Made by a program: the position numbers and the translations under genes. A model generated the notes under the pieces. The model ran no database searches. It worked only from the letters and a program-made list of their open reading frames with translations, and had not been told where the DNA came from. 64,000 bases of DNA from positions 4,544 to 68,543 of IMG/VR virus record IMGVR_UViG_3300029841_000009; one strand, written 5' to 3'. Below, piece after piece: positions 1-64,000 of the stretch. Positions within the stretch are counted from its first letter, which is position 1. The number at the start of each line of letters is the position of its first letter. This DNA is from a virus. Lineage: Duplodnaviria > Heunggongvirae > Uroviricota > Caudoviricetes.

Positions 1-980
1 ATCCCCCAGTTATATGCTGCTCCGGTCAATATTTCTGAGCCGTACTTACCATACAGTTGATTTACATAGTCACTGGCAAGCATTTCATGCTGTTGTTCGT
101 CCGTAGGGTTGTATTCAACGCCACGTTTGGCCGCCAGTTCTTTCCCTGTGCCCGGCATTAACTGGTATTTCCCCTGGGCCCTCTCTCCAGAAGATGTTTT
201 CGGTCCTTCAAGAATACTACCATCAGGATTAAAGTGACGATCACCTGATTCAACAAGGCGTATGGCACGCATGTCCATGCCTCCAGAATCATTTTTCTGA
301 AACTGACCATTTAACCATCCTTCCGGGTTAGCAGCGGCATAATTCTTCGCCCGCATTTCTGTGGCACTGCGATCATCACTTTCTATTTCTTCCAGAATGC
401 GTTCTTGTGACCATCCCCTGGCTGCTCCATATCTGGCAATGGCTACCATTCTGGAATTTCTGGCTAAAGTGGCAGTTTGCGGGTCATTCCAGGCATCCGC
501 TTCATTTTGTATCCATAATTTTCTCGTTGCCTGATATTGCTCATCTTCATAGGCATTTGTCTGCCCTATCTCATGTCTGAGAACTCCAGTACTGAACTGA
601 ATTTTCTGTGTTCTGGCTTGTTGCAAAAACATATTTCTTGCTGCTTCATCAGTCAATGAAGCAGCTATTTCTTCCACATCCTGATCAAATCCAGATATGT
701 ACTCTTGCCCCTTACCAATCGCATTTTTGCCTTGTTGTGCATAAAAACCGGTTTGAGGGTTATAAAGACGTTCATTGCTGCGCTGATTAAGCTGAAGTAT
801 GGCATCCTGAGACAATGCAACATTCGCTTTCTGCCTGGCTTCACCATATGCCACCGCATACTGATCTGCGACATTCGCCAGCACCTGACCTGCTTGAGGA
901 ACATCGAAGATCTGAAAACCACCGGTTTGCACACCACGACTTTGCACCTGGCGTCCGGATGTAGTAGGAACAACAGGCAT
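1..980 (-). CDS. Internal virion / ejection protein with lytic-transglycosylase-like motif (N-terminal part; gene runs off the left edge)
   Basis: Manual translation from ATG at 980 (overlaps the TGA of the upstream gene as TGATG) gives an uninterrupted frame to position 1: MPVVPTTSGRQ...GKYQLMPGTGKELAAKRGVEYNPTDEQQHEMLASDYVNQLYGKYGSEILTGAAYNWG. Not in the ORF track because no stop lies inside the window. Follows gp13/gp14-like genes as in T7. Confidence 0.55.
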   Translation of the reverse strand, partial: MPVVPTTSGRQVQSRGVQTGGFQIFDVPQAGQVLANVADQYAVAYGEARQKANVALSQDAILQLNQRSNERLYNPQTGFYAQQGKNAIGKGQEYISGFDQDVEEIAASLTDEAARNMFLQQARTQKIQFSTGVLRHEIGQTNAYEDEQYQATRKLWIQNEADAWNDPQTATLARNSRMVAIARYGAARGWSQERILEEIESDDRSATEMRAKNYAAANPEGWLNGQFQKNDSGGMDMRAIRLVESGDRHFNPDGSILEGPKTSSGERAQGKYQLMPGTGKELAAKRGVEYNPTDEQQHEMLASDYVNQLYGKYGSEILTGAAYNWG

Positions 981-1546
981 CAGTAACCTCCTATTTTGAA
1001 TCGGGAGTCAGAATTCATAAAACCTGAGTTAGATAACATTGGCGTGTTTCCTTGCTTACTAATCGGATTGATACTTCCGCTACCCAACTTATATGCACCG
1101 TATGCTTTTAGTGGTGCCGTTAACAAAGTGCTGGTCATCGATGATTTAGCAGCCGACTGAGCAGCAGCCCCCTGTGCCTGAGCATTCATTCCCTGAACCT
1201 GATACCCATATGCCTCACGCTGAGCATTATTCACTGTCGTTAACGCATCAAGAGTGCCGAACTGAGCATTATCCGCAAAAACGTCAAGAGCTGTTCCGCT
1301 ACTTAATTCCGCACCGGTAGCCCCCATAGTGGCCGCCGCAGTGCCTGAGCGTTGACGCATTTCACGACGACGCTGATCCGCTTCAATATTCCCACGATTG
1401 ATTGAATCCTGTGCCTGAGCTTCAGCAATTTCAGCATTCCGATCAGCTATGGCTGACTGGTATTTTGCCTGCTTGCTCTGGCTGTACATTGACGCGGCTG
1501 TGGATGCCACTGTGACGGCAACCAAAGCGATGGCTGGGTTACACAT
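980..1546 (-). CDS. Internal virion protein (T7 gp14-like position), Ala/Gln-rich
   Basis: 188-aa ORF tightly coupled to neighbours in the tubular-protein operon; size and position match T7 gp14. Confidence 0.45.
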   Translation of the reverse strand: MCNPAIALVAVTVASTAASMYSQSKQAKYQSAIADRNAEIAEAQAQDSINRGNIEADQRRREMRQRSGTAAATMGATGAELSSGTALDVFADNAQFGTLDALTTVNNAQREAYGYQVQGMNAQAQGAAAQSAAKSSMTSTLLTAPLKAYGAYKLGSGSINPISKQGNTPMLSNSGFMNSDSRFKIGGY

Positions 1547-2010
1547 TATTTTCTCTCCATGTGAAATCTGTGGAAATTAAGACCAAGAGCACCATAAGGC
1601 GCGGCTTCTTCAAGCCTGAATCCAAGCCAGTGCAGCCATGCTTTGGCAACATGGTTTCGCTCGTCGACATAGTTTTCCAGGCGCGGATAAACTGCCAGCA
1701 TCTGCTGCAATACAGGGCGGCAGTGGCGAAGAAATGTCTTCTGATATTTTTCGATACGGCTGGTTCCGACCAGCCAGGGCGTACCATTGCCACCGATCAT
1801 TGACGCCGGAGATACGCCAAACATGGTTACCAGTTCTCCGTTCGCGAACCCTGACCAGGCCATAGTCGCAGTGCGCAGACCAACACGCAGCGCATCTTTG
1901 GTAGTCATCAGCGATACCGCATACAGTTCGTCAATATCAGCCTGACGAACATCCGGCAAAATCATCTGAAGATGCTCTTCGGTTGCGGGAATAATTTGAA
2001 CATCGATCAT
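1546..2010 (-). CDS. Internal virion protein (T7 gp13-like position)
   Basis: 154-aa ORF directly downstream of the tubular B gene, sharing its stop/start junction. Confidence 0.4.
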   Translation of the reverse strand: MIDVQIIPATEEHLQMILPDVRQADIDELYAVSLMTTKDALRVGLRTATMAWSGFANGELVTMFGVSPASMIGGNGTPWLVGTSRIEKYQKTFLRHCRPVLQQMLAVYPRLENYVDERNHVAKAWLHWLGFRLEEAAPYGALGLNFHRFHMERK

Positions 2011-4481
2011 CAGAATCCCCCAACAGTAAGGCGAGGAATAACGGCAAGAACAGACAGCGGCAACGGATCAAGCTGACGGATTTTTACACGTCCGTTTTTG
2101 CCCCAGTTACTGTCCAGTTTCACTTCTACTTTTCCGGTAGCATCATCAACAGGATCATCGTAGAACTCGAATTCACGCTGTGGATATTCGTACCATTTAC
2201 CGCCGGGCGTAGTCGCCCAGATGCCGCGACTGGCATTCACAACCAGAGTAACGGACGGGATCACCTGTTTTTTGTCCAGCAGCGTTTCCTGTCCGTTAAT
2301 GTTGATATCCAGTGTTTCGAATTCAGCAGTTATTGGCAGGCCGATGTGCACTACAGCCCCCGGTGATTCCAGCGTGACGGCACCTCCGGAAACCACTTTC
2401 TGTGGTTCCACGTTCGCATCAGAGAGAATGTTTACGGTCTGGCCTTCAAGATGAGACAGGCCTCCAAATGTCCGGCGCGCCATCTGCCAGTTCGTGGTGG
2501 CCACATTCCTGAGGGATGGCGGGACGTTCCTGTTAGCACGAACCACTACAGCGGTATTGCTGGTTACAGAAATAATGTCGCAACGTAATTCTTTTGACAC
2601 CTCATCGCCAGTATCAGGATCAGTTCCGGTATAAGGGAACTGTAGTTGCGCGCCGACATCACTACTGGTGAAGTACGCACCACCAGAAACACTGATTGTA
2701 TATTCCGCGCGGTAATCCCATTCGCCAGAACCACCAGTGATGATCATCGTTCTGTCAGACGTATTTCTTCCATCATAGCTAAGGCCAGAATCAACAAAGA
2801 AAGCATCTTCATCGCTGGTAAATAAACGGCTGGACAGTCGCTCGATGTATCTCACTGTTTGCCCGTTAACGGTTCGGTTAACGACGAAATACACCGCATC
2901 TTCATTGCCTTCGCTGATACTGCATGTGCTTTCATATTTTCCGGTACTGGATTGTGGTGCCCATGCAAAAACCTGCTGATCACGCAAATAGGTCATCACC
3001 AGTAATTTACCGTCATCACGGATGCAGAAGGCGCTGGAGTAAGGGACTATTGAGAAGCACCAGTCAACAATGCTGTGCTTCTGAAAAAGATGATTGGCAA
3101 GGATAGTAAGGTCGTTCCCCTGATAGCCGTCAACATCGAATGAGTAGGCCAGATCACGGACAACACTGCCTTTCTCCTGGACGAACAGAGCAATATTCGC
3201 CACGGCAATTGGTGGGACATTGCTCGAGCCATTTGATCCCTGAGAGCTGAATGCAAATGATGATGGGGTAAGCACTTTGTTCTGGTCGCCAGTGATGACG
3301 TACTCACCTCCGGAAGTCAGCGCCACCAGCGAACCAACATCAATCAGGTGGCGGATCTCATTAACCTGACGCCCGGCATAGGTGTAGATAATTCTGTCGT
3401 CATCCTGCGTAGGATTGCTTTTGCCAAAATCCTTATAATCCCCGGTACGGCTGGCCCAGATAGTCTGAGGAAACGCAGTCGATGCGGCGAAGTAAAGACG
3501 TTGTTGATAATAAACAACAGTGCCAGGATAACCATTAACACTGTTCCAGGCATATTTAGCCCATTTATAGCTGGCATTATCCTCGCCAACTACCTGCGAA
3601 GGGATATAGGAAATCACCTCGGCAGTTGCAGTAGTTCCATTTGCAGCAGAGATACGGGCAATGCCAAAACCACTGTGCAGATACTCCCACTCAATGCCGG
3701 TATCATCATCACCGGATCCGCCCCAGCCATCCCATGATGTGCCTTCTGTATGCGAAGGGCGCAAAGTGCCTGTTTTGCCTACTGTAACGGCGCGATAGTA
3801 GTTACTGTCTGCACGGCGAATATCGCCAATTGACGTACTCTTACTGGTTTCCCATACCGGCACAGAATCCACTGCAGGCTGTTCCAGATAGAACAATTTG
3901 CCTACCTGCTCCGCGCCAAAAATAGAGGCGCTTGCCGTTAACGTAATTGTCCCGGTGCTGGCGCTGGCATAAACCGTCACTGACTCGTCAATATTGATAT
4001 CTTCAAATGGTCCGTTCTTCGTTACCACATCAACCAGTTGCCAGTTGTCATGCGCATAGCGACGCAACTCTTTCGGCGGGTATGCCGGATGAACAAGCGT
4101 AAGCACGTCGGCGCTTTGCGTGAATTTAATTCGGAACAGATCGGCTTCAGTATATGGCGTGGCAATTTCATAAATAACATTGCTGCTGTTCAGCACCAAC
4201 GCACCATCTTTGATAACGCGCATGTACTGGTGTCCGAACTCCAGAGCATAGGTCTGAACCGTCGAGAACTGGAACGGGATCAGGCGGCATTTCCGATTTG
4301 GGTATTTGGCGGCACCGACAAAACGCGTACCTGGTCGATTCTCAACGCCGCCATACTGCCGCACGATAAAGTTATCGCACTTGCGCAATGCCACCTGGTA
4401 CTTCGCCATGTCAATACGCCCGTACAACGACGGTCCAATCTCACCACCGGCAAAGCTGGGCTGGATCCAACTGATAGCCAT
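2010..4481 (-). CDS. Tail tubular protein B-like (T7 gp12-like)
   Basis: 823 aa; N-terminus MAISWIQPSFAGGEIGPSLYGR resembles the gp12 N-terminal pattern; follows the tubular A gene. Confidence 0.55.
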   Translation of the reverse strand: MAISWIQPSFAGGEIGPSLYGRIDMAKYQVALRKCDNFIVRQYGGVENRPGTRFVGAAKYPNRKCRLIPFQFSTVQTYALEFGHQYMRVIKDGALVLNSSNVIYEIATPYTEADLFRIKFTQSADVLTLVHPAYPPKELRRYAHDNWQLVDVVTKNGPFEDINIDESVTVYASASTGTITLTASASIFGAEQVGKLFYLEQPAVDSVPVWETSKSTSIGDIRRADSNYYRAVTVGKTGTLRPSHTEGTSWDGWGGSGDDDTGIEWEYLHSGFGIARISAANGTTATAEVISYIPSQVVGEDNASYKWAKYAWNSVNGYPGTVVYYQQRLYFAASTAFPQTIWASRTGDYKDFGKSNPTQDDDRIIYTYAGRQVNEIRHLIDVGSLVALTSGGEYVITGDQNKVLTPSSFAFSSQGSNGSSNVPPIAVANIALFVQEKGSVVRDLAYSFDVDGYQGNDLTILANHLFQKHSIVDWCFSIVPYSSAFCIRDDGKLLVMTYLRDQQVFAWAPQSSTGKYESTCSISEGNEDAVYFVVNRTVNGQTVRYIERLSSRLFTSDEDAFFVDSGLSYDGRNTSDRTMIITGGSGEWDYRAEYTISVSGGAYFTSSDVGAQLQFPYTGTDPDTGDEVSKELRCDIISVTSNTAVVVRANRNVPPSLRNVATTNWQMARRTFGGLSHLEGQTVNILSDANVEPQKVVSGGAVTLESPGAVVHIGLPITAEFETLDININGQETLLDKKQVIPSVTLVVNASRGIWATTPGGKWYEYPQREFEFYDDPVDDATGKVEVKLDSNWGKNGRVKIRQLDPLPLSVLAVIPRLTVGGF

Positions 4482-5086
4482 CAGGACAACCTCGCAATGG
4501 TAAACTCGTCAACCGGTGGCTGTGGTTCCTGTGATTCATTCTGGCTATGCGAGCCAGCACTAAGAATCACGCGATTGTACATATTGAGAGCAAATGTACC
4601 GAGATCCGCATTCCCAGTCAGCGCCATGTTAATGGCTGCCGCAAGACGCCAGGCCAGCGCCTCCATAAAAATGGCATCAAACATGTTTACATCTGAAACG
4701 CGAGAGACATACTTGAGCCATGCCTGCGGCTGGTCTGTGTAGATCAATTTTCCTGTTCCGTTGGTGTCTGCACCAACTTCGTACTGAACGCGCATTGCTG
4801 CTGTTGGATTGCGTACACCAGGAAGCATAATTTCAGTAATGCGCAGACAATCTGACGGGTACTGGTACGCATATTCCCAGTCAGGCGGTGGATTGCTCGT
4901 ATCTGCAAGCGCCACGCGTTTGGTAGCAAAGTTCCAGTCAAAATCAGAAAGCACAGCATCACGGCAGGCCTCAAAGTGCAGCGAACATTCCCCCGCTTCC
5001 TTGCTGGCTTCCGTCAGGCTGTTAATGCTGCGGCTGTTGCCAATATTGGACAGCGCACGATTGCAGATCTCTACTACAGAGGCCAT
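4481..5086 (-). CDS. Tail tubular protein A-like / head-tail adaptor (T7 gp11-like)
   Basis: 201 aa; N-terminal pattern ...ALSNIG...W.F resembles gp11-type adaptors; size and order fit. Confidence 0.55.
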   Translation of the reverse strand: MASVVEICNRALSNIGNSRSINSLTEASKEAGECSLHFEACRDAVLSDFDWNFATKRVALADTSNPPPDWEYAYQYPSDCLRITEIMLPGVRNPTAAMRVQYEVGADTNGTGKLIYTDQPQAWLKYVSRVSDVNMFDAIFMEALAWRLAAAINMALTGNADLGTFALNMYNRVILSAGSHSQNESQEPQPPVDEFTIARLS

Positions 5087-5142
5087 AAGTTTCTATACTC
5101 CTGCAATAAAGGGGCCGAAGCCCCTTGTCTGATTCGCGAGGC

Positions 5143-5487
5143 TTACACGCCCAGTTCTTTACGCTTATCTGCGATCTTCTCGCGTAGCGTTTCGGCTTTG
5201 GCGTTATGGTGTGGCTTCTCGTTAAAGAGCAATTCGTACTCTTCACGGAGCTTATCCAGTTCACCATCATCTGACACATCGTTGATGATTTTGGTGCTGG
5301 TTGCTGCCATTGACACCTTTCCTGCAACTTTTGCTTTTGCCTGTCTGGCTGCATCGTTAACAGGTTCCAGTGCGCTACCAGGCTCACCTTCGTATTCGAT
5401 TTCTGCCCCCTCCGGCCACAGAGTGTTATGGATATGAGAGAGGCGCAGAACGCGGTATCTTGGTTTCTCACCTGACATCGATATCAC
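5143..5487 (-). CDS. Hypothetical protein in virion module
   Basis: 114-aa ORF between capsid-associated genes and tubular A; charged C-terminus. Confidence 0.35.
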   Translation of the reverse strand: MISMSGEKPRYRVLRLSHIHNTLWPEGAEIEYEGEPGSALEPVNDAARQAKAKVAGKVSMAATSTKIINDVSDDGELDKLREEYELLFNEKPHHNAKAETLREKIADKRKELGV

Positions 5488-5488
5488 C

Positions 5489-5926
5489 TTAACCAGTTAC
5501 TTTTGAGCGGATCGGGTACGGCGTATTGGCATCAACATCCAGACTGATACCCGCAGTGAATTTGCCAGCCGTTAGTGGGCCAGTTGCGACGGAGTAGTTA
5601 ACACGCAGATATCGCTGAACACCGGCAGGCACCTTTGCAGAAACAACTCGTTTACCTGCTGTCAGGGCGGTCTTTGCCAGTGCGCCACTATCATAAATAG
5701 TGGTCCATGAGCTGTTATTCTCACTCGTCTGCAACTGGATGTTTACAGTTGCATCACCGCTTGCCGCGGCGGCTGCGTTAACCAGCGCCCAAAACTCAAG
5801 CGGGTAACCCACGCCGATATCACGACGTTTTCCGTCAATTGGACCGAGATCGATTACGTCAGTAGAAGCCGCGGTATTCGTAACCGCCTGAGCTTCGGAG
5901 AACATCAACAGTTTGTCGGTGATCAT
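5489..5926 (-). CDS. Hypothetical capsid-associated protein (possible decoration / minor capsid)
   Basis: 145-aa Ala/Thr/Gly-rich ORF immediately downstream of the major capsid gene. Confidence 0.35.
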   Translation of the reverse strand: MITDKLLMFSEAQAVTNTAASTDVIDLGPIDGKRRDIGVGYPLEFWALVNAAAAASGDATVNIQLQTSENNSSWTTIYDSGALAKTALTAGKRVVSAKVPAGVQRYLRVNYSVATGPLTAGKFTAGISLDVDANTPYPIRSKVTG

Positions 5927-5977
5927 CTTCTTTCTCCATTAGTGGGTCTGTTACGACCCACAGGTTAATAACAGGCG

Positions 5978-6970
5978 TTACACCACGCGGGCTTCTGTTT
6001 CCAGAAGCGCATCAGTTTCACGGATTGGTACACCACGGAATGAAGTCCACCACTCGCCTTCAGTCTCTTTTACGCTGATAGCCAGAGATGTTTTCTCCAG
6101 AGATTGCAGATCAAGAGCCTGGCCTACAGTGCGGTTCATGTAGAACACCGGGCGGCCCATGCCACGGTTTGGAATGCGATGTAGTGCTTTAACCATCAAC
6201 TTCGCAATATTTGCGGCAGAGGATGGTTCTGAAATATTGCTGACATCGATGTTTGCAATGCGAACAACATAACGCCAGTCACGCAGAGCAAGTCCGTTAT
6301 CCCATTTGTAATGGGTGCGATAGCCTTCGTACTTGCCGCCATTAGCATCTTCCAGTGTCACCTGGCCTTTATCTTCCATCTGGATGCCAGCCTTCTGCCC
6401 TTTCGGGAAGATGCCATGCACGGTGTTTTCGCCCCACACCACTAACCAGATTGAGGTGTTATCTGTACCCGTGCCACCAGCATCAATGATGTTCTGAGCA
6501 TTACCCGCAGACAGGCTGGAATAGCGGGAGGACAGTCCCATAAACTGCTGAGGGTTAACGCTGGAATCACCATAAAACAGCGTCTGCGCCATCTGCTGAT
6601 TCATCGCTTCAATAAATGCGCGGTCTTCAGACAGGCGGAATTCGGCGGTATTGCCGTTCAGATCAGCCAGTGACTTATCGACTTCCGCATAGGTTTCCAG
6701 CATGCCAACGGAATCGGTTACCTGCACTGTGGTTGATTTGCTTGGCTGTACGCCATAGTTCAGCAAACGCCAGGTAGCTGAAGGTAAACCAGAACGAATG
6801 GTGGTTCGGTGTCCGGTAGGAAGGTTCCCTTCGACAAAAGGCATATCCTGAAGGATCGGGTTAGTTTGACCGAGAAGCTCGATAATCTTATCGACTTTCC
6901 CGTTTGGATCGACGCGCTTACCCCAGTCAGCCAGCGTTAGCGCAGTTAAGCCTTTAACAGCCATTGTCAT
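5978..6970 (-). CDS. Major capsid protein
   Basis: 330 aa, between scaffold and tail genes; size and position of T7 gp10-like capsid protein. Confidence 0.65.
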   Translation of the reverse strand: MTMAVKGLTALTLADWGKRVDPNGKVDKIIELLGQTNPILQDMPFVEGNLPTGHRTTIRSGLPSATWRLLNYGVQPSKSTTVQVTDSVGMLETYAEVDKSLADLNGNTAEFRLSEDRAFIEAMNQQMAQTLFYGDSSVNPQQFMGLSSRYSSLSAGNAQNIIDAGGTGTDNTSIWLVVWGENTVHGIFPKGQKAGIQMEDKGQVTLEDANGGKYEGYRTHYKWDNGLALRDWRYVVRIANIDVSNISEPSSAANIAKLMVKALHRIPNRGMGRPVFYMNRTVGQALDLQSLEKTSLAISVKETEGEWWTSFRGVPIRETDALLETEARVV

Positions 6971-6978
6971 TTCCTCTC

Positions 6979-7680
6979 TTATTTGCCATAGAGCACTTCG
7001 GCCGCACTACGCTGGCCTTCATTACCACCGGTGACCATGCCATCTTCAGACATCGCCTTTCCGATTTTCACGAACGTTTTGACCAGATCAGGGTGATTAC
7101 CCAGCCCGGTGGTGTTCAGATATTCTTTGAGTTCAGGTGTCCCGAACTGGTCAAGCGCACGCTGTGCGGCGCTAAGGTTAGAAATCAACTTGTCGCCACC
7201 GATTTCTTTGTCGGCTTTTACATCCGCTGCCCACTGCTCGGTTGTTTTCTGCCAGGCTTCTGCCTGGCGCTGCTGAACACCTGCCAGAATCTTCGGATAA
7301 GCATCAACCAGCTTTTGCGCTTGCTCGTTGGTCAGGTTTAGTTCTCGCGCCACCGGCTCGAATTCCTTCAACGCTTCTGTATCCAGCTCTACGCCTTCGG
7401 CAGCCTGAAACTCGTACTTTTCAGGCGCACCCTCTGGTTTATCGCCGTCCTTTTTTTCATCCTGCTTATCGTTTTCAGGCTTTTTGTCATCAGCAGGTTT
7501 ATCGCCATCAGCAACAGGTTGTGGCTTATCACCTTCCTGTTGTGATGGATCACCAACTGGAGCAGGGTTATCACCTGCAGGCGCTGACGGTTCTGACGCA
7601 GCCGGAGCTGCTCCACCATCGACTGGTTGCTCATTGCAAAGACGGCGATACAGCAAACGCTCAAATAAATTCATGATCAC
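6979..7680 (-). CDS. Scaffolding protein
   Basis: 233 aa, highly acidic with a Pro/Ala/Asp/Lys-rich low-complexity N-terminus and helical C-terminus; lies between portal and capsid. Confidence 0.6.
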   Translation of the reverse strand: MIMNLFERLLYRRLCNEQPVDGGAAPAASEPSAPAGDNPAPVGDPSQQEGDKPQPVADGDKPADDKKPENDKQDEKKDGDKPEGAPEKYEFQAAEGVELDTEALKEFEPVARELNLTNEQAQKLVDAYPKILAGVQQRQAEAWQKTTEQWAADVKADKEIGGDKLISNLSAAQRALDQFGTPELKEYLNTTGLGNHPDLVKTFVKIGKAMSEDGMVTGGNEGQRSAAEVLYGK

Positions 7681-7973
7681 TCCTGTTCACTGGCCTCTTT
7701 GGCCATCTTCAAATACTGTTCAGGGCAATGCGCCATAACGCGCTGAAACAGTTCCAGCGCCAGATTGCGTTGCCCCTCATTAAATGCCATTGCCATAGCG
7801 TCCATCGGTGAGATAGCGGAAAACACACGGCCTTTCTCCAGCACCGACCAGACAACGCGACGCCCCTGTTCACTGCTCATGACAAAGCGAATGTCATCAA
7901 TTTCACGCTGTGCCATGTCACGTTGCTTACGGGCGTTTTCTTCTTTCAGTTGATCATCTTCGTAATCTGTCAT
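7677..7973 (-). CDS. Hypothetical small protein
   Basis: 98-aa ORF between portal and scaffold, overlapping both. Confidence 0.35.
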   Translation of the reverse strand: MTDYEDDQLKEENARKQRDMAQREIDDIRFVMSSEQGRRVVWSVLEKGRVFSAISPMDAMAMAFNEGQRNLALELFQRVMAHCPEQYLKMAKEASEQE

Positions 7974-9649
7974 TGTGATTGCCCACCCTGACCACTAACT
8001 GCATTCGCCATAGCTGACAAAACACTCGGATCCGAAGTTTTAGCTTCGCTTAGCGTCTTGGCACCCTGTGCCGCCGCCATCCCCATCGCCATCATTTGTT
8101 GCTGCTGTTGTTGCTGTGCCCGTTGCTGGCGAGCCTGCTCAACCTGTTCCTGCGGAACAATGACGGTTGGAGACACTCCGGACATATCAGCGAATGCATC
8201 GATCGCCTGATCAACGTTGAGTTTGTCGAGAGCTTCTGGTTTCGCTTGCGCAAGTTGACCAATGAAGTTAACCGTGGACGCCAGACTGGACAGGCCGATA
8301 GACTTCTGCGCCTGAGCCATGACGGAAATGTATTCGACCTTCAGGGGCATACCTTCCATCACGTCTGGCGGTGGCGGCAGCATGTTTTTACGCACCATCA
8401 TCGAGAAAGAGCGGTCAATGAGAGGATTAAGACATTCGTCGTTCAGACGCTCCAGAACCGGCCCCAACATCAGAAGTTTTTCTTCTTTCATTTCGATCAC
8501 CGCTTCAACAGGCATCGAGCGGGTATTGATGTTCTGCAACATCATGAACAGATCGACAAAGTAGGCGCTGTTAATGATTTGACGAGTGTCCTGAATGTCT
8601 GCCACCAAATCTGCTGTACTGGGGTTAACCAGATAAGCAGGCCTGAAACCATCCTGACCAGTAATCTGATCGATATACGTGATGTCGCCAGGAAGAAGGG
8701 AGGCACGCTGATTCTTGAGGGAAGTCGGAGCAACCATCGGCGGATTGGTGGCTTTATCAATCAACTGCGACTTGCGCTTCTGGAGAAGCTGCAATGCCTT
8801 AACAGGTCCAAGCGCCAGCATACCCGGGCATGATGATCCATAAACATCTTCGCCGTTAACTTCCCAGCGCGGGGCCATAATTGGAAACTCATCGAATCCG
8901 GACTCACGCAACAACTTGTCGTTATCGCCACCAACCTCGTAATAAACCGATTTGAATGGCTTGTTCTTGCTATCCAGCTTCGATGTATCGCGGTCAATGT
9001 TCGGGTAAACCGAATGCATCACTTCAATCCACTTCTCGTAGGTTCCGCTTTCCCACATGCTTTTTACGGATTCGCTGACGTTATTTAGCCCGAACTCCTG
9101 AACAAGCTGACGAACAGTCATAGAGAACTTGCGAAAACAGGTGTCCACACTGCCACGAGGTGAGTTAGCCAGGTAGTAACTGCCTATCGGGAATGGCATT
9201 GTGCGAATGATGTCCTCGTCATCCTCCAGCACTGCCATTGCACCAGTGCTGTATGTGCCGAGGCTTCCGTATAACTGCGGCAGCGACTGATAGAGATTCG
9301 ACTTATTGAACATATCGTTCATGCGGTTCTGCACCGCCTCAAGCCACAACTTAACAGGGCCATAATCCATCATTTCAGGATCTGGCGTAGCCAGGCGAAA
9401 CCACGGACGCGCGGGGCTTGTGATGCCTGACATCATGCCGCTGGCGAGAGTGCGCGCCGCCATAGTCCCGGTCGAATCAATAATGCGTGTATTGCGTCGA
9501 TCGTTACGGTTGACCTCAGAAGTCAGAAAGCGGGAACCACGCGGGTTGATGTAATCACTCAACTCGCGCCAGTGCGGCTCGAACGACTGACGCTCGCTTT
9601 CAAGTTGTGCGAACTGTTTGTTCAATCGCTCTTTAGTTGTTTCCGCCAT
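7970..9649 (-). CDS. Portal / head-to-tail connector (T7 gp8-like)
   Basis: 559 aa; C-terminus QQQQQQMMAMGMAAAQGAKTLSEAKTSDPSVLSAMANAV resembles the Gln/Ala/Met-rich C-terminus of T7-type connectors. Confidence 0.75.
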   Translation of the reverse strand: MAETTKERLNKQFAQLESERQSFEPHWRELSDYINPRGSRFLTSEVNRNDRRNTRIIDSTGTMAARTLASGMMSGITSPARPWFRLATPDPEMMDYGPVKLWLEAVQNRMNDMFNKSNLYQSLPQLYGSLGTYSTGAMAVLEDDEDIIRTMPFPIGSYYLANSPRGSVDTCFRKFSMTVRQLVQEFGLNNVSESVKSMWESGTYEKWIEVMHSVYPNIDRDTSKLDSKNKPFKSVYYEVGGDNDKLLRESGFDEFPIMAPRWEVNGEDVYGSSCPGMLALGPVKALQLLQKRKSQLIDKATNPPMVAPTSLKNQRASLLPGDITYIDQITGQDGFRPAYLVNPSTADLVADIQDTRQIINSAYFVDLFMMLQNINTRSMPVEAVIEMKEEKLLMLGPVLERLNDECLNPLIDRSFSMMVRKNMLPPPPDVMEGMPLKVEYISVMAQAQKSIGLSSLASTVNFIGQLAQAKPEALDKLNVDQAIDAFADMSGVSPTVIVPQEQVEQARQQRAQQQQQQQMMAMGMAAAQGAKTLSEAKTSDPSVLSAMANAVSGQGGQSQ

Positions 9650-9663
9650 TTCAATGACTCCGG

Positions 9664-9870
9664 TTACTGACCAAGCAGCGTTTTACCGCTGGTATTAGCG
9701 GTTGATGTGTCGCCCTGAGAACCGGTAAGCAGCGTAGAACTACGACCAGCAGCAGCGCGACGGCGACGAGTTTCTTCGTCGCGGGCATCAACAACGGCGG
9801 CATCCTGCTCCTGTGGTGCTGCCTGAACTTCTGGTGTTGCAGGCACTGATGGTGAGCTACCCATGCACAT
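9664..9870 (-). CDS. Hypothetical small low-complexity protein
   Basis: 68-aa ORF ending 15 nt before the portal start; Ala/Thr/Gln-rich; coding status uncertain. Confidence 0.25.
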   Translation of the reverse strand: MCMGSSPSVPATPEVQAAPQEQDAAVVDARDEETRRRRAAAGRSSTLLTGSQGDTSTANTSGKTLLGQ

Positions 9871-10297
9871 ATCAATGACTCCGTACGCAATTAAATTATT
9901 ACCAATTTAACCACATATGATTTATTTATCGTAGATAGTTGACATTTAACGCACAAATTATTACCTTTCAGGTAACCAAAGAATTCATTCCGGTTACTAA
10001 CCTGACTGGCTTGTCGTTAAATTGAACAGGTGGAGTGAGCTTTTATTTTGAGCAGTACGGCGTATGGCACATGCGCCGATAGCGGTCTGGATACGTTTAA
10101 GGGGCACCCTCCCTGGCTGTGGCAAACGAACCAGGTAGCCGGAATGTGCAAGTCGAGCGGTTTTATTCCGCGCACGGGGATTCACCATCCCGGCGATTCG
10201 GTGTGACGCCTCGGAAGAGACGAGGGTACAACGATGAGAGCATTTATGGAGCCGCGACAAAGTGTGGCGCCTTAACAGGCTAAGTGCTCTCAGCGTT

Positions 10298-10374
10298 GTG
10301 GCATTAGCTCAGTCGGACAGAGCAACCGCCTTCTAAGCGGTTGGTCGCAGGTTCGAATCCTGCATGCCACGCCA
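10298..10374 (+). tRNA. tRNA-Arg (anticodon UCU)
   Basis: Cloverleaf read by hand: acceptor GTGGCAT/ATGCCAC, D-arm GCTC..GAGC, anticodon stem ACCGC/GCGGT with loop CTTCTAA, T-arm GCAGG-TTCGAAT-CCTGC, discriminator G, CCA. Confidence 0.8.
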
Positions 10375-10537
10375 GAATCACGCCTAAGGACCGTGATGCC
10401 AGAAGTTCCAGGTGCTTGGCGGTGATGGTTTCCCTTGAAGGACTATCACCACCCTTTTTACAGCAGGACGCCATTGCGATGACTTCATGCTGTAAACCAG
10501 TACAGCCACGGAAGGCATAACTCATTGCTTCCAGTTC

Positions 10538-10561
10538 GCCCGATTCGCCGGGCATTTTTTT
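10538..10561 (+). terminator. Rho-independent terminator downstream of the tRNA
   Basis: GCCCG-attcgc-CGGGC hairpin followed by ATTTTTTT. Confidence 0.5.
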
Positions 10562-10572
10562 AAGGTGAGATT

Positions 10573-10944
10573 ATGAACGACCAGCAAATCGAAAAAGAAA
10601 TCGTTGAGAAAGGCAAAACGGCACCGCGCGTTACGCCAGACCATATCGAAGGCATTATTGCTCAGGAGGCATATTTCACAGCAGAAGATGGTGCCTTTGG
10701 CAAAGCCATAAAAGAGAAACATACTGGCGGAGAGGTAAACTACCAGCCGCACGAATCACTTTCTCTGCTGACGTTCTGCGTCCTGGTGCTGCGCAACGGC
10801 TTCACCGTCACCGGAGAGAGCGCCTGTGCAAGCCCGGAAAACTTTGATGCGGAAATTGGTCGGAAGATTGCCCGGCAGAATGCTGTAAACAAAATCTGGA
10901 TGCTCGAAGGTTACTTGCTGAAGCAGAAGCTAAGCGAGCAATAA
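10573..10944 (+). CDS. Hypothetical moron protein (opposite orientation to the structural operon)
   Basis: 123-aa ORF with strong SD (AAGGTGAG) 4 nt upstream of the ATG; sits with the tRNA between TerL and portal on the opposite strand. Confidence 0.5.
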   Translation: MNDQQIEKEIVEKGKTAPRVTPDHIEGIIAQEAYFTAEDGAFGKAIKEKHTGGEVNYQPHESLSLLTFCVLVLRNGFTVTGESACASPENFDAEIGRKIARQNAVNKIWMLEGYLLKQKLSEQ

Positions 10945-11034
10945 CGCCGTGACATGTCACAATCAGCCAGCCTATGAGCTGGCTTTGTTTTATCCTCACC
11001 AGAGGATATCAGCAGCATTATCCCATCCAGCGGA

Positions 11035-12510
11035 TTAAGCATAGGGATCGTAATCTGTGATGGCTTTGCCTTGCTGGTTCTGCTGCCCGGGAATTCGCAG
11101 ACGCTTCGACACAGGGAACGCAAACGTCAGCAGTAGCGCATCGCCTTTACCAGGAGAACGCCCAAGTCGCTCTTTGATATCTTCCTTCGGTTCGATAACG
11201 ATTTTACCGTCCACGCGAACTTTGTACTCTGCCGTCGACAGGTCGTCCGCTGTTTCCTGGTCATCCAGCATGCCGCCGAGCCTCAGCCATGTCTTGCATG
11301 AGTTGAACATCTCCCCACGCTTGTTGAGCATCTGCGGGTCAGTAGACGCGCCACCGAACGGAACAAGTTGCCATGTACGACCCCAGCCGTCACCGATTGA
11401 CTTCAAACCGGTTCCGTAACCGAAGTCGATGAACACCGCGTCAGCCTGATACTGGTCTTCAAAGTCAGCGATACGCTTCGCCATAATCAGATCGTCGGTA
11501 GTCTTGTTGCCAGTCCACAGCACCTTACTGTGTAGCCCCTGCCGCAGGTATATCACCGCGTCATCAACGCCTGAATATGCCGGGTCAACACCGATTATCA
11601 CCGGAGCATGTGCAACCTGCGCAGCGGTTACCACCCGTTTCATTGCCTCGTCAGTAAGACCGGTAGGGATAAACTGCAATTCAGATGCATCAGGGAATAT
11701 GCCACGCACACGGATTTTAACGAAGTCGCTATCTTCCCCGTAGTCATCAACCCATTTCTGCAACTGCTGTTTGTTGGTGCCTTCCACCGTCCTGCTGTCA
11801 ATCTGCGCAGTTTTCCAGCGGTGTTTGTATTTGCGGAAACATTCACGGAAACGCCCGGTGTTACGTGTAGGGTTTCCGAAAGCCACCCAGATAATCTCAG
11901 TGTCTTCGTCCGTTAGCGCACCCTCGGCAACTTCCCACACCAGATCCGCAATGTTCGACGCTTCATCAAATACCACAATGATGCGTTTACGCTCGTTGTG
12001 TAGTCCGGCGAATGCCTCAGTGTTGTGCTCAGACCAGGGGATTGCGTCAGCTCGCCACCGCTTGTCGTGCCCAGGGTCATTGCTGTACATCGCGGTAGCG
12101 GTACAGGTAAACCAGTCTTTCGTGATAGCAAGGTTTGACCACTTGATAATTTCCGGCCAGGTCTTCGTTCGTAGCTGGTTGTCGGTGTTGGCGGTCACCA
12201 CGACCTTACAATCCTCGCAAGTGGACATGCCCCAGTTGATCAGCATTGAGATGAATGCGGATTTACCAATACCGTGACCAGAAGCACGTGCCAGCATAAG
12301 CGGCTGATATCGCGTCTCTGGATTCTGCAGGTGATCACGTATCTCTCGGAACGCATCAGCCTGCCACTGACGTGGGCCGGTGGCATGTGCCAGTTCAGTC
12401 CCCTCTTCCCCCCATGGGAACGCATAGAGGGCATAGCCAAGCGGATCGTGAGTGAACCCTGCAATATCCTCGATTAACTGCTCTTCAGGAGATAACGCTG
12501 TATCTGTCAC
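11035..12510 (-). CDS. Terminase large subunit
   Basis: 491 aa; Walker-A-like GHGIGKS near the N-terminus; directly downstream of TerS. Confidence 0.8.
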   Translation of the reverse strand: MTDTALSPEEQLIEDIAGFTHDPLGYALYAFPWGEEGTELAHATGPRQWQADAFREIRDHLQNPETRYQPLMLARASGHGIGKSAFISMLINWGMSTCEDCKVVVTANTDNQLRTKTWPEIIKWSNLAITKDWFTCTATAMYSNDPGHDKRWRADAIPWSEHNTEAFAGLHNERKRIIVVFDEASNIADLVWEVAEGALTDEDTEIIWVAFGNPTRNTGRFRECFRKYKHRWKTAQIDSRTVEGTNKQQLQKWVDDYGEDSDFVKIRVRGIFPDASELQFIPTGLTDEAMKRVVTAAQVAHAPVIIGVDPAYSGVDDAVIYLRQGLHSKVLWTGNKTTDDLIMAKRIADFEDQYQADAVFIDFGYGTGLKSIGDGWGRTWQLVPFGGASTDPQMLNKRGEMFNSCKTWLRLGGMLDDQETADDLSTAEYKVRVDGKIVIEPKEDIKERLGRSPGKGDALLLTFAFPVSKRLRIPGQQNQQGKAITDYDPYA

Positions 12511-13184
12511 TGATTGCCATCCTGACGTTCTTTCAGTCTCTTCCTGGCTGCCGCTATGCGATCAGCAATTGTCACATTCACATTAACATCCAGGCGTTCT
12601 TTGAATGCGTTGACGTCGACGTGCTTACCAATCAGTTCGAGGTTCTTCACCTTGTCAGGCCATTTAATTTTTTTGAGGATGCCAACCAGCTCTTTCTCGT
12701 CTCCACGGCCTTCGAACATGTCGGCCAGTTCGAAACCTGTCAGGTACTGCCGCCAGACCTTAGGCCATTCCGAGACCGGCTTGATGCTCATATCGTCGTT
12801 GAGAATGTCAATCACGTCCATCTGGTCGATCTCCACCAGGCGCATGAGAACGTAATCAGCACTGACGCGCATTCGTTTGTTGCGCTCCTCCATCAACTCG
12901 GCAATCCGTTTCTGAATGCGTTCATCGCGCATCATGACACTGGCTTTAACTGCCGCTGTATTTGGGGAGAATCCTGCATTAATCGCAGCCTGAGTCTGGT
13001 TTTCAGGCGTTTTGATGTATGACTGGCAATAAGCCTCCTGCATTGCTGTTAGTGGCTTAAATTGCGTTGATTTGCGTTTATAGGTTTTAGGTTCAGCAGG
13101 CATCATAACCACCGTGGTAATAGTTACCGTTGTGGTAATAGTACCATGCAAAATAAAGCCGCCATAGTTGGCGGCAGTATTCAA
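12507..13184 (-). CDS. Terminase small subunit (true start probably near 13106)
   Basis: Helical DNA-binding N-domain pattern (QEAYCQSYIKTPENQTQAAINAGFSPNTAAVKAS) of small terminases; the poly-Thr N-terminal extension in the ORF is probably untranslated. Confidence 0.65.
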   Translation of the reverse strand: MNTAANYGGFILHGTITTTVTITTVVMMPAEPKTYKRKSTQFKPLTAMQEAYCQSYIKTPENQTQAAINAGFSPNTAAVKASVMMRDERIQKRIAELMEERNKRMRVSADYVLMRLVEIDQMDVIDILNDDMSIKPVSEWPKVWRQYLTGFELADMFEGRGDEKELVGILKKIKWPDKVKNLELIGKHVDVNAFKERLDVNVNVTIADRIAAARKRLKERQDGNQ

Positions 13185-13224
13185 AACCCATCAAATTCAT
13201 CATGCATAACCCACTCGTGACATG

Positions 13225-13578
13225 TCACAATATTAATTTCGTTTCATGCCAGCCTTTAGTCACCCAGCATTGCGAGTCACCATTACACGGGCATGAATTC
13301 ACAGGAACTCTCTCGCCGCACTTACCGCAACGTTTTCTGCTGATCGATTTTATACGCCCGTGCACGCGCGCATCATCCTGGCGGATCAGTAACGCTATAT
13401 ACTCACCAAATTCGTAAGGCGCACGCCCGGGGCGACGTGTGGCACAGTTACGCTCCAGCATTTCAATTTCCTGAGCATCAAGCACAATCTCCAGCTTACG
13501 CACACCAGATGCAGCTTGTCTGGCTCTCTGAGCGGCTTTGCGCTCTGCTGCTGCCTTAGCCATTACCATATCCACCAA
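13225..13578 (-). CDS. Hypothetical protein with Cys-rich C-terminus
   Basis: 117-aa ORF upstream of TerS; CGKCG...CPC motif suggests zinc binding. Confidence 0.35.
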   Translation of the reverse strand: MVDMVMAKAAAERKAAQRARQAASGVRKLEIVLDAQEIEMLERNCATRRPGRAPYEFGEYIALLIRQDDARVHGRIKSISRKRCGKCGERVPVNSCPCNGDSQCWVTKGWHETKLIL

Positions 13579-13648
13579 ACTTCACCAGACATGATTCTCG
13601 CAATCACTATCATCACCAAAGTGATAATCACAACTTTAACTGGCGGCA

Positions 13649-14026
13649 TCATTCACCATCCTGCTCCGGCGGTTCTGGCAGCGGCATCCAGTGGGTTACC
13701 TCCTTGAGATACAGGTCTTCGCCACCACCGTCATCCCAAGTGGGCTTGCCATCATTAAACCAGTCGCCATATACGCCGACCTGAGTGTTGGGGATGCTTG
13801 GTGGGTAGTTGTTTTTAAAGTCAGCAGCTAACACATAGCATTGTCGCTCTCCCATTTCTGGCATTCGTTCACTACAGCTTATCCAACTCTCCGGAGTTAC
13901 CGGAGAGTTGCCAGCCTCATACGCCACACGCATCCAGTGCATAAGCGTTTCAGTGCTCACACAGCCGCAATCAACATCAATTTTGCCGTGCTGCTGTTCC
14001 AGCCATTGCTCAAGCGTAGTGCTCAT
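13649..14026 (-). CDS. DUF551-like protein
   Basis: C-terminal THWMPLPEPPE motif typical of lambdoid DUF551 proteins. Confidence 0.55.
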   Translation of the reverse strand: MSTTLEQWLEQQHGKIDVDCGCVSTETLMHWMRVAYEAGNSPVTPESWISCSERMPEMGERQCYVLAADFKNNYPPSIPNTQVGVYGDWFNDGKPTWDDGGGEDLYLKEVTHWMPLPEPPEQDGE

Positions 14027-14256
14027 TTTTCATCCCCCCGATGATGCCATCTGCATCGCATCTCATAACACCCCCACTCAACACGAAAACCACATAGCCT
14101 GTGCAGATCCACCCACTTCTGCGCCATCGCTGGCGACGTGTAAATCACAGTGAATGCGTTATCTTCGTTGTCGATTTGCGTAAACGTCACTTTGTACAAC
14201 AACCCACCGTCGACACATGCTGTGTTCAACGATTTATTGCTAATACCCTCAATCAT
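14023..14256 (-). CDS. Hypothetical protein
   Basis: 77-aa ORF coupled to neighbours. Confidence 0.35.
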   Translation of the reverse strand: MIEGISNKSLNTACVDGGLLYKVTFTQIDNEDNAFTVIYTSPAMAQKWVDLHRLCGFRVEWGCYEMRCRWHHRGDEK

Positions 14257-14900
14257 TCGTACTCACCCCCCGCTGTTTTGAATTTGATCTCCGCTGCCTG
14301 CAATGCGTGTTCGACGTCGAAGCGGTCCAGCCATCCACCAAAGTGGTGCGGCATCATTACCACCCGCTCACCGCTATTTATTGGGTGGCCCATACGGGGT
14401 TCGTAGCCGTCCGGTAACTCGACTTCCCGCGCTTCCAGTTCTGCTATGCGCTTCTCTGATGCTTCAAGTAACGCCTGCTTATCGCGTAGCGCTTCTTCCA
14501 GTTCAGCAACATGGCACTCACTATCAATAAGGTTGTTCTCTGCGGCTTCCAGCTCAACACGCAGCTTCCCTACCGTTAGCGCAATATCCTCGTTCTCTTG
14601 GTCGCGGCGTTTGATGTATTGCTGGTTTCTTTCCCGTTCATCCAACAATGCCAGCACGGTAACTGGATTGGCTGCGGCGATGAATTCAGCATTGGCCTGC
14701 TGTTCCATTTGGAAATCTTCATCGAAACCGCTTTCAGGATGCGCTCCTTCAATTCTGCAAATGGGAAGATATCCAACAACTTCACGATGAATTAGCGCAT
14801 CACCAGCATCAAATCTCTCCTCTCCATATTCTAGCGACCACACACCACACGTTGCTTTTTCTGCCTTAGCACGCAGTGCCTGGTAATTAATTTCGCTCAC
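14253..14900 (-). CDS. Ead/Ea22-like protein
   Basis: N-terminus MSEINYQALRAKAEKA and coiled-coil core LLDERERNQQYIKRRDQENEDIALTVGKLRVELEAAE, as in lambdoid Ead/Ea22 proteins. Confidence 0.55.
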   Translation of the reverse strand: MSEINYQALRAKAEKATCGVWSLEYGEERFDAGDALIHREVVGYLPICRIEGAHPESGFDEDFQMEQQANAEFIAAANPVTVLALLDERERNQQYIKRRDQENEDIALTVGKLRVELEAAENNLIDSECHVAELEEALRDKQALLEASEKRIAELEAREVELPDGYEPRMGHPINSGERVVMMPHHFGGWLDRFDVEHALQAAEIKFKTAGGEYE

Positions 14901-15137
14901 TGGCTGCCTCCTGCTTTTCTGCCTTCAACACCATGCGAGAACCATCATCCAGCTCCCACACTATCTCACCACCTTCAGCCATGACCAGTTGCCACACCAA
15001 TTGAGCAGCCTCATTGGTAACATCACGACCTGGATCATTGCCAACGCGCATACGTCCACCTTCAACATCGCGCATTTTTGCCAGCATGATAGTTTTTGAT
15101 AGCGGTGAAAAACCAAGCTGTAGTCGTGCTGAATTAC

Positions 15138-15764
15138 TCACTGGTTGCCTCCTTTGCGAAGCTGTTCCGCCCATTCTTCAAGGGATTTCTCCGCATATTC
15201 ACCGGACAGGCCATCAATCGGATGCGCTTCATTAACCAACTCTTCTTTCGCTGACAAAATCATGCGTGTAACGTCGAAAACTTCACGCAAAGACTTATTG
15301 ATAAATCCGTGATTGAACGCAGCAGCAAGACGGCTGGCGGTATAGTTAATCCCCTCGTTGCGTGCTTCCGCACGAATTTCAGCCAGAAAAGCATCGGTAG
15401 CTGGAGTTTCGCTGTGGTGTAGGGCATCATTGATAATCATTGCAGCAACACCAGCCTGCCCTGCATCCGTGACCGACACATGCTCAAGAGTTACGGCCAT
15501 TGCGTGTTTCAGTCCGTCGTTCTCCACCACCAGCGCAGCGAGATTAGTCTCATACTCCGCAATTCGGCACATAGCATCGATATTTGTGTCCTCCAGCCGC
15601 TTAATTTCATCCAGTAGCGCCAGCACAACCTGCGGTGTGACCTTCATACGAAACGCGAGCAATTTTTGCGGCGTTGCCACGACTTTTATTGCTTCTGCTG
15701 CCTCACGCAGTGCCTGGTAATTAATTTCGCTCACTGGTTGCCTCCTGAATACGCTTAAACTCAA
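15138..15764 (-). CDS. Ead/Ea22-like protein (paralog)
   Basis: Contains SEINYQALREAAEA; its 3' ~250 bp is near-identical to 63750-64000. Confidence 0.5.
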   Translation of the reverse strand: MSLSVFRRQPVSEINYQALREAAEAIKVVATPQKLLAFRMKVTPQVVLALLDEIKRLEDTNIDAMCRIAEYETNLAALVVENDGLKHAMAVTLEHVSVTDAGQAGVAAMIINDALHHSETPATDAFLAEIRAEARNEGINYTASRLAAAFNHGFINKSLREVFDVTRMILSAKEELVNEAHPIDGLSGEYAEKSLEEWAEQLRKGGNQ

Positions 15765-16491
15765 TTACCCATACCCACGGGTTAGATAGCCAGTTCTCTT
15801 GCCCGTAAATACCGCGCCAGATATCACCAAAGCCAACGCGATAAACAGCTTCCGGCGGTGTAATCTTGTACGTCGCCGGAGATGCGCCTTCCGCTTTAGC
15901 ATCTGCCTCGCTCATGTCATGCAGCCGTTCCACACGCACGTCGGTAATTTCCAGCAAAATACGCGAAGCCCAGCGCGGCATGTGAATTGATGGACACCAC
16001 CCGCCATCAAACTTTTCATTCACAGTGTGAGGTTTCCAGTCGGCATCATCGGGTATCGACCACAGGCCGTAATCACCAGGCTTTTGCTCGCAACTGGCCC
16101 GATAAATCCTTGCTGCGTTCTTCTCATCGCCACGACAAAGGTTGTCGTTCCAGTCCACACTGCAACCATCCTCATTGCCTAATATCGCCCACGCTTCACG
16201 GACCCATATGCGATCACCAACGTTACCGAACGGACATAAACCATGTTCAGGTGCATCCATAACGTGGGTATAGACACCATTGCGTTTCTTTGTCGGTTTA
16301 CGGATAACCAGGCAGTTATCGGCCCTGACATTTTTTACAGGTCGGCGAGTCTGCGTCTTCCTGCCTTCGAGGATGGCCCTGACCATCGCATCATTAAAAA
16401 TCATGCCGCGCTCTTTCATCTTGCTCACTTCAACTCCTCCCGACGACGTTCCTGAAGCTCTAGCATTGCTGCTCGGAAATCCTGCCACCAT
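15721..16491 (-). CDS. Hypothetical phage protein (probable start at internal MKERGMIFNDAMVRAILEGRKTQTRR)
   Basis: 256-aa ORF; the conserved-looking segment starts about 24 codons in. Confidence 0.4.
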   Translation of the reverse strand: MVAGFPSSNARASGTSSGGVEVSKMKERGMIFNDAMVRAILEGRKTQTRRPVKNVRADNCLVIRKPTKKRNGVYTHVMDAPEHGLCPFGNVGDRIWVREAWAILGNEDGCSVDWNDNLCRGDEKNAARIYRASCEQKPGDYGLWSIPDDADWKPHTVNEKFDGGWCPSIHMPRWASRILLEITDVRVERLHDMSEADAKAEGASPATYKITPPEAVYRVGFGDIWRGIYGQENWLSNPWVWVIEFKRIQEATSERN

Positions 16492-16790
16492 TCCTCATCT
16501 GCAACGGGGGTGTTCCGCTCCAGCACCTTGTCCGCATCGGAGATCAGGTTTGCCAGACTCTTGTCTGAAATCTTCGTTACCGGAGTCGTTGGTTGCTCAA
16601 CCTGCCCGATAGGTTTTATCGTGCTCAAAAGGAGGCGACGGCGGGAAAGTGGTGCCCCACAACGACGGCCATCTTCCTTGCGATATGTTTCTTTCGGACC
16701 AACACACCAGGTTGTCGGCGTCTCGCGCAACTTCACTTTTTTCTCACCATCATTGGTAATGATTATTCCGGTATGGGTTTTGATGCTCAT
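16425..16790 (-). CDS. Hypothetical protein
   Basis: 121-aa ORF, charged. Confidence 0.35.
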   Translation of the reverse strand: MSIKTHTGIIITNDGEKKVKLRETPTTWCVGPKETYRKEDGRRCGAPLSRRRLLLSTIKPIGQVEQPTTPVTKISDKSLANLISDADKVLERNTPVADEEWWQDFRAAMLELQERRREELK

Positions 16791-17089
16791 GCCACAGCCC
16801 CTCTCAACGGCTTAACTTTGGCTAATAAGGTGTTAAACAACATGGAGTTAGGATTCATGCCAAATGGCAATTCCGGTTTAGCGGAGTAGTACAGGCAACC
16901 ATTTATTTTCCTGGTTGTTATCTGTCCTTCGGCAACCATGCTTCTCAGTCTGCAACGCATAGAGTTCTGCGACACACCAATGTGCTCCGCGATTACGTCC
17001 ACTTTTGAACATGGGTGATCGGTCAGGAAATTAATCACATCTTGGGGGTTAATAATTTTGCGTTTCATTGTCGAGGCGTCCTTATACAT
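16787..17089 (-). CDS. Putative DNA-binding protein (probable start at MKRKIINPQD, about 17068)
   Basis: Helix-turn-helix-like segment; AT-rich iteron lies just upstream. Confidence 0.4.
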   Translation of the reverse strand: MYKDASTMKRKIINPQDVINFLTDHPCSKVDVIAEHIGVSQNSMRCRLRSMVAEGQITTRKINGCLYYSAKPELPFGMNPNSMLFNTLLAKVKPLRGAVA

Positions 17090-17117
17090 TTATATAAATA
17101 TATAATTCTATATACGG
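17084..17117. repeat. AT-rich iteron (TATATAAAT..TATAATTCTATATA family)
   Basis: Shares the TATAAAT / TATAATT core with seven other copies in the window. Confidence 0.5.
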
Positions 17118-17145
17118 CGGGAGACATCCCGCCGTAGGCTTACTG

Positions 17146-18213
17146 TCAGGCTTTCAATAGCGATTCTTTCAGATATCGGGCATCAGCCAGGGCATTTGGA
17201 GTAATCTTGCGAACCCATGCATTACGGGTTGGACTCCACTTAAAGGCGCGTGATTTAAGCAGCGAACGAATGTTTGCCTCTGGTTTGCCAGGGAAATAAA
17301 ACAGGATGCGGTTATCCTCTGGATCTATCTCCATAGAAAAGTCGTCGTATTCTTCGCGCTGTGCTCCTGTTACAGACTTGACCGATTCAAGCTCCTTAAT
17401 ACGGCTCTGTAGTCGTTTGATCTCGGCGTTATTGTTGCTCAGTGCGTATGAAGGGAATCCGATGTGCCCACAGAAATCTCCGGCCAGTAACTCTTTGGCT
17501 TCGCTTTCTGTAAACCTGAGATCGATTAATGCAGAAAGCTGCTGTAATTGGTCTTTTTTGTATTTGCGAATGGCCTTATTTGCGGCCTTCATTTTGACGT
17601 GTGACTTCATGCAGCCTTGCAGCTTACGAAGCAACTTAAATAGCGCATCAGGATCATCAGACGAAATTCCATTACGACCAACACCTGCGGCTTTGCTCTC
17701 GTAGTGTGATGCTTTACTTTCGCATTCAACAAACGCTTTTCTTAATAACGCATCAGCTTTAGACAAACGGCGGCGATGGCCTTTCGCGCTATAATGGTCA
17801 ACTAAAATCGGCTGGCCTAACGGGATCACATCCAACAGGTCATGCGCTCGCTTATGCGCTACCGCACCTTCTTTTCTGGCTTTTTCTGCACGAGCAATAT
17901 ATCGGGCAAGACGCGCGTTCTGGCGTTCCTGATAGGTGTTTACGTAATCATCTCCGCGCTGCTGCTGTTCAAGCCATGCTTTGCGCAGATCTTCTGTTAC
18001 GTCCACCAGCTCCGCAGGGATACAACCAGTTTGGGCTTCATAAGAGTAACCATCCTCATAGATACGCCCATCATCTTCAACAAAGAAAAAGGTTTCGTGC
18101 TCATCGCTTTTGACCATACGACCATTAACATGGCGTAATAGGTAGCCAGTATCAGTGCTTAACAGGCTGTTAGGGTTGTTGATCCAGTCAGAAATAATTA
18201 CTTGTTTATTCAT
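17146..18213 (-). CDS. DUF3560-like protein
   Basis: 355 aa; central IPLGQPILVDHYSAKGHRRRLSKAD segment typical of DUF3560. Confidence 0.5.
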   Translation of the reverse strand: MNKQVIISDWINNPNSLLSTDTGYLLRHVNGRMVKSDEHETFFFVEDDGRIYEDGYSYEAQTGCIPAELVDVTEDLRKAWLEQQQRGDDYVNTYQERQNARLARYIARAEKARKEGAVAHKRAHDLLDVIPLGQPILVDHYSAKGHRRRLSKADALLRKAFVECESKASHYESKAAGVGRNGISSDDPDALFKLLRKLQGCMKSHVKMKAANKAIRKYKKDQLQQLSALIDLRFTESEAKELLAGDFCGHIGFPSYALSNNNAEIKRLQSRIKELESVKSVTGAQREEYDDFSMEIDPEDNRILFYFPGKPEANIRSLLKSRAFKWSPTRNAWVRKITPNALADARYLKESLLKA

Positions 18214-18335
18214 CAGATTTCTCCGGTTTAACCAGGGCGGGTATCGCTCGGTTTCGGGTATAACCTTAGGAAATTTTTTCCCACCTGTAAAGCACTTTTT
18301 ATATAAATCTATAATTATATATTTATAGATTTTCG
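18214..18335 (-). promoter_or_regulatory. Conserved promoter-leader cassette, copy 1
   Basis: AT-rich iteron, then -35 TTTACA, 17 bp, -10 TAAGGT, about 50-nt leader with GGAG SD; near-identical copies at 28215-28333 and 58794-58911. Confidence 0.5.
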
Positions 18336-18382
18336 ATGTTCCCGATGTCTACACACCATCAAAACAGCTCAAAATGACACTT

Positions 18383-18760
18383 TTACTCTCTTCGCTTTTT
18401 CAAATAGTCGACAACATACGCCCTGGCTTTTGCCAGCTTCCGGCGATACTGTCTGAGGCTAAGAGAAAGGGCGTGGGCTTTATCAATATGCGGTGCATTT
18501 ATGTCGAGGCCCCGAATCTCCCACGCCCCGTATTCAATTCGGACAACCAGCGCCGCAGTCTCATCAACTACCGTGAGGGCCGTCACCGCTCCCTCTATAC
18601 TGGTTTCCAGTGAGTCATTTGGTGCGCCGCCCCCTCCGGTAAACTGGCAGCGCGTAACCATCATCATTTCTAACATCGACGCGAAACCGCTACGGGCGTT
18701 GCAGCCATTGCGCACCCACAGCGCCCATAGCTCAAACAAGCTATCCAGATCGCGTCTCAC
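18383..18760 (-). CDS. Candidate late-gene antiterminator (Q-like), low confidence
   Basis: 125 aa; N-terminal MRRDLDSLFELWALW resembles the start of 82-type Q proteins; sits immediately upstream of the promoter cassette. Confidence 0.3.
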   Translation of the reverse strand: MRRDLDSLFELWALWVRNGCNARSGFASMLEMMMVTRCQFTGGGGAPNDSLETSIEGAVTALTVVDETAALVVRIEYGAWEIRGLDINAPHIDKAHALSLSLRQYRRKLAKARAYVVDYLKKRRE

Positions 18761-18763
18761 TGT

Positions 18764-19096
18764 TCAGATCTCCCGTATCGTGACGGGATAAAGCGCCTCT
18801 ACCTGCTTTTTCTTCATGATGTAGACGTCTGTTCGCACACCTTTAGTGTCGACACAATCAATCGTCCCATCGTCATAAAACACCATGAAATCAAGTTTAT
18901 AAACGACACCACCTGGCAGATGAAAAGGCACCTGCATAAGAAACGTCACAACGCGGCCAGCTTTTCTCAGTAGCTTCAGTTCGCAGTAGTAATCAGCCTC
19001 TTTTTTGCTATCAAAAGAGATATCATCGACAACAGTTTTTTTATTGCCGTATTTGCTTTTCCTGGTCGCTGGTTTGCGAAAGCCGGTATATCTCAT
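18764..19096 (-). CDS. DUF1064-like protein
   Basis: MRYTGFRKP...KSKYGNKKTVVDDISFDSKKEADYYCELKLL matches the DUF1064 pattern. Confidence 0.55.
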   Translation of the reverse strand: MRYTGFRKPATRKSKYGNKKTVVDDISFDSKKEADYYCELKLLRKAGRVVTFLMQVPFHLPGGVVYKLDFMVFYDDGTIDCVDTKGVRTDVYIMKKKQVEALYPVTIREI

Positions 19097-19497
19097 TTGG
19101 TATCCCCTGGTACTTCACCAAGACTAAGATCAAACCCAATTTCGTCTTTAACTGACTGCGGCAACAGCTCCCACGTCTGCGCACACAAAAATTCATCGGT
19201 GCCATAACGCTCAACAAAGCGAGCACAATTACTCAGGGGAGGGTGACGAACGGCAATATGCGGAGGCACGCGCCCACCACCAGGCACAACACCGCGATGA
19301 TGTGGTGCGCACAACCCAAAGCTATGGAAGTGGCAATTCTCATCAACGCTGCCGTAATCAGGATCGTGATGTAGCTCCGTCCACAGCTCTGGATTCTCAA
19401 TTTCACGGCCATCAATAATGCAAGCTATGCAACCCACGTGAGTGAGCACCGCTTGTATATAAAGTTTCTCTTTCTTCGTTGGTGTACGTCCGTTCAT
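19093..19497 (-). CDS. Ref-like HNH nuclease (recombination enhancement function family)
   Basis: GCIACIIDG...ELHHDPDYGSVDENCHFHSFGLCAPHHRG: His/Cys-rich HNH-like motif as in P1 Ref-type proteins. Confidence 0.45.
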   Translation of the reverse strand: MNGRTPTKKEKLYIQAVLTHVGCIACIIDGREIENPELWTELHHDPDYGSVDENCHFHSFGLCAPHHRGVVPGGGRVPPHIAVRHPPLSNCARFVERYGTDEFLCAQTWELLPQSVKDEIGFDLSLGEVPGDTK

Positions 19498-19730
19498 CAG
19501 CGCCCCTTACCATTGATAAAGAGGTTGAACTCGTTGATTAACTGGACATACATGCTTCTGGCCGCGTAGTTCTTTGCCAGCTCTTTACGGGATGAGATCC
19601 CGCAAAACTCACGCAGAATCACAGAGGCCTCAGAACTGTTTGAAACGTTCTTCCCTGTTTTACTGGTCAGAAAGCGCCAGAATTGGGGATTCTGGCAATG
19701 CATCGCAGCACCGCGAACATAACTACTCAT
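19497..19730 (-). CDS. Hypothetical protein
   Basis: 77-aa ORF, coupled. Confidence 0.35.
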   Translation of the reverse strand: MSSYVRGAAMHCQNPQFWRFLTSKTGKNVSNSSEASVILREFCGISSRKELAKNYAARSMYVQLINEFNLFINGKGR

Positions 19731-20242
19731 TGATGGCCCCCGTCATTTCTGGTGCTTTTCACCGTGCGGCTTCTTAAAAACCTGCCATCACGAACAACAG
19801 ACACTTCTCGTTTACCCAACCTCATTTCACGGCGGTAACATTCAGAAAATGCCTCGTCCGGCATCATATAAATGCGACGCTTCGCCTCCGTATCCAGAAG
19901 GGAACGGCTTGGGGTTACATATAAAAACGACTCATCAATAGGGACAAAACCACGAGCAAGAATTGCTGGCAGAATGCCAGGAAGAACGCAGAAAACAGCT
20001 CCACGATGCAGCAACATCTGGTACTCCATGACCTCCGTTATCCCCGTGACTACTGTTACGGTGTCACGTCTGTTACGGCTGGCAACCAGTCGCTGCACAC
20101 GTCCAATTTTCTGATCTACAGATAGATGTTTGCTATCGTTATCAATATGATCGATAGCAAATCCTTTAATCGTTTGATCAAGGTAGTGCACCACCTTCGA
20201 TTGAATCTGGTGATTATCACCAAAGAAGGCCAGAATCATCAT
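19727..20242 (-). CDS. Hypothetical protein
   Basis: 171-aa ORF. Confidence 0.35.
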   Translation of the reverse strand: MMILAFFGDNHQIQSKVVHYLDQTIKGFAIDHIDNDSKHLSVDQKIGRVQRLVASRNRRDTVTVVTGITEVMEYQMLLHRGAVFCVLPGILPAILARGFVPIDESFLYVTPSRSLLDTEAKRRIYMMPDEAFSECYRREMRLGKREVSVVRDGRFLRSRTVKSTRNDGGHQ

Positions 20243-20733
20243 TCCTCAAGCCTCCCAAGTGCTGAACGCCGGGCGTTGCTAATCTCCTTATGAATCAGCT
20301 CGATATCGCTGGAATCTTTATTCTTAAGCTCCAGCACGGTAATCGCATCACGAACCTCTGAAACGGTTACGTGTGAGTGTTTCCAGCGAGCAATGAATCG
20401 CGGACCGCGTAGATTGCAACGCTCCGCAGGCATCCCCAACTCAGAGAAAACCGCTTTCAGCCTTGATAAGCAGTTAACAGGGAGATTCCCTTTGATCTTG
20501 TTCTGCCGAACCGATGTGCCATCGCTACGCTGGCGCTGACGTTCGGCAAAATCTGCCGCCCATTGCTGGACGTTAATCCGGCCTTCCGAATACGCCACCA
20601 GCAGCGTCAGGTTATCCGCACGAGGGAATCTCTCGAAGCGATACCAGGCACCAATCAGTGATGACGTAAAGCCAAACTTTCTGGCAACACCAATTTGGCC
20701 TCCATTTTCGTCAACCCACTCCTGAAAGGTCAT
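20239..20733 (-). CDS. Cro-like HTH regulator with C-terminal extension
   Basis: N-terminal HTH (QIGVARKFGFTSSLIGAWYR); divergent from the CI-like repressor across an operator-containing intergenic region; GGAG SD 8 nt upstream. Confidence 0.45.
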   Translation of the reverse strand: MTFQEWVDENGGQIGVARKFGFTSSLIGAWYRFERFPRADNLTLLVAYSEGRINVQQWAADFAERQRQRSDGTSVRQNKIKGNLPVNCLSRLKAVFSELGMPAERCNLRGPRFIARWKHSHVTVSEVRDAITVLELKNKDSSDIELIHKEISNARRSALGRLEE

Positions 20734-20752
20734 TTAACGAACTCCAGTTAAA

Positions 20753-20870
20753 ACCACGATATGTGGTATTAAAACCACATATCGTGAGTTTTTCAATGGG
20801 CAAAACAAAAAATAACCTTCTATTTGTGGTCCACCTCTCGTCTTACCATGTGAAAACCACTAAATGTGGT
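20753..20870. promoter_or_regulatory. Operator cluster between cro-like and CI-like genes
   Basis: Three 15-bp palindromes: ACCAC-GATAT-GTGGT (20753-20767), ACCAC-ATATC-GTGAG (20774-20788), ACCAC-TAAAT-GTGGT (20856-20870). Confidence 0.55.
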
Positions 20871-20907
20871 AATGTATAAATAACCCACCATTCACGATTG
20901 ATGAGAC

Positions 20908-21564
20908 ATGAAAAGCAACGACGAGAACATCAAGAAAGAAATAGGTCTGCGCATTCAGACTCTACGGAAACAATCCGGCATGACTGCCGGAGATCTCCAG
21001 CAAGTCACTGGAATAGGCTTAAGCACCTTGCAGAACTATGAGGCCGGATTAAGACAACCATCTATACCTGCCATCAAGAAAATCGCGCACGCCCTGAAAG
21101 CATCAGCGCCTTATATCGCGTGCTTAACAGATAACCCGTTCCCACCCCAGAATACTAACGCTCCTGTTATTCCTGGGCTTGTAGCTATAAAAAATGACAT
21201 AGCATCGCACGCCGGAGAAAAGCCAGTGCTGGCGATAGAACAGGAGATTCTACGAAGCAAGAACATCAACCCATCGTCTCTGTCAGTTCTCCAGAGCAAC
21301 GATGAGTTAATGTCACCAACAATATCCCCTGGCTCCCAAGTCCTGATTGATACAGACGATACAGAGATTCATGAGGGGATCTATGCCCTTGAAGACAGAA
21401 ATGGCCTGGTTGTTTTGAGGCACTGTAGAGTCATACCGGGTGACAATGCTGTTATGCTGTCAACCGAAAGGGATGCTGAAATGAACACTAAGCATCTGAA
21501 TAACGAGGAATTTAAGCGTTATAAAGTTCTGGGCCGCGTAGTTAGTGTTGTCAACTGGTTATGA
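20908..21564 (+). CDS. CI-like repressor (HTH-XRE N-domain + S24 LexA-like peptidase C-domain)
   Basis: N-terminal HTH (IGLRIQTLRKQSGMTAGDLQQVTGIGLSTLQNYEAG); C-terminal S24-like segment (ELMSPTISPGSQVLIDTDD). Confidence 0.8.
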   Translation: MKSNDENIKKEIGLRIQTLRKQSGMTAGDLQQVTGIGLSTLQNYEAGLRQPSIPAIKKIAHALKASAPYIACLTDNPFPPQNTNAPVIPGLVAIKNDIASHAGEKPVLAIEQEILRSKNINPSSLSVLQSNDELMSPTISPGSQVLIDTDDTEIHEGIYALEDRNGLVVLRHCRVIPGDNAVMLSTERDAEMNTKHLNNEEFKRYKVLGRVVSVVNWL

Positions 21565-21570
21565 TACACA

Positions 21571-21594
21571 GCACGGCGAAAGCCGTGCATTTCT
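21571..21594 (+). terminator. Terminator-like hairpin after the repressor gene
   Basis: GCACGGC-gaaa-GCCGTGC followed by ATTTCT. Confidence 0.4.
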
Positions 21595-21606
21595 ACGCTC
21601 AAAAAA

Positions 21607-21621
21607 ACCACATTTTGTGGT
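21607..21621. promoter_or_regulatory. Operator site (ACCAC-ATTTT-GTGGT)
   Basis: Perfect palindrome of the same family, upstream of the 21657 gene. Confidence 0.5.
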
Positions 21622-21656
21622 TTTGACAACATGTGAAAGTATAAAAGAGGCTACGC

Positions 21657-22031
21657 ATGGAATTACATACAGCCAATAAAAACGAAACTCTGATCACTGC
21701 TGGAATCGAAATCCAAGCGTTGAACATAGCGATTGAGTGTATGTTATGCCAAATCATTGATAATGAGAAAGATATCGACTGGATATCATCTACCCTTCAT
21801 CTTGCTTACGAGCAAAAAGCCTGCCTCAAAACAGCCTTACAATACGATGTGCCTTCTGTATCAAAGCTGTGCCAGTCATTGATGGCATATAACAGAGCTA
21901 TCATTTCTGTATGCCTCATGATTCTCGATGAGAATACCCCTCTTAGCGACCGCTCAGAAGCAGCTCTAACCCTCTCACGTAAACAGCGACAGCTAGCAAA
22001 TCAACTGATATCAACGATAGCTGACCTCTGA
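21657..22031 (+). CDS. Hypothetical protein downstream of the repressor
   Basis: 124-aa ORF preceded by an operator and followed by a hairpin. Confidence 0.4.
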   Translation: MELHTANKNETLITAGIEIQALNIAIECMLCQIIDNEKDIDWISSTLHLAYEQKACLKTALQYDVPSVSKLCQSLMAYNRAIISVCLMILDENTPLSDRSEAALTLSRKQRQLANQLISTIADL

Positions 22032-22036
22032 CTGCA

Positions 22037-22054
22037 AGCGGGCTAACGCCCGCT
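22037..22054 (+). terminator. Terminator-like hairpin
   Basis: AGCGGGC-taac-GCCCGCT. Confidence 0.4.
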
Positions 22055-22055
22055 T

Positions 22056-22160
22056 ATATGATTATAGATTTATATAATTATATAAAACGCTTTTCATCCG
22101 CCAAAAAGTTGGTTATGCTTACCTCGTTCTATAAATATAGATTTATAGAATTATATAACC
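22056..22160. repeat. AT-rich iterons flanking the parA promoter (centromere/operator candidate)
   Basis: TATGATTATAGATTTATATAATTATATAA (22056-22088) and CTATAAATATAGATTTATAGAATTATATAA (22129-22160). Confidence 0.55.
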
Positions 22161-22166
22161 AAACAC

Positions 22167-22835
22167 ATGGAGTCTCGACAAATGACTATCTCTGTAGGTA
22201 TTTTCAACGGAAAAGGCGGCGTAACCAAATCAACAATTGCCCGTGCTTTAGCAGTTGCTTATGCAAAGGCTGGCTGGAATGTATGCCTGATCGATATGGA
22301 TGTGCTTAACGGAACGGTAACGCGTTGGGTACAACGCAGAATGGCCAACAATATCGAACCAGCAATCGCGGCGCAGCCGTGCGGCACACCATCACAAGTC
22401 CAGAAAATCATCGAATCAGAAGTATACGACCTGGTTATCGTCGATGGCGGTGCCTACGCATCTGAATCAGTACCGAAGCTCTCTGAATTTCTGGATATGG
22501 TTATTTTGCCAACCAGATTCTCTACCGATGACCTGGAAACCACCGTTAACACAGCTCACGGCATCGTTAAAAAGGGTGTACCAATCAAGAAAATTTGCAT
22601 GGTGTTTTCCGGCGCGGCTGAAAACGAAGCTGACTATATTGAAGCCCAAGAGTACCTGGCTAATACGCCATACTTTGTTGTCGATAAGTACATTCCCCAC
22701 AAGCCAGCTCTGAGCAAAGCTCAGGATAAGGGCTTAAGCCTTATTGAGTGCTCATACGTTGCGCCACGCAAAAAGGCAGACGATGTTATCCAGGGGATTA
22801 TCAATCAGCTTGAGGCTCTGACTACTGCCGCGTAA
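22167..22835 (+). CDS. parA: ParA/Soj-family partition ATPase (start possibly 22182)
   Basis: Deviant Walker A GIFNGKGGVTKST; about 220 aa, typical small ParA; GGAG SD 9 nt upstream of the second ATG. Confidence 0.8.
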   Translation: MESRQMTISVGIFNGKGGVTKSTIARALAVAYAKAGWNVCLIDMDVLNGTVTRWVQRRMANNIEPAIAAQPCGTPSQVQKIIESEVYDLVIVDGGAYASESVPKLSEFLDMVILPTRFSTDDLETTVNTAHGIVKKGVPIKKICMVFSGAAENEADYIEAQEYLANTPYFVVDKYIPHKPALSKAQDKGLSLIECSYVAPRKKADDVIQGIINQLEALTTAA

Positions 22836-22872
22836 TATATAATTATAGTTTTATAGATTTATATAAAAGGGG
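22835..22872. repeat. AT-rich iteron between parA and the RHH gene
   Basis: TAATATATAATTATAGTTTTATAGATTTATATAAAAGG. Confidence 0.5.
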
Positions 22873-22878
22873 ATACAC

Positions 22879-23127
22879 ATGGCCGCACCATCAAAACCAC
22901 CGAAAAAGAACAGCAAAGGCGTACCGCCATCAATCGAACAACCGCAGGTTTTCGACCCGACTGAAACGCCGACCAGAACCAAATCAGGTGGGGCACAAAT
23001 GGCGTTTAACGTCGACCCTGAATTTAAACGCGAGTACAAAACGTTCGCCAGCTCAATGGATATGTCATTGAAAGAAGTGCTGACAAAATCTTTTGAGTTA
23101 CTCAAGGCTCAATACAACCAGAAGTAA
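22879..23127 (+). CDS. ParG-like ribbon-helix-helix partition / centromere-binding protein
   Basis: 82 aa with disordered basic N-terminus and C-terminal RHH-like MAFNVDPEFKREYKTFASSMDMSLKEVLTKSFELLKAQ; directly downstream of parA. Confidence 0.55.
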   Translation: MAAPSKPPKKNSKGVPPSIEQPQVFDPTETPTRTKSGGAQMAFNVDPEFKREYKTFASSMDMSLKEVLTKSFELLKAQYNQK

Positions 23128-23156
23128 GAGAAGGTGACGGCCTCCAGCGCCAACTG

Positions 23157-23339
23157 TTGGCCGTCGCGACACAACAAGGGGAATTTGTTATGTCCGAGCA
23201 ACAATATACACGGTTACTGAAAACTCGTCTAACCGACCTCAAACGGCTGCAAGCTGGTTGCTTATTTGCCCTGCTATCTACCAGGCCAGAATGGGTACGT
23301 GAAGCAGTTCTGAAAGGTTTAATGCGCTCCAGCGTTTAA
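23157..23339 (+). CDS. Hypothetical small protein
   Basis: 60-aa ORF after the RHH gene. Confidence 0.3.
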   Translation: MAVATQQGEFVMSEQQYTRLLKTRLTDLKRLQAGCLFALLSTRPEWVREAVLKGLMRSSV

Positions 23340-23349
23340 ATTCAACCAT

Positions 23350-23371
23350 AAAAAAGGCCCCCGAAGGGGCC
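23350..23371 (-). terminator. Rho-independent terminator (minus-strand orientation)
   Basis: GGCCCC-cgaa-GGGGCC hairpin with T5 on the minus strand. Confidence 0.5.
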
Positions 23372-23377
23372 TAATCG

Positions 23378-23500
23378 CTACTTGCTGCTAATGTTTATCG
23401 TCACATTCAGAGCGTTATCAGTAATCTTCCAACCCTCCCCATGTGGCGTAAACAAAGCTCCAGTAACAACGATAAAAATACACATACAGTATTTTTTCAT
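23378..23500 (-). CDS. Small hydrophobic protein (40 aa, MKKYCMCIFIVVTGALFTPHGEGW...)
   Basis: Internal start of the 23378-23560 ORF with AAGGG SD 7 nt upstream; hydrophobic N-terminus; terminator downstream. Confidence 0.3.
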   Translation of the reverse strand: MKKYCMCIFIVVTGALFTPHGEGWKITDNALNVTINISSK

Positions 23501-23731
23501 TGTATGGCCCTTACAGGCCGTTTCACGGCATCCCCACCGACGAAAACAACGCGAGAGCAAGCACGGCTGCTTGTGCTTGCATGTACGGCAACGGAGAATC
23601 CTCCCCTAAAGTCGGTGCCCGGGTGCGAATCGGCGGGAAGGTCCACAGGTATTTTACGATTATTTTAAGATTAGTTATAGGAAAGAAATTAAACGAAAAA
23701 ACTCGTTTATTTTCACAAAATCAGTAACCTA

Positions 23732-23746
23732 CCCACAATCTGTGAG
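23732..23746. promoter_or_regulatory. Operator-like site (CCCAC-AATCT-GTGAG)
   Basis: Same half-site family as the cro/CI operators. Confidence 0.35.
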
Positions 23747-23943
23747 TTTGCAGGCACAACAAGAACCACAATTTTATGAAGCATAATAGTGGACTATTAT
23801 TACCTTTTGGGTAAAATTAACTTGCTGCTTGTGCTTGCGTGGTTGTTTATACAACAACGTAATGCTGAAAGGACCGCGAATCCGATCAGCACGAAAGAAC
23901 CGTCCTCAATAGGGCGGTTTTTTTGTTTCTGCCTACCAATAAA

Positions 23944-23958
23944 CCCACACTATGTGGT
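23944..23958. promoter_or_regulatory. Operator-like site (CCCAC-ACTAT-GTGGT) upstream of the antirepressor operon
   Basis: Palindrome of the operator family, next to a TTGACA -35-like hexamer at 23985. Confidence 0.45.
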
Positions 23959-24014
23959 TGTCTCTGTTAAAATCCCGCCGTATTGACATAAATGCGCCAT
24001 TGGTGGACACTTTC

Positions 24015-24095
24015 CGAGCCGTAGCAAAATCTACGGTCGGGATTGGAACCCCGATAATCATCATGGCGCATACCGCGTTAGCGGTTTTTTTATGC
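24015..24095 (+). ncRNA. Candidate c4-like antisense/regulatory RNA in the antirepressor leader
   Basis: Hairpins CCGTAG-caaaat-CTACGG and TCGGG-AUUGGAA-CCCGA, then terminator ACCGC-gtta-GCGGT plus T7; loop UUGGAAC is complementary to GUUCCAA at 24175-24181. Confidence 0.3.
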
Positions 24096-24256
24096 GTAAA
24101 GCACTGCTACACCCAAATTATGGTGGGGCGTGCGGGGGAGTCGTAAGACTCGCCGGATTCCATGGTGACCGGTAGTTCCAACCCTGTACGTCTCACCACC
24201 CAATGATTGGAACCAGACGGTGGTGAGTATCCTTAACCTTTAAGGGAACTATCACC

Positions 24257-24448
24257 ATGACAAACCTACCCCATGACTATTACGTCAACCTCGTAAAGAT
24301 CCTTCTCAAGAAAGCCTCATACGCCGATAAATTCCGCCTGGCTGAAATCATCGAGCGCGAAGCTATGCGCATCGCCAGCAACGATAACGCTGTTTCTGTC
24401 GCAAAAATCTCCCTCGTAACCAAAGTAGTTATGGGAGGTGCAAAATGA
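24257..24448 (+). CDS. Small protein translationally coupled to the antirepressor (Icd-like position)
   Basis: 63-aa ORF; its stop overlaps the ant ATG (ATGA). Confidence 0.4.
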   Translation: MTNLPHDYYVNLVKILLKKASYADKFRLAEIIEREAMRIASNDNAVSVAKISLVTKVVMGGAK

Positions 24449-25626
24449 AAACGCTTCCGACCGTTAACACCCTACAGCCTATCCTGCATAACCAGCTCCC
24501 CGTTATCACTACTGAACTACTGGCGCAATTGTATGGAACCGAGCGCCAACGTCTGACAAACAATTTCAATAGAAACAAGGAACGTTTTATAGAAGGTAAA
24601 CACTTTTTTAGGATAGAAGGTAAAGAGTTACGAGAGTTGAAGAACAAAAACTCTTTAAGAGTTCCTGTGAGAGTAGTTAACGAACCATCTTTAAGAGGGT
24701 TACAAATTCCCCCGAAAGTTCGCTCCCTCATCCTCTGGACAGAACGCGGGGCTGCACGTCACGCCAAAATGCTTGAAACTAACCAAGCGTGGGATGTGTT
24801 CGAACGGCTGGAAGACAGCTACTTCAACCAGAACGCACAAACGGCCGCGACCGTAACCGTCTCACCAAACAATGCTCGTGAGGTTGTCGATACGCTCAAC
24901 GCCAAACCAATGTATTACGTTAAGGTGTGCAACAACGAGCCACTCACAACCTCAGCCGATGTTGCCCAAGCATTCAGCACCACAAACAATTCCATCGTTA
25001 TGGCCATCGATGCGTTACGCATTCCTCGCACGGCTGCGGCGCGTCACTTCTTTAAAGAACAACGACCGCTGGAAGGAAGCGACCGCGAAATAACAATCTA
25101 TCGCATGACAAAAGACGGATTTACCTTGCTCATGGAAAGTATCGACGGTCCAGGCGTGAAGGATATCAAGCTGGCCTACATTGAAGCCTTTAACGCTATC
25201 AGCAGCGTGTTAAAGGCAGAATACGAGCGAATGCTATACAACCGACTGTATCAGGAAACAAAGATTATCCGAACGGCAACAGAACATCATCGGCTATTAA
25301 CGGAACCAAACTACCGCAAGACACTAATCAAAGAGTTTGACAAGGCGACGGAGAAAACTAAAGCGGCACTAAATCTACCAACAATGACTAAAGATGATGT
25401 GATATCAGCCTTACTTCTTGATCTGCTCAGAAACGCCAGAGCACTTATCAGTTTTGACGAAAACCTGAATCCTCAGCTCAAGCTACTACCACCGACAGGC
25501 AAAGTAGTCGACCAAGCAGATCACAACAGCATACTCAGCGTACTGGATGCAAACCTGCCAGCCAGGACACTACAGGAGCTGATAAAAATATCTGCGGATA
25601 AACTGGCCGCAGGTGCAAAACCATAA
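24445..25626 (+). CDS. Antirepressor (ORF6N-like N-domain + Rha-like domain)
   Basis: N-terminal LYGTERQRLTNNFNRNKERFIEGKHFFRIEGKELRELKN; central ITIYRMTKDGFTLLMESIDGPGVKDIKLAYIEAFN (Rha-type). Confidence 0.75.
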   Translation: MKTLPTVNTLQPILHNQLPVITTELLAQLYGTERQRLTNNFNRNKERFIEGKHFFRIEGKELRELKNKNSLRVPVRVVNEPSLRGLQIPPKVRSLILWTERGAARHAKMLETNQAWDVFERLEDSYFNQNAQTAATVTVSPNNAREVVDTLNAKPMYYVKVCNNEPLTTSADVAQAFSTTNNSIVMAIDALRIPRTAAARHFFKEQRPLEGSDREITIYRMTKDGFTLLMESIDGPGVKDIKLAYIEAFNAISSVLKAEYERMLYNRLYQETKIIRTATEHHRLLTEPNYRKTLIKEFDKATEKTKAALNLPTMTKDDVISALLLDLLRNARALISFDENLNPQLKLLPPTGKVVDQADHNSILSVLDANLPARTLQELIKISADKLAAGAKP

Positions 25627-25630
25627 AACA

Positions 25631-25650
25631 AAGCGCCCGATTTGGGCGCT
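25631..25650. terminator. Bidirectional terminator hairpin between convergent genes
   Basis: AGCGCCC-gatt-GGGCGCT with A/T runs on both sides. Confidence 0.5.
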
Positions 25651-25660
25651 TCTTCAATTC

Positions 25661-26296
25661 TTAATATTTCGGTGTAATCAGTAGCGATACATGCCCTGAT
25701 TTGTCACGAGAAACGTAATACTCGCCTCTCTTAGTCTTGAACTCAGCTTTCTGCATATCTGATTTAACAATCTGCTCTAACTGCGCAATCACGGTGTCTC
25801 TTTCACTTGACGCATCCAAGACTTCAACTGCTACGGCCATAGAAAGCAAGGAATCAGAGTTAGGCTTGGATACTCGCCATAATAACTCAGAAATCTTCCC
25901 ATCCTTATCAACTCTAGCCCGACCGTTAACAGATGAGTTGATGGCAAATTCAACGGTGTTATTACCTTGTTTAACAGACTTAATTCTTATAGTGGAGGTG
26001 GCTTTTCCTGATGTAACGATGCCTTCAAGGTCATCATTATATAACTGCTTAAACTTATCTACGGTCACACCATCAAAAGCAGCTCCGGTAGTAGCCGCAG
26101 TGTTGGAGTCTTCTGGGATCAAGGTCACAGCCGCAAGAGTATTAACAACTACAAAAGTAGCAATCCCGAGAAAGCCACTCACTAAAACAGCTTTGAACTT
26201 ACCACCAGAAGACGAGGCACATTGTTTCCGATATGCGCCACGAACTACGAAGAAACACAAAATCAGGCTAATAATAAACGCCACCAGCATCCCCAT
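25661..26296 (-). CDS. Membrane-anchored hypothetical protein
   Basis: 211 aa with two predicted N-terminal TM helices and a Ser/Thr/Asn-rich soluble domain. Confidence 0.45.
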   Translation of the reverse strand: MGMLVAFIISLILCFFVVRGAYRKQCASSSGGKFKAVLVSGFLGIATFVVVNTLAAVTLIPEDSNTAATTGAAFDGVTVDKFKQLYNDDLEGIVTSGKATSTIRIKSVKQGNNTVEFAINSSVNGRARVDKDGKISELLWRVSKPNSDSLLSMAVAVEVLDASSERDTVIAQLEQIVKSDMQKAEFKTKRGEYYVSRDKSGHVSLLITPKY

Positions 26297-26862
26297 AGAA
26301 ATCTCCTTTTAGATATAAGGGTAAAGCAATATCGTATTAGATCTTCCTTAAGACACAACCCCCCCTCCCCCCATACAGGGTGCCCTTTACCGGAGTTCCG
26401 GCCCCTTCTCAAAAGCATCAAAAAAAGCTCGAGATCGAGTACCGGAACTCATGCCACCAGATAGCTCCACATCGTTTCCAATGCTTCGCCGCCGTGTGCG
26501 CCCTGTGGCCCACAATCATGCCATTGGTCGTCTGATATACCTTCTTCTGCTCATTGAGCACAGGCGAGTTGTCGCACTCCTGCCTTTCTCAGACTCGACT
26601 TAGTTTAGATCGCTGTTCCTGGCTTGCGTCAGCACACTTTCCCCTTGTACGCATACCCGCGCGCCACTTCGCCCAAAAACACCGAACCCAACGAAGTAGC
26701 AAAGACAACGACGCGAGCGTGAGTCTGAAACGTGCACCAGTAAAAAAGGGGTTGCAGGCGCAAAAAGATTTGATTATCTTTAGACGCAAGAAAGCCGCCC
26801 CAATCAAGAGGTGTCTTTTTAAATCCAGCCTACCAAGCAAGATTTAAATTTCAGACTGAAAA

Positions 26863-26890
26863 CCGCCCGGCAAGGCGGTTTTTGTCTTTC
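26863..26890 (+). terminator. Rho-independent terminator closing a 600-bp noncoding island
   Basis: AACCGCC-cggcaa-GGCGGTT followed by TTTTTGTCTTT. Confidence 0.5.
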
Positions 26891-26931
26891 TGGCGCTTAC
26901 ATTACACCACCAGAAAACGATCCGTAAAGGA

Positions 26932-27204
26932 TCATTTGATCCCTTGTTCCAATTCTGCCGACACTTTAACCTTTTCCCATACAAGGGTTTGCAGCCTTAA
27001 CAGAATCGCATCTTTATCAAGGTGTGAAAGATCCTTAACCATATCGTCAAACGACAGAACGCGAATGGCCATCTCAATGACCCTCGGCGGCTCCCCCTTC
27101 TCATATCGCTTATATGTAGCCAACGATATCCCAAACTCTTCGGCTGCTCGCTCCTGCGTCCAGTTCATCCCACGACGCCATAATTTCAATTCGTAACCCG
27201 TCAT
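26932..27204 (-). CDS. HTH-XRE family transcriptional regulator
   Basis: ELKLWRRGMNWTQERAAEEFGISLATYKRYEKGE: Cro/C1-type HTH. Confidence 0.6.
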   Translation of the reverse strand: MTGYELKLWRRGMNWTQERAAEEFGISLATYKRYEKGEPPRVIEMAIRVLSFDDMVKDLSHLDKDAILLRLQTLVWEKVKVSAELEQGIK

Positions 27205-27305
27205 TACATCCTCTACCTTTCCCTAGATATTCAATAAATTAGACATAGCCACTCACGACAAAATAAGATGTATTAACAATCCAATCTTTAGGCTTTAGGT
27301 AAAAA

Positions 27306-27731
27306 ATGAGTTCATCTGCTTTTGTCACCGTGGTCACTGGTGTAAGTGTTTTTGTTCTAGGCCAACTCATCGTCAAAGGAGCTATTGAGCCTTACATTTC
27401 ATTCAGGGAACAACTAGGGAAAATATCCAATCTGTTATTATGTAACCAAGCAAAAATAGTGAATCCTAGCTCGAACTTAAAGCCAGAAATCATTCATGAT
27501 CTAAAAGATTCCGCAGCACAGTTAATGGCAAAATATTCCACTTTACCTTTCTATATCAAAAAGTTACATATCGGCTTTCGTCTTGTTCCATCAGCCACCG
27601 AGATTCTTGGGGCAGCTCGAAATTTGAACTATATAGCGTCAATACATGAAGGTAAGACTGGGGAGAATCCATCTAAGCATCTCGAAGAGATTGGCCATAT
27701 GCTCAAAATACCAACTACCTATTCAAGCTAA
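27306..27731 (+). CDS. Hypothetical protein with N-terminal TM helix (AT-rich gene)
   Basis: 141 aa; AFVTVVTGVSVFVLGQLIV TM segment; divergent from the HTH gene; visibly lower GC than its neighbours. Confidence 0.45.
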   Translation: MSSSAFVTVVTGVSVFVLGQLIVKGAIEPYISFREQLGKISNLLLCNQAKIVNPSSNLKPEIIHDLKDSAAQLMAKYSTLPFYIKKLHIGFRLVPSATEILGAARNLNYIASIHEGKTGENPSKHLEEIGHMLKIPTTYSS

Positions 27732-27833
27732 CCCAATGTAAGTTATCGGCTTGCCCCACAATAAGTTATCTATCTTCAAACGCCCCTATATTAACACTCG
27801 CAAAGTGTCAAAATGACACTTTGCGCATTGTGT

Positions 27834-28214
27834 TTACTTAACGAGGAATAAAAATGGTTTATCGTTCGGCGGTGTACTCGGGGCTGGCTCGCTTTTGCTC
27901 ATACGATCAGTGTACCAGGCCAGCTCCTTGTCAAAGTAAGCCTGATTAAAATAGGCCATGAATGTGGTTTCAAATCCATAACGACCGCTAATACGCAGCA
28001 TCTGATTGCCGTTCTCTGTTTCCAGATATACCTGGGCACGTTCCTGATTCTCCTTCAGCCAAGTTAAAGCCTCGTCGCACGAGGACACACGATACTCATC
28101 ATCGTAGCCGTCATCGATGCGGCTTGAAGAAGAACGGCAAATCACGCCAACAGAACCAGCCAGGATAGTTTGAATTTTAAGGAAAGCGTTTTTGCGGATT
28201 TTAATCATGCTCAT
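27834..28214 (-). CDS. Hypothetical protein driven by cassette copy 2
   Basis: 126-aa ORF directly downstream of the conserved promoter-leader cassette. Confidence 0.45.
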   Translation of the reverse strand: MSMIKIRKNAFLKIQTILAGSVGVICRSSSSRIDDGYDDEYRVSSCDEALTWLKENQERAQVYLETENGNQMLRISGRYGFETTFMAYFNQAYFDKELAWYTDRMSKSEPAPSTPPNDKPFLFLVK

Positions 28215-28333
28215 CGGGTTATCTCCGGTTTAACCAGGGCGGGTATCGCTCGGTTTCGGGTATAACCATAGGAAATTTTTTCCCACCTGTAAAGCACTTT
28301 TATATAAATCTATAATTATATAATTCTATGAGC
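28215..28333 (-). promoter_or_regulatory. Conserved promoter-leader cassette, copy 2
   Basis: Near-identical to 58794-58911; -35 TTTACA, 17 bp, -10 TATGGT, leader, GGAG SD, ATG. Confidence 0.5.
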
Positions 28334-28334
28334 A

Positions 28335-28361
28335 CAAAAAAGCCCCTTTGCAACAGGGGCT
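28335..28361 (-). terminator. Rho-independent terminator after the higBA operon
   Basis: AGCCCCT-ttgcaac-AGGGGCT with T6 on the minus strand. Confidence 0.55.
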
Positions 28362-28376
28362 TATCATTCGTTCTGA

Positions 28377-28676
28377 TCAGATGTTAAACGCTATTCGTTT
28401 TCCTGTGGGAAGCTCAACATCCAGGCTTAATTTGCCTCCCATAGCTTCAACGTAACGCTTTAATGTCGCCAGCTTTAAATCATTTCCGCGCTGCTCCAGC
28501 TTTGTTACTGCTGGCTGGCTTATACCCATCGCCTCAGCAACCTGCTTTTGTGATAACTGGAGTTCTTCACGCATCATCTGCAAGCCGACCTCAAGAATCA
28601 TCTCATCTGCCATTTCTTTAATTCGCGCCTGGCTTTCCGGTAAACGGCTGGCAATCACCTCATCTAATGTTCTCAT
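28377..28676 (-). CDS. higA: HigA-like antitoxin (HTH-XRE)
   Basis: 99 aa with HTH (LSQKQVAEAMGISQPAVTKLEQ); immediately downstream of and overlapping the toxin gene. Confidence 0.65.
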   Translation of the reverse strand: MRTLDEVIASRLPESQARIKEMADEMILEVGLQMMREELQLSQKQVAEAMGISQPAVTKLEQRGNDLKLATLKRYVEAMGGKLSLDVELPTGKRIAFNI

Positions 28677-29029
28677 TACTTGCTCTCCAGTGTGTTCAGA
28701 TGTGCTGCAAACTCATCCTCAGCTATACGCACCAGTTTTTTATAAAACCGCTTATCGTTACTTTTGTCTCCTGCACAAAGAACGATAGCCCGGCGAATCG
28801 GATCGAACGCATAAAAGGCTCTTATCGGACGGCCAGAAAACTGAACGCGAAGCTCTTTCATATTTTTGTACCGAGAACCTTTTACGGTATCGGCATATGG
28901 CCTGGGTAACTCAGGTCCGTAAACCTGTAGCTTTTTCAAATCAGCCAAAACCTTTTCCTGAAGAGCGTCTTCTTGCTCATTTAGCCAGCCGTCAAATCGC
29001 TGGCTAAAAAGTACCGTCCACATGCTCAA
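28676..29029 (-). CDS. higB: HigB-like toxin (RelE/ParE superfamily)
   Basis: 117 aa; toxin-first order; resembles the HigB / Gp49-like killer family. Confidence 0.65.
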   Translation of the reverse strand: MSMWTVLFSQRFDGWLNEQEDALQEKVLADLKKLQVYGPELPRPYADTVKGSRYKNMKELRVQFSGRPIRAFYAFDPIRRAIVLCAGDKSNDKRFYKKLVRIAEDEFAAHLNTLESK

Positions 29030-29267
29030 TCCTATAACCTGTAGTTTATATCACTAACTATATAACCTGTGAGTTATAATTTCAAGAAAAACGGGGCCAT
29101 TTAACATAATGGACGTTATCGGCACCACCGGATCACCGTTCATTGTCGGATCTAAAAAATCCGCTCAAAAGATCATGTTTTCCTGGGCGTTTTCCACCGT
29201 TTTTTATGTTGCTTATTTGTTAATGAAATCTCGTTTTCAGTTTCGCCTCATTTTCGACGCGAAAGCC

Positions 29268-29558
29268 CTATTTTTGTGACTTTACTCCTGGCATATGGAC
29301 TTCCCAGCGACGAATCCCCATAGCTGCGCAAAAATCAGCCACATAATTCAATCCCGCCCATTCGCGGATACCACCACGGGCTTTTTCAATGAAAACGGCA
29401 ATCCCTTTTTTATTGAGAGCAAAAAGCCGCCAGCTTTTTGTCACTTCGTCCTGGGTAGCCACAACACAAGTGAAAGCTCCCATGCGATACAGGTCCAAGA
29501 ACTCTTTGCGTGTTTTGCGTACAAGTTCCATAACAAACCTCATATTTGCATGTTTCAA
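29268..29558 (-). CDS. Hypothetical protein (plasmid backbone)
   Basis: 96-aa ORF near the replicon. Confidence 0.35.
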   Translation of the reverse strand: MKHANMRFVMELVRKTRKEFLDLYRMGAFTCVVATQDEVTKSWRLFALNKKGIAVFIEKARGGIREWAGLNYVADFCAAMGIRRWEVHMPGVKSQK

Positions 29559-29854
29559 ACATCTGTTTTGTTATCAATGAAGATTAACCCTAACCCAGCG
29601 AAGTAACACAGCAGCGCCCAGGCTGCATACGGAATGCTGGATCTGGATGTGGACTCCTTTAACATCTGCCAGTTGCGAACATTGCGACTATCTTTTAAGC
29701 CTAGTTTTTTGGCTAACTGCGAGCCGCTCATTCCGGTCAGGCCAATGACTGCCCGAACTTCTCCACATGTAGGAGATTCCCATTCATCCGCTTTTTTTAA
29801 ACAAGCCGGATTCAACATTTTTAAAACAGTATCTTTATCCATAACCATCTCCAT
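29555..29854 (-). CDS. Putative DNA-binding protein with C-terminal hydrophobic segment
   Basis: HTH-like GEVRAVIGLTGMSGSQLAKKLGL plus C-terminal IPYAAWALLCYFAGLGLIFI. Confidence 0.3.
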   Translation of the reverse strand: MEMVMDKDTVLKMLNPACLKKADEWESPTCGEVRAVIGLTGMSGSQLAKKLGLKDSRNVRNWQMLKESTSRSSIPYAAWALLCYFAGLGLIFIDNKTDV

Positions 29855-30039
29855 TTATTATATCTACGATGATAGGAAATCTTTTCCTATGTGGCAATAG
29901 AAATTTACTACATTGCGTATAAGACAAGTTTTCTATGTCTAATAGGAAATGATGTTTCTTACATTTTATCGCGTTCTGATGGCTACTGTGTGCGTATTTA
30001 TCGACGTTTATTGATAAGGCTCGCCCCTTCCTCCTGCAA

Positions 30040-30350
30040 AGCCCGGCCGTAGGCCTTATTTCGGCCTTATATAAATTGATTTTGTATAGTTCGAAACGTG
30101 CCGTTTCGAAAAGGATGATCAGGCTGCTCCATGCCTCCGGCAAGTGCCGGAGGAGGTATATTTGAGCGTAGCGACTCGAACCGGCGCGAGCTTTAGCTCG
30201 CTGCAAGGGCGAACATATTCACAGGCAAAGCCTGTGTAAGTTAAATAAAGAAAGTCTTAATAAAAGAAAGTGATTTTGCATTTATTTGTTTAGTGCATCT
30301 ATTATAAAAAACCATTTGCATATACATATCAGAACTGTGGATAACTTTAT
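30040..30350. other. Candidate oriR: hairpin cluster, AT-rich tract and DnaA box
   Basis: DnaA box TGTGGATAA at 30336-30344; palindromes at 30092-30108, 30134-30153, 30186-30201, 30221-30237; TTTGCAT repeats; directly downstream of repA. Confidence 0.5.
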
Positions 30351-30485
30351 TAGCCGATGCCTGTAAAGGCGATATTTTTGCTGTGTTCAGGTTTAGAGAA
30401 AATTAATTTAGATTGTTTTTTGAACAGATATTTTATTGCGACGTAGATAATCCTCCGGTAAAACCGGATTCATCATTCAGGTGGG

Positions 30486-31334
30486 TTAATGTTGGAGTGA
30501 TTTCCAGGTCTTTCTTAACCTGTTATAACGCTGCTCAACGAGGGATCGTAAATATGCAAGGTCAGCACCAGGATACATGCCATCAGCAAATTCCTGACTA
30601 ACCTCTCTGGTGATTTGATGACGAAGTTCGGCCTCTCCCTTTTCCCGAACAAGACGCGCAGCTCTCTCCGCTGCTTTCTGTTTTGCCTTTATCTCTCTGG
30701 CCGTCTTCCTCTGACGCCATACATTCTCCATCTGCTCCTGAATAACAATACGCTTATAATCAGCCTCCGTTATCGCTTTTTTAAGCCGTTCGCTATTCTT
30801 CGCATTGAAGTAATTAAGTTTCTGGCTAACCGCACGTCTCCATGCTTGTTCAGTAATACCAACGGTTTCCAGCAGTTGATCACGAATCTCTATTTTCGCT
30901 GGCCAATACTGTTTATTCACCCGATCCCAGCGACGTTCATAATCAATAAAACCTAACGCTTTCAGTTGCGACAACGCCCTTGTACAGCGCGTTATAGACT
31001 TGTTCCCAGCTTCGGATACGGTAGACAGGCCGCAAAAATCAGCCAACGCCTCAGCACTAGCCAGAACCCGCTTAGAAATGATGTTTACATGGTGCAAAAT
31101 CGCAGCGATCACAGCATTAATCGCCCGACGACGATGCTCGTTTATCCGGCGCTTCCGCTCTGACGGTTGATTAACGTAGAACGCAACCTCACACGTAAGA
31201 TCACGCCCATTAATGCGCTGTAAAGCATCAGATAACACCAGCGGCAGCTTGTGCGTATGGTGCTTTGGAGGCTGGAACTCCGGCGACAAATTACAAACGT
31301 AAGCTGAACGTAGAGACGGCATTGGTCTATCCAT
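30486..31334 (-). CDS. repA: IncFII-type replication initiator RepA (ORF extends to 31466 but likely starts at MDRPMPSL)
   Basis: Segment KSITRCTRALSQLKALGFIDYE and basic C-terminus resemble IncFII RepA1; the upstream in-frame extension overlaps an antisense promoter/terminator. Confidence 0.75.
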   Translation of the reverse strand: MDRPMPSLRSAYVCNLSPEFQPPKHHTHKLPLVLSDALQRINGRDLTCEVAFYVNQPSERKRRINEHRRRAINAVIAAILHHVNIISKRVLASAEALADFCGLSTVSEAGNKSITRCTRALSQLKALGFIDYERRWDRVNKQYWPAKIEIRDQLLETVGITEQAWRRAVSQKLNYFNAKNSERLKKAITEADYKRIVIQEQMENVWRQRKTAREIKAKQKAAERAARLVREKGEAELRHQITREVSQEFADGMYPGADLAYLRSLVEQRYNRLRKTWKSLQH

Positions 31335-31378
31335 ATGTTCGCTCTTGCGTCCACGGAAAACCAACGTATAATGGGAGT

Positions 31379-31460
31379 TGTCGAGGCGCCCATGGATTGT
31401 TGTTGTTGGTTTTCCGTGGATGTCGCAAGAAGCCCGCAGATTTATCTGCGGGCTTTTTGT
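31379..31460 (+). ncRNA. CopA-like antisense RNA candidate opposite the repA leader
   Basis: Plus-strand promoter TTGCGT-16 bp-TATAAT (31345-31372), stem-loop, and terminator GCCCGCAG-attta-TCTGCGGGC-TTTTT (31430-31458). Confidence 0.35.
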
Positions 31461-31502
31461 TTCCATATCTGGTCACTTTCCAACCAGACACCCACAATCA
31501 TA

Positions 31503-31517
31503 ACCACGTTACGTGGT
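31503..31517. promoter_or_regulatory. Operator site (ACCAC-GTTAC-GTGGT) in the repA promoter region
   Basis: Perfect palindrome of the same family as the cro/CI operators. Confidence 0.45.
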
Positions 31518-31829
31518 TTTAAGAGAACTCTACCACAACACTTTCGGTCATGCACGAAGTCTCTCACTGATCGAACGATAATCCACCAGTAAAAGGATCT
31601 AAATTGGATCTCGTTTTGCGAGCATCATACTACTGGCCTAACTCCAGTCAATGATTCCCAGCCAGAAACCTGCGGTAAACTCATCGTTCAGCAATATGCT
31701 GTCCGGCTTCAAAGATAAGGTGACATCATCCCTTAACAGCGCGGCCAGCTCCGTTAAAGGGTTGTTTTGACTTAATGCAAAACCGCTAATAAACATATTG
31801 GCGGTTTTGTTCCTTAAATCATCTTGCCT

Positions 31830-32405
31830 TTACACTAATTCTGGCCATTCGATATCAGGGGCATTTTCCGGCTGAACGCGATTCAGTAGCACACGGTATT
31901 TTTTCCAGTGTGTCAGGCTTAACTTTTCTTCCTCGGTAGCCATATCTAAATCGACAGCATCCTGCAGAGTGGCAATAATTTCACCTGCATATGCAATCAG
32001 CTCTTTCTTCTGAGAGTCAGCCGCTCTGACAAGCGCATCACGCTCTGCATTCTCATCATTCACCCACGCATTGCCGTTCCATTTCTGATAATCCCCCTCC
32101 GGGGAAATGGCTGTCACGTCTGGAGGTAATACGCCAAGTTCAGAAATATAAATGGCTGCTCCCGTTTTCGTTTCATAGACGGTCTTTCCGCGATGGTCTT
32201 CCATCAGTTCCCATTTCATTTCATCTGCATTGAAAACGGCTGCATAACCCGCCGGAATATCAGGCGGTGCAATATCTGTACTGTTTGCAGGCAGGCCAGT
32301 ATACGGTGGGATATATGCGTCACTTTCGCCAATAAATTCATTGGTTCCATCAAGTAAATTGAAAACGCGGATAGTTTGTGCTTCTGCACTCATTCTGAAA
32401 GCCAT
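31830..32405 (-). CDS. Tail fibre assembly protein
   Basis: 191 aa directly downstream of the tail fibre gene; Tfa-like size and composition. Confidence 0.7.
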
Positions 32406-35209
32406 TATGCAAGCCTCACAATATAGTTAAATGCGATGTTTTTGACGGTGTTTTCGGTATTACCCGTAGCATTTACCGTGATGGTGTGTCCGTGCGCACC
32501 TAATGCTACAGTGTGTGCATGGGCACCAATACCTACAGTGTGGTTATGCTGACCAATATCCACCGTATGGGCGTGCGCTCCGGCGGTGCTGGACACCTGA
32601 TTGTTTCCTGAAGCCTGTACACGCTGTTTTCCACCGACAGAGTCGCCGCCATAAACACCACCGACAGTGTGCGTATGATTGCCCGTATTGTTCGTTGATT
32701 TTGTGCCATGATTAAACGTACTGACCGTCTTCGTGCCGTAATCAAACGAACTGGTTGTTTTCGTTCCCAAATCCGTATTTGACGCACTGGCACTGTGAGT
32801 ATGCGATTTAATCCCGTCCTGTTCCTGTGACAATACGGCACGCCCACTGGCGGGTTTGCCCTTGATTGTCCAGCCGCGCATATCTGGAATAACACCAGAA
32901 GGATAGGCTATAGCCAGTTTCGGATATGCTGCCTTATCAAACGTCTGCCCCTGCATAATTGCATAGCCCGCAGGTGGTGTATCTGATGGCCACGGCAACG
33001 GAACACCTGGCGGAAATGCTTCAATATTTGCCGAGCCGTCAAATTTTACGCCGTTAATTGTCCTTGCCGTTTTCAGCTTTGTAGCTGTAGCCGCATTGCC
33101 GGACAGTTCACCAGAAAGACCACCGCTGAATGTCTGTTTCGCCGCCCATGTCTGAGCTTCGTCGATAATTGGCACACGTCTTGTCGTGATCGTGCGGCTT
33201 CCCGGATTTCCTGAAATACGCACCATAAAAAAGCGGTAATTCGCTTTACTTACAGTGCTGCGCCATACATGCATTGAGCGCCCCGTACCGGAATCATCAC
33301 TCGGACCAACTGCGATGTTTATCAGGTTGCCATCAATGACGCCCCAGTCCATACCGTCGGGAATGTTGGTCATGTTATCAAGCCGAACGGTTATCAGACT
33401 GCCCGGCACAAAGTCGTGGGTCTGCCAGTCCAGGCTGGTGAGCTTTGCCACTGCACCGCCGATACCCAGATTCAGGGGAAGTGAATACGAGGTGTAGACT
33501 TCCCGCCATTCGCTCCATGAGCTGCCGGTAAAAACGCGCTCAAACGTGCGACCTTTAAGGGTTGTACCTGTTCCGGCAGTTGTATAACGCTGCCATACGT
33601 TAACACCATCAAAGCGCCTCAACACTTCCAGAATACCGAGGACTGTCACGCCGTTTCCGTCCAGTATTGGACCATTGGTCGCTTTACCTGTAACGCTGTA
33701 AATACCTGGTGAAGTCACATCATTCAAATCCCCGTCGTAATAACGACTCTCTGACTGATGACCGACTCTTAACCACGGTTCCCACTGCGGATTTGATGCA
33801 TCCCAGCTTGCCGCAAGGCAGCGGACATACATATTTCCACGGCGAGTGGTATAACGTTGCGTTCTTCCATAATTCCCGCCTTCGAGGATCTCAAGCGTCC
33901 CCTGAGCAAAGCCGCCTTCCTCTGGATAATTGCGTTCATATGAAGCTATAGCCGAGCTACTGTTACGCCATAAACCAAGATGCTCGGCGGCTCCAAGCGT
34001 ATTCAGGTCTATAGTCGTACTCAAAGGGCGGGTAGCAGATTGAGTGTGACGCCATACGCCCCACGGACCATCAGTGCCATTCCACTTACTGGCGAGTTTA
34101 CGCATGTATACATTGCCGTCTCCCGTGGTAAAGCGTTGAGTACCTGCAAAATTGCCGGCAGCAAAAACCTCAAGCACACCGACAGCATTATCTTCCGGGA
34201 AATTTTTCTCCAGTGTTGCGTTAGTTGAGGTAGCTTTAGACCAGATCCCCAGATAAGCCTTAACGGGACCAAATGTATTCAGGTCGGCATCAACCGGCAT
34301 TTCGCCATTGTTTTTCATAAACGTCAGGCTAGTAACGCCAACATTGTCCAGAAAAGCTGATTTATCCTGGATATCTGCACCGTTCTGATTTTTCGCCAGA
34401 CGTGAATTTGCGTTGTCATTTGCTGCCTTGACCGCTTTTGGCGTTGCCGCCTGCGTTTCAGACGTACTGTTAGTGGCACTACTGAGCTGAACAATCCCTT
34501 TTCGCGCCGTGGTAGCGTCCTGTGCGGTGTATTTAGCGTTAGCCAGGTCATATGCAGCCTTAACAGCCTTAGGCGTCGCTGCGAGCTTTTCAGACGTGCT
34601 ATTGGTGGCATTACTGAGTTGAACAATGCCTTTTGATGTTAAAGTTGCATCAGGATGATTACGTGATTGCTCATGTTTTACAATAGCTTGCTTAAGCCGC
34701 TTTGCTGAAACAGCCAGGGAATCATCTGTACCTGCATCAATTTCTTGTTCATTAGCAAATCTTGCTACTCCAACAACAGTTTCGGTTGCGGGAGGGTTAA
34801 TAAACTCAACATCACCAAATGTAATGTTTTTAGTATCAAGATTTTTAATTGCTATATCACTTGATATTAAAGCAATTGTAGAAGATGCTTTATTTATTAT
34901 TACTTGTTCTTGCGAGTATACAGCAAACAATGTTCCTTTATTTGTATACAAACCTATTGTATGGACAACATACTCATCTTTACTATCATCCTTCGCAGTT
35001 ACATGAATGGTATCAGGAGAAACGACTTTGCCTCCTATTGTGGTAAGTCGCTTTATTTCATCTGTTATTTTTGTTTGTGTGGTTGATGTGGCATAATATC
35101 TACTACCTAAACCAACAGAAACGATCTCAACTTTATTTGTTCCAGTCTTGTTGGCATTAACCAGCGCCTTACGCCCGGCGTCAGTCATCGTAAATAATAA
35201 TTTACTCAC
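32405..35209 (-). CDS. Tail fibre protein
   Basis: 934 aa; internal tandem repeat [24 protein letters not shown] x2; C-terminal His-box repeats (HTHTV, AHAHTV, HNHTV, AHAHTV, HGHTI). Confidence 0.8.
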
Positions 35210-35239
35210 GCTTAATTCCTTGGATTAACAAATCGCAAA

Positions 35240-35821
35240 TTAGCACTCACCAATTAATCGTACATAAGACACAGGCTGGAAAGCACCGACAATACCAACA
35301 CCACCTGAAACATTGGTTGCTTGCGAAAATGTAAATAGTGTTCTTGCCGACTTTGCACTCTTGATACTTCTTAACGTATCCTCCAACATCTCTTTCGAAG
35401 GAACAGCACCATCAAAAGAGTTAATCGAAGCAACAATTGAGGCTGTATATGGTTCGCCAGGTGGTGATGTTTCAAACCATTCTGTTATGTTTACCTCTCC
35501 ACCCAAGCTATTTACTACATCTTCAACCGCTGCCCTTGTACCCTTTATTCGCTTTGTTCGTATTATTGATTTAAAAACAGAACGCTTTAACGATACAGGC
35601 CAACTATCCCTCCATGTATCAGCATTCCATTGCCAAGCTAAATGATCGAGAACAACTGAGTCCAGGTTATCAACAACGCTATATATTTCTGTCTTATATA
35701 TTAAATTGTTAATTGCTTGTAGTTCATCATCAATAGCTTTCGACATAGCTATCACGTTGGGATCGCTAGCTAAGTTAGGAGGTAAAACATCCAACAAGCT
35801 AACATTAAAGATATCAGCCAT
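35240..35821 (-). CDS. Tail protein I-like (baseplate)
   Basis: 193 aa between the J-like gene and tail fibre, P2 gpI position. Confidence 0.6.
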   Translation of the reverse strand: MADIFNVSLLDVLPPNLASDPNVIAMSKAIDDELQAINNLIYKTEIYSVVDNLDSVVLDHLAWQWNADTWRDSWPVSLKRSVFKSIIRTKRIKGTRAAVEDVVNSLGGEVNITEWFETSPPGEPYTASIVASINSFDGAVPSKEMLEDTLRSIKSAKSARTLFTFSQATNVSGGVGIVGAFQPVSYVRLIGEC

Positions 35822-36938
35822 CCTCTAACCCCGCATACTGGCAATTTATATTTCTCTCTCTGGCGACCTGTGTCTCTCCAACCACATTAAAAACAGGACT
35901 TGATATTTCTAATCTTTTAGCCCCAGCATTTTTTAAACGTTGAATAATTTCATCTGGATTTATATCTCTTCCCATAACCGAACGTTGCCATTGTTTATAC
36001 TCATCAATAGCTTTCTCAACCTCACTTTGAATTAAAGTTGTTCTGTTTTTGTCCGATGAGTTAATCCAGTATTTAATTATTATATCGTATTCAATGCTCT
36101 CTGGTTTCTTAACAAGAACTTTATCTGTGAATGGTCGAATATTAGTTGCAGAGAGAACGCTATTTATCTGCTCTAATAGTTCATCAGAAGGTATATCTCC
36201 GTTCTCTAACAAAGAACGGATTTCTACAATTCCGGGCGATGGTGTATATACATTCACATCTTTTATATTCTGATTGGCTGTTCTTGTCCAATATTTATAA
36301 GAATCCTCCGGCCCTGCTGTAGACAGTTTTTCCGGCGACAGTTTTATTCTTTCAGCATAATTATCATCTGACTCCGTATCAGCACCAGAATTAGATGTTG
36401 TTACATTCCTTACTCTGGAAACATACGGCAACGGAGTCACCAACTCATTTATTTGCCCTGGTAAAAAGCCATTCCCAGATAAACCAGGTATAACAGCATA
36501 TCCTGAGACTGTACCAACTGTTTTCCCAGCAGGTATTTCCAACAAAATATCTGTTTGGAAAATAACACCATTTCCAGTTGAAACTTGAGTGCCAGCAGGT
36601 ATTGTATATATCCCCGATAATTTTGTTGACAGATTAAACTCAAATGTAGTCAAGGCAGATTGAGCTTCCAGCCTAGGCGTATCCGTCAGATAGCCTATAT
36701 GGTCGAGATATTCACCTTCACCATATGTAAGAAGGTTTTGTTTTGCAGAAAAATCGATAGCTTTTCTTTGCTGTATAATAATCTCACACAATGATAAGAT
36801 GAATAATCTACGTGGATCAGCAGGTGCTAATGTTTCACCTGTTATACTCTCAAAAGCCCTGATTGAACGAGTTGTTATATCAGTCGGGTTAGAATCTGCG
36901 AAAGTAATATCTGGCAAACCACCACGCGGCAACGTCAT
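35814..36938 (-). CDS. Baseplate assembly protein J-like
   Basis: 374 aa; position and size of P2 gpJ / Mu gp47-type baseplate wedge. Confidence 0.7.
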   Translation of the reverse strand: MTLPRGGLPDITFADSNPTDITTRSIRAFESITGETLAPADPRRLFILSLCEIIIQQRKAIDFSAKQNLLTYGEGEYLDHIGYLTDTPRLEAQSALTTFEFNLSTKLSGIYTIPAGTQVSTGNGVIFQTDILLEIPAGKTVGTVSGYAVIPGLSGNGFLPGQINELVTPLPYVSRVRNVTTSNSGADTESDDNYAERIKLSPEKLSTAGPEDSYKYWTRTANQNIKDVNVYTPSPGIVEIRSLLENGDIPSDELLEQINSVLSATNIRPFTDKVLVKKPESIEYDIIIKYWINSSDKNRTTLIQSEVEKAIDEYKQWQRSVMGRDINPDEIIQRLKNAGAKRLEISSPVFNVVGETQVARERNINCQYAGLEDG

Positions 36939-37255
36939 TCTCTAACTCCTATCACAAGTTTTGGCCTAATAAAACCATCAGAAACGTCCGTTCTTTCAAA
37001 AGTAACAGAATGGATAATCGCTCTAGGCTCAAACTCACTAATTTTTTGAATTATTTCTCGTGTTGCTGTAGCAATAAAAATTGGACTAGAGCTATCAACA
37101 AGACTTGAATTAATTCCTAATTTTCTGGCATATGGTACAGTGCCAATTTGAGTATTAATAATAGTAGAGACATTTTGCAAAACTTCTTCTACAACTGTTT
37201 TGGGCGACCAATCAATCGAGTAAGAAGGTGATGATATGGTAAACGTATTATTCAT
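36935..37255 (-). CDS. Baseplate assembly protein W-like (gp25-like)
   Basis: 106 aa, coupled upstream of the J-like gene. Confidence 0.65.
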   Translation of the reverse strand: MNNTFTISSPSYSIDWSPKTVVEEVLQNVSTIINTQIGTVPYARKLGINSSLVDSSSPIFIATATREIIQKISEFEPRAIIHSVTFERTDVSDGFIRPKLVIGVRE

Positions 37256-37719
37256 AATAATTTACCTAACGCACTTCTAGTTTTTGACTCTATATTGCCA
37301 GCAATATCAACTAATGCTTCTTTCAGAGAGGTCTGTCCGACTTCCTGTAATTTAATGCCGACGATAATCACTCGTGGATTCCCAGTTGGACCGAAATAAG
37401 TCCATGATTCCTCTATATCTGTAATTATAAAATTACCAAAATACTGAATACCAATTACAACAGGATTTACTTCCTGAATTGATTGCATTGTCCTAAGTAA
37501 TGAAAGCGCAGCCAATGGAACAATGCCAAGTGTTGTATCCAACCGCATATTAAAACTAACTTCATCCAGATCTGGACCTATATCCTCCAGAACAGGTTTA
37601 AGCCCAATAACATCATGGCGCGCTACACGACGCTTTGACGTCCTTTTAAAATTGTTGAACGTATTCACCACTATTGATGAGGCAACAAAAGGCATTGTAC
37701 CAAGCATACCCACAATCAT
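37252..37719 (-). CDS. Baseplate protein (hypothetical)
   Basis: 155-aa ORF between the V-like and W-like genes. Confidence 0.4.
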   Translation of the reverse strand: MIVGMLGTMPFVASSIVVNTFNNFKRTSKRRVARHDVIGLKPVLEDIGPDLDEVSFNMRLDTTLGIVPLAALSLLRTMQSIQEVNPVVIGIQYFGNFIITDIEESWTYFGPTGNPRVIIVGIKLQEVGQTSLKEALVDIAGNIESKTRSALGKLL

Positions 37720-38336
37720 GCCTGAGCCTCCGTTGTCGGAGCGTATTCCCCCTGAGCTGTGTGATGGTGGCCTTTAGATTTAATCCCATCAACATCTATA
37801 TCACCACCAACAACCTTAACATTCCCAGAAATTGTAGCTGCAACACCTCCAGCAGAAGATCCTTTCATTCCACCTTTGAAGGTTAGTAATCCTTCAACTG
37901 TAGCATTTCCGGTAATGATGGTTTCTGGAGCATCAATAGTTACGGTTCCTGTAGCCTTAATGGTTACATCTCCGACAGCATCAACAAGGAGTAAATTAGA
38001 TTCTCTGTCTATCTCAATACGAGTTCCGTTATTAAATCTAATGACGCGTTTATTAACAGTATTAGATGGCGGCTTCTGTGTTTCATCATAAAAACTACCA
38101 AGAATAAAACCTTGTTGCGGCCCCGCGGGATGAAAGATACACAAAACTTGCTCACCAATATCTGGCATCCAGTAATCAGCATTCTTATCTGTATTTTTCA
38201 CAATAACTGATAACTTTGCCGAAGTGACGCTATCCTGATCATCGAAAGTAACTCTTGCTGTAACATCACCATCATCAATATCAGAAACAACGCCAACTCT
38301 TATAGTCTGACGTAATAATGTTTCTAAATCATTCAT
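37716..38336 (-). CDS. Baseplate spike protein V-like
   Basis: 206 aa; N-terminal pattern LLRQTIRVGVVSDID...WMPDIGEQVLCIFHPAG...GFILGSFY typical of gpV. Confidence 0.7.
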   Translation of the reverse strand: MNDLETLLRQTIRVGVVSDIDDGDVTARVTFDDQDSVTSAKLSVIVKNTDKNADYWMPDIGEQVLCIFHPAGPQQGFILGSFYDETQKPPSNTVNKRVIRFNNGTRIEIDRESNLLLVDAVGDVTIKATGTVTIDAPETIITGNATVEGLLTFKGGMKGSSAGGVAATISGNVKVVGGDIDVDGIKSKGHHHTAQGEYAPTTEAQA

Positions 38337-38338
38337 AA

Positions 38339-39340
38339 TTAATACCCATTAATTACTCTTCGGACATCAATCGAGGTGGTATAACCACTAGTCCCAATTG
38401 AATGCACAGCTTTCGATATAAGATATTTTCCAGAAAATGAACCGAATCCCTCCAGATTTATAGTTACACCAGCTACCAATCTGGTGTCTCCAACCAATAC
38501 TAAAGATCCGGTATTTTGATATCTATTTTTAAGCCGCAAAGCAGCCTTTGCCTTACGTTTTGCTTCATCTAAATTAGCTACCAGTTTTCTTATCTTAAGA
38601 TTCGACCCTTCTTCTACGGATGGATCTACCCAAGTATACGAAAGCGACTTTCTTTTTTTAGGTACGCGATATTTGCACGTGCAACTTTTATACAAATCTG
38701 TAGATTGTGTGCTAAAGCTATATCTGATTATCTCATCAATACCTAACGTAAGCGTAGCGATAGGATCTTTTTGCTCAAACATCTCTTGAGCAAATATTAT
38801 TAATTGGCTATCAGTGACCTTTAACGACAACCCTTCATCCTGGCAAAGTCGATGGAGAAATTTTAAATCGCTTTCCTCCATTTGATCTTCACGCGCATAA
38901 TATGGATTACTATCACCATCAATAAGAAACAACAGTTCAAGGTTAGCTAATTTAGCTATAGAAGTTGCTATATCTTTAAGAGTTGTTTTTTCCCATGCAT
39001 TACTTTTTAAATCACGTCTAATGCCTGATGAAACAGGAACAGAAACAGCAGTTACCTCAACCACAGAAGGTGGTCCAGAGCAAGTTATGCCATCTACCTG
39101 GAATTTCCCGCACTCAAGGACGATTTGATTTATAGGCTTAAAGCTCAAATCAATAAAATCACCCTTTTTAGGTGTCCAGTCTCCAGACCATTTCCCATCA
39201 TCATTTTTTAATATAATAGAAATATCATCGACCTGACCATCTTCATTATCTGTATAAGACATTGACAAAACATCAGGTGACATATGAGCGGTAATATTTA
39301 CATTCTGATATATAACATCAAAAAGCGTTTTACGTAACAC
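38339..39340 (-). CDS. Tail protein D-like (late control D family)
   Basis: 333 aa; N-terminal DVLSMSYTDNEDGQVDDISIILKNDDGKW resembles P2 gpD. Confidence 0.65.
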   Translation of the reverse strand: MLRKTLFDVIYQNVNITAHMSPDVLSMSYTDNEDGQVDDISIILKNDDGKWSGDWTPKKGDFIDLSFKPINQIVLECGKFQVDGITCSGPPSVVEVTAVSVPVSSGIRRDLKSNAWEKTTLKDIATSIAKLANLELLFLIDGDSNPYYAREDQMEESDLKFLHRLCQDEGLSLKVTDSQLIIFAQEMFEQKDPIATLTLGIDEIIRYSFSTQSTDLYKSCTCKYRVPKKRKSLSYTWVDPSVEEGSNLKIRKLVANLDEAKRKAKAALRLKNRYQNTGSLVLVGDTRLVAGVTINLEGFGSFSGKYLISKAVHSIGTSGYTTSIDVRRVINGY

Positions 39341-39548
39341 TATTGCGTCTCCACGGAGGAAAATTGTTTACTGATATTGGCATAACCGGAGCATCAGGAA
39401 CTTTAAGAATAATTCCCGCAGAAAAAAGCACCGTAAAGCGGTGCTCAGTATTAGCATCAATAAGAAGATAAGACAGGTACTCATTACCATACAACTTTAA
39501 AGCGATACTATCCCATGAGTCCCCTTGAACCGTTCTATAATCATCCAA
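39330..39548 (-). CDS. Tail protein X-like (LysM-like small protein)
   Basis: 72 aa; MDDYRTVQGDSWDSIALKLYG pattern of tail protein X. Confidence 0.55.
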   Translation of the reverse strand: MDDYRTVQGDSWDSIALKLYGNEYLSYLLIDANTEHRFTVLFSAGIILKVPDAPVMPISVNNFPPWRRNSVT

Positions 39549-42333
39549 AACTTAATCTCCGTTGTTGGAACATATGAGCACTCAATTTCTTCTCAAAATC
39601 AGAATATCCCGCATCTAATGCTCTTTTAGCTGCCGCCTCAGTTTCCTTTGGTGAACCAGCCGGAAGATTGATTACAGGTGAATAGGTTATTCCACCAGTC
39701 ACAGCGTTAACGTTCTGGCGAGGTCCAGAAGTCCCAGCGGCAGATATCCCGTGAGGTGATAAATTTGATTGCCCGAACTTGCTTGCTATTGCATTCTGTA
39801 AGCTGTTATTCCTGCTAACACCTGATGCCAGAGTAGTCATTATTGCACCACCTGACTTTGTTAGCTGTGAGAATGGACCTTTTTTCGCGTCAGAGAACGG
39901 TAAATACTCACGTACAGAAGAAAAAACGCCTTTCACTTCATTAATTAAAGCATTTGCTTTTGATTTTATCCCAGTGATTAACGTCTCAATTATTTTTGCG
40001 CCTGACTCACTCCAGTTTATTCCAGATAAATAAGTCGTTACAGATTGGAATGCTCTTATAAAGAGTCCAACTGGTGAAAAACGCATAAAAACAGATACCA
40101 GTGTATCTATGATTTTCTTTCCTGTTTCGCTCCAGTTAATGCCAGAAAGGTAATTTGTTGTAATTTTAAATGCTTTAATTAAGAACGGAAGCGGAGACAT
40201 CCATTTAAAAGCACTAATTAATGTACTGTAAATTCTTACTCCTGCCGAACTCCAGTTTATGTTGGAAAGATAATCCCATGCTTTACCAAACATAGATATA
40301 ATCCATCCATTGAGGTCAAAGTTTAAGATAAAGTTTTTTATAGCCTCAAATGATTTAACTGTATATTCCTTAACAGAAGGCCAAACTCTGACAGCATAAT
40401 CTCTGATCTTATCCCAATTCTGATAGAGCAATATTCCTGCGGCAACCAGCGCAGATATAGCCATCTGAATCCACCCGAAGGGTGTTAGCTTTGTCGCTAC
40501 AGATAAAGCCAGCATAGCTACCCTACACGCTATAACCACACTTTTCATGGTTAGAAACGCACCTGCCGCCATCACTATCTGAGACACAAAATTGGGGTTG
40601 TTAGCTACAAATTCACTAATTTTTGTAATCAGCGGAACCAAAACACTAAGCGCGGCATTCAAAGCAGGTTGCAAGGCCTGACCAAAACTTAATGATGCAT
40701 TGCTAGCCTGAATACGTAATTGTTTCAATCGCTCCGCATTATCTTTCGTTATGTTGGCAAAATCGCGGTCAATAACAGCACTTCCAGCTCCAAGAGATGT
40801 TGCTTTGATTCTCTGGTATTCCTTCCAGTTTTGAATCATCGGACGAACAAAGTTCTGAACCTGCATATCGCCAAATAGTTCACCAAGTAACTTCTGATCT
40901 CCGTTCTTAGTCATTTTCATGACAGAATGCATTGCAGCTTCGAATGGATTCTTCCCTTTTTTCTGCGCTGTTGTAACAATTTTATATAAATCTACACCGA
41001 AATTTTTCTTTGCTTTTTTTAGTGTTTCAGGGGAAAGTATTTTTGCCAAAAAGTTGTTCATATTATTAGCAGCCTCATCCGAAGTTGCAGCCCCCTTGCG
41101 AGCTATCTGCAAAGCTGCACCCATCGTCGCGGCTGCTTCTTTACCTCCCATTTTTAATGCCTGGAACTGAGCACCAAGCACAGGAAGATTTTTGGCCATA
41201 TCTTTAAATTCAAAGTTCCCCTCTTTCCCTGCCTGAACCAGAATCCCCATTGCAGACTTCATTTGAGATGGATCAATCTTCAATGAGTCACTTAATGTAA
41301 ATGATGCTTTCGAGACATCGAGGATATCAGAGCCAGTAGCTGTAGCTGTTCGCCCAATAGTTAGTAGATTCGCCTGAGCCTCTTTATAATCCTGCCCAGC
41401 AGCGACGAGAAAACCCTGAGCGGCCTGAATATCAGATGCAAACTGGTTGGTAGCCGTTCCGGTAACAAGCATCGCCTGCCCCATCGCCTGAACTTCTTCC
41501 GGCTTCATATCTGCCGTAAGACCAATCATTTTGTTTTCACGATTGAAATTTGCTGCATTGTTAGCAGCAGCAAATGCACCAGCCGCTACAGCACCAGTTT
41601 GTAATCCTGACCTTACAAGTTGACTCTTTGCCTCACCAAGATGCTCTCGCTTCAATTCACGCTGCCTTTCCAACGCGCGGTTTAACTCCTCCTGAGCACG
41701 TTTTACTGCAAGAACATTTTTCCGTGCTTCAGCCAACGCATTTTTATAGCTGTTAATTTTATCAATACGTTGTTTTTCTAATGCCCGGTTAAGTTCCTCC
41801 TGCTGTTTTTTCACTTGCTGAACATTTGCTCTGGCTAAAGCCAAAGCCGTTCTGTAGCGGTTAACCTGCTCAACGCTACGGGCCTGAGCCTCACGATTAC
41901 GATCAATGCTGGCTTTAAGCTCTTTCTCTCTTGAGGCCAAAGCTCTGGCAGATGTATCAGCTCCCTGATAGGCAGACTTTAAAGCGGCCAGTTCTTCACG
42001 CTGAGAACGTAGTGATGCTCGTAAATTTGATGAATGTGTTTTTGCCTTCTCAAAGTCACGAAGCATCGCTCTGGTTGGATTGGCCGTGTTTTTTATTTGC
42101 TTCTGTAACTCTTCAACGCGAGCGGCAGCTTTATGATATTCGAGGGCAGTCTGTCCAACCTTTACTTTTACAGATTGTAGCTTTTGAATTTCCCCATGTT
42201 CTTTCGTTAACCCAGCAAGCTCTGCATTTAATTTAGCAACAGCCTGATTAGCTGTAGTAAAACTTTTGGGGAGAGAGGCGGCAACTTTGCCGCCAATTTC
42301 AAAAGCCAGCTTAAAGTTCTTATTGCTGGCCAT
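39541..42333 (-). CDS. Tail tape measure protein
   Basis: 930 aa; long coiled-coil N-half, hydrophobic central segments, and repeated motif ..W(S/M)..G..I..T(L/Y)...F. Confidence 0.8.
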   Translation of the reverse strand: MASNKNFKLAFEIGGKVAASLPKSFTTANQAVAKLNAELAGLTKEHGEIQKLQSVKVKVGQTALEYHKAAARVEELQKQIKNTANPTRAMLRDFEKAKTHSSNLRASLRSQREELAALKSAYQGADTSARALASREKELKASIDRNREAQARSVEQVNRYRTALALARANVQQVKKQQEELNRALEKQRIDKINSYKNALAEARKNVLAVKRAQEELNRALERQRELKREHLGEAKSQLVRSGLQTGAVAAGAFAAANNAANFNRENKMIGLTADMKPEEVQAMGQAMLVTGTATNQFASDIQAAQGFLVAAGQDYKEAQANLLTIGRTATATGSDILDVSKASFTLSDSLKIDPSQMKSAMGILVQAGKEGNFEFKDMAKNLPVLGAQFQALKMGGKEAAATMGAALQIARKGAATSDEAANNMNNFLAKILSPETLKKAKKNFGVDLYKIVTTAQKKGKNPFEAAMHSVMKMTKNGDQKLLGELFGDMQVQNFVRPMIQNWKEYQRIKATSLGAGSAVIDRDFANITKDNAERLKQLRIQASNASLSFGQALQPALNAALSVLVPLITKISEFVANNPNFVSQIVMAAGAFLTMKSVVIACRVAMLALSVATKLTPFGWIQMAISALVAAGILLYQNWDKIRDYAVRVWPSVKEYTVKSFEAIKNFILNFDLNGWIISMFGKAWDYLSNINWSSAGVRIYSTLISAFKWMSPLPFLIKAFKITTNYLSGINWSETGKKIIDTLVSVFMRFSPVGLFIRAFQSVTTYLSGINWSESGAKIIETLITGIKSKANALINEVKGVFSSVREYLPFSDAKKGPFSQLTKSGGAIMTTLASGVSRNNSLQNAIASKFGQSNLSPHGISAAGTSGPRQNVNAVTGGITYSPVINLPAGSPKETEAAAKRALDAGYSDFEKKLSAHMFQQRRLSFG

Positions 42334-42338
42334 TAGTA

Positions 42339-42769
42339 TTAATCCTCATTAAACACGTCAATCCATGCGACGATTCGCCTCAACCGAAGAGAAAGCCAGT
42401 AGGATATAGGTGTTGATTGAGATGATTGAGATAGAGAACTCGCGGCCCTCATTATTTGCTTATCAATAGGTTTTTGCTCATCAAAACCTACGAGAGCAAA
42501 AAATTCTGTACCTTTTGACAAACTTTAACAAAGTCTTTCGCTGGTAATCCATTCAGATACTCTATTGGACGACCAATACAGCGAGCAGCCAAGGCTGCAT
42601 GGACTTTATTATCAAGTGATGTTTGAACTGAAACATGCCCTTGAGATTGCAGTAAGTCCGATACCTCTAAAATATCACTGCCTTTTAGGTTGTCTAAATC
42701 AAGGTTGAGTTCAGTCACCGGCTCAAAGTCTTCAAAACGATATTCTTTACTTAATTTAACGGTTTCCAT
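42339..42769 (-). CDS. Tail assembly chaperone with candidate frameshift extension
   Basis: 93-aa ORF (42488-42769) overlapped in another frame by a 60-aa ORF (42339-42521), between tube and tape measure as in E/E' or G/GT. Confidence 0.5.
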
Positions 42770-42778
42770 TTTGTCACC

Positions 42779-43300
42779 TTATAAACCTAAATCATCACGA
42801 ACGCTTTTTAATATATCTTCACCATCAAAGATACAAATAAAGTTCAACTTATCAATTTCCAGGACTTCTTTTCCATCAATAAATAATTTGATATAGAGAA
42901 CTTCAAATTCATTCTCTGAATCAGTAGCCTTTGCCACCTGTAGCGAACCTAAATCCAGTTTTTTAGGGTTTAGCTTCATTGAAGCCCGAATAGGAACCGT
43001 TTTATATTTTCCTGTTCCTGCATCATAAACCTGCTGGCTACCGCGAAAATCTACCTGATGCGATGAGGATAGAAATAATTTTGTACCAGCAGAGGTCAGA
43101 GTTCGCCATTTAAGAGAGACAGTCATTGGTTTGAAATGCCCCAGCGTTCCGCTCTCAAGCTCTCCAGCGATACCTGCACCACTAACAGTTTCTGTCATCA
43201 TCTCAATTGATGGCAGCTTTGCGTCAGCAACACCGATAATACGGTTTCCTTCACCGTATACTGTAAAGTTAATAAGTCTCTCAGGAATTTGATTGCTCAA
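42779..43300 (-). CDS. Tail tube protein
   Basis: 173 aa immediately downstream of the sheath gene (P2 FII size). Confidence 0.7.
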   Translation of the reverse strand: MSNQIPERLINFTVYGEGNRIIGVADAKLPSIEMMTETVSGAGIAGELESGTLGHFKPMTVSLKWRTLTSAGTKLFLSSSHQVDFRGSQQVYDAGTGKYKTVPIRASMKLNPKKLDLGSLQVAKATDSENEFEVLYIKLFIDGKEVLEIDKLNFICIFDGEDILKSVRDDLGL

Positions 43301-43316
43301 AGCAACCTCCTATTAT

Positions 43317-44780
43317 TTATTCAGAAAACAAGTTCAGCAGATAATCAGGATTATATTCCATGACGAACTCTATATCTCTGGCAGGTGAGAATGGTGTCAT
43401 TTTTACATGGAATTTAACAATCCCGTCCATCAATGACGTAATCGTGTTTTCAGACTGATCAAAGGTAACAACACCACCTGCAATATCCTGATTACCAGTG
43501 AGGCCGTTAAGCCAAATATTCGCACTAGTAACAATCGATTCAATTAATCGACGGTTTGCAGGATTGTCTATTTTTGACCAATGCGAAAGAATTAACGTAT
43601 TACCCACCCAGTTAAACATACGTCGGCAAACACGAAATGCGTCTTTGGGGTCTGTAGATGTTGGATAAATAGCATTACGGTTTCCCCATGATTTCCAACC
43701 ATCAAAATTAAGGCTTGTTACAATCCCCTGTCCATTTAAGTAGTTTGCCTGGCTAATGTTAAGCCATACCTCACTGCCATCTTTACGTACAGCACCGTCC
43801 ATCTGTAGTTTTATATTTGACGGAGAACGTGATGGAATATCACCATACTGACTATCCAGCAAGCATGTTGCTGCAGCTAAATGGGTTGAGTGATGGTAAA
43901 TATTGTCACCAAGTTTCACCATCGGCCAGCACACTGTCTGGTTAGCTGCCATATGATTATTGTTCTGCTTCCATTCAGGAACAGCAGAATAATCACTGAT
44001 AGTAGATTTATCAGTCGGCGCATCGGTGATAGCTTCTGCTTTGAACAATTCACTAATCAGCGCAGCTTTAGCCGCCATTAGCTGGCCAACTTCACTATCA
44101 GAACTAAATCCAGGCGCAATCACTTGTCCAGGAACCAACTTGAAGCGGGGATACACATCAGACAGTAACTCAAGCCCTGTATTGGCTTTAGTGTTGGAAT
44201 CCACACCACCGATAATGTCATTTTTAGTTACGGCACCGGGATCAAGATGCGTATAACTAACCTTAAGAGTAGCGTCTTTTTCGGTAATTTTTCCTCCGCT
44301 AATAGCGGTAATGACCGTATAGCCATTATCATCCAGCGCCAGCACATAATCGGTGTCAACCGTTAATCCTGCCGAATCACCATCTGCTTTTTTCACAACA
44401 ACAGATTTATATAAGACACCATCGTTAGAGAGCGTACCTTTCCCGCCAGAAAGTTTTACTACCTCATCAGGTACGTCTTTCTTATGCTTTGCTGGATCAA
44501 GCACATTAATAAATACAACTGGCGCAACACCATATATTCCAAATGCGACTTTAATTACTTCGCTTAAAGTATATTTCTCGAAGTTTGTGCTATATCCTAT
44601 TTTAGATACGGCCTCTGCGTATGTATAAGCAATGATAGGTTTATTTACCGCTGAGGCTGGATCTTCTAACTGATTAACAGGAGCTGTACCAAATGCGACA
44701 ATCAACCCAGCACTAACTTGTACTGGAGGAGTTATAGATGTAGCCAGCTCAGATATATAAATACCGTGGCGATATCCCAT
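43317..44780 (-). CDS. Contractile tail sheath protein
   Basis: 487 aa; N-terminus MGYRHGIYISELATSITPPVQVSAGLIVAFGTAP resembles P2 FI / Mu L sheath proteins. Confidence 0.8.
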   Translation of the reverse strand: MGYRHGIYISELATSITPPVQVSAGLIVAFGTAPVNQLEDPASAVNKPIIAYTYAEAVSKIGYSTNFEKYTLSEVIKVAFGIYGVAPVVFINVLDPAKHKKDVPDEVVKLSGGKGTLSNDGVLYKSVVVKKADGDSAGLTVDTDYVLALDDNGYTVITAISGGKITEKDATLKVSYTHLDPGAVTKNDIIGGVDSNTKANTGLELLSDVYPRFKLVPGQVIAPGFSSDSEVGQLMAAKAALISELFKAEAITDAPTDKSTISDYSAVPEWKQNNNHMAANQTVCWPMVKLGDNIYHHSTHLAAATCLLDSQYGDIPSRSPSNIKLQMDGAVRKDGSEVWLNISQANYLNGQGIVTSLNFDGWKSWGNRNAIYPTSTDPKDAFRVCRRMFNWVGNTLILSHWSKIDNPANRRLIESIVTSANIWLNGLTGNQDIAGGVVTFDQSENTITSLMDGIVKFHVKMTPFSPARDIEFVMEYNPDYLLNLFSE

Positions 44781-45070
44781 TATTTAATCTCCATGATAGA
44801 AGAAGAAACTCTAGAGTACATTACATACTCGACACTGGTTTTATCAGAAAGTCTTTTTTCTGCATCTGCAAAATCACTGGTTGCCACAAACAAACACTTT
44901 GCACCAGGAATATGTGATATTAATTTTTTACACTCTGGAGATAAACCATTCTTAAATAGTTTATGCTTCAAAATTGAGAGTTGAGGGATTGTTGGTCCTA
45001 TATATACAAATGTTTGAGCAACATCTTCCTTCTTTTCTATATCTTCTTTACTACTTTTCTTATTAGCCAT
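44780..45070 (-). CDS. Hypothetical protein (head-tail junction region)
   Basis: 96-aa ORF between head and tail modules. Confidence 0.35.
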   Translation of the reverse strand: MANKKSSKEDIEKKEDVAQTFVYIGPTIPQLSILKHKLFKNGLSPECKKLISHIPGAKCLFVATSDFADAEKRLSDKTSVEYVMYSRVSSSIMEIK

Positions 45071-45556
45071 TTAGATAAACTCCTGAGACTGAATATTCTG
45101 AGGCTTTAATACTAGCCACGTTCCAGTTGCTTCCGTTATCCAATATGGATATGGTTGATCATCAAACATTCGCCATCTGATATCACCCTGAAAGAGAAAT
45201 TTCTCTTCAAGTAAAGGCTTCTCCTGAAAATGAAACATCATCCTTTCAAGAAGAGCCATTACCCATTCATATCCAGTATGGTCCTCACAAAAACCACCTA
45301 GAAGAAACTTAACCTTAACTTCATCCGTTTCAGGCTGCATTCCTCCTTCCGTGGGCCTGATAATCACATGAGGAAATTCTGGCGGTTTATCTGGAGATGG
45401 TTGTGATTTAGGAGGCAAGTACCCTTTAAATATTGTTGGAACAAACAATTTAATATCGCTGTCTGTTTCATCATAAGGAGGCCCCTGCACTAATAAATCA
45501 TGGAAAACCTCATGTTCCAACCGATTTTTTATTGCATCTATCAAAAGATTAATCAA
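45071..45556 (-). CDS. Hypothetical protein (tail completion / neck candidate)
   Basis: 161-aa ORF, coupled. Confidence 0.35.
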   Translation of the reverse strand: MINLLIDAIKNRLEHEVFHDLLVQGPPYDETDSDIKLFVPTIFKGYLPPKSQPSPDKPPEFPHVIIRPTEGGMQPETDEVKVKFLLGGFCEDHTGYEWVMALLERMMFHFQEKPLLEEKFLFQGDIRWRMFDDQPYPYWITEATGTWLVLKPQNIQSQEFI

Positions 45557-45897
45557 ATCGGCATTCCTCTGTTAGTATTAACAGTGAGAGTTATTTCCAA
45601 TACACCAACATTATCTGATACTTCATCAATAATATAATTTTTACCGTTGATTTTCATTGACTGGTCTTTGACAGGGAGAACAGGAAAATCTTTTCTTGAA
45701 ACAAATAATATTATTTGCCCCTGATTTATTCCCTCTGCAAACTCAGCATATGAGCGTTTATTCCGCTCATGAATAAGGTCTGTATCAATAACGGCAAGGA
45801 TATCCTTGCCGTCTATGTTATATGTATCGGCAAACTCTTTTTCATTGAGGAATATTGCAGAAATATCTTGCGCTATAACCTCTTTGAAGGAGTTCAT
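45553..45897 (-). CDS. Hypothetical protein (head-tail connector candidate, FII position)
   Basis: 114 aa downstream of the capsid gene. Confidence 0.35.
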   Translation of the reverse strand: MNSFKEVIAQDISAIFLNEKEFADTYNIDGKDILAVIDTDLIHERNKRSYAEFAEGINQGQIILFVSRKDFPVLPVKDQSMKINGKNYIIDEVSDNVGVLEITLTVNTNRGMPI

Positions 45898-46289
45898 TAC
45901 TTCTTATTACCTTTTTTTTGCGTTGATTTTTTCGCATTACTGGTATCAGAAGTAGCTACAGATTCAGATGAATCATCAGCAACCGTTTCCTCATTGCCGC
46001 CATCATCCTCAAACTCAACCTCGAATACACAGCTACCCGCCTCCGTTCGCGTAATCAACCCCGCGTCCACAGCATCATTAACAGCAGATGCGTATCCATG
46101 CTCAAAAGCTAACTTAGCAGCATCATAGCCCCCGGCCGATGCCAAATCACCATCCTCTTCGGTGGCAATAGCATGTCCTGACGCAATCAGTTCGGCAATT
46201 CTGGAGTTATCCATTAGCCCATTAAGCAAACGGCCCGCTTTTAGCGAGCCGTGGCTTATCGTATCAATGTTTTTAATCAGTCTGGCCAT
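45897..46289 (-). CDS. Hypothetical acidic protein (FI position)
   Basis: 130 aa, acidic, immediately downstream of the major capsid gene. Confidence 0.35.
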   Translation of the reverse strand: MARLIKNIDTISHGSLKAGRLLNGLMDNSRIAELIASGHAIATEEDGDLASAGGYDAAKLAFEHGYASAVNDAVDAGLITRTEAGSCVFEVEFEDDGGNEETVADDSSESVATSDTSNAKKSTQKKGNKK

Positions 46290-47333
46290 TTAAACCACCT
46301 TAGCCACCAGATAGGCATCAGCCACACCAGGATTAGGCAGTGGAGATGACTTCATGGCAACATAACGGCCAGCCGGCTTACGAGTTACCCAGGTGTCTGG
46401 AACTCGTGGTGACTCAACAATCGTTAGAGTCTTTTCGGCGTCATCTACAAGCTCTACAGCACCATACAGCATCGTTCCTCGACCAGGAGAGCCAAAGAGG
46501 ATCTTATCTTCCGGTACTAATGGTTCTGGTTTTCCTGTTTTATCATTGCGAATAAGTTCGTCGTAACCATAAAAATCGACACCTTCAAGATTGCCATAAT
46601 GAGTTACGCCTTCTTCTAACTCCTTAGGCTCAATATACCCAAGCTCTTTTCGGCGATTATCAAGATATTTAGTTACTGCTTCATTTTTAACGAAAGCATC
46701 AACAACTTTTGCGCCCATTACGGCAACACGAGGTGTAAAACCTGAAGTTAGTGATACCCGACGTTTCCAGTTGCGAACATTGACCAACGGATCTGATTTT
46801 GCAGCACTCCATAAATCATCACCTGTCAGTTCAAGATATGGTTTATCTCCTTCCTCTTCAGGCCAAAAATAAACTGTGTCATCCACACCTTCACCAACAA
46901 TATCAACCTGCCCCGTAAACAAGACTTGTGCACACATCCATTCTTCACGGCGGTTAACCATTTCATCAAGCTCAAGCAAATCTTTACCTAATTGCTCGGC
47001 GGCTCGTTCTGCTGGCGATTTTGCGTTGTAAATATTCTCACCCGGAAGCCTGTTTAAAAGCAGCTCTGCTGTTGTTACCAAATCAGGTGCAACAAGTGGT
47101 GGCTCCAGAGTTCTCGTTACAAAGCCGCGTCGCTCAACGGTTTTTGAGCCAAAACCTTTACCAACAAACGGAGCCATAGTACGGCCACCGCGAACAAAAT
47201 CCAGATCAACTTTCTTTGTATTAAAGGTCTGAACACCAGGAAAAAAGGTACGAAGAAGAAAACGACGAGCCTTGAAATTCTGAATAACAGGCTCAAGCAT
47301 TGTACGTCGTTCAAAAATATCAATATTCGGCAT
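46290..47333 (-). CDS. Major capsid protein (lambda gpE-like)
   Basis: 347 aa; follows the D-like decoration gene; lambda E is 341 aa. Confidence 0.8.
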   Translation of the reverse strand: MPNIDIFERRTMLEPVIQNFKARRFLLRTFFPGVQTFNTKKVDLDFVRGGRTMAPFVGKGFGSKTVERRGFVTRTLEPPLVAPDLVTTAELLLNRLPGENIYNAKSPAERAAEQLGKDLLELDEMVNRREEWMCAQVLFTGQVDIVGEGVDDTVYFWPEEEGDKPYLELTGDDLWSAAKSDPLVNVRNWKRRVSLTSGFTPRVAVMGAKVVDAFVKNEAVTKYLDNRRKELGYIEPKELEEGVTHYGNLEGVDFYGYDELIRNDKTGKPEPLVPEDKILFGSPGRGTMLYGAVELVDDAEKTLTIVESPRVPDTWVTRKPAGRYVAMKSSPLPNPGVADAYLVAKVV

Positions 47334-47353
47334 AAAAATACGACCTCTTTATA

Positions 47354-47737
47354 TTATGCAGATGGATTTTGTTGTGCGGTGTTAAGGAATATCCCAACCT
47401 TCCGGCAAGCCAGATATACATCGGCAATCTTTGCTGATTCAGGAAGGATAACCGCATGTGCATTGAACATTCCGGTCAGCCATGCTGTTCCAACTTGCGC
47501 TGAATCAGTCGCATCAATACTGTGTTGAGCGATACAATACGGTTCTTTTGCCACCCCCTCACCAGAGAGATTTATTGGTGCTACAGTGACAACATTTGTT
47601 GTCTGATCAATACTGACAAAAGCAAGCAACTCACCTCGATTTACTTTACCGCTGGCAAGTTTAATACTTGTTGTAATTGCTGGCATACCACCAGAAATAA
47701 TCAGATTATCTGGTTCAAATGAAAAAGACTCTCGCAT
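47354..47737 (-). CDS. Head decoration protein (lambda gpD-like)
   Basis: 127 aa between protease and capsid genes. Confidence 0.65.
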   Translation of the reverse strand: MRESFSFEPDNLIISGGMPAITTSIKLASGKVNRGELLAFVSIDQTTNVVTVAPINLSGEGVAKEPYCIAQHSIDATDSAQVGTAWLTGMFNAHAVILPESAKIADVYLACRKVGIFLNTAQQNPSA

Positions 47738-47746
47738 AAACTCACC

Positions 47747-48835
47747 TTAATTTTTATCGCGGTTTTTAAATACTGACCCAATAACATTTTTTACTACTTC
47801 AGCTTGTTTATCTCCGTTGTTTTCTGGTTGATTAACATCAACTGAATCATTCACCTCATTTGCGTCTTCTTGCCGTTGATTAAGAAAGTTTTTGTTACGC
47901 GCTCGCTCTGCATTCATAATTTCCAAAGCAAGTTCAGCCGCAGAAACTCCCGTTTTGAATTTTGCATTCTTAACCAGGTCGTCATGACCTGGAATCACGC
48001 TATTCTCGATTGTTTCAATGCGCTCGCGTTCTGATTTAACGCCCTCGTCTTTACCAGCATTAAAAACCTGATTGTATAATTCTGGATGTTTATTTTTTAA
48101 TTCATCAAGAGTCACAACATCGTCCTCATTTTGTTCATTTAATTCAGTAGATAATTCATTTTTATTTTGTGGCAACTTTGCGAGCGAATCAGGTAATTTT
48201 GAAAACCTTGATGCTTCAAAAGTTATTCCATTGAGCGAAAGCATCCCTTCCTTTATAGAAGCGGATAAGCGCATTGGTTTTTCAACTTCGTCAGCAAATC
48301 CAAGCTCTACAGCCTCTTCTGCATTTAGCCATGTTTCCTGATCCATTAGTTCAATTAATTTATCCTCAGAAAGCCCTGTTTTCTCCTTATATGCAGATAA
48401 AATACTATCTCGTATCTTATCCATCATCTCAGCAATATCACGTAGTTCATCCGCATCACCAGCAGCAAATGTCCACGGATTATGGATCATCATCATAGCA
48501 TTAGATGGGATAACAACTTTATCACCTGCCATTGCAATAATGGTTGCAGCCGATGCAGCAATACCATCAATATAAACAGTAATATTAGCCTTATGACGTT
48601 TTAATGAAGAAAGAATAGCTTGAGCAGTAAAAACAGAACCACCATAACTATTAATTTTTACGTTGATAGCATTTGATGATATATCCTTTAATTTATTAAC
48701 TATGTCAGAAGAAGAAACCTCATCAAATTCGCCAATATATCCGTAGATTAAAAGTTCAGCCGGAGAGTCATCTTCACCCGTGCTATTTTTTATTTCCCAC
48801 CAATTAGGCATCATCTGTCTCCATATTTTGTTCAT
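47747..48835 (-). CDS. Head maturation protease (S49/ClpP-like, lambda gpC-like)
   Basis: 362 aa; ClpP-like core YGYIGEF...INSYGGSVFTAQAI...IDGIAASAATIIAMAGDK. Confidence 0.75.
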   Translation of the reverse strand: MNKIWRQMMPNWWEIKNSTGEDDSPAELLIYGYIGEFDEVSSSDIVNKLKDISSNAINVKINSYGGSVFTAQAILSSLKRHKANITVYIDGIAASAATIIAMAGDKVVIPSNAMMMIHNPWTFAAGDADELRDIAEMMDKIRDSILSAYKEKTGLSEDKLIELMDQETWLNAEEAVELGFADEVEKPMRLSASIKEGMLSLNGITFEASRFSKLPDSLAKLPQNKNELSTELNEQNEDDVVTLDELKNKHPELYNQVFNAGKDEGVKSERERIETIENSVIPGHDDLVKNAKFKTGVSAAELALEIMNAERARNKNFLNQRQEDANEVNDSVDVNQPENNGDKQAEVVKNVIGSVFKNRDKN

Positions 48836-50378
48836 TTACCTCAGAAACAGGAGGCGTAATCAGCCCCAACTCACGGCGAGCATTCTCTTCTCTGCCACAA
48901 ATTTGTGCGGTTTCTTCCCAGTTAAGACCTGACATTTCAGCCGCTTCCTTTTCACGGGTAGAGAATGTTTCCTCAACACGCAGTTTTGCAGCTTTGACTT
49001 CTTTAAGGGGATCTAATTGGCCTTGTGATGGGCCATACCATTGAGCGCCACTCCATGCAGCGCGATATTCAGGCCCATAAAAAAAACCAGGGGCAATAAC
49101 ACGACCTTTAGCAACGGCTTCGGCCAACCATTCCTCATAGATCGGTTGGCAAAATGACTGAACCATCCAGTCACGTCGCATACGGAACATTTTCCAGGCT
49201 TCAAGTAATGCGGCCCTGCTTGCGCTATAACTTGCTGTAAAATGCTTTACCAAGAGTTCGTAAGGGAGTTCTAAAGCAGCCCCAATTTGACGGCATATGG
49301 CGACAACAAAACCATCAAATGCCGTATTTGGTCGCCCGGGATTTGCTGTATCTATCGACTCACCTTCACCCAAACTTACTATGGAGCCATTCCCCATTTC
49401 TTGGGTGTTATCATCATGGTTATCGATCTGCTCGTACTGAGGGATACCCGATTCACCGACTGGTCCATCAGGAGCGTCTGTTTTAATAAAGACAGTAAAC
49501 ATCCCTGACACAACCGCAGCAACCAATTCAGCATCGGTGTATCGTCCTAACTGCTTCAATGCTTCAATAACAGGAGCAAGGACAGGAACGCCACGACGTT
49601 GCCCAGGCCTTTCAAAATCCTGCATGACATGCAGAATATTTCTTCTTCCTGTTTTACTCCCATATGCGGGAATACGTTCCCACTTGCGGGTTACAAAACC
49701 AGAAGTCCCGGCTGGGTGATGTTTTGCAACCCAGTACGCCACAGGCTCGCTAAATTCACCAACCTCTACGCCACCGTAAAGATTTGGTATAAAACGATCC
49801 TCTGGATTGCAAACACGATCACCTTCAATTAAATAGACGCACAAATCATATATAACACCCTTACGCTTAATAACTGGTAGCGCAGCAAATATATCGCCAG
49901 ATGTTAACGCAGATATTTGGACCAATGATTGCAATTGTCCAAAAGTACACATTCTTGATGCATCACAATTTGGAGAATCAGCCCATAATCTAAACTCACG
50001 CTCAACATGCTTTTCCCATGCTCGCGCTTCTTCCTGCGTCATCCCCAAGAAATCGGCATCAATGTTCGCATTTAGTTTTAAACCGGAACCAACAACGTTT
50101 GTCCTGATAGTTTTTATTGCGCCAACCGATAGCGGGTTTCCCATGAAGAGATCACGAGAACGCTCACGCAATTTATCTATATTTTTAACAATATCATCAT
50201 CAGGAGAACCAGCTTTACTAAACCAACCCCTTAATGATTTTTTATGAGTGCTTGCACCATGACGTGAATATCCAAGGTTATTAATACCTTCAAGTGCTTC
50301 TAACCGTTTTCTTGCCAAAGCTCGATTTAATGCCCTCTGAGGTGAAAACGGCGCAATAACTCGATCAAGAATATTCAT
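48804..50378 (-). CDS. Portal protein (lambda gpB-like)
   Basis: 524 aa between the W-like gene and protease; lambda B is 533 aa. Confidence 0.8.
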   Translation of the reverse strand: MNILDRVIAPFSPQRALNRALARKRLEALEGINNLGYSRHGASTHKKSLRGWFSKAGSPDDDIVKNIDKLRERSRDLFMGNPLSVGAIKTIRTNVVGSGLKLNANIDADFLGMTQEEARAWEKHVEREFRLWADSPNCDASRMCTFGQLQSLVQISALTSGDIFAALPVIKRKGVIYDLCVYLIEGDRVCNPEDRFIPNLYGGVEVGEFSEPVAYWVAKHHPAGTSGFVTRKWERIPAYGSKTGRRNILHVMQDFERPGQRRGVPVLAPVIEALKQLGRYTDAELVAAVVSGMFTVFIKTDAPDGPVGESGIPQYEQIDNHDDNTQEMGNGSIVSLGEGESIDTANPGRPNTAFDGFVVAICRQIGAALELPYELLVKHFTASYSASRAALLEAWKMFRMRRDWMVQSFCQPIYEEWLAEAVAKGRVIAPGFFYGPEYRAAWSGAQWYGPSQGQLDPLKEVKAAKLRVEETFSTREKEAAEMSGLNWEETAQICGREENARRELGLITPPVSEVNEQNMETDDA

Positions 50379-50614
50379 AAATCTCTTATCACCACTCGTT
50401 TAATTCGTGGGCCTCGGCGTATACCTGCTGATAATCTTTCTACTTCATTACGCCAGTAATCCATCTCTTTTCTGACTTCTGATAAATCCGCACGAGTTAA
50501 CTGCCGCGTACCAAATTTATATGACTGACCGCCAATAGCAATAGCGCGATATGCTTCCCGCCAGACAGATAACATCTCTCTGGCTTCAGTCAGAGAAAAT
50601 GCTTCATTGTTCAT
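50375..50614 (-). CDS. Head-tail joining protein W-like
   Basis: 79 aa between TerL and portal, as lambda gpW. Confidence 0.6.
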   Translation of the reverse strand: MNNEAFSLTEAREMLSVWREAYRAIAIGGQSYKFGTRQLTRADLSEVRKEMDYWRNEVERLSAGIRRGPRIKRVVIRDL

Positions 50615-50625
50615 TTATATTTCCT

Positions 50626-52482
50626 CTATATGGTTACGCCTTTACTTATAACTCTACGGCGTCTTCTACGTATACCTGACGAGTTCTGCACATACACATT
50701 ACCTCGCATTTCCTGTTCGGCAAGCCAGTTAAAATTAGGGTTCAGAATTTCCATCGCGGCAGTTGCATAGTTACGGCAATCAAGAGGCTCGTTACGCTCG
50801 TAGACTTTCACCCACTTTTCTTTTGTCTGCCCATTTTTATATTCAAATATTTTCTTCTCTGATAATAATCCTTTAAAGTATTCGGTATCATATCCTCTGT
50901 CAGAATCTAATGGGAAATGCATATAACCAGGACCAGGATCATGTAGTTTAATTCTTGCCATGATGGTCCCTTTACCATCATCAACCCCCAAATTAAACAA
51001 CATAGCACCCACACGGTTATTATTACTTGGCTTTCCTATAAATGGTAAACCTACCCCACCACGCCCCCTGATAGAGTATATTCGCCTTGATTCTCTCGGC
51101 TTAGTAAAGCGATATACCTCTGTCGTAAAATGCCCACCAGAGTCAATACAAACGGAAGAAATCTGTAATTTTCGACCGTCACGGAATGACCAGCTACGGA
51201 GTAAGTATTCATCAAGTTGTTTCCAGACAACATCTTGTGCGGGATCACCTGGGAATATTTTATATTCTATCCCCCATGACTCCTTACCTTTTCCCCAACC
51301 GACCAATTCACAAACTAAATACGTGTCCTGTACGTCAACACCAGCACTTAACAATAAAACATCATCTGGTAAAAACTCTTCAAACCTTATTCTGCGTTGC
51401 AACAAGTATTCAGGATCGATATCGTCTTTAGCATCCTCTTTCCATGGCTCACCCAGCTTAAGGTTAATAAACTCCATTAATCCATTTTTATCGCGGTTTC
51501 TGGTTGCTTCCGTAAATTCTTCAACCAGCTCTGACAATGCAACCCACGGGGAGTAAAGACTGTTAATATGAAAACCAACAATACCTTTAACTCCAGTATG
51601 TTCAGCTATCCATACCCCCTTCGCCAACCAATCAACGTCTGGTTTACCAGATCCGCGCATAATCCCGCCGCACTCACAGCACTCATATCTGGCCGTTTCC
51701 GGTAACGCCTCACCTGAATCGCTCTTATCCCATCTGACTTGCGACCATTTCATCACCTGCATGGTGCCACAACATGGGCAAGGAACATGGTAGTAACGCT
51801 GATCGGAGAGCTTAAACCACTTGTGGATTTTGCTCGTTTCCTCCAAAACAGGAGTAGAAACAAAAACTTTCTTACGATTATGAAAGTTGGTAGTACGCTG
51901 AATACCTAGTTTTAGTGGGTCGCCCTCCTGCGTCACACCGTAACGATCAATCTCATCAGCTAACAGTATTCGAATTGGCCTGGATGCAAGACCTGCTGGG
52001 GAATTAGCACCAACAAGTGCTATATATCCACCAGCGTAATGCTTCATACGTATAGTCGTGCTGGACTTTTTGGCTGCACCGCGCCCCTCTTTCCCTTCAT
52101 GCAGCTTGTGTTTCAAACCAGGGGAATATTTGAACGTCGGATCAATACGCTCTTTTGAAAAAGCCTCAGCCGCCTCTACCGTTGGATAAATCATCAACTG
52201 AGGAGATGGCTCCTGATCTGCAAAGTAACCCATAACATTTAGCTGTAATTCGGATTTACCAATTTGCGAGCTACATTGCATCACTACTGTTTCTGTATCA
52301 GCGTCACCAATAACATCCATTGGTTCACGCAAATATGGCACTCGGCTTGTACGCCACGGCCCTGGCTCTGGAGACGTTCCCGGCGCTACATGACGATACT
52401 TATCAGCCCATTCGGAAACAGTTAGCCGTGATTTAGGGCGAAGCGCACGGAAAAAAGCGGTGCTCCATACTGTTTCGCCCAT
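50626..52482 (-). CDS. Terminase large subunit (GpA-type)
   Basis: 618 aa with Walker-A-like QCSSQIGKSE; Cys-rich segments VPCPCCG and CCECGG; lambda gpA-like size. Confidence 0.85.
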   Translation of the reverse strand: MGETVWSTAFFRALRPKSRLTVSEWADKYRHVAPGTSPEPGPWRTSRVPYLREPMDVIGDADTETVVMQCSSQIGKSELQLNVMGYFADQEPSPQLMIYPTVEAAEAFSKERIDPTFKYSPGLKHKLHEGKEGRGAAKKSSTTIRMKHYAGGYIALVGANSPAGLASRPIRILLADEIDRYGVTQEGDPLKLGIQRTTNFHNRKKVFVSTPVLEETSKIHKWFKLSDQRYYHVPCPCCGTMQVMKWSQVRWDKSDSGEALPETARYECCECGGIMRGSGKPDVDWLAKGVWIAEHTGVKGIVGFHINSLYSPWVALSELVEEFTEATRNRDKNGLMEFINLKLGEPWKEDAKDDIDPEYLLQRRIRFEEFLPDDVLLLSAGVDVQDTYLVCELVGWGKGKESWGIEYKIFPGDPAQDVVWKQLDEYLLRSWSFRDGRKLQISSVCIDSGGHFTTEVYRFTKPRESRRIYSIRGRGGVGLPFIGKPSNNNRVGAMLFNLGVDDGKGTIMARIKLHDPGPGYMHFPLDSDRGYDTEYFKGLLSEKKIFEYKNGQTKEKWVKVYERNEPLDCRNYATAAMEILNPNFNWLAEQEMRGNVYVQNSSGIRRRRRRVISKGVTI

Positions 52483-52487
52483 GAGGT

Positions 52488-53048
52488 TTATTCTTCCTGC
52501 TTAATAAATCGGGATTCCTGGAGCGCCTGAAGCGCAAAATTAATCTCGTCTTCAATAATGCGTTCGATCTCCCTGGCTGTTTTGCCTTCACAACGGGGAG
52601 CTGCTCTTGGAGCAATACTAAATAAGCGGCTACGCAATTCATTAGCTGCCAGAAATGCATCATCCCTGACCGCATCTTTAGCGATGAGAGAGCCTTCCTT
52701 TTCTTCAAATTCAAGGCGTTTCAGCTTTGCCTGATAAATTTTTTCTGCGGTCTTAGCCTTGTTGAATTGCACCGCAACACCGGAAGTACCACCAGCTAAT
52801 CCGGCATCATCAGCGGGTAACTCTGGTTGTTCCGAAGATATCCCATGCCCTCTTTTTCCATTTTCAGCAGATACCTCACGACCAACCTGTCGGCTCGCTT
52901 CATAAGCCGCACTGGCTTTATCAAAATCCAGCTTGCCGCTTTTCAGCACTGGAATGCGACCGGAACGACAGAGCTTCGTAACCATTGCCGGAGAAATACC
53001 TTTCCGGCGAGCAAACTCTGACTTACTGACGATGGCCATTACTTGCAA
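52488..53048 (-). CDS. Terminase small subunit (HTH-containing; start possibly 53039)
   Basis: N-terminal HTH (SKSEFARRKGISPAMVTKLCRSGRIP); directly upstream of TerL. Confidence 0.55.
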   Translation of the reverse strand: MQVMAIVSKSEFARRKGISPAMVTKLCRSGRIPVLKSGKLDFDKASAAYEASRQVGREVSAENGKRGHGISSEQPELPADDAGLAGGTSGVAVQFNKAKTAEKIYQAKLKRLEFEEKEGSLIAKDAVRDDAFLAANELRSRLFSIAPRAAPRCEGKTAREIERIIEDEINFALQALQESRFIKQEE

Positions 53049-53629
53049 CCATTAGCAAGATACTGAACAAATCCCTCATGCGTTTCATGCGCGTCGTGGT
53101 ACTGACGATAAACATCCAGCAACAATGCAATTTCCATATCCGTCGCGGGAATACGTTCTTTATCAATAGCCAGGTACTTAATTTGAACAACAGGGGAAGA
53201 ATTATCGTCTTCTTCCTGCGGCTGTTCATCGCTTAACATTTCGTCAAGCTCTGCATCATTAAACCCAAGCAGATCAATATCAAAATCATCATCCATTAAC
53301 TCTTTGACTTCTTCGGCCAGAAGCTGCATATCCCAGCCAGCATTTAAGGCCAGCTTGTTATCTGCAATCCTGTAAGCCTTCTTCTGTTTTTCAGAAAGGT
53401 TACTCAACCGAATCGCCGGAACTTTATCCATTTCCAGAATTTCGGCTGCTGCAAGCCGACCATGCCCCGCAATCAGTTCATTCTTTTCATCGATCAGCAC
53501 AGGATTAGTGAAACCGAACTCACGGATACTGTTCACCAACTGTTCAACCTGCTCATCTGAATGAGTCCGTGAATTTTTGGCGTATCTGAGCAGCTTACCG
53601 ACTGGTAAATATTCGATTTTTAGAGCCAT
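53039..53629 (-). CDS. ParB-like nuclease domain protein
   Basis: ParB/Srx N-domain motif LIAGHGRLAAA; paralog of 56296-56919. Confidence 0.65.
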   Translation of the reverse strand: MALKIEYLPVGKLLRYAKNSRTHSDEQVEQLVNSIREFGFTNPVLIDEKNELIAGHGRLAAAEILEMDKVPAIRLSNLSEKQKKAYRIADNKLALNAGWDMQLLAEEVKELMDDDFDIDLLGFNDAELDEMLSDEQPQEEDDNSSPVVQIKYLAIDKERIPATDMEIALLLDVYRQYHDAHETHEGFVQYLANGCK

Positions 53630-53639
53630 TTTTTAACCG

Positions 53640-54000
53640 CCATAACACAACAGGTTAAAGAAAACTGTTTAACTTATTGATACTAAAAGAGAAAAATGAC
53701 GATCTTTTTACTCATAAAAAATCACACAAACCAGCATAATCATCTGATTTTATTAAGTTTTTATAAGTAAAAAGGATCTTGAGATGGTGTTTTGGTTAAA
53801 AGATTGGATGTATTTGCATGATTTATAACGATTTTTATCAGAACAACATCACATTGGTTAAAGATCTGCGCGTATCTTGATGATCTAAAAGAAAATTTTC
53901 TACTTTCTTTTTACCAGCACAAATACAGCAAAAAATCACGTTTTCCCGATATTTTTCAATGAGATGAGTAAATTTCTTTTACCGCAACTTTTAACCTAAC
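53640..54000. repeat. AT-rich region with direct repeats TGGTTAAA(A)GAT (candidate cos/pac or late-promoter region)
   Basis: GGTTAAAG at 53652, 53794, 53856 and inverted TTTAACC at 53989; GATCTTGA repeated. Confidence 0.35.
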
Positions 54001-54186
54001 TTTTTTCACGTTTAGCTAGCCGAACATCGGGGTTCGAATGACCCGCATCCAACGCTTTTGTCCAGAAGGACCCAATTCTGCCGGACGATGAAACGATGCT
54101 CGTGCACCCCCACAGACAGCCAGCGAGCGACGCTACAGAACACAGTGAATACACTCTGCATAACAACACCATCAACCACACGATGA

Positions 54187-54906
54187 TTAACGAGAGAAGG
54201 TCTTGGAAAGAATGTCATCAATAGCCTTTGTGACTTCATCAGCAAACGCATCCTCACCAGCACGCAGCGCCACGCCATGCCAATCAAGACGCTGCGAATA
54301 GTTAGGTTGCTGGATAAACGTAAGGATCAACGTAGGACGCCGCCCAACGCGCTGCCAGACGCCTGGTTGAAGCGGGTTACTTGTACCAGGTCGAACAACA
54401 AAAAACTCCGTAGGCTTGCCCTGACGGCGATTTTGATGCGCATCTCGCTGAACTCTTAGGCCAGATAAGACCTGCTGTAATTGCCCCCGCGAAATATTCC
54501 CGTATTTGTCCAGCTTTGCGCCGGGACCAGGAGCAATCTGCCAGCCGTTAGGCAAATATCCACCAGCCCTTAGCGCCCCTTCTGAGCGTTTGTACTGTCG
54601 TTGGCCACCTTCGATTTGCGGAGTCAACGTTACAGGGGCTGGCGTTCCTCCCCATTCACGAGCATACACAATGGCTGTAGGATCACTCTTCTTTGCGGCC
54701 AAAACGTAAGTAGAGTTCTGAATCCACGGCGTGGGCCTGTCAAATACCCGATTAATTTCATTCTTAATCGCAGCCTGAGAAGCCTTTGCCGTTCTGGTTG
54801 CCGCAAGCGCCATTGCGAACGGCAATTCGCGTTCTTCAAGGCGCTGGAGTTGTCGTTGAATATCCTGAGAAGAAAAATCCATCTTTATCTCAATTCTGTC
54901 AGCCAC
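54187..54906 (-). CDS. Hypothetical protein
   Basis: 239-aa ORF between the ParB-methyltransferase gene and the AT-rich region. Confidence 0.4.
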   Translation of the reverse strand: MADRIEIKMDFSSQDIQRQLQRLEERELPFAMALAATRTAKASQAAIKNEINRVFDRPTPWIQNSTYVLAAKKSDPTAIVYAREWGGTPAPVTLTPQIEGGQRQYKRSEGALRAGGYLPNGWQIAPGPGAKLDKYGNISRGQLQQVLSGLRVQRDAHQNRRQGKPTEFFVVRPGTSNPLQPGVWQRVGRRPTLILTFIQQPNYSQRLDWHGVALRAGEDAFADEVTKAIDDILSKTFSR

Positions 54907-54922
54907 CAGCGCCTCCTACACA

Positions 54923-56302
54923 CTACTTAATCAACGGCCGGAAAGCCGCCAGCACATCATCAGATCGTCCGATTGTTGAACCACCAGGCAACGGCAACTC
55001 AAACTCAAAACGAACAGCTTTCTCCAGACTCGCCCAACTAAGGGAATCATCGTTAATGACGTGCAAATACCAGCTCTTACAGTTGAATATTGACCGCTTA
55101 ATCCTGAAACCATGTACACGACACAACTGCTTCACTTCCTCATCAGAGTGAAACTTCTGGTAAAACCAGTGCCCCTTCCGGTACAACGCGGTAAAACCGT
55201 CATGATCAATAAAATAAAGCCGGCTTTTGGAACTCGCCGCTTGTGTTTGCTTCAGGACTGTTTCCAGTTCTCCACGGCTACGGCCAGAAAAGAATATTGA
55301 CCCACCAGCTTTACACAGGCCTTTCAGAACCGTCAGAACGGACCATTCAGCCTCGACACTATCGACCGAGTTCAAAACGCTATCGCAAATCACGTAGTCG
55401 TAACGCCCTCGCGTTTTTAAGTCGTCCACCAGCGTATCAATCATCCGGTTTGTTGCGGCCCTATCCAGAGTGTTTCCAGCGCCCTTACGGCGGAAAAGCT
55501 CGAGATCATGCAGGTTATATCCCTTTGCCCTGAGCATTCGCGCGTAGTCTCCCTGCCCCGAACCAAAATCAATTCCTCTTGGCGTCTTGGCAATGATCGG
55601 GAGGATCAACGACTCATACAGATTTGATTTCAGGCTGCCACCATTACGCAACCGCATAAGCTGCGCATACGTCTGGATGTATGTTGTTTTCTCCAGATGA
55701 GAATACTCAAATACACCATAAGTTTTATTCAGATAACTTTGGTATTTTTCCTTCTCAACATCAGGGATCACAAACACCGTTAGCGGTGTGCGCGTCATTT
55801 TCGCTGCTAATGCATACTGAGCACAGTGAATAACCTCACCAGACTGAGTAGCAACACAACCACCCCACGGACCATACTTGATAACCAGTTCCGCTATGTT
55901 CTTTCGAACATATGCCATTTTCGCGCGCATATTGCCTGAGATCTGGCTTGCCGATACCTGAACAAAACCATGCTTATCTTCCAGACCGGACACCCTGCAA
56001 CGCTCATCTCCGCTATCAAAATCCGTTCCGTTATGCAGTTGGTTAAACCGTACTTCGTCGTATACCGTCGTTTCACAGGGCAACACATACACCGCAGCAC
56101 GCGTTATTCCCAACTTACGTAGCGCCTTCGTCCTTTGGTGTCCCGCCACCAGCAAATCGCCGCGCACTATCAATGGCTTCACAAGCCCCAGCTCCCTGAC
56201 GCTTTCCGCCAGCCTCGCAAGATCATCCTCACCGATAAAACGCGGGTTATATTCCGCGCCGCGTAGGTGCGTTATGTCGTAATTGAGGTGAAGCATCAGC
56301 AC
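54923..56302 (-). CDS. ParB-like N-domain fused to class I SAM-dependent methyltransferase
   Basis: N-terminal ParB/Srx motif LVAGHQRTKALRKLG; C-terminal motif I IDFGSGQGDYARML and post-I DYVICDSVLN. Confidence 0.65.
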   Translation of the reverse strand: MLMLHLNYDITHLRGAEYNPRFIGEDDLARLAESVRELGLVKPLIVRGDLLVAGHQRTKALRKLGITRAAVYVLPCETTVYDEVRFNQLHNGTDFDSGDERCRVSGLEDKHGFVQVSASQISGNMRAKMAYVRKNIAELVIKYGPWGGCVATQSGEVIHCAQYALAAKMTRTPLTVFVIPDVEKEKYQSYLNKTYGVFEYSHLEKTTYIQTYAQLMRLRNGGSLKSNLYESLILPIIAKTPRGIDFGSGQGDYARMLRAKGYNLHDLELFRRKGAGNTLDRAATNRMIDTLVDDLKTRGRYDYVICDSVLNSVDSVEAEWSVLTVLKGLCKAGGSIFFSGRSRGELETVLKQTQAASSKSRLYFIDHDGFTALYRKGHWFYQKFHSDEEVKQLCRVHGFRIKRSIFNCKSWYLHVINDDSLSWASLEKAVRFEFELPLPGGSTIGRSDDVLAAFRPLIK

Positions 56303-56919
56303 ACCTCCCCAGCCAGCAATGCGGATACAAATCCGATATAGCTGCCATTATCATCAACATAACGAGACACCGCGCAGTCAAAACGATCCGCTTCCTCATC
56401 CGTTGCCGGGATTTTATGACCTCCAAATGACAGGTACTGAACTTTTACGCCTGATTTGGCCTCATCCTTCTCAAATGGGATATCCATACCCTCTGTGTCA
56501 TCGTAGACTGCCGCACTCAATAAGTTATCCAGTTCGCGCTGAGTAAAACCAATTGAGTCCAGAGCAAAATCATCGGCCGCAAGATCTGCAAGCTCCGCGC
56601 TTAACAACTCTTCATCCCAACCAGCATTCAGCGGAATACGGTTGTCGGCCAGACGATATGCCTTCTTCTGATTCTCCGTTAGCCCAGCCAGAACAATGCA
56701 GGGAACATCATCCATCCCCAACTGAGTGGCCGCAGCAATTCGACCATGACCAGCAATTACAACGTTGTTCTCGTCTATCAGGATCGGATTAGTCCATCCG
56801 TACTCCTGTATGCTGGCAACAATCTGATCTACCTGCTCCACGGAGTGTGTGCGAGCGTTCTTTTCATAACCAATCAACACAGAAAGTGGTAAAGAAACCA
56901 CATTAAGATGTTTTGTCAT
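56296..56919 (-). CDS. ParB-like nuclease domain protein (paralog)
   Basis: VIAGHGRIAAA motif; shares architecture and the C-terminal IPATD segment with 53039-53629. Confidence 0.65.
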   Translation of the reverse strand: MTKHLNVVSLPLSVLIGYEKNARTHSVEQVDQIVASIQEYGWTNPILIDENNVVIAGHGRIAAATQLGMDDVPCIVLAGLTENQKKAYRLADNRIPLNAGWDEELLSAELADLAADDFALDSIGFTQRELDNLLSAAVYDDTEGMDIPFEKDEAKSGVKVQYLSFGGHKIPATDEEADRFDCAVSRYVDDNGSYIGFVSALLAGEVC

Positions 56920-57153
56920 GCCGTTTATCCGCTAAAATCCCCTCGCTTGTGCAAGCAAGTGGGCCTCGGTTTGTATCCACGGCACCCTGTGGGTATGAAT
57001 GACTGTCGTCAGGTCGCAACTGACGGCGGTCGCCCACCTTCCAGTAATAAAAAAGCCACCAGCATTAACTCCACAGCGAGCAGGAGTTAATGAGGCAGCT
57101 TTGGTTTGCGCATTATCGCAGCCCCTGATTAGCACAAGAGCTGCTGTAATGCG

Positions 57154-57564
57154 TTACGCAGGGATCAAACAGATGTGGCCGTTATTTACCTCAATACGGG
57201 AATATTCCGGCTTACCATCCACGATTCCGGTAATGACAAGTTCGCCATCAGGCGACCATTCTTCTTTGTCGTCTTCAAGTACCGCGCCTTCTGGCAAATC
57301 AATACAGGCAAAAACAGGGCAGCCAGGATGACGTTTATCCTCCATCGCAATCAGCATCGACTCACCGAACCACTCTGTGGTAGCACGGCCATCAGCCGCC
57401 TGATAGTGAATCAGATACTGGTTTTCGCCATTTGCATACTGAGCACGGGCTTGAACTTCTCCCCACTCTTCACTGATACGCATTGTTACCAGTTGGGATA
57501 ATTCAAACTTAAACGGAACAGACTCTGCACCAATGGCAATCGGTTTATCTTCTTTCTTTTCCAT
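57154..57564 (-). CDS. Hypothetical protein (start at MEKKEDKP)
   Basis: ORF-track start at 57633 lies upstream of a terminator; internal ATG at 57564 has AGGTGA SD. Confidence 0.4.
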   Translation of the reverse strand: MEKKEDKPIAIGAESVPFKFELSQLVTMRISEEWGEVQARAQYANGENQYLIHYQAADGRATTEWFGESMLIAMEDKRHPGCPVFACIDLPEGAVLEDDKEEWSPDGELVITGIVDGKPEYSRIEVNNGHICLIPA

Positions 57565-57581
57565 AACATCACCTGAAAATA

Positions 57582-57606
57582 AAAAGCCCCGCGACACCGC
57601 GAGGCT
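57582..57606 (-). terminator. Rho-independent terminator after the small membrane-peptide pair
   Basis: GCCTCGCG-gtgt-CGCGGGGC hairpin with T5 on the minus strand. Confidence 0.5.
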
Positions 57607-57607
57607 G

Positions 57608-57766
57608 TAAGAGTTACTTTCGATATAAATCAAGGCGCATTTGCTCCCGCTTAAGCCGAAAAGCCCTCTGCGCCACTAAGATGCGCCACAGGACACCAGC
57701 GATAACCACCAGCGAGATACAAAAACACACGGCCACAACCATCAGAAAAATGCCAACACCATTCAT
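57608..57766 (-). CDS. Small hydrophobic peptide (52 aa), toxin-like
   Basis: Manual translation: MNGVGIFLMVVAVCFCISLVVIAGVLWRILVAQRAFRLKREQMRLDLYRK; ATG overlaps the upstream stop (ATGA); below the ORF-track size cutoff. Confidence 0.4.
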
Positions 57767-57975
57767 GAAACTATCCATTCTTCAATGAATATCTCCAGTA
57801 ATGTCAAGAGATACGCCGTCCCCAGCGCGGTTCCTACCGATATAGCTAAGACAAACCTCAAAGATAACGAGGTGTCTTTCGCTTTTCTCCAGACGTAAGC
57901 GCCAGCTAGAAATACCAACAAATCTCTTATTGGAAGCGGAAACCAGAACAAATCACTCGGCATAAGCACGATCAT
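57763..57975 (-). CDS. Small membrane protein (70 aa, two hydrophobic segments)
   Basis: LLVFLAGAYVW and FVLAISVGTALGTAYLLTLL segments; coupled to the 52-aa peptide. Confidence 0.4.
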   Translation of the reverse strand: MIVLMPSDLFWFPLPIRDLLVFLAGAYVWRKAKDTSLSLRFVLAISVGTALGTAYLLTLLEIFIEEWIVS

Positions 57976-58252
57976 CTTCCGCTGCTGATTTACATGCCGC
58001 AGTTACTGATATATTGATAACCGGTGCGCTAATCGTGATGGACGACGCTGTCGGTTGACGCGATATAACTGAACGATGGCTATCAATGAAGTCCACAATC
58101 TCATTCAGGCACTCTTTAGCTGCCTCATCGTGACTTTTTCCGTATGCTTCATGGAGGACTTTCATCCTCATCATTGCTCCGTCACATATAGTCGAAAGCG
58201 CGTAAAGCACATCACTAACCGCCATTTCTTTTTTGGTGCTTGTCGAAGGCAT
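57953..58252 (-). CDS. Hypothetical protein
   Basis: 99-aa ORF. Confidence 0.35.
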   Translation of the reverse strand: MPSTSTKKEMAVSDVLYALSTICDGAMMRMKVLHEAYGKSHDEAAKECLNEIVDFIDSHRSVISRQPTASSITISAPVINISVTAACKSAAEDDRAYAE

Positions 58253-58326
58253 CCCATGTTCTCCTTTGTCTGGATGTAAAAAAGCCCCGGCAATTGCCGA
58301 GGCTCGTTGTTCGTTATCGTTACGGT

Positions 58327-58527
58327 TTAATGCTCGCGTCGTCCGGCGACAACTTCGGATTTGTATTTCAGGTCGCCCAGCAAGAATTGCAGTTTAAGCA
58401 TCTTTGCCGCCGTGTAGTTCCCTGATTCCACAACCTCTTTCATGAGGTCATAAACGGCCGCTACATCATCAGCCAGGAACTCTTTGCGTTGCTGCTCAGT
58501 CGCACGTTTGAAGGAAATACGCATCAC
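58327..58527 (-). CDS. Hypothetical protein
   Basis: 66-aa ORF coupled to the 58524 gene. Confidence 0.35.
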   Translation of the reverse strand: MMRISFKRATEQQRKEFLADDVAAVYDLMKEVVESGNYTAAKMLKLQFLLGDLKYKSEVVAGRREH

Positions 58528-58793
58528 TCATCATCTCCTGCCGCACATACAACCTCACAAAAAAAATCAGCAGAATGTTTCTCCTTGAACGAATGACGCT
58601 CAAAACCGCACTCAATATCAGGCGCAAAAACATCCACCACATACGGTCTTTCAGAATGTTTGTTTTCCCAACGATAAACCGTAGTGACGTTGAAATGTTT
58701 TAACGCTTCACGGAACTCAACGCTGCCAGTCAGGTTTTTTGAGGTCAGGTATTGCAGGAGGTTTTTTACTACTTCACGGTCTTGTACTTTCAT
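58524..58793 (-). CDS. Hypothetical protein driven by cassette copy 3
   Basis: 89-aa ORF immediately downstream of the conserved promoter-leader cassette. Confidence 0.45.
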   Translation of the reverse strand: MKVQDREVVKNLLQYLTSKNLTGSVEFREALKHFNVTTVYRWENKHSERPYVVDVFAPDIECGFERHSFKEKHSADFFCEVVCAAGDDE

Positions 58794-58911
58794 CGGGTTA
58801 TCTCCGGTTTAACCAGGGCGGGTATCGCTCGGTTTCGGGTATAACCATAGGAAATTTTTTCCCACCTGTAAAGCACTTTTATATAAATCTATAATTATAT
58901 AATTCTATACC
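58794..58911 (-). promoter_or_regulatory. Conserved promoter-leader cassette, copy 3
   Basis: -35 TTTACA (58872-58867), 17 bp, -10 TATGGT (58849-58844), leader with GGAG SD; AT-rich iteron 58877-58911. Confidence 0.5.
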
Positions 58912-59492
58912 ACTTGCCAGAGAGCATCATGCAACTGGATACTTCCATTGCACTGGTTGCCCCAGCCATGCCAACCATCAGGTAAATCACCGCGAGCAAA
59001 CAGCTCAATACGAGGAACATCACCTAACAGCCTTACCAGCTTGTCACGAACCACATCAGGCTTCCGAGAATGCTCCAGACGAGGCGATGTAAACGACTGA
59101 ATGATCCCCGCATCAAGGCGGGTCGGCAATTTGCCTTTTACCGCAAACAAGCAATCTTCACTGTTTGCACGAGTCATATGCCCCATCCCCATCACCAGCT
59201 TATCTGGTTGTCGGCTACCACATTTGTTCCATGTGAAGCCCTTCATGGTCATAAGCCTGAATCCCCATGCTTTCACCACCAGCAACGCTTCTTCTGGCTG
59301 AGTCGGAACCCACCACATGGCCAACAAACACGATTCAGGATTAGCAAGCTGCCAGACAGGAATACGAGCAATATCCTCAGCTTTCATCGTTGGATACTTA
59401 AAACCAGCTCCACGATTCCCATCCTTACACTTATCTTTGTATTCCCAGGGGGGATCTGCATAAATCAGATTAAACAATGCAATTGCCTCCAT
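58905..59492 (-). CDS. MT-A70 family DNA adenine methyltransferase
   Basis: N-terminal LIYADPPWEY (DPPW catalytic motif); 195 aa. Confidence 0.75.
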   Translation of the reverse strand: MEAIALFNLIYADPPWEYKDKCKDGNRGAGFKYPTMKAEDIARIPVWQLANPESCLLAMWWVPTQPEEALLVVKAWGFRLMTMKGFTWNKCGSRQPDKLVMGMGHMTRANSEDCLFAVKGKLPTRLDAGIIQSFTSPRLEHSRKPDVVRDKLVRLLGDVPRIELFARGDLPDGWHGWGNQCNGSIQLHDALWQVV

Positions 59493-59800
59493 GTTAGTTG
59501 TGCCTCCGGCGCTTATCTCCGGCAGTCATAACGCTGGCCAGCTCTACAGCAGACGCAACGAAAAGGGCACTAACCAGACTGATTAATGCCCTTGCCTGTT
59601 GTGTGCCGGATATCGCCCGACAACGCTGTTTTGGTAACACGGCTACAGTTCCGTGCCGCTCCAGCTTTTACCCCTTTGCGGATAACAGGCCCTGCCTGTA
59701 ACTTAGCCCCACGTTCGCCCGAAATGCGCACCAGGCACGCATAAAGATGAGCACGAAGGAAGTAACTCCACCGCGCTTATCTTTATGTGTGAGAGTGAAT

Positions 59801-59876
59801 TGGTGGCCCCTACCGGATTTGAACCGATGACCGTGCGATTATGAGTCGCCTGCTCTAACCACTGAGCTAAGGGGCC
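59801..59876 (-). tRNA. tRNA with CAU anticodon (tRNA-Ile2-like, or Met)
   Basis: Minus-strand read GGCCCCTTAGCTCAGTGGTTAGAGCAGGCGACTCATAATCGC...GGTTCAAATCC...GGGGCCACCA; close to my recollection of E. coli ileX in acceptor, D and anticodon arms. Confidence 0.8.
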
Positions 59877-59883
59877 ATATTTG

Positions 59884-59972
59884 ATCTGTTTGTCTGGTGT
59901 GGCGCCGCGCACGAAAATCCCAGCCAATAAATTCAGGATTTTTGGGCGCGGCGGCATATCAGACAAACATGG
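59884..59972. repeat. Large imperfect palindrome upstream of the tRNA
   Basis: Arms CTGTTTGTCTGG..GGCGCCGCGC and GCGCGGCGGC..CAGACAAACATGG around an inner inverted repeat GAAAATCC...GGATTTT. Confidence 0.45.
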
Positions 59973-60012
59973 TTGATGCGTGCGCCCATGAGAAAAGCGC
60001 ATAGAATGTTGT

Positions 60013-60047
60013 AACTATATATTTATATAATTATAGAAATATATATT
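60013..60047. repeat. AT-rich iteron downstream of the spanin genes
   Basis: AACTATATATTTATATAATTATAGAAATATATATT, same family as the parA-flanking iterons. Confidence 0.45.
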
Positions 60048-60255
60048 ACTTGGGGCAGTTGATTTCCCATGCCCTGTTATGAGCCAGAATATCTTTCTTT
60101 GTCTGGCGGTCCATAACATCGATATCGTGATCAGTCAGGTAGATGGGCTTTACCCAATCACAGGCGGTATCAACCACCACCGGGACGCTTCCACGACTCC
60201 CGCAGCTCGCGATCAACATCGTCATCAGCCATATGGTTAACACTCTGCTGTACAT
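60046..60255 (-). CDS. o-spanin (outer-membrane lipoprotein, Rz1-like), overlapped arrangement
   Basis: 69 aa with signal peptide and lipobox IASC; start lies inside the i-spanin gene in another frame. Confidence 0.55.
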   Translation of the reverse strand: MYSRVLTIWLMTMLIASCGSRGSVPVVVDTACDWVKPIYLTDHDIDVMDRQTKKDILAHNRAWEINCPK

Positions 60256-60448
60256 TGCCCACCTCTTTTGTCACTTCTATACGCCGCTCCGCAGTGGCTT
60301 TTACGGCGGCTGCATTCTCATTAATGCGCTGCTTTTCAGCTTCATCTTCGGCCTTTTCTCGCCCCTTCATACGACCAAAACCAAACGCACCGAATGCAAC
60401 CAATATAACGGTGCCGATAAATGACAAAACGGCTTTCAAACCAGTCAT
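60170..60448 (-). CDS. i-spanin (Rz-like) candidate
   Basis: 92 aa; N-terminal TM (AVLSFIGTVILVAFGAFGFG) then charged helical region; follows the endolysin. Confidence 0.5.
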   Translation of the reverse strand: MTGLKAVLSFIGTVILVAFGAFGFGRMKGREKAEDEAEKQRINENAAAVKATAERRIEVTKEVGNVQQSVNHMADDDVDRELRESWKRPGGG

Positions 60449-60987
60449 ACCACCACTCGCTCTTTCATCCAGCCATAGACAAACGACTCATTTGCTTCGC
60501 GTTTCTCCGCCAGGTCCAGATAACGGTCGCCCTGCGTACAGTTCAGGGCCGTCAGCATTACCCGTTCGCCGTCTTTTCCCCGATTCCCAAGATAAGCACG
60601 TAATGCCGCAATGGTGCGCGGGCCGATTCGCCCATCCACATCCATATCTGGATACAACTTCCCGCCACGGTTGAAAACATTCAGCCAACGTTGAAGCATC
60701 TTCGTAGCCACAGTCGGCCCCATGTTGACGCCCGTATCGCACATCTCAGCCGCAATATCAGGGGAAAATTGCGCCACCTGGTCAAAACGAGGCCCATACC
60801 AATAATCACCTTCAAGAATCATCAGAGCCTGTTCTCGCGTCAGATCTCGCATATCGCCACGGTATCCGTGAGCACGGGCAGTATTCTGAGTAATGCCCCA
60901 CTTTGTTGGGCCTCCCTTGTCGTCAGGGTGATCCACATAGCCGCCCTCTTTTCCAAGAATGCTGTTAAAAATCTCATCTTTGGTCAT
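60445..60987 (-). CDS. Endolysin (GH108-type lysozyme with peptidoglycan-binding domain)
   Basis: N-terminal ILGKEGGYVDHPDDKGGPTKWGIT motif characteristic of GH108 endolysins. Confidence 0.75.
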   Translation of the reverse strand: MTKDEIFNSILGKEGGYVDHPDDKGGPTKWGITQNTARAHGYRGDMRDLTREQALMILEGDYWYGPRFDQVAQFSPDIAAEMCDTGVNMGPTVATKMLQRWLNVFNRGGKLYPDMDVDGRIGPRTIAALRAYLGNRGKDGERVMLTALNCTQGDRYLDLAEKREANESFVYGWMKERVVV

Positions 60988-61270
60988 GATTAAACCCTAA
61001 TGCGTCAACTATCCGCGCCAGATTGCCCCTGAAATACAGAACAACGATGCAGATAATCAGATTTCCAATAACCACCAGCCAGTGGGATTCTTGATAAAGA
61101 CCGAACACATAACGGAAGGGAACATTGGCGTATACAATGACGTAGATATAAGCCAGAAAGGAAACAAATGGACGATGCCTGGAGTCTTTCCGTCGATAAA
61201 GCATCAGCGCCATTACTATTACTGTGCAAAGCACCGCATTAATCAGTGCTGACGGGTCACTGCTTACCAT
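60974..61270 (-). CDS. Membrane protein (antiholin/holin candidate; start at MVSSDPS)
   Basis: About 98 aa with 2-3 predicted TM helices, between the holin candidate and endolysin. Confidence 0.4.
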   Translation of the reverse strand: MVSSDPSALINAVLCTVIVMALMLYRRKDSRHRPFVSFLAYIYVIVYANVPFRYVFGLYQESHWLVVIGNLIICIVVLYFRGNLARIVDALGFNHDQR

Positions 61271-61652
61271 TTGAACCCCCTCCACGTAAGCGGGAAAGCA
61301 TTCCAAAGATGCTACCGAGATCCTGGCTGTTTACGAACGTGAGGATTTTAATGGTCAATGCAGCCACAATAACCGCACCAAGCGCATCCAGAGGACGATC
61401 GTTGTAGCTGGTCCATTTGGCAAGAAATGAGCCAACTAACGGCGCTCCAATCACTCCAACAATGAACGATGTAAAGAAATAGCCAATCAGCTTGAGACGG
61501 CTAATATTCACCGCTGTAGCAACATAGAAAACAGCGCCAGCAAATGCCCCGAATACAACGCCGTAATCAATACCAGTTGCAATACCAAAAACGCTGGCAC
61601 CCATCAGGCCACCAGCAGCAACGGCCGTACCGGAAATTGGTTCTGCTGACAT
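61257..61652 (-). CDS. Holin candidate (start at MSAEPISG)
   Basis: About 131 aa, multiple Gly/Ala-rich TM helices and charged C-terminus; first gene of the lysis cassette with GAGGA SD. Confidence 0.45.
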   Translation of the reverse strand: MSAEPISGTAVAAGGLMGASVFGIATGIDYGVVFGAFAGAVFYVATAVNISRLKLIGYFFTSFIVGVIGAPLVGSFLAKWTSYNDRPLDALGAVIVAALTIKILTFVNSQDLGSIFGMLSRLRGGGSNGKQ

Positions 61653-61665
61653 TGAAATCCTCGTT

Positions 61666-61694
61666 AAAAAAAAGCCCCGCCGAAAAGGCAGGGC
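61666..61694 (-). terminator. Rho-independent terminator immediately upstream of the lysis cassette (tR'-like)
   Basis: GCCCTGCC-ttttc-GGCGGGGC hairpin followed by T8 on the minus strand, ending about 12 nt before the holin SD. Confidence 0.55.
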
Positions 61695-61840
61695 TTCATA
61701 AAGCAACAAATTACGCGGTAATCGCTTAACGCAGTTTTACTACGTTAAATGAAACACTACACCCAGTTACCACCTAAAACAAGGTTTCTTCATAAAAAAA
61801 CCTTCAAAATGTGGTTGATCGATCAATAAAAAAACAATAC

Positions 61841-62158
61841 TCACAGTAGTGCAGAAAAGAATAGCGGCTTAACTGCTTTCCTCACCTCACTAGCGTACAT
61901 CCCCGCAGCTATCTCAGTTGTGAACAAACGCCCTCCAACTAGCCATGCAACAGGTGCAGATGCCAGGGATGCCAGTGCAATTTCATCTGTAGCAAGCTCT
62001 CTTTCAAGATATTCACGAAATCCGGGGTTAATAGTTACCGTATCCAACATTCTCTGGCGCGCTTCCTTACGTTCACGAATATGGGCAATCAATTGCTCTT
62101 TGGTAAAAGTAGCCATATCACTTTCCTTTCCCATGAAGCATAGCCGCGCGGCAGGCAT
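61841..62158 (-). CDS. Hypothetical protein (probable start at MATFTKEQ, 62116)
   Basis: Contains the LASLASAPVAWL motif shared with the 62118 gene. Confidence 0.35.
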   Translation of the reverse strand: MPAARLCFMGKESDMATFTKEQLIAHIRERKEARQRMLDTVTINPGFREYLERELATDEIALASLASAPVAWLVGGRLFTTEIAAGMYASEVRKAVKPLFFSALL

Positions 62159-62492
62159 TCCAGCCTCTCACCTCTGCAATAGCGGCAACAGCATCAACCG
62201 CGTACATGCTAAGAGGATTAGGCATTGGTTTTTCTTCCGGTACTACTGGCACTGGAGGGGTGGCGTAGAGTGGAACTCCTCCCCCTCCACCAGAAAATTC
62301 ATTGCGAGCGTTATACTCACGACCATCTGCGTCATCACGCATCCACGCCACCGGTTCTGCTTCCAGCGATGCAAGTGCAATTCGTGCCAGTTCTTCCGCT
62401 TCTTCTGCTGGCAGTACAACGTTGCTATCAGGTCCGTATGTTTCGCGCCACTGCTTGATTGTCAGCAGTCGCTCTTTGGTAATAGTGATCAT
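62118..62492 (-). CDS. Hypothetical protein
   Basis: 124-aa ORF with LASLEAEPVAWM motif. Confidence 0.35.
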   Translation of the reverse strand: MITITKERLLTIKQWRETYGPDSNVVLPAEEAEELARIALASLEAEPVAWMRDDADGREYNARNEFSGGGGGVPLYATPPVPVVPEEKPMPNPLSMYAVDAVAAIAEVRGWNACRAAMLHGKGK

Positions 62493-62848
62493 GCCGTATC
62501 CCCTTCTTGATATTTACCGTACCACCAACCATCAGCATTTTTTTCCAGCTCGATGAAAGCTTTTTTATGTCCTGAAGGTATAACCACATCCCCAAACTTT
62601 TTAGTTACTGAGAATGTCCCTCTGCTTGCACCAGACATCTTTGCACCCTTTTCATCCGAGGTTGGCATCACCCTGATCTGCCTGTTTTCCTCATCCAACT
62701 CAACGAAAATAAATCGACTGTTCGATCTGACATCAACTCCGATATAGCACTGCACAGATCCTGATTTTGAATATCTAACGGATATTCCTGCCGTGTCACG
62801 CTTGCGACCTCTGCCACCAGTTATGATTGATACAAAAGCCATACTCAT
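62489..62848 (-). CDS. Hypothetical protein
   Basis: 119-aa ORF coupled to neighbours. Confidence 0.35.
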   Translation of the reverse strand: MSMAFVSIITGGRGRKRDTAGISVRYSKSGSVQCYIGVDVRSNSRFIFVELDEENRQIRVMPTSDEKGAKMSGASRGTFSVTKKFGDVVIPSGHKKAFIELEKNADGWWYGKYQEGDTA

Positions 62849-63531
62849 TCCCCCTTCACGCCAATGCCAGCGGCGCGCTCGGCTTTACTTTGTTCCCAAA
62901 ACCACTTGTGAAGCTCCATAAGCTTTTCGTCAATCGGTGCATATTTGCGATTAAAGTAGGCCTGAGCATCTTTCTCAGATTCGTCCGGCAATTCGCCTGG
63001 GCCAAACAGTGTGTTATAAATCCATGCCAGTCCGCTCTTAGCGTCGCCAGTTGCCTGCCATTCGATAATCGCAGCCTGCATGACCAGAATGTTTTTCCCG
63101 ATTAACAGGTCCAGTTCTTTGTACCGGTTGCGGATGTATGCATTCTCGCTTTGTAATTTTGCGTTGCGCTTCTCTGCGGCTTCCAGCTCAACACGCAGCT
63201 TCCCTACCGTTAGCGCAATTTCCTCGTTCTCCTGGTCGCGTGATTTGATGTATTGCTGGTTTCTTTCCCGTTCATCCAGCAGCGCCTGCACTACTTCAGG
63301 GTTGAAAGCTGCGATATAACGAGCGTTGTTCTCTGCGTTTTTCTGTTCGTCGAATCCTGGCCAGTCGACAATATCTCCGTGATGATTATCACCTGGTGTG
63401 TGTACGGCGTACGTGCCGTATTTGCCCGGCGAAATAAATGCGACCCATTCACCCTGTGTTGCCTTTTCTGCCGCATCACGCAGTGCCTGATAGTCAATTT
63501 TGCTCATTGTGCCTCCTCGATTTCGTCCCAT
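62845..63531 (-). CDS. Ead/Ea22-like protein (probable start at MSKIDYQALRDAAEKA, 63507)
   Basis: Shares MS.I.YQALR.AAEKA and the coiled-coil core LLDERERNQQYIKSRDQENEEIALTVGKLRVELEAAE with 14253-14900. Confidence 0.5.
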   Translation of the reverse strand: MGRNRGGTMSKIDYQALRDAAEKATQGEWVAFISPGKYGTYAVHTPGDNHHGDIVDWPGFDEQKNAENNARYIAAFNPEVVQALLDERERNQQYIKSRDQENEEIALTVGKLRVELEAAEKRNAKLQSENAYIRNRYKELDLLIGKNILVMQAAIIEWQATGDAKSGLAWIYNTLFGPGELPDESEKDAQAYFNRKYAPIDEKLMELHKWFWEQSKAERAAGIGVKGE

Positions 63532-63737
63532 TCCACCCAGGCATTCTCTCCATCAGCATCGATTTCACCTTTGTGACCGCATTTGGAACAGACAGCCTCA
63601 TCACCCGCCCACAAAGAATCTTTGGTTACCGACCATCCTGTTACCTTGGCTTTGCCGTGCTGGCACTTAGGGCAATCATCAAGCCATTCGACTTCGACTG
63701 TTGAAGGACCAAATCCATGTTCAGTTCGGATGCTCAT
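63504..63737 (-). CDS. Small zinc-ribbon-like protein (start at MSIRTEHGF, 63737)
   Basis: Two CxxC pairs (CPKCQ, CSKCG); ATG overlaps the stop of the upstream Ead-like gene. Confidence 0.4.
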   Translation of the reverse strand: MSIRTEHGFGPSTVEVEWLDDCPKCQHGKAKVTGWSVTKDSLWAGDEAVCSKCGHKGEIDADGENAWVEWDEIEEAQ

Positions 63738-64000
63738 AACTGAACTCCTTTGCGAATCTGTTCCGCCCATTCTTCAAGGGATTTCTCCGCATATTCACCG
63801 GACAGGCCATCAATCGGGTACGGTTCATTAGCCAACTCTTCTTTCGCTGACAGAATCATGCGCGTAACGTCGAAAACTTCACGCAAAGACTTATTGATAA
63901 ATCCGTGATTGAACGCAGCAGCAAGACGGCTGGCGGTATAGTTAATCCCCTCGTTGCGTGCTTCCGCACGAATTTCAGCCAGAAAAGCATCGGTAGCTGG
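63734..64000 (-). CDS. Ead/Ea22-like protein, C-terminal part (gene runs off the right edge)
   Basis: Near-identical at DNA level to the 3' end of 15138-15764; stop TGA at 63734-63736. Confidence 0.5.
   Translation of the reverse strand, partial: PATDAFLAEIRAEARNEGINYTASRLAAAFNHGFINKSLREVFDVTRMILSAKEELANEPYPIDGLSGEYAEKSLEEWAEQIRKGVQL

Follow-up and report, generated by a model that had tools for sequence, protein, structure and literature searches.

A Uetakevirus prophage fragment and one unit of a known phage-plasmid joined within ead/Ea22 genes in a 64-kb viral sequence

How do two sets of virion genes that cannot serve the same particle come to lie on one stretch of phage DNA? The 64-kb stretch analyzed here (the window, to whose positions all coordinates refer) had been described, in a sequence-only reading, as two complete virion modules around a plasmid replicon. 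Two non-homologous virion and packaging sets are indeed present by Pfam and annotation, with the podovirus set on the minus strand, and we agree that a single virion would be unable to use both. Judged by sequence comparison, the window consists of two already known, unrelated temperate phages lying end to end: part of a phiV10-like podovirus prophage, hereafter U (Uetakevirus prophage part, 1 to ~14.6 kb), and one full copy of a plasmid-prophage, hereafter P (48,596-bp phage-plasmid unit). Both elements are near-identical to phages and plasmids in the databases, and the finding as it stands is ordinary.

The podovirus part is a late-region fragment

U has 97-98% nucleotide identity to TL-2011b, O157 typing phage 9 and ZX5, and 99.5% identity to a native Uetakevirus prophage contig (L014), which matches window 13000-14597 with zero mismatches. 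Its features are as follows.

1..980, minus strand: 5' part of a large internal virion protein gene (TL-2011b gp37 homologue, lytic transglycosylase type), off the left edge
980..13184, minus strand: packaging and virion genes (identity to Uetakevirus phages, Pfam), comprising the following genes to TerS, apart from the tRNA gene
980-2010, minus strand: internal virion proteins
2010-4481 and 4481-5086, minus strand: tail proteins
5978-6970, minus strand: capsid (GP7, Pfam)
6979-7680, minus strand: protease/scaffold
7970-9649, minus strand: portal (Head-tail_con, PF12236)
10298-10374, plus strand: tRNA-Arg(TCT)
11035-12510, minus strand: TerL
12507-13184, minus strand: TerS (Terminase_2, Pfam)
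13225..14597, minus strand: U-type small genes upstream of TerS (L014 match, Pfam)
13225-13578, minus strand: 112/117-aa gene
13649-14026, minus strand: DUF551 gene (Pfam)
14253-14900, minus strand: 215-aa Ead_Ea22 gene (Pfam), C-terminal part of U type and N-terminal part of lambdoid type

The alignment to TL-2011b begins at window position 1, equivalent to record position 25089, within gp37 (24110-26827). The podovirus set, previously called complete, is therefore cut by the left window edge inside this gene, and the truncation of one module outside the window that had been named in advance as counting against the two-module picture is found for this set. Beyond that edge, outside the window, lie the remainder of gp37 as well as gp38 and the tailspike, lysis genes and integrase of U; in the window, U has no tailspike, lysis genes, integrase, repressor or early/replication genes. 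U as seen is a fragment, containing the late region only, about half of a prophage. Nucleotide identity, synteny, the GP7 capsid and the T7-family portal place it among the Uetakeviruses, though as a fragment and not as a complete genome. The former label 'T7-like' does not hold, in that the closest relatives are all classified as Uetakevirus and only the portal Pfam family is of T7 type. An identical DUF551 protein adjoins TerS in U-type prophages. The lack of podovirus replication genes in view is explained by the same cut, since native prophages have them directly upstream of the ead genes, where plasmid-type sequence takes over in the window; the repressor of native Uetakevirus prophages is also located in that early block.

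The plasmid genes belong to the myovirus element

P comprises bases 15,405-63,744 plus one copy of a repeat, D1 (described below), which is exactly one 48,596-bp unit.

15405..20733, minus strand: leftward early operon, including a DUF1064 gene on the same strand (99.9-100% identity to free-plasmid contigs L055 and L060; Pfam; transferred annotation)
15721-16428, minus strand: 235-aa gene
17146-18213, minus strand: DUF3560 gene
19093-19497, minus strand: Ref-type RecA-dependent nuclease
20908..31466: immunity and plasmid-maintenance region (Pfam; 98-99% identity to plasmids and vB_YpM_39)
20908-21564, plus strand: CI-like repressor (HTH/S24-like)
22167-22835, plus strand: ParA (ParA/CbiA hits)
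22879-23127, plus strand: 82-aa ORF
24445-25626, plus strand: ORF6N/Rha antirepressor
28377-28676, minus strand: HigA-like HTH antitoxin
28676-29029, minus strand: HigB-like Gp49 toxin
30486-31466, minus strand: IncFII RepA (PF02387, E=1.3e-43)
31830..53629, minus strand: virion genes (Pfam; RefSeq annotation of L003 and L006; 98.7% identity to vB_YpM_39 over 34416-54043), including a 186-aa candidate TerS on the same strand
32405-35209, minus strand: tail fibre
43317-44780, minus strand: sheath
46290-47333, minus strand: capsid E
47747-48835, minus strand: ClpP-type protease
48804-50378, minus strand: lambda-family portal
50626-52482, minus strand: GpA-type TerL
54044..61709, minus strand: genes from ParB-like to holins, the holins reaching 61709
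54187-56919, minus strand: ParB-like and methyltransferase genes
58905-59492, minus strand: MT-A70 methylase
59801-59876: tRNA(CAT)
60445-60987, minus strand: GH108 endolysin
61841..64000, minus strand: P's own ead module (105-aa, 124-aa and 119-aa genes and the 3' part of the plasmid's own 198-aa ead gene)
62845-63531, minus strand: Ead_Ea22 gene of this module (Pfam)
63504-63737, minus strand: 77-aa gene

The virion block runs in the order tail-fibre assembly, tail fibre, baseplate, tape measure, tube, sheath, head-tail genes, capsid E, ClpP-type protease, lambda-family portal, DUF6148, GpA terminase, candidate TerS and a ParB/Srx-like protein. Pfam confirmed the plasmid and immunity genes noted previously (IncFII RepA, ParA, a HigBA-type pair and an HTH/S24-like repressor); the 82-aa ORF, once called 'ParG-like', had no Pfam match. 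This plasmid core belongs to the myovirus element alone and is not shared with U. Because the plasmid genes sit inside the 48.6-kb myovirus unit, the picture of two virion modules around one replicon, or of two phages sharing a maintenance core, falls away.

The comparison with known phage-plasmids that the sequence-only reading had proposed showed P to be colinear over its full length with Yersinia phage vB_YpM_39 and many ~48.5-kb E. coli plasmids, at 98-99.9% identity. P is complete on the circular vB_YpM_39 record, which starts at the equivalent of window 54043/54044, and on circular plasmids; its relatives are on deposit both in this form and as isolated phage. The ead module of P is 99.93% identical to the free plasmid L055 over 59817-64000 and 99.6% identical to pCE-O153H30-B over 63175-64000, and L055 joins 59817-64000 directly to 15149-20928 (99.86%) through a single D1 copy. 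Free-P contigs measure 48,520-48,719 bp, compared with a D1 spacing of 48,596 bp in the window. No integrase was found in the window in any transferred annotation, as had been noted, and none is listed in the RefSeq annotations of near-identical plasmids, some members carrying only a Hin-type invertase. In lysogeny, P would replicate by its IncFII-type RepA, partition by ParA, be stabilized by the HigBA-type pair and be silenced by the CI-like repressor; on induction it would form a lambda-like head with a P2-like contractile tail. The pSLy3/SSU5 group was considered as the family of P and rejected (PMC7969092), and we found no published family name for the ~48.6-kb IncFII-RepA phage-plasmid lineage.

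These relationships bear on whether the window could be one hybrid phage or replicon, with a single maintenance core and two alternative virion modules. In favour of this is only that the two modules are co-linear and share an orientation in the window. Conversely, P is a complete unit, identical to plasmids of 48.5 kb that exist autonomously, while U is cut by the window and matches ordinary integrated prophages identically; a genome of at least 64 kb exceeds both parental sizes (39-44 kb and 48.6 kb), and no such record occurs in the three annotated collections. This explanation is extremely improbable and close to refuted.

The two elements meet within interchangeable ead/Ea22 genes

U and P meet inside ead/Ea22 genes common to P, Uetakeviruses and lambdoid prophages. 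Mismatch maps and alignment resolve that the sequence type changes twice near the junction, each time within a block of exact identity.

14424-14597: switch block 1, 174 bp, identical in the Uetakevirus type (L014) and the lambdoid type (L019/L023/L005)
14598..15267, minus strand: lambdoid-type ead module (N-terminal part of the 215-aa Ead, DUF7446, and the 3' part of the 198-aa Ead_Ea22 gene with prophage-type SNPs)
about 14887-15141, minus strand: DUF7446 gene, 84 aa
15138..15734, minus strand: hybrid 198-aa Ead_Ea22 gene, N-terminal part of plasmid type and C-terminal part of prophage type (alignment, Pfam)
15149-15404: D1 copy 1, 256 bp
15268-15398: switch block 2, 131 bp, within D1 copy 1, identical in the prophage type and the plasmid type
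63745-64000: D1 copy 2, 256 bp, cut by the window end

Window 14424-15398 has zero mismatches to native lambdoid prophages at torS, L019 and L023, the first mismatches being at 15399 and 15405. Exact DUF7446, DUF551 and 77-aa proteins are likewise common to P, Uetakevirus and lambdoid prophages. The two D1 copies are direct repeats, 97% identical, which flank exactly one P unit. In copy 1 the SNPs are of prophage type as far as 15267, and the bases are of plasmid type from 15399 on; the left junction is a clean in-frame hybrid gene. Copy 2 is of plasmid type throughout its visible 256 nt, at all seven SNPs and also at 63995, where all aligned prophage-type references have G; the window ends 6 nt before the types diverge.

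This arrangement is what a real cointegrate might leave. The circle of P would have entered a resident or infecting Uetakevirus genome that already had a lambdoid-type ead module, by a single homologous crossover at 15268-15398, in the shared 3' part of the 198-aa ead gene. The product would be U-late / P / U-early, chromosomal or as an 88-kb circle, and may coexist with free P in culture. Consistent with such an event are the direct repeat around one unit, the in-frame hybrid gene, the Ref nuclease of P with the RecET of Uetakeviruses, and the evident nature of the ead region as an exchange point, with its shared exact proteins, a P-type SNP patch on one contig (L004) and a second prophage-to-P join on another (L005, below). 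Integration of P1-like phage-plasmids beside resident prophages (Pfeifer & Rocha 2024, PMC10879196) and the discussion of phage-plasmid/phage co-integrates (bioRxiv 10.1101/2025.08.29.673033) lend further support. The difficulty lies in copy 2: the reciprocal junction is out of view, and the visible copy, of P type including 63995, where a reciprocal product formed with any of the aligned prophage alleles would have G, is not what a simple crossover would be expected to yield. The two switches within 1 kb also need explaining.

A pure P allele in copy 2 would be accounted for if P were a tandem multimer, or a mixture of free and integrated forms, such that copy 2 is an internal P-P joint and the reciprocal junction lies at least one unit further on. 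Contigs with more than one copy of P exist: a 265-kb NCTC contig in which the copies are spaced 97 kb apart, and pN10e, which is internally duplicated. Against this explanation, multimeric plasmid contigs often arise in assembly; nothing in the window requires a multimer, and it calls for one event more than the cointegrate. We regard it as improbable.

Records that span the join

Across three annotated collections, the U-P junction occurs in no phage, plasmid or complete E. coli record. Among the matches listed for 5,426 complete E. coli genomes, the sizeable matches to the P core are all on plasmid records of 47-57 kb, and chromosomal matches cover at most 2%. Of the 1,914 blocks of the collection in which the exact RepA is indexed, none has a contig of more than 200 kb. 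These three results argue against the cointegrate. The hybrid 215-aa Ead protein has no record anywhere in the searched collection, and the hybrid 198-aa Ead protein has an exact match on only one other contig, L005, whose flanks are identical to the window over 6.5 kb save two SNPs. In L005 the same ead gene links P with a lambdoid prophage, and the switch point is a different one. Three further contigs from drafts or metagenomes (L029, L052 and L053) connect P with different prophages through tail-fibre genes.

Taken as a whole, the window contig is probably an assembly path that joins separate molecules at a shared short gene segment, and not one real molecule; the identities, the switch points and the unit length are shown by the comparisons, and from them we infer that U and P are physically separate. 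U, perhaps together with a lambdoid prophage, would reside in the chromosome with P as a free plasmid, and the contig would be a 'lariat' path through short exact repeats. All three kinds of element have interchangeable ead/Ea22, DUF7446 and DUF551 genes at the early/late operon boundary. The path would pass from U type to lambdoid type at 14424-14597 and on to P type at 15268-15398, then run once round the P circle and end inside the plasmid's own copy of the shared segment.

Several observations sit uneasily with an assembly path. The window is contiguous as given, and its layout, in which direct repeats enclose one complete P unit, is exactly that of a Campbell-type insertion. Typical reads or insert sizes exceed repeats of 131-174 bp, which paired-end assembly should therefore normally get right. 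The assembler would have to err twice within 1 kb, unless the U variant natively has the lambdoid-type module. An equivalent prophage-to-P junction is present in another assembly (L005), and such joints could be real DNA. Both elements have recombination functions, Ref in P and RecE/RecT in Uetakeviruses. Simple k-mer predictions would end the contig at 63990, 63994 or 64003, compared with the observed 64000.

The phage-plasmid cointegrate proposed from the sequence alone thus keeps its geometry, in the direct repeats flanking the unit and the hybrid first junction. It falls short of demonstration because the window shows only a single hybrid junction, copy 2 has the plasmid allele throughout and the same junction is in no independently closed genome or plasmid. 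We consider it a minority possibility.

Implications

There is perhaps some chance, though a rather low one, that the join is physical and that a widespread plasmid-prophage recombined into a Uetakevirus genome at the ead/Ea22 early/late operon boundary. Transcription from the early operon of P would then continue into the packaging and virion genes of the podovirus, and that from the early operon of the podovirus into the lysis and virion genes of the myovirus. A second exchange or a resolution elsewhere could give new chimeras, such as a plasmid-maintained podovirus, and the shared ead genes would act as a module-swapping linker between phage families of different lifestyles. A second phage-plasmid family would thereby offer a concrete case in which homologous cointegration with a resident prophage took place at the early-late boundary, and a plausible route for swapping whole virion or lifestyle modules. 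The observations also carry a caution. Plasmid-prophages and chromosomal prophages have short exact segments in common (ead/Ea22 and tail-fibre genes), and draft contigs repeatedly cross between the two, which can give the appearance of integrated or chimeric elements.

Comparison with known systems

Window 1-13,564 has the same gene order as the Uetakeviruses phiV10, TL-2011b, O157 typing phages 9/10, vB_EcoP_ZX5 and phiv142-3, with 95-98% identity, and native Uetakevirus prophage contigs carry the match on to 14,597. Upstream of ead, native prophages have a 186/187-aa gene, DUF1064 and P/DnaT replication genes, whereas the window continues there as P.

P has full-length synteny with Yersinia phages vB_YpM_39/41/44 (OR545053-55) and with the E. 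coli plasmids pCE-O153H30-B (NZ_CP172338.1), NZ_CP020518.1, p98224-contig_1 and pN10e and scaffold KE136924.1. It belongs to this ~48.6-kb IncFII-RepA lineage by colinearity that closes into one unit, by RepA and ParA, and by full virion, packaging and lysis sets. The lineage has the same RepA, ParA, HigBA, CI-like repressor, Ref, DUF3560, lysis and ParB-like genes, together with the same GpA terminase, lambda-type head, P2-type tail and unit length. Several members carry a Hin invertase and an alternative fibre cassette, whereas the tail-fibre region of the window has neither, and the antirepressor region varies within the lineage. Unlike lineage members, the unit appears in the window in linear form and adjoins podovirus DNA.

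A real join would be the same kind of event as in the P1-like cases, where shared phage genes lodge a plasmid-prophage inside or beside a resident prophage. It would differ in family and in having its junction in an ead/Ea22 gene at the early-late boundary, and only one junction is visible here. The closest parallel to the junction itself is the mosaic ead/Ea22-DUF551 ('accessory') region of lambdoid phages: the window junction falls in the same Ead_Ea22, DUF7446 and DUF551 genes, and thousands of lambdoid and P22-like prophage contexts contain exact copies of the junction proteins. Unlike in plain lambdoid mosaics, the gene pool here is common also to a podovirus genus and a plasmid-prophage.

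Two known elements make up the window

BLAST against annotated phage records divided the window into two unrelated parts, with nearly all genes on the minus strand. The first of these, positions 1–13,564, showed 97–98% identity to the Uetakevirus podoviruses TL-2011b, O157 typing phages 9 and 10, vB_EcoP_ZX5, phiv142-3 and phiV10. Pfam searches and transferred annotation placed TerS, TerL, a T7-family portal, an epsilon15-type GP7 capsid, two tail proteins and internal virion proteins in this late region (U, 1 to ~14.6 kb), which also carries a tRNA-Arg. A sequence-only reading had proposed two complete virion modules, one T7-like and one with a lambda-like head and a P2/Mu-like contractile tail, around a plasmid replicon. 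The podovirus packaging and virion genes that it named are present, but the set is not complete: position 1 falls in the homologue of TL-2011b gp37, and the left edge of the window cuts off the rest of that homologue together with the next large virion protein, the tailspike, the lysis cassette and the integrase. The label 'T7-like' is too loose, every close relative being classed as Uetakevirus. That reading also saw no podovirus replication genes, which is correct for the window. Native prophages of this kind run from the repressor through DnaT, a lambda-P-like protein, DUF1064, a 186/187-aa gene, Ead_Ea22 (with or without DUF7446), DUF551 and a 112-aa gene to TerS. The replication genes are out of view because they would lie immediately upstream of where the window turns into the second element. 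U is an ordinary Uetakevirus prophage fragment.

The second element (P, a circular phage-plasmid with myovirus genes) matched, over ~16–62 kb, Yersinia phages vB_YpM_39/41/44 (49 kb, circular) and partial 'vB_EcoM' records at 98–99%, as well as dozens of 47–52-kb circular, non-mobilizable E. coli plasmids. The alignment to the circular vB_YpM_39 record is colinear, window 16196–54043 corresponding to record 39154–1 and window 54044–61843 to record 49027–41133. From the annotation of near-identical plasmids, P is one coherent element.

Gene content of P (RefSeq annotation of near-identical plasmids and Pfam)
Regulation and early region: CI-like repressor; leftward early operon with Ref nuclease, DUF1064 and DUF3560; ead/Ea22 module
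Lysis and other genes: holins, GH108 endolysin, tRNA, MT-A70 methylase, three ParB/Srx-like proteins
Head: GpA terminase, lambda-family portal, ClpP-type protease, capsid E
Tail: sheath, tube, tape measure, baseplate, tail fibre
Maintenance: IncFII RepA, HigB-like toxin with HTH antitoxin, antirepressors, ParA

The extent of P is given by a 256-nt direct repeat (D1), a segment of the ead/Ea22 gene, whose copies at 15149–15404 and 63745–64000 are 97% identical and spaced 48,596 bp apart. In the complete plasmid pCE-O153H30-B, one D1 copy links window 63175–64000 straight to 15405–16419. The same direct closure is found in a free-plasmid scaffold of the P lineage, KE136924.1 (48,520 bp; 59817–64000 at 99.93% and 15149–20928 at 99.86%), and further free contigs of the lineage measure 48,586 to 48,719 bp. 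The D1 spacing and these closures therefore indicate that the window holds precisely one unit of a known phage-plasmid, which belongs to a well-sampled 48.6-kb lineage. The replicon does not stand between two virion modules but is simply part of the P unit. We regard it as at least close to certain that two known, independent elements are present, with the plasmid core in P only and U truncated. Both a physically shared maintenance core and a dual-virion phage are rejected, and a true dual-virion replicon is extremely improbable.

Fine structure of the U–P junction

The junction was compared base by base with native references. In this comparison, the window shows no mismatch to L014, a native Uetakevirus prophage, up to 14597, and over 14424–15398 it agrees at every base with the ead module of native lambdoid prophages at torS (L019, L023); plasmid-type sequence starts at 15399. 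Two type switches thus fall within 1 kb, each in a block of perfect identity, of 174 bp (14424–14597) and 131 bp (15268–15398), and each with an in-frame hybrid Ead_Ea22 gene. The 215-aa hybrid Ead protein had no exact counterpart among the 153 billion gene positions of the collection searched, and an exact copy of the 198-aa hybrid was present on one other contig only (L005).

The D1 copies differ at seven sites, all in the first 119 nt, the last 137 nt being identical. Copy 1 carries prophage-type bases at all seven, and copy 2 carries plasmid-type bases at the seven and at 63995 (A in plasmids, G in all aligned prophage-type alleles). The window end is equivalent to 15404, 1 nt short of the next informative SNP and 6 nt short of full divergence of the plasmid and prophage types; a randomly placed cut would land within 10 nt of the divergence point with a probability of ~3e-4. 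As a contig end, it fits neither the k=127 or k=141 predictions nor the end of the exact block (63990, 63994 and 64003 predicted). Continuation after base 64000 with AGTTTCGCTGTGGTGTAGGG... would signify plasmid closure, and a prophage-type run into the N-terminus of the 166–187-aa gene, DUF1064 and P/DnaT would signify the reciprocal junction.

At face value, the geometry is exactly that of circular P inserted into U by a single crossover (Campbell type) within the ead segment they share, with a clean in-frame hybrid as the junction gene, as expected of a genuine U/P cointegrate, possibly alongside free P. The ead region is clearly a site of natural exchange. Identical DUF7446, DUF551 and 77-aa proteins are common to P, Uetakeviruses and lambdoid/P22-like prophages, and both U and P encode recombination functions. 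Furthermore, paired reads normally resolve repeats of 131–174 bp, and an assembly path would need two wrong turns, unless the U variant natively has a lambdoid-type module. Against a cointegrate, only one hybrid junction is in view, the visible D1 copy 2 is a plain plasmid allele and not the reciprocal product, and the decisive bases lie just beyond the window end. On this and the survey evidence below, we consider a cointegrate unlikely, and tandem or mixed forms of P more unlikely by far; U and P are probably separate molecules that an assembly path connected by way of exact repeats.

Survey of the junction and of P in other records

Exact 56–68-nt junction patterns had no match in viral contigs or genome contigs, and their only match in metagenome contigs was a related 37-kb contig (L004, ERZ827488 NODE-1016; 1.9 kb of sequence compared). 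The U–P junction was spanned by none of 50,697 phage records, 72,556 plasmids and 5,426 complete E. coli genomes. Among the matches listed for complete genomes, all those with a coverage above 8% of the P core (20.8–31.7 kb) sit on 47–57-kb plasmid records, and chromosomal matches among those listed for complete E. coli genomes cover at most 2%. Exact RepA occurred in 1,914 blocks of the collection, with no contig above 200 kb among them. These results favour separate molecules, although few integrated copies would be expected anyway among the ~77 complete genomes that carry P. The 77-aa gene was considered as a route to the reciprocal junction and set aside as too widespread (indexed in 4,786 blocks).

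Draft and metagenome contigs recurrently link P to different prophages at shared genes, but in the complete genomes listed P is a plasmid, which again counts against a cointegrate. The closest case is L005 (GCA_958321215.1, CATTCA010000026.1, 75.5 kb), in which a lambdoid prophage at torS is joined to P at the 198-aa ead gene in the order int, AntA, DUF551, Ead242, DUF7446, then the P early operon and ParA. Over 14424–20924 (6.5 kb), this contig and the window are identical except at 15399 and 15405. Common descent of the two junctions was rejected in spite of the identical flanks: because the switch points differ, they are read as two events at a single short repeat, and such recurrence could come equally well from path ambiguity or from recombination. 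In L004, a plasmid-type SNP patch lies in a lambdoid-type ead module, at the equivalent of 15222–15267 within the shared segment. It is a point in favour of a cointegrate, and represents either a gene-conversion tract between P and prophage or a metagenome chimera.

The tail-fibre and fibre-assembly genes of P are linked to lambda-type tail genes (GpJ, Lom, stf) in JBFYFD010000022.1, to a P2-like sheath and tube in a 187-kb metagenome scaffold (L052) and to chromosomal pot/pepT/phoQ, in the e14 neighbourhood, in JBMGQY010000071.1. The tail-fibre genes are therefore a second shared joining segment, whether in the contigs or in the elements themselves. P early, ParA and lysis regions occur in two large contigs, JANSGM010000001.1 (413 kb) and JACFDQ010000006.1 (324 kb), which are possible true integrations; the 6.65-Mb chromosome CP050217.1 has just a fragment of the P early operon.

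The plasmid pN10e (NZ_JBUBMA010000006.1, 57.4 kb), considered as a U+P plasmid, turned out to be P with an internal 12.5-kb tandem duplication from protease to baseplate J. The NCTC contig UGFE01000007.1 (265 kb) has P copies 97 kb apart, and beyond the ead gene of one copy lie unrelated genes (S24 peptidase, Phd/Fic). Both are likely multimer or assembly effects.

Sequence features of P

An AT-rich 24-nt motif, TTATATAAATCTATAATTATATAA, has eight sites (≤3 mismatches; none expected by chance), all confined to P. Several are intergenic, with two just upstream and one just downstream of parA, and the motif may serve as an operator, a promoter or a centromere-like site.

Positions of repeats and of the methylase in P
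17090, 18299, 22054, 22127, 22843, 28300, 58879 and 60023: TTATATAAATCTATAATTATATAA sites
18209–18327, 28211–28329 and 58790–58908: three copies of a 119-nt repeat containing TTATATAAATCTATAATTATATAA
58905–59492: MT-A70 methylase

G+C content is 38–42% in the head and tail genes (35000–50000) versus 45–51% in the early, maintenance and lysis regions of P and ~51% in U, and the contrast suggests a mosaic origin of P. The tail-fibre region (31679–35209) is unlike that of vB_YpM_39 and several plasmids. It encodes a single 934-aa fibre and a 191-aa assembly protein, without a Hin-type invertase or an alternative fibre cassette, and ~1.4 kb inside the fibre gene (~33.0–34.5 kb) has ~93% identity to tail-fibre genes of P2-like phages. 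Upstream of the terminase lie three proteins with ParB/Srx-N domains (53039–56919), one fused to a methyltransferase domain (54923–56302). The first base of the vB_YpM_39 record corresponds to window 54043/54044, possibly a genome end or cos region. The tRNA at 59801–59876 (anticodon CAT), called tRNA-Met by ARAGORN versus tRNA-Ile in the RefSeq annotation of plasmids, is probably a lysidine-dependent tRNA-Ile2 carried by P.

Consequences and relation to known phage-plasmids

U and P are laid out alike, with early operon, ead/Ea22 accessory block and late genes on one strand. If the junction were real, a crossover in the ead block would put the P early operon upstream of the U terminase and virion genes and the U early operon upstream of the P lysis and virion genes, and resolution at another shared segment could yield module-swapped phages. 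A physical cointegrate at this early–late boundary is unproven and the less likely reading, and is the sole aspect of potential interest. That phage-plasmids can cointegrate with phages or prophages is already recognised (PMC10879196; bioRxiv 10.1101/2025.08.29.673033), and P1-like phage-plasmids reported integrated beside prophages (PMC10879196) lend the cointegrate some plausibility. Since the P lineage is known, U is an ordinary fragment and the event type is recognised, the window is already explained by known elements.

No published family name for the 48.6-kb lineage of P was found in the literature. The source of the name vB_EcoM-613R2 is a naming paper without a family definition, and vB_YpM_HQ103 is an unrelated 32-kb Peduovirus. 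The name pSLy3 was considered for P and discarded: the literature puts pSLy3 in the SSU5 supergroup, a group of ~100 kb (PMC7969092), of which P is not a member.

Follow-up and report, generated by a model that had tools for sequence, protein, structure and literature searches.

The viral DNA analysed here, a stretch of 64,000 nucleotides referred to below as the window, raises the question of which phage its virion genes belong to, as a sequence-only reading had described them as a T7-like module placed downstream of lambdoid-type genes and a CI/Cro-like switch in a temperate genome. Our analysis indicates that window 1-14912 very probably represents the late half, with the morphogenesis genes, of an E. 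coli podophage of the temperate epsilon15/phiV10 type (genus Uetakevirus), carried on the minus strand. Window 15.1-64.0 kb corresponds to a single complete turn of a myovirus phage-plasmid of ~48.6 kb, and the two elements are joined via a shared Ead/Ea22-family gene. The observations that bear on the podophage are its gene content and gene order, the family membership of its products, the fold of its adaptor and its near-identity to known phages.

The genes form a co-directional operon on the minus strand, which runs from TerS through TerL, the portal, a 233-aa protein, the capsid protein, the adaptor, the nozzle and the internal proteins to an ORF that runs off position 1. This is the synteny of Uetakevirus (TerS-TerL-portal-gp5-gp6-capsid-cement-gp9-adaptor-nozzle-gp13-gp14-gp15), and both nucleotide identity and collinearity with this genus were found in window 1-13200, where the late half only is in view. 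The phages TL-2011b, phiV10, O157 typing phages 9 and 10, vB_EcoP_ZX5 and vB_EcoP_PAS61 (the last two classified as Uetakevirus) share 97-98% nucleotide identity with 85-93% of this region, with a value of 97.4% obtained over 88-93% of it, and TL-2011b has an identical gene order between TerS and the internal protein with the SLT domain (gp20-gp37). TL-2011b gp32, which is homologous to the capsid staple gp10 of epsilon15, is missing from the window; the form without the staple is the commoner one and was also found in 35 IMG/VR contigs. The window differs further from the TL-2011b/phiV10 group in that its accessory genes 5' of TerS are mosaic and in that the replication and immunity genes are replaced by the phage-plasmid. 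For the type species, Salmonella phage epsilon15 (capsid PDB 3J40), synteny with the window covers gp1-gp15 at 78% nucleotide identity (75-83% across aligning regions), but the window has no gp10 staple gene. More distantly, the capsid, Bbp16, Bbp19, portal, adaptor and nozzle proteins are homologous to those of Bordetella phage BPP-1 and Cobetia phage Carin-1 (3J4U; 8CJZ, 8CK0, 8CK1; E values of 1e-17 to 1e-217), although these phages have other hosts and other tail spikes and protein identity is ~50% at best (nozzle). In an E. coli assembly, prophage L046 gave a continuous 99.7% match to window 3649-14912 (11.3 kb); the prophage ends at 14912.

Several observations count against this assignment. 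The module is cut at position 1, so that its tail spike, second large internal protein and lysis genes are outside the view; as had been noted from the sequence for a tail fibre and lysis genes, no tail spike or lysis genes of this module are in the window, and in TL-2011b they are located past the position corresponding to window position 1. TL-2011b, epsilon15 and prophages L045-L047 all carry the tail spike, the O-antigen modification genes, an integrase and a CI/Cro module. Furthermore, the lysogeny module of the podophage is outside the window and the phage-plasmid is found upstream in its place, and therefore an intact, inducible prophage state of this copy is not demonstrable.

The terminase genes precede the portal gene, as the sequence-only reading had stated. 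TerS (225 aa; 12507..13184, minus strand) matched Pfam PF03592 Terminase_2 (3e-29), is also called in E. coli prophages and is syntenic with epsilon15 gp1. TerL (491 aa; 11035..12510, minus strand) matched PHROG 2 "terminase large subunit" (9.9e-53) and shares 94-97% nucleotide identity with TL-2011b gp22, while a PDB search gave no match and BLASTP found no similarity to T7 gp19. Between TerL and the portal, the plus strand carries an accessory ORF of the N4 gp49/Sf6 gp66 family (10573..10944; Pfam PF13876, 8.1e-35), which prophage L046 also has, and a tRNA-Arg with anticodon TCT (10298..10374; ARAGORN), which is also annotated in relatives beneath the matched stretch. A 68-aa ORF (9664..9870, minus strand; from the ORF list) had no family match and is the counterpart of epsilon15 gp3 by position and size only; prophages L045-L047 and epsilon15 each have a 68-aa gene at the equivalent position. 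On the other side of TerS, the accessory genes of the podophage (13225..14900, minus strand) encode a regulator-like protein of 112-117 aa, a DUF551 protein, a 77-aa ORF and an Ead/Ea22 protein of 215 aa (Pfam DUF551 and Ead_Ea22), in a gene order shared with prophages L045-L047.

The portal (559 aa; 7970..9649, minus strand) belongs over its full length to the family of T7 gp8 (Pfam PF12236 Head-tail_con, 2.7e-187; T7 gp8 itself, 2.8e-113, also full length), and its closest solved match is the Carin-1 portal (PDB 8CK0_A, 1.5e-178). It is followed by a Bbp19-like protein (98 aa; 7677..7973, minus strand; Pfam PF25181 Phage_Bbp19, 2.8e-17), syntenic with epsilon15 gp5, and by the 233-aa protein (6979..7680, minus strand; PHROG 458, 1.9e-111). 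The latter is a putative scaffold, a role suggested by its location between the portal and capsid genes and by an acidic, Pro-rich N-terminal stretch; the PHROGs label of its family is "protease", and no match was found in Pfam (the T7 scaffold family included), NCBIfam or PDB, so that the scaffold role has no support from homology, which also counts against the epsilon15-type assignment. In contrast to the T7 head proteins, of which gp10A matched Gp10A-like and gp9 matched Phage_T7_Capsid, the HK97-fold major capsid protein of the window (330 aa; 5978..6970, minus strand) matched only Pfam PF20911 GP7 (5.2e-149). It is of the epsilon15/BPP-1 type, with a hit to the NCBIfam equivalog NF045672 MCP_gp7_epsi_15 (1.8e-123, 411.9 bits against a cut-off of 75), and by phmmer it is nearer to BPP-1 (3J4U_A, 1.8e-128) than to epsilon15 (3J40_A, 3.6e-85), with Carin-1 8CJZ at 2.2e-87. 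The next two genes encode a capsid cement protein (145 aa; 5489..5926, minus strand; Pfam PF21190 Bbp16, 3.5e-47), whose homologue is named "Bbp16 family capsid cement protein" in RefSeq, and a homologue of epsilon15 gp9 (111-114 aa; 5143..5487, minus strand; PHROG 590; 40% identity, 4e-19 by BLASTP).

The 201-aa head-to-tail adaptor (4481..5086, minus strand), for which the Carin-1 connector is a solved homologue, appears from a fold search to adopt the fold of "tail tubular protein A" of the T7 gp11 type. The 823-aa tail nozzle (2010..4481, minus strand) matched the Carin-1 "Tail Nozzle" (PDB 8CK1_A, 5.7e-217) and, in a profile search, "nozzle gp13" (PDB 23sh_T, 1e-5). The window nozzle itself had no match to Pfam PF25675 Phage_nozzle, the T7 gp12 family, but 14 of 31 diverse nozzle homologues did (best 1.9e-13), and a profile of nozzle homologues aligned with T7 gp12 in hhalign (E=1.8e-4, 190 columns). 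Judged from these sequences, the protein is a distant homologue of T7 gp12, a superfamily relative linked via intermediate sequences and not a family member. The 154-aa internal virion protein A-like gene (1546..2010, minus strand; PHROG 308 "internal virion protein", 1.3e-62) is syntenic with epsilon15 gp13, and its tie to T7 gp13 comes from the literature only (PMC4819975). It is followed by an internal virion/ejection protein of the T7 gp14 family (188 aa; 980..1546, minus strand; PHROG 418), of which residues 1-163 align with profile positions 1-172 of 187 of Pfam PF24072 T7_gp14 (31.6 bits, cut-off 27). The allele of this gene (991-1542) is divergent, and megablast did not align it to TL-2011b, which is another observation against the epsilon15-type assignment. 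The last ORF, open from an ATG at 980 and cut by the window edge (1..980, minus strand), encodes the N-terminal 326 aa of a large internal protein, the homologue of epsilon15 gp15 and TL-2011b gp37, with 96% nucleotide identity to the latter. The SLT-like motif reported for one internal protein was confirmed here as a lytic transglycosylase domain (Pfam SLT PF01464, residues 260-326, 23.9 bits, cut-off 21.3).

By homology to solved relatives, we infer the assembly roles, the stoichiometry and the ejection of these proteins. The DNA would be packaged by TerS and TerL through the T7 gp8-family portal into a procapsid made of the epsilon15/BPP-1-type HK97-fold capsid protein, with the 233-aa protein probably as its scaffold, and the Bbp16-type cement protein would stabilise this procapsid. 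The short tail would consist of the gp11-type adaptor ring followed by the gp12-type nozzle. The gp13-like, gp14-family and large SLT-bearing proteins may be packaged as an internal core and ejected at infection, thereby cutting the peptidoglycan and forming a channel across the cell envelope. The genes for the tail spike, O-antigen modification and lysis would be located beyond position 1, and the repressor/Cro, replication and integrase genes of the podophage are also outside the window.

The junction of the two elements can be explained in more than one way. It might be a chimera of assembly or binning at the shared Ead/Ea22 gene and not a real molecule, an explanation that we regard as about evenly balanced. 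A 256-bp stretch is present both at 15149-15404 and at 63745-64000 with 97.3% identity and a 131-bp identical core, a length sufficient to mislead short-read assembly, and neither the complete E. coli genomes nor the PLSDB plasmids contained the two elements side by side. The neighbouring 232-aa protein was found in exact form on 21 contigs, all 21 of them stand-alone and plasmid-sized; the right end of the window matches a metagenome plasmid contig at 100% identity; and at the single diagnostic base before the window end the right copy is of the plasmid type, not the reciprocal hybrid. In contrast, a single homologous crossover of the Campbell type predicts the structure observed, with a full 48,596-bp plasmid unit between direct copies of the shared segment, and in the left copy the bases are plasmid-type on one side of the identical core and phage-type on the other. 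Furthermore, 7 positions distinguish the two copies, which therefore represent neither a collapsed repeat nor a circular-contig overlap. Frequent recombination between phage-plasmids and phages has been reported (PMC10879196), which also speaks against a chimera.

It appears very unlikely that a single large hybrid phage spans the whole window, with its podovirus late operon under the control of the CI/Cro-like switch at 20.2-21.6 kb, even though the sequence is contiguous, the join is inside an intact Ead/Ea22-family gene with its frame unbroken, and the genes from ~20.7 kb to position 1 are all co-directional. Nearly the whole circle of pMB9698_3, a self-sufficient 47.7-kb phage-plasmid, is collinear with window 15730-61838 at 98-99% identity, and this phage-plasmid encodes a terminase, portal, capsid, sheath, tube, baseplate and tail fibre of its own, as well as its own holin/endolysin, repA and parA. 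To our knowledge, no single-phage design has two complete virion gene sets in ~88 kb. The switch (20239-20733, minus strand, and 20908-21564, plus strand) is also found on stand-alone contigs of 39-49 kb, and a related element was deposited as a phage by itself, Yersinia phage vB_YpM_41. In addition, the normal podophage relatives use a different 194-aa HTH repressor and a 76-aa Cro-like gene, neither of which is in the window. The switch that had been linked to the virion module thus belongs to the separate phage-plasmid; a temperate setting fits this type of phage, but the switch cited for it is that of the neighbour.

For the podophage itself, kinship of the epsilon15-type late operon with the T7 tail is already known and distant, the tail/ejection homology having been published in 2016. 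Epsilon15 gp11 and gp12 have been described as homologues of tubular tail proteins A and B, with IVP-A and IVP-B syntenic and with the terminase and capsid from a separate lineage (PMC4819975), and a T7-like internal core stack has been described in epsilon15 (PMC8954989). The order portal, scaffold, capsid, tubular A, tubular B and internal proteins that had been compared with T7 is indeed present, but it is interrupted by three small genes (Bbp19-like, Bbp16-like and gp9-like) that are extra in the window module. The resemblance is one of deep homology for the portal, nozzle and gp14-family protein and, judged by its fold, probably for the adaptor; it does not extend to the capsid, cement, putative scaffold or terminases, the last of which come first in the window phage and last in T7, and homology searches placed the structural proteins in the non-T7 podovirus lineage epsilon15/BPP-1/Carin-1. 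That the phage is a genuine temperate member of the T7 lineage, in which a lambdoid genome acquired an Autographiviridae-like virion module, is extremely improbable and has already been largely refuted, since its support (the portal and gp14 Pfam families in common with T7, the adaptor fold, the nozzle superfamily link, and protein sizes near those of T7 gp8, gp11 and gp12) is opposed by the lack of significant similarity between window proteins and T7 gp8, gp10, gp11, gp12, gp14 and gp19 in pairwise BLASTP, by a capsid in GP7 and not Gp10A-like, by window proteins that matched neither the T7 scaffold, Tube (PF17212) nor Phage_nozzle families, by the complete relatives TL-2011b and epsilon15, which have their terminases first and no annotated phage single-subunit RNA polymerase (none is seen in the window either), and by the nearest solved structures, those of Carin-1, BPP-1 and epsilon15. 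A P22-type portal, coat protein and gp4 adaptor were likewise not found. The epsilon15-type phage of the window is temperate, which is a further difference from T7, and it shares with T7 a gp14-family internal protein followed by a large internal protein with an SLT domain; in the window, ~260 residues of the protein next to the gp14 homologue precede this domain, whereas in T7 the domain is at the N-terminus of a gp16-sized protein.

Window positions 1-13184 form one co-directional minus-strand gene set in the ORF list, which is the late operon of a common and well-described type of E. coli prophage related to epsilon15 and phiV10. The type is called common because more than 4,500 sequences belong to the 90%-identity cluster of its nozzle protein alone. 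By megablast, 88-93% of the query aligned at 97.4% identity to Escherichia phage TL-2011b, phiV10, and O157 typing phages 9 and 10; the identity was 98% to ZX5 and PAS61, both of the genus Uetakevirus, and 78% to Salmonella phage epsilon15. A prophage in one E. coli assembly matched window 3649-14912 unbroken at 99.7%, and gp20-gp37 of TL-2011b and gp1-gp15 of epsilon15 have the same gene order as this operon.

The first two genes of the operon, all on the minus strand, encode TerS (13184-12507), which matches Terminase_2 in the Pfam search, and TerL (12510-11035). A 68-aa ORF precedes the portal gene (9649-7970; Pfam PF12236, Head-tail_con), which is followed by genes for a 98-aa Bbp19-like protein (Pfam Phage_Bbp19), an acidic 233-aa putative scaffold, the major capsid protein (6970-5978; Pfam GP7 and the NCBIfam equivalog for epsilon15 gp7), a Bbp16-family cement protein (Pfam Bbp16), a 114-aa homologue of epsilon15 gp9 (40% identity), a 201-aa adaptor, an 823-aa nozzle, a 154-aa protein, and a 188-aa protein, and by an ORF running from 980 past position 1, where it is cut by the window edge. 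The PHROG families matched were terminase, connector, head, tail, and internal virion proteins. Therefore, the ORF order claimed by the sequence-only reading (TerS/TerL, portal, scaffold, capsid, tubular A/B, internal proteins) is real, although it is interrupted by three extra genes, the Bbp19-like gene, the Bbp16-like cement gene, and the gp9 homologue, which have no counterpart within the T7 series. The "scaffold" of that list is the 233-aa protein, placed there by position and composition only; its family is labelled "protease" in databases, without a recognisable protease domain. PDB searches with this protein, the 114-aa protein, and TerL gave no useful match. Solved homologues of the portal, the connector, and the "Tail Nozzle" are those of Carin-1 (8CK0, 8CK1), and those of the capsid protein are 3J4U (BPP-1 according to the epsilon15 RefSeq note), 8CJZ, and 3J40 (epsilon15 gp7). 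The variable region between TerL and the portal gene (9870-11035) holds two plus-strand features, a tRNA-Arg(TCT) at 10298-10374 and an ORF of the N4 gp49/Sf6 gp66 family at 10573-10944. A minus-strand ORF of 83 aa, annotated as a gene in relatives, overlaps the tRNA, and a terminator-like hairpin follows the gp49/gp66-family ORF at 10965-10984.

The sequence-only reading had matched this series to T7 gp8-gp16. When the T7 late region was fetched and podophage and T7 proteins were tested pair by pair, BLASTP against the T7 counterparts gave nothing significant for the portal, capsid, adaptor, nozzle, gp14-like protein, or TerL. At the profile level, the match held for the portal, gp14, and SLT domain and, through its homologues, distantly for the nozzle, and failed for the capsid, scaffold family, and terminases. 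Pfam PF12236 covers the full length of the portal as well as of T7 gp8, the 188-aa protein clears the Pfam threshold for the T7_gp14 family, and Pfam places the SLT domain at residues 260-326 of the cut ORF. The nozzle family comprises 18,304 cluster representatives at E<=0.001; 14 of 31 diverse homologues (37-52% identical to the window protein) match Pfam Phage_nozzle, to which T7 gp12 belongs with 1274 bits, and a profile of nozzle homologues aligns over 190 columns to T7 gp12 residues 270-466 (E=1.8e-4). An hhalign comparison of a 35-sequence adaptor alignment with T7 gp11 gave no signal (E=0.54, Neff 2.1), and the AlphaFold nozzle model built from 20 close homologues (82-90% identity) had a pLDDT of 38.9 and a pTM of 0.27. 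Judging from these profile comparisons, the tail and ejection half is a distant relative of its T7 counterpart. No podophage protein matched the T7 scaffold family in Pfam, the capsid protein falls in Pfam GP7 and not in the Gp10A-like family, and the terminases, whose genes precede the portal gene, have no similarity to T7; the half that serves the head and packaging is not of T7 type. The homology searches with capsid, portal, and tubular proteins, which had been proposed as a check, thus led to a deep kinship with the T7 tail combined with an epsilon15/BPP-1-type head, so that the earlier observation was largely correct and its interpretation half right.

This combination of a T7-related tail and ejection apparatus with a capsid and terminase from elsewhere was already published in 2016. 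Hardies et al. (2016) reported that the epsilon15 group has tubular tail A/B homologues, found that the gp12 groups of epsilon15 and T7 matched strongly in an HMM-HMM comparison, and placed the terminase and capsid of the epsilon15 group with siphoviruses, which implies horizontal transfer (PMC4819975). In addition, according to the epsilon15 RefSeq record, gp11 is matched by HHpred to T7 tail tubular protein A, and a 2022 review describes a T7-like internal core stack in epsilon15 (PMC8954989). Within the ejection-protein cluster, the gp14-family gene (window 991-1542) is a divergent allele that fails to align to TL-2011b by megablast while both flanks are 96-98% identical to it, which looks like a local mosaic replacement.

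TL-2011b encodes, as gp32, a homologue of the epsilon15 gp10 capsid staple (19652-20025 in TL-2011b), which is cleanly missing at window 5086-5143; the Bbp16-type cement gene is present. This apparent 320-bp deletion was rejected as a peculiarity of the window: the exact staple-less junction was found in 35 IMG/VR contigs and in three E. coli prophages (L045-L047), and the staple-less arrangement is therefore the usual form. Because the staple is absent and the cement gene present, phiV10-type phages may rely on a BPP-1-style cement protein alone, which fits the finding that the capsid protein scores closer to BPP-1 than to epsilon15.

The epsilon15-like prophage homology ends at window 14912, and a different element, which occupies three quarters of the window, follows. 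Window 15730-61838 aligns collinearly, at 98-99% identity, with almost all of the circular 47.7-kb E. coli plasmid pMB9698_3, and window 15149-64000 represents one full turn of a myovirus phage-plasmid of about 48.6 kb, to which the deposited sequence of Yersinia phage vB_YpM_41 is also related. The element carries repA (30486-31466), parA, an XRE repressor and, divergent from it, an early operon, and virion genes of its own, including a large terminase (50626-52482), portal (48804-50378), capsid, sheath (43317-44780), tube, tape measure (39541-42333), baseplate, and tail fibre (32405-35209), as well as two holin genes adjoining an endolysin gene (60445-60987; GH108, 180-aa ORF). A tRNA at 59801-59876 is called Met (CAT) by ARAGORN, whereas RefSeq annotates tRNA-Ile in the matching plasmid stretch.

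The CI/Cro-like pair cited earlier as the podophage's context, namely the XRE repressor (20908-21564, plus strand) and its minus-strand partner (20239-20733), is the switch of the phage-plasmid: the same pair, a 218-aa HTH protein and a 164-aa protein, occurs in stand-alone plasmid contigs of 39-49 kb. In contrast, ordinary relatives of the podophage encode another repressor, of 194 aa, and a Cro of 76 aa, with DnaT-like and lambda-P-like replication genes next in line; the window contains none of these. The term "temperate" was therefore right for the phage type and was given for the wrong reason, and any regulation of the late operon inferred from the window alone would be wrong.

In both elements, the late genes are preceded by a mosaic accessory module that contains Ead/Ea22 genes and, in the podophage, also DUF551, and it is here that the two elements meet. 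The 3' 256 bp of the Ea22-like gene form a direct repeat (15149-15404 and 63745-64000, 97.3% identical) with a spacing of 48,596 bp, which is one plasmid unit. The left copy has plasmid-type bases 5' and phage-type bases 3' of a 131-bp identical core; the right copy ends exactly at the window edge. The repeat and the base switch are the pattern expected of a single crossover (Campbell-type cointegrate), and it is possible, although we lean against it, that the join is a real cointegrate formed by homologous recombination in the shared Ead/Ea22-family gene. A phage-plasmid circle with repA/parA, an immunity switch, and complete sets of virion and lysis genes of its own would have entered an epsilon15-like prophage at a point that separates its early region from its late region, and such an insertion would place the podophage late operon directly downstream of the phage-plasmid early operon. 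If so, the cointegrate would be a fusion of phage-plasmid and prophage caught in the act, two unrelated virion modules might come under cross-control or be mobilised together, and the join would illustrate how fusion of phage-plasmids with integrated prophages is made possible by accessory genes that they share.

The same pattern would arise equally well if an assembler changed paths within the shared 131-bp core. An assembly chimera is favored by the right-hand copy, which is plasmid-type and not the reciprocal hybrid at the only diagnostic base that precedes the window end, and by the complete E. coli genomes and PLSDB plasmids, none of which holds both elements together. A plasmid contig from JGI metagenome 3300045988 matches window 61000-64000 with 100% identity. 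Searches across the junction were made at several points: a 60-mer at 14880-14940 had no match in GTDB genomes and in IMG/VR matched only a mobile 295-bp module, a 39-mer at 15130 was not found, and no exact protein match was obtained for three ORFs at the junction, probably through start-codon choice. The "hybrid" Ea22 allele, taken as a 158-mer, occurs in 15 IMG/VR and 8 metagenome contigs, many of them from unrelated phages, and because it is so widespread it is not diagnostic. Phage PH444 (PP350014.1, 114.9 kb, an unverified record) has the same podophage genes without the phage-plasmid.

The late genes in PH444 are split between about 75.6-89.6 kb and the last 1.9 kb, and this "complete genome" looks like a composite or permuted record. 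Three IMG/VR contigs (17-108 kb) that are otherwise unrelated share, at 100% identity, the 295-bp module with its DUF7446 gene at window 14870-15164; the module is apparently a small cassette that phages exchange. Epsilon15-like virion modules were also found in the PLSDB records NZ_CP079771.1 and NZ_CP084708.1, filed as plasmids; one of the PLSDB records, an E. coli "plasmid" of 41 kb, is probably a phage genome in circular form, and at about 77% identity such modules also occur in several large plasmids of Klebsiella.

What the first reader, a model, noticed from the sequence alone, without database searches (positions are those of the whole stretch)
9650..11034. tRNA-Arg(UCU) and an opposite-strand moron inserted between TerL and portal
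The TerL and portal genes are separated by about 1.4 kb holding a plus-strand tRNA-Arg(UCU) with its own terminator and a 123-aa plus-strand gene with a strong SD, both antiparallel to the structural operon. AGA/AGG are rare codons, so the tRNA may support late-gene translation; the moron has no recognisable function.
Basis: partly seen in the sequence, partly recalled or inferred. Interest (0 to 1): 0.5.

Follow-up and report, generated by a model that had tools for sequence, protein, structure and literature searches.

The report
Phage counter-defence cassette with unannotated leader RNA
The gap between the terminase and portal genes of this phiV10/epsilon15-like prophage holds a working tRNA-Arg and an anti-CBASS (Acb4-family) sponge gene, both downstream of a conserved, pseudoknotted RNA that no database annotates although about a third of complete E. 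coli genomes carry it.

Summary
The TerL–portal gap (9650-11034) holds a plus-strand tRNA-Arg(UCU) and a plus-strand 123-aa gene with a strong Shine-Dalgarno.

- The "moron" has a recognisable function. It belongs to Pfam PF13876, the Acb4 anti-CBASS cyclic-dinucleotide sponge family, and profile and fold matches to SPO1 Acb4 agree.
- The tRNA is intact, but the late genes hardly use AGA/AGG. The early genes use them about four times more often.
- The gene has no room for its own promoter. Its Shine-Dalgarno directly follows the second of two conserved terminators.

A ~245-nt structured RNA (10054-10301) lies directly upstream of the tRNA. It has five helices and a pseudoknot supported by covariation. 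Rfam 15 has no match. It occurs in 1,840 of 5,426 complete E. coli genomes. It sits in early-operon leaders: just after pL in N-less lambdoid phages, in the P1 ban operon, and here.

My best reading is a single plus-strand counter-defence and translation-support unit whose leader RNA acts in cis on transcription, probably as an antiterminator. That last step is inferred, not shown.

The parts
9664..9870 (-). 68-aa ORF directly upstream of the portal gene. It resembles epsilon15 gp3 and phiV10 p06. Its function is unknown, and it belongs to the structural operon, not to the plus-strand cassette.
   Evidence: ORF list. Annotated in phiV10 and typing phage 9. PHROG 831, E 2e-36.
9939..9975 (+). 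Promoter-like TTGACA (9939-9944), 17 nt, TACCTT (9962-9967), overlapped by the perfect palindrome TTACCTTTCAGGTAA (9961-9975). The palindrome is an operator-like site in a divergent control region.
   Evidence: Sequence. The equivalent site is annotated as 'repressor' plus IHF in the epsilon15 record. TTACCN5GGTAA occurs 5 times, all within the phiV10-like part of the window, against 1.3 expected. The consensus promoter scan did not call this promoter, so it is an inference.
10022..10049 (+). Second promoter-like site, TTGAAC-16-TATTTT, which would start transcription at about 10055, the first base of the RNA core.
   Evidence: Read from the sequence. It was not called by the scan and is not conserved in the Klebsiella and Enterobacter relatives. 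Weak evidence.
10054..10231 (+). Core of the conserved structured leader RNA. It has hairpin P1 (loop GGCAC), variable hairpin P2, a variable P3 region, and hairpin P3b whose loop UUCACCA pairs with a downstream GGUG to form a pseudoknot. Hairpin P4 has loop GAAGAGA. About 55 columns are invariant.
   Evidence: Alignment A2 of 26 diverse copies. 97% of cells are paired, 10 of 24 pairs have compensatory changes, and slid controls give 29-52%. Covariance model R1 scores 150.8 bits here. No Rfam family matches.
10226..10301 (+). P5, a long-range helix of about 20 bp (GGUACAACGAUGAGAGCAUU ... AGUGCUCUCAGCGUUGUGG) with a hypervariable tip. Its last 4 nt overlap the 5' end of the tRNA.
   Evidence: Duplex energies of about -22 to -34 kcal/mol in 26 of the 43 sequence clusters, with compensatory variants and tips of 2-91 nt.
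10298..10374 (+). tRNA-Arg, anticodon UCU, with discriminator G and CCA encoded.
   Evidence: ARAGORN. Rfam tRNA 73.3 bits. 63 of 77 nt match K-12 argU, with identical loops and only compensatory changes in the stems.
10377..10397 (+). Small conserved hairpin AUCACG-CCUAAGGAC-CGUGAU. It follows the tRNA here and follows a tRNA-like element in relatives.
   Evidence: Conserved in tRNA-bearing and tRNA-less relatives.
10418..10459 (+). Terminator T1: GGCGGU...ACC(A/G)CC stem followed by CUUUUUACA.
   Evidence: Scan. Present with conserved flanks and compensatory stem changes in both epsilon15-like and lambdoid loci.
10538..10561 (+). Terminator T2: GCCCGAUUCGCCGGGC followed by AUUUUUUU. The Shine-Dalgarno AAGGTGAG (10562-10569) of the cargo gene follows at once.
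   Evidence: Scan. The T2-SD-ATG junction is conserved in front of different cargo genes in relatives.
10573..10944 (+). 123-aa Acb4-family gene (PF13876, 'Gp49 family'), a predicted cyclic-dinucleotide sponge acting against CBASS.
   Evidence: Pfam E 8e-35. PDB 9e4w_A E 0.006 for the single sequence and 6e-6 for the profile. AlphaFold2 model pLDDT 83. The 13 best Foldseek matches are all 9e4w, with probability 1.00. The link between the family and its function comes from PMC11722364.
10965..10994 (+). Terminator T3, which ends the plus-strand unit 40 nt before the TerL stop codon.
   Evidence: Scan. Annotated as a rho-independent terminator in phiV10.

Best explanation
The 1.4-kb gap is one plus-strand accessory transcription unit set into the packaging and head operon of a phiV10/epsilon15-like (Uetakevirus) prophage.

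Its order is:
1. an operator-bearing control region;
2. a ~245-nt pseudoknotted leader RNA (core plus P5);
3. tRNA-Arg(UCU);
4. a small hairpin;
5. two tandem intrinsic terminators, T1 and T2;
6. a Shine-Dalgarno and an Acb4-family gene;
7. terminator T3.

Shown here:
- The tRNA is intact.
- The protein belongs to the Acb4 sponge family.
- The RNA is a real, strand-specific structured element of a widespread, unannotated family.
- The cargo gene has no space for its own promoter.
- Relatives carry other nucleotide-signal sponges (Tad2-like) in the same slot.

Inferred:
- The unit is an early, repressor-controlled lytic unit.
- The tRNA is cut out of the transcript. RNase P cleavage at its 5' end would also define the 3' end of the leader RNA.
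- The tRNA supplies AGA decoding for the AGA/AGG-rich early genes, and may replace host tRNA-Arg if a defence nuclease cleaves it.
- The leader RNA acts in cis on the transcribing RNA polymerase as a processive antiterminator, working like HK022 put or Bacillus EAR. Only transcripts that carry it would pass T1 and T2 (and Rho) to express the sponge.
- The sponge then sequesters cGAMP-type CBASS signals.
For: tRNA:
- 73 bits, loops identical to argU, compensatory stem changes, CCA encoded.

Acb4:
-, plus PMC11722364. In that paper PF13876 is the Acb4 family, and all 8 tested homologues bind 3'3'-cGAMP.

The slot holds counter-defence cargo:
- Tad2-like genes (PF11195) follow the same T2-SD junction in Klebsiella and other relatives.

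The RNA is real:
- 97% of cells are paired, 10 pairs are compensatory including one pseudoknot pair, and slid controls give about 30-50%.
- G-U pairs fix the plus strand as the functional strand.
- P2 and P3 vary in length by amounts not divisible by three, so the region is not coding.

The RNA sits as a leader in early operons:
- In phage cdtI the order is cI stop, terminator, pL (TTGACA-16-CATAAT, 11 of 12), then the core 42 nt after the predicted start, then T1, then the first gene.
- A CI/LexA-like repressor gene lies directly upstream on the same strand in about 20 of the 43 sequence clusters.
- In P1 the RNA sits in the C1-controlled ban operon between trnI and ban.
- Every adjacent tRNA is on the same strand: 29 tRNA-Arg downstream and 17 tRNA-Ile2 upstream.

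Terminators:
- T1 and T2 are conserved with the RNA.
- Within 1 kb downstream there are 47 terminator-like sites on the RNA's strand and 22 on the other strand.

Codons:
- Early genes have AGA+AGG at 17 per 1000 codons, late genes at 4.7 per 1000.
Against: - No expression data exist for any member. The promoters are only consensus-like, and the scan tool did not call either one in the window.
- The palindrome may control the minus-strand gp3/portal promoter rather than the plus-strand unit.
- The RNA is not related to HK022 put. The model finds nothing in HK022.
- cdtI has only one copy, at pL, whereas put has copies at both pL and pR.
- 14 of 40 loci show no terminator-like site within 1 kb downstream.
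- In P1 the RNA lies directly before ban with no terminator between them.
- A constitutive antiterminator would also read through T3 into antisense TerL.
- Three of the six aligned SPO1 Acb4 ligand-contact residues differ (E49 to T78, Y57 to A86, T70 to I99). The ligand range of this protein is therefore unknown.
Confidence: 0.5

Rival explanations
1. The leader RNA is a self-contained gene for a stable RNA. It is cut free by RNase P at the tRNA or tRNA-like element and acts in trans, for example as a decoy or sponge for a host protein or a defence factor. T1 and T2 simply end the RNA-tRNA unit, and the Acb4 gene is expressed only by leaky readthrough.
For: - About 55 invariant columns suggest binding to a conserved host machine.
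- P5 ends exactly at the 5' end of the tRNA.
- tRNA-less relatives keep a tRNA-like element with an acceptor-like stem and a T-arm-like hairpin at the same place. That would preserve an RNase P site.
- T1 travels with the RNA into lambdoid contexts.
- The neighbouring cargo is counter-defence.
Against: - Many members have no terminator after the RNA and run straight into a Shine-Dalgarno and ORF. Examples are L071, and P1 before ban. That is how a 5' leader behaves, not a separate sRNA gene.
- In lambdoid phages a strong T1 after a stand-alone RNA would shut off the whole pL operon unless something overcomes it.
Confidence: 0.25
2. The leader is a riboswitch-like sensor. Its pseudoknotted core binds a small molecule or an immune or physiological signal, and this sets whether T1 and T2 terminate. 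Expression of the sponge and of early-left genes would thus be tuned to cell state.
For: - Size, pseudoknot and clustered invariant junction nucleotides resemble aptamers.
- Terminators lie downstream.
- The core segment GGCG(A/G)U resembles the 5' flank of T1 (GGCGGU), so it could compete for the ACCGCC strand of T1. This is an inference.
Against: - T1 lies 190-500 nt from the core, with P5 and a whole tRNA in between. Known expression platforms are not built that way.
- Many members lack any nearby terminator.
- No ligand is suggested by the neighbouring genes.
Confidence: 0.1
3. The tRNA compensates for rare AGA/AGG codons in late structural genes. The 123-aa gene is an autonomous moron of unknown function, expressed from the prophage.
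For: - The tRNA decodes a codon that is rare in E. coli (general knowledge).
- The gene is flanked by terminators and varies among relatives. That is moron-like.
Against: - Late genes contain 17 AGA/AGG in 3,629 codons, and the major capsid and scaffold genes have none.
- The gene belongs to the Acb4 family.
- There is no space for a promoter between T2 and the Shine-Dalgarno.
- An anti-CBASS sponge is useful during lytic growth, not in a lysogen.
Confidence: 0.08
4. The main role of the tRNA is counter-defence rather than codon supply. It would be a nuclease-resistant substitute for host tRNA-Arg(UCU) when an anticodon nuclease or another tRNA-targeting defence depletes the host copy.
For: - It shares a transcription unit with a sponge gene, in a slot that holds Acb4- or Tad2-like genes.
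- All 14 differences from argU lie in the acceptor and anticodon stems, the D- and variable-region positions next to them are also changed, and the D, anticodon and T loops are otherwise kept. That pattern could alter recognition by a nuclease while keeping ArgRS identity elements.
- Phage tRNAs that defeat PARIS and retron Eco7 are precedents (general knowledge).
Against: - No defence nuclease specific for tRNA-Arg(UCU) was identified here.
- The AGA/AGG-rich early genes already give a sufficient reason for the tRNA.
- 85 of 131 copies of the RNA module have no tRNA.
Confidence: 0.2

Closest known systems
phiV10 / epsilon15 genome region (phiV10 p03-p06; epsilon15 gp50 and gp3)
   Same: Same genes in the same order at 96% identity in phiV10 and O157 typing phages 9 and 10. 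The tRNA-Arg is annotated in some of those records.
   Different: Those records call the 123-aa protein hypothetical and annotate nothing, or a spurious ORF, over the RNA. Epsilon15 itself lacks the tRNA and keeps only a 76-nt remnant of the RNA core (45 bits).
SPO1 Acb4 (anti-CBASS 4; PF13876; PDB 9e4w)
   Same: Same Pfam family, with a profile match (E 6e-6) and a fold match (probability 1.00). The contact residues F48, F62 and I66 are conserved.
   Different: About 20% identity. This protein has an extra ~25-residue N-terminal helical extension. E49, Y57 and T70 are replaced. Ligand range was not tested, but the paper reports that homologues from phages of Gram-negative hosts also bind 3'3'-cAA.
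HK022 put RNAs (cis-acting processive antiterminators)
   Same: Both are non-coding RNAs placed just downstream of pL in lambdoid phages that have no N gene, upstream of terminators (PMC9378689).
   Different: put is ~70 nt with two stems and has copies at pL and pR. This RNA has 162 or more conserved positions, five helices and a pseudoknot, and there is one copy per genome. The model finds nothing in HK022. Any likeness is functional and hypothetical only.
Bacillus EAR (eps-associated RNA) antiterminator
   Same: Both are larger pseudoknotted RNAs that can sit inside an operon, as the present RNA does in the P1 ban operon. This comparison rests on general knowledge.
   Different: There is no sequence or Rfam match. 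The hosts are in different phyla.
P1/P7 c4 and P4 CI RNAs (leader-derived, RNase P-processed phage regulatory RNAs)
   Same: All are phage regulatory RNAs embedded in early or immunity operon leaders and associated with tRNA-like processing signals (general knowledge). Here P5 abuts a tRNA or a tRNA-like element.
   Different: Rfam C4 and isrK match elsewhere in cdtI but not on this RNA. No antisense target was found.
Stx-phage 933W ileZ-argN-argO tRNA cluster
   Same: Both involve a rare-codon tRNA-Arg(UCU) carried by a temperate coliphage next to accessory cargo and terminators (general knowledge).
   Different: That cluster lies downstream of pR'/tR' in the late operon under Q antitermination. 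This one lies in a separate plus-strand unit behind a structured leader RNA.

Membership tests
Functional tRNA-Arg(UCU) | Cloverleaf that scores well above threshold, with anticodon UCU | tested here: met
   ARAGORN calls tRNA-Arg(tct). Rfam RF00005 scores 73.3 bits against a gathering score of 29.
Functional tRNA-Arg(UCU) | D, anticodon and T loops (carrying A20 and C35, the ArgRS identity elements by general knowledge), discriminator and 3' CCA preserved; changes in stems compensatory | tested here: met
   Alignment with K-12 argU gives 63 of 77 identical. The anticodon and T loops are identical, the stem changes are compensatory, and G73 plus CCA are encoded.
Functional tRNA-Arg(UCU) | Expressed, processed and aminoacylated | not testable with these tools
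   Needs a Northern blot, an acid gel or tRNA-seq.
Acb4 anti-CBASS sponge (PF13876) | Match to PF13876 above the curated cut-off | tested here: met
   119.6 bits against a cut-off of 27, E 8e-35, covering the full-length profile. All listed homologues carry PF13876.
Acb4 anti-CBASS sponge (PF13876) | Sequence and fold similarity to the solved SPO1 Acb4 structure: a three-strand beta core flanked by helices | tested here: met
   phmmer E 0.006 and profile E 6e-6 to 9e4w_A. The AlphaFold2 model has pLDDT 83 with strands 29-36, 67-73 and 78-83 between helices. Foldseek ranks 1-13 are all 9e4w, with probability 1.00 and TM 0.59-0.68.
Acb4 anti-CBASS sponge (PF13876) | Ligand-contact residues of SPO1 Acb4 | tested here: inconclusive
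   F48, F62 and I66 are kept as F77, F91 and I95. E49, Y57 and T70 are replaced by T78, A86 and I99. K36 and K81 lie outside the aligned stretch.
Acb4 anti-CBASS sponge (PF13876) | Tetramer that binds 3'3'-cGAMP-type signals and rescues phage from CBASS | not testable with these tools
   Needs EMSA or ITC and plaque assays. In PMC11722364, 8 of 8 tested homologues bound 3'3'-cGAMP.
Moron (autonomous promoter-gene-terminator unit expressed from the prophage) | Own promoter directly upstream of the gene | tested here: not met
   The T-tract of T2 ends at 10561, the Shine-Dalgarno is 10562-10569 and the ATG is at 10573. No promoter-like site lies between T1 and the ATG.
Moron (autonomous promoter-gene-terminator unit expressed from the prophage) | Own terminator, and variable presence among otherwise syntenic relatives | tested here: met
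   T3 lies at 10965-10984. The slot holds Acb4-like, Tad2-like or unknown genes in relatives.
HK022 put antiterminator RNA | About 70 nt, two-stem structure, homologous sequence | tested here: not met
   Model R1 finds no match in the HK022 genome at E up to 1. The architecture also differs (PMC9378689).
HK022 put antiterminator RNA | Located just downstream of the early promoters, with one copy each at pL and pR | tested here: inconclusive
   The position at pL is met. There is only one copy in the whole cdtI genome.
HK022 put antiterminator RNA | Makes RNA polymerase resistant to terminators in cis | not testable with these tools
   Needs reporter or in vitro transcription assays.
Any curated Rfam 15 family | Covariance-model match over 10054-10301 | tested here: not met
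   No match at E up to 10 in the window, and none at E up to 0.5 over the homologous core in five other loci.

The most novel reading that the evidence does not exclude
The ~245-nt pseudoknotted leader is a new class of RNA that acts on the host transcription machinery, working like put or EAR but structurally unrelated to them. It would serve as the N-independent antitermination device of many lambdoid, P1-like and epsilon15-like phages. It would also mark the start of early counter-defence operons, so that the uncharacterised genes right behind it are candidate anti-defence genes.
Probability: 0.3. Interest if true: 0.8.

Novelty: new variant of a known kind. Interest (0 to 1): 0.6.

Why it matters
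As stated, the finding (a phage tRNA plus a small accessory gene) is ordinary. The tRNA is already annotated in GenBank records of close relatives, and the protein family was shown in 2024 to be an anti-CBASS sponge.

What matters is the element both of them hang on. A large, covariation-supported RNA with a pseudoknot occurs in 34% of complete E. coli genomes, in prophages and in P1-like plasmids. It always lies in the leaders of repressor-controlled early operons. It is absent from Rfam, from RefSeq annotation and from the searchable literature.

If it controls transcription elongation, it would explain how many N-less lambdoid phages get past their early terminators.

Whatever its mechanism, it is a compact sequence flag for early operons. 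Here the cargo behind it includes Acb4- and Tad2-type sponges. It therefore gives a cheap guilt-by-association route to new anti-defence genes.

Tried and rejected
- **Rfam.** Three searches, including a permissive one at E up to 10 on 700 nt, found nothing on the RNA.
- **HK022 put.** I fetched the whole HK022 genome and model R1 found no match. Membership is rejected; the functional analogy is kept only as a hypothesis.
- **Literature search by sequence.** Searching for the invariant motifs gave no relevant paper.
- **Literature searches by topic.** Searches on N-independent lambdoid antitermination, the P1 ban transcriptome and prophage structured RNAs gave nothing on this element.
- **svsR.** This prophage sRNA near cI turned out to be a different 77-nt RNA inside the 3' end of cI.
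- **Coding potential of 9871-10297.** Rejected. The substitutions are compensatory in stems, and P2 and P3 differ in length by amounts not divisible by three.
- **A DNA-level site (origin, pac, att).** Rejected as the main reading. The G-U pairs are strand-specific and the element is always co-oriented with transcription.
- **The single allowed genome-contig scan.** I used too loose a pattern. Only 6 of the first 100 loci were confirmed by R1 at a high score: Kosakonia, Phytobacter, Escherichia whittamii and one locus whose title was not listed. Taxonomic breadth is therefore poorly sampled.
- **boxA-like UGCUCUUU in the 3' strand of P5.** I noted it but did not pursue it, because that strand is base-paired and covaries.
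Full report
**1.
- The portal ORF (7970-9649, minus strand; Pfam Head-tail_con, E 3e-187) and TerL (11035-12510, minus strand) bracket exactly the stated 9650-11034.
- ARAGORN and Rfam call a tRNA-Arg(tct) at 10298-10374 on the plus strand, at 73.3 bits against a gathering score of 29.
- The 123-aa ORF at 10573-10944 on the plus strand has AAGGTGAG 4-11 nt before its ATG.
- Terminator-like sites lie after the tRNA, just before the ORF and after the ORF.
- The window here is a phiV10/epsilon15-like (Uetakevirus) prophage.
- The same 1.4 kb is 96% identical in phiV10 and in O157 typing phages 9 and 10, whose records already annotate the tRNA.
It also missed the content of the 430-nt non-coding stretch upstream of the tRNA.

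**2. The tRNA is intact, but the stated reason for it is wrong.**
- It is 63 of 77 nt identical to K-12 argU.
- The anticodon and T loops, discriminator G73 and the encoded CCA are identical to argU.
- The differences in the acceptor and anticodon stems are compensatory. This is a tRNA under selection, not a pseudogene.
- The 13 late genes (980-13184) contain 9 AGA and 8 AGG in 3,629 codons. The major capsid and scaffold genes have none and the portal gene has one.
- The early genes at 13.2-20.7 kb contain 23 AGA and 16 AGG in 2,296 codons, about four times the late-gene density.
- If codon supply is the role, it is for early genes, not late ones.

**3. The "moron" has a recognisable function.**
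- It matches Pfam PF13876 (Phage_gp49_66) at E 8e-35.
- Chang et al. (PMC11722364) showed that PF13876 is the family of SPO1 Acb4. Acb4 is a tetrameric sponge that sequesters 3'3'-cGAMP-type CBASS signals, and all eight homologues they tested bound 3'3'-cGAMP.
- The window protein hits the SPO1 Acb4 structure 9e4w at E 0.006 alone, and at E 6e-6 as a profile of 36 homologues.
- An AlphaFold2 model (pLDDT 83) has the expected three-strand core between helices.
- The 13 best Foldseek matches in the PDB are all 9e4w chains, with probability 1.00 and TM 0.59-0.68. The next hits are noise.
- Of the six aligned SPO1 ligand-contact residues, F48, F62 and I66 are kept. E49, Y57 and T70 are replaced. 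Family membership is therefore firm but ligand range is open.
- Relatives carry other cargo behind the same conserved junction. These are Tad2-like (PF11195, Thoeris anti-defence) proteins of 173 and 98 aa, and several families with no Pfam match.
- The slot is therefore a counter-defence cargo position.

**4. The gene is not an autonomous unit.**
- Two terminators lie between the tRNA and the ORF.
- T1 is 10418-10459: a GGCGGU...ACCACC stem followed by CUUUUUACA.
- T2 is 10538-10561: GCCCGAUUCGCCGGGC followed by AUUUUUUU.
- The Shine-Dalgarno follows the T-tract of T2 with no gap.
- T1 keeps its flanks while its stem changes by compensation. It occurs in both epsilon15-like and lambdoid loci. 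The T2-SD-ATG junction is conserved in front of different genes.
- The Acb4 gene can therefore be transcribed only by reading through T1 and T2 from upstream.

**5. What lies upstream is a structured RNA.**
- BLAST of 9871-10300 showed that 10057-10300 is about 81% identical to non-coding DNA in lambdoid phages (cdtI, mEp460, Stx2c phages). The first ~165 nt is about 79% identical to P1 and P7.
- The 131 copies collected fall into 43 clusters at 92% identity.
- I aligned 26 diverse copies as A2. The alignment supports:
  - hairpin P1, with invariant loop GGCAC;
  - hairpin P2, which varies from 28 to 50 nt;
  - a variable P3 region;
  - hairpin P3b, whose loop UUCACCA pairs with a downstream GGUG to form a pseudoknot;
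  - hairpin P4, with loop GAAGAGA.
- Across these helices 97% of cells are paired and 10 of 24 pairs carry compensatory changes. One of these is a C-G to A-U swap in the pseudoknot. Partners slid by 1-3 columns give 29-52% pairing.
- Frequent G-U pairs make the plus strand the functional strand.
- After P4, 26 of the 43 sequence clusters have P5, a covarying long-range helix of about 20 bp with a hypervariable tip of 2-91 nt.
- In the window the core is 10054-10231 (150.8 bits with model R1). P5 runs to 10301 and overlaps the first 4 nt of the tRNA.
- No Rfam 15 family matches it, either here at E up to 10 or in five other loci.
- A full-text search for the invariant motifs found no relevant paper.

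**6. Where the RNA lives.**
- In complete E. coli genomes, 1,840 of 5,426 have a match, with 2,474 places in all. 1,920 places are on chromosomes and 554 on plasmids.
- 1,472 genomes have a match covering at least 80% of the core plus P5.
- RefSeq annotates nothing under the matches except the abutting tRNA.
- There are three recurrent contexts, always co-oriented with transcription.
- **(a) Lambdoid phages.**
  - In about 20 of the 43 sequence clusters a CI/LexA-type repressor gene (Peptidase_S24 plus HTH) ends 100-150 nt upstream on the same strand.
  - In cdtI the order is cI stop, terminator, pL (TTGACA-16-CATAAT, 11 of 12), then the RNA core 42 nt after the predicted start. T1 and the first early-left gene follow.
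  - No N gene is annotated in cdtI, Stx2a_WGPS2 or mEp390.
- **(b) P1-like phage-plasmids.** The RNA lies between trnI and ban in the C1-controlled ban operon.
- **(c) Epsilon15-like phages.** The RNA lies between portal and TerL, as here.
- Of the 131 copies, 29 have tRNA-Arg(UCU) about 165 nt downstream, 17 have tRNA-Ile2 directly upstream, and 85 have no tRNA. All these tRNAs are on the same strand as the RNA.
- tRNA-less members keep, at the tRNA position, a tRNA-like element. It has an acceptor-like GUGGUG/CACCAC stem, a D-arm-like hairpin and a T-arm-like hairpin, followed by the same small hairpin AUCACGCCUNAGGACCGUGAU.
- There is one copy per genome in cdtI and none in HK022. Epsilon15 itself keeps only a 76-nt remnant and has no tRNA.

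**7. The control region in the window.**
- A perfect palindrome TTACCTTTCAGGTAA (9961-9975) corresponds to the 'repressor' and IHF sites annotated in epsilon15.
- TTACCN5GGTAA occurs five times, all in the phiV10-like part of the window, against 1.3 expected. Two of the sites lie just upstream of TerS.
- TTGACA-17-TACCTT (9939-9967) overlaps the palindrome on the plus strand.
- TTGAAC-16-TATTTT (10022-10049) would start transcription at the first base of the core.
- The scan tool called neither promoter, so both remain inferences. The palindrome may equally serve the divergent gp3/portal promoter.

**8. Mechanism.**

Shown:
- an intact tRNA;
- an Acb4-family protein;
- a real, strand-specific structured leader RNA;
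- two conserved terminators between the RNA and the cargo gene;
- no promoter space in front of the cargo gene.

Inferred:
- There is one early plus-strand unit.
- The tRNA is excised, and RNase P cleavage at its 5' end would define the 3' end of the leader.
- The leader acts in cis on the transcribing polymerase, so that transcripts carrying it pass T1, T2 and Rho. Rho would otherwise be expected to act on the long untranslated leaders seen in this family.
- Acb4 then soaks up CBASS signals.

Support for a transcription-elongation role:
- the position just after pL in N-less lambdoid phages;
- terminators that travel with the RNA;
- a two-fold excess of same-strand terminator-like sites within 1 kb downstream, 47 against 22.

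Against that role:
- There is no homology to put.
- There is a single copy per genome.
- 14 of 40 loci have no nearby terminator.
- In P1 there is no terminator before ban.
- It is unclear what would happen at T3.

I give the cis-antitermination step about 0.3-0.35. I give the overall description of the cassette about 0.5 when that step is included.

Rivals:
- a processed, trans-acting stable RNA (0.25);
- a riboswitch-like sensor (0.1);
- a counter-defence role for the tRNA (0.2, not exclusive of the main reading);

**9. Verdict.**
- The finding as written is an accurately observed, already-sequenced feature of phiV10-like phages.
- Two of its three interpretive claims fail.
- The tRNA and the Acb4 gene are known kinds.
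- The leader RNA family is, as far as Rfam 15, RefSeq annotation and the searchable literature show, undescribed. It is common, structurally elaborate and consistently placed at the head of early phage operons. That is what raises the interest of this locus above ordinary.

Noticed in passing
L007, L060, L063, L074, L086, L099 (about 10-170 nt after P5); equivalent to window 10298-10374: Where other members lack the tRNA-Arg, they carry a tRNA-like element at the same position. It begins GUGGUGAAUGCGCAGGCUGAUGCGC, has a variable middle of 60-130 nt, and ends GCCGGAGAUCAGCGCCGGC-CACCAC-AACC. The acceptor-like stem covaries (GUGGUU/AACCAC in L099). ARAGORN does not call it a tRNA. It may preserve an RNase P site.
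   Followed up: partly
loci L014, L035, L063, L076, L125, L126 (140-aa family); L045 (86 aa); L060 (138 aa); L082 (143 aa); L012, L116, L131 (282-292 aa); L007 2983-3354 (123 aa): Several protein families with no Pfam match occupy the same T2-SD-ATG cargo slot that holds Acb4-like or Tad2-like sponges in other phages. By position they are candidate anti-defence genes.
   Followed up: partly
L004 (P1, AF234173) 2498-2681: Phage P1 carries the RNA core, without P5, between trnI (tRNA-Ile2) and ban in the C1-controlled ban operon. The P1 record annotates nothing in that interval. The 554 places on E. coli plasmids are probably this P1-like version.
   Followed up: partly
L003 2310-2385 (epsilon15 NC_004775 2650-2725): Epsilon15 itself has only a 76-nt remnant of the RNA core (45 bits) and no tRNA, but keeps a terminator directly before gp50. 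Its record places a predicted 'RNaseIII' site (locus 2216-2315) that just overlaps the start of the remnant.
   Followed up: partly
window 13106-13138, 22306-22320, 23800-23814: Further copies of the operator-like palindrome TTACCN5GGTAA occur here. Two adjacent copies lie just upstream of the likely true TerS start. This matches epsilon15's annotated repressor sites at the heads of the late operons, and suggests direct repressor control of structural operons in this phage group.
   Followed up: partly
window 10001-10045: The sequence just upstream of the core (CUUGUCGUUAAAUUGAACAGGUGGAGUGAGCUU) resembles the tip and 3' strand of P5 in the L078 and L010 copies (GUCGUUAAAU...GGCGGAGUGCGCUC). 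It looks like a relic of a second module or of recombination between modules.
   Followed up: no
window about 30400-63600, including tRNA-Met(cat) at 59801-59876 on the minus strand: A second long block of minus-strand ORFs looks like another prophage. It has large 930- and 934-aa ORFs, its own tRNA with anticodon CAT, and very high AGA use (11.8 per 1000 codons). It carries no copy of the leader RNA.
   Followed up: no
L005 277-465 (phage cdtI), minus strand in the locus: Rfam C4 antisense RNA (68 bits) and isrK (60 bits) lie side by side on the pR side of the cdtI immunity region. This phage therefore carries a c4-type RNA system as well as the new pL leader RNA.
   Followed up: no
L010 2631-2750 (Stenotrophomonas phage BUCT708): There is a sub-threshold Rfam RprA match (50 bits against a gathering score of 70, E 9e-4) over the end of P5 and the T2-like terminator. 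It is probably driven by the terminator hairpin.
   Followed up: no
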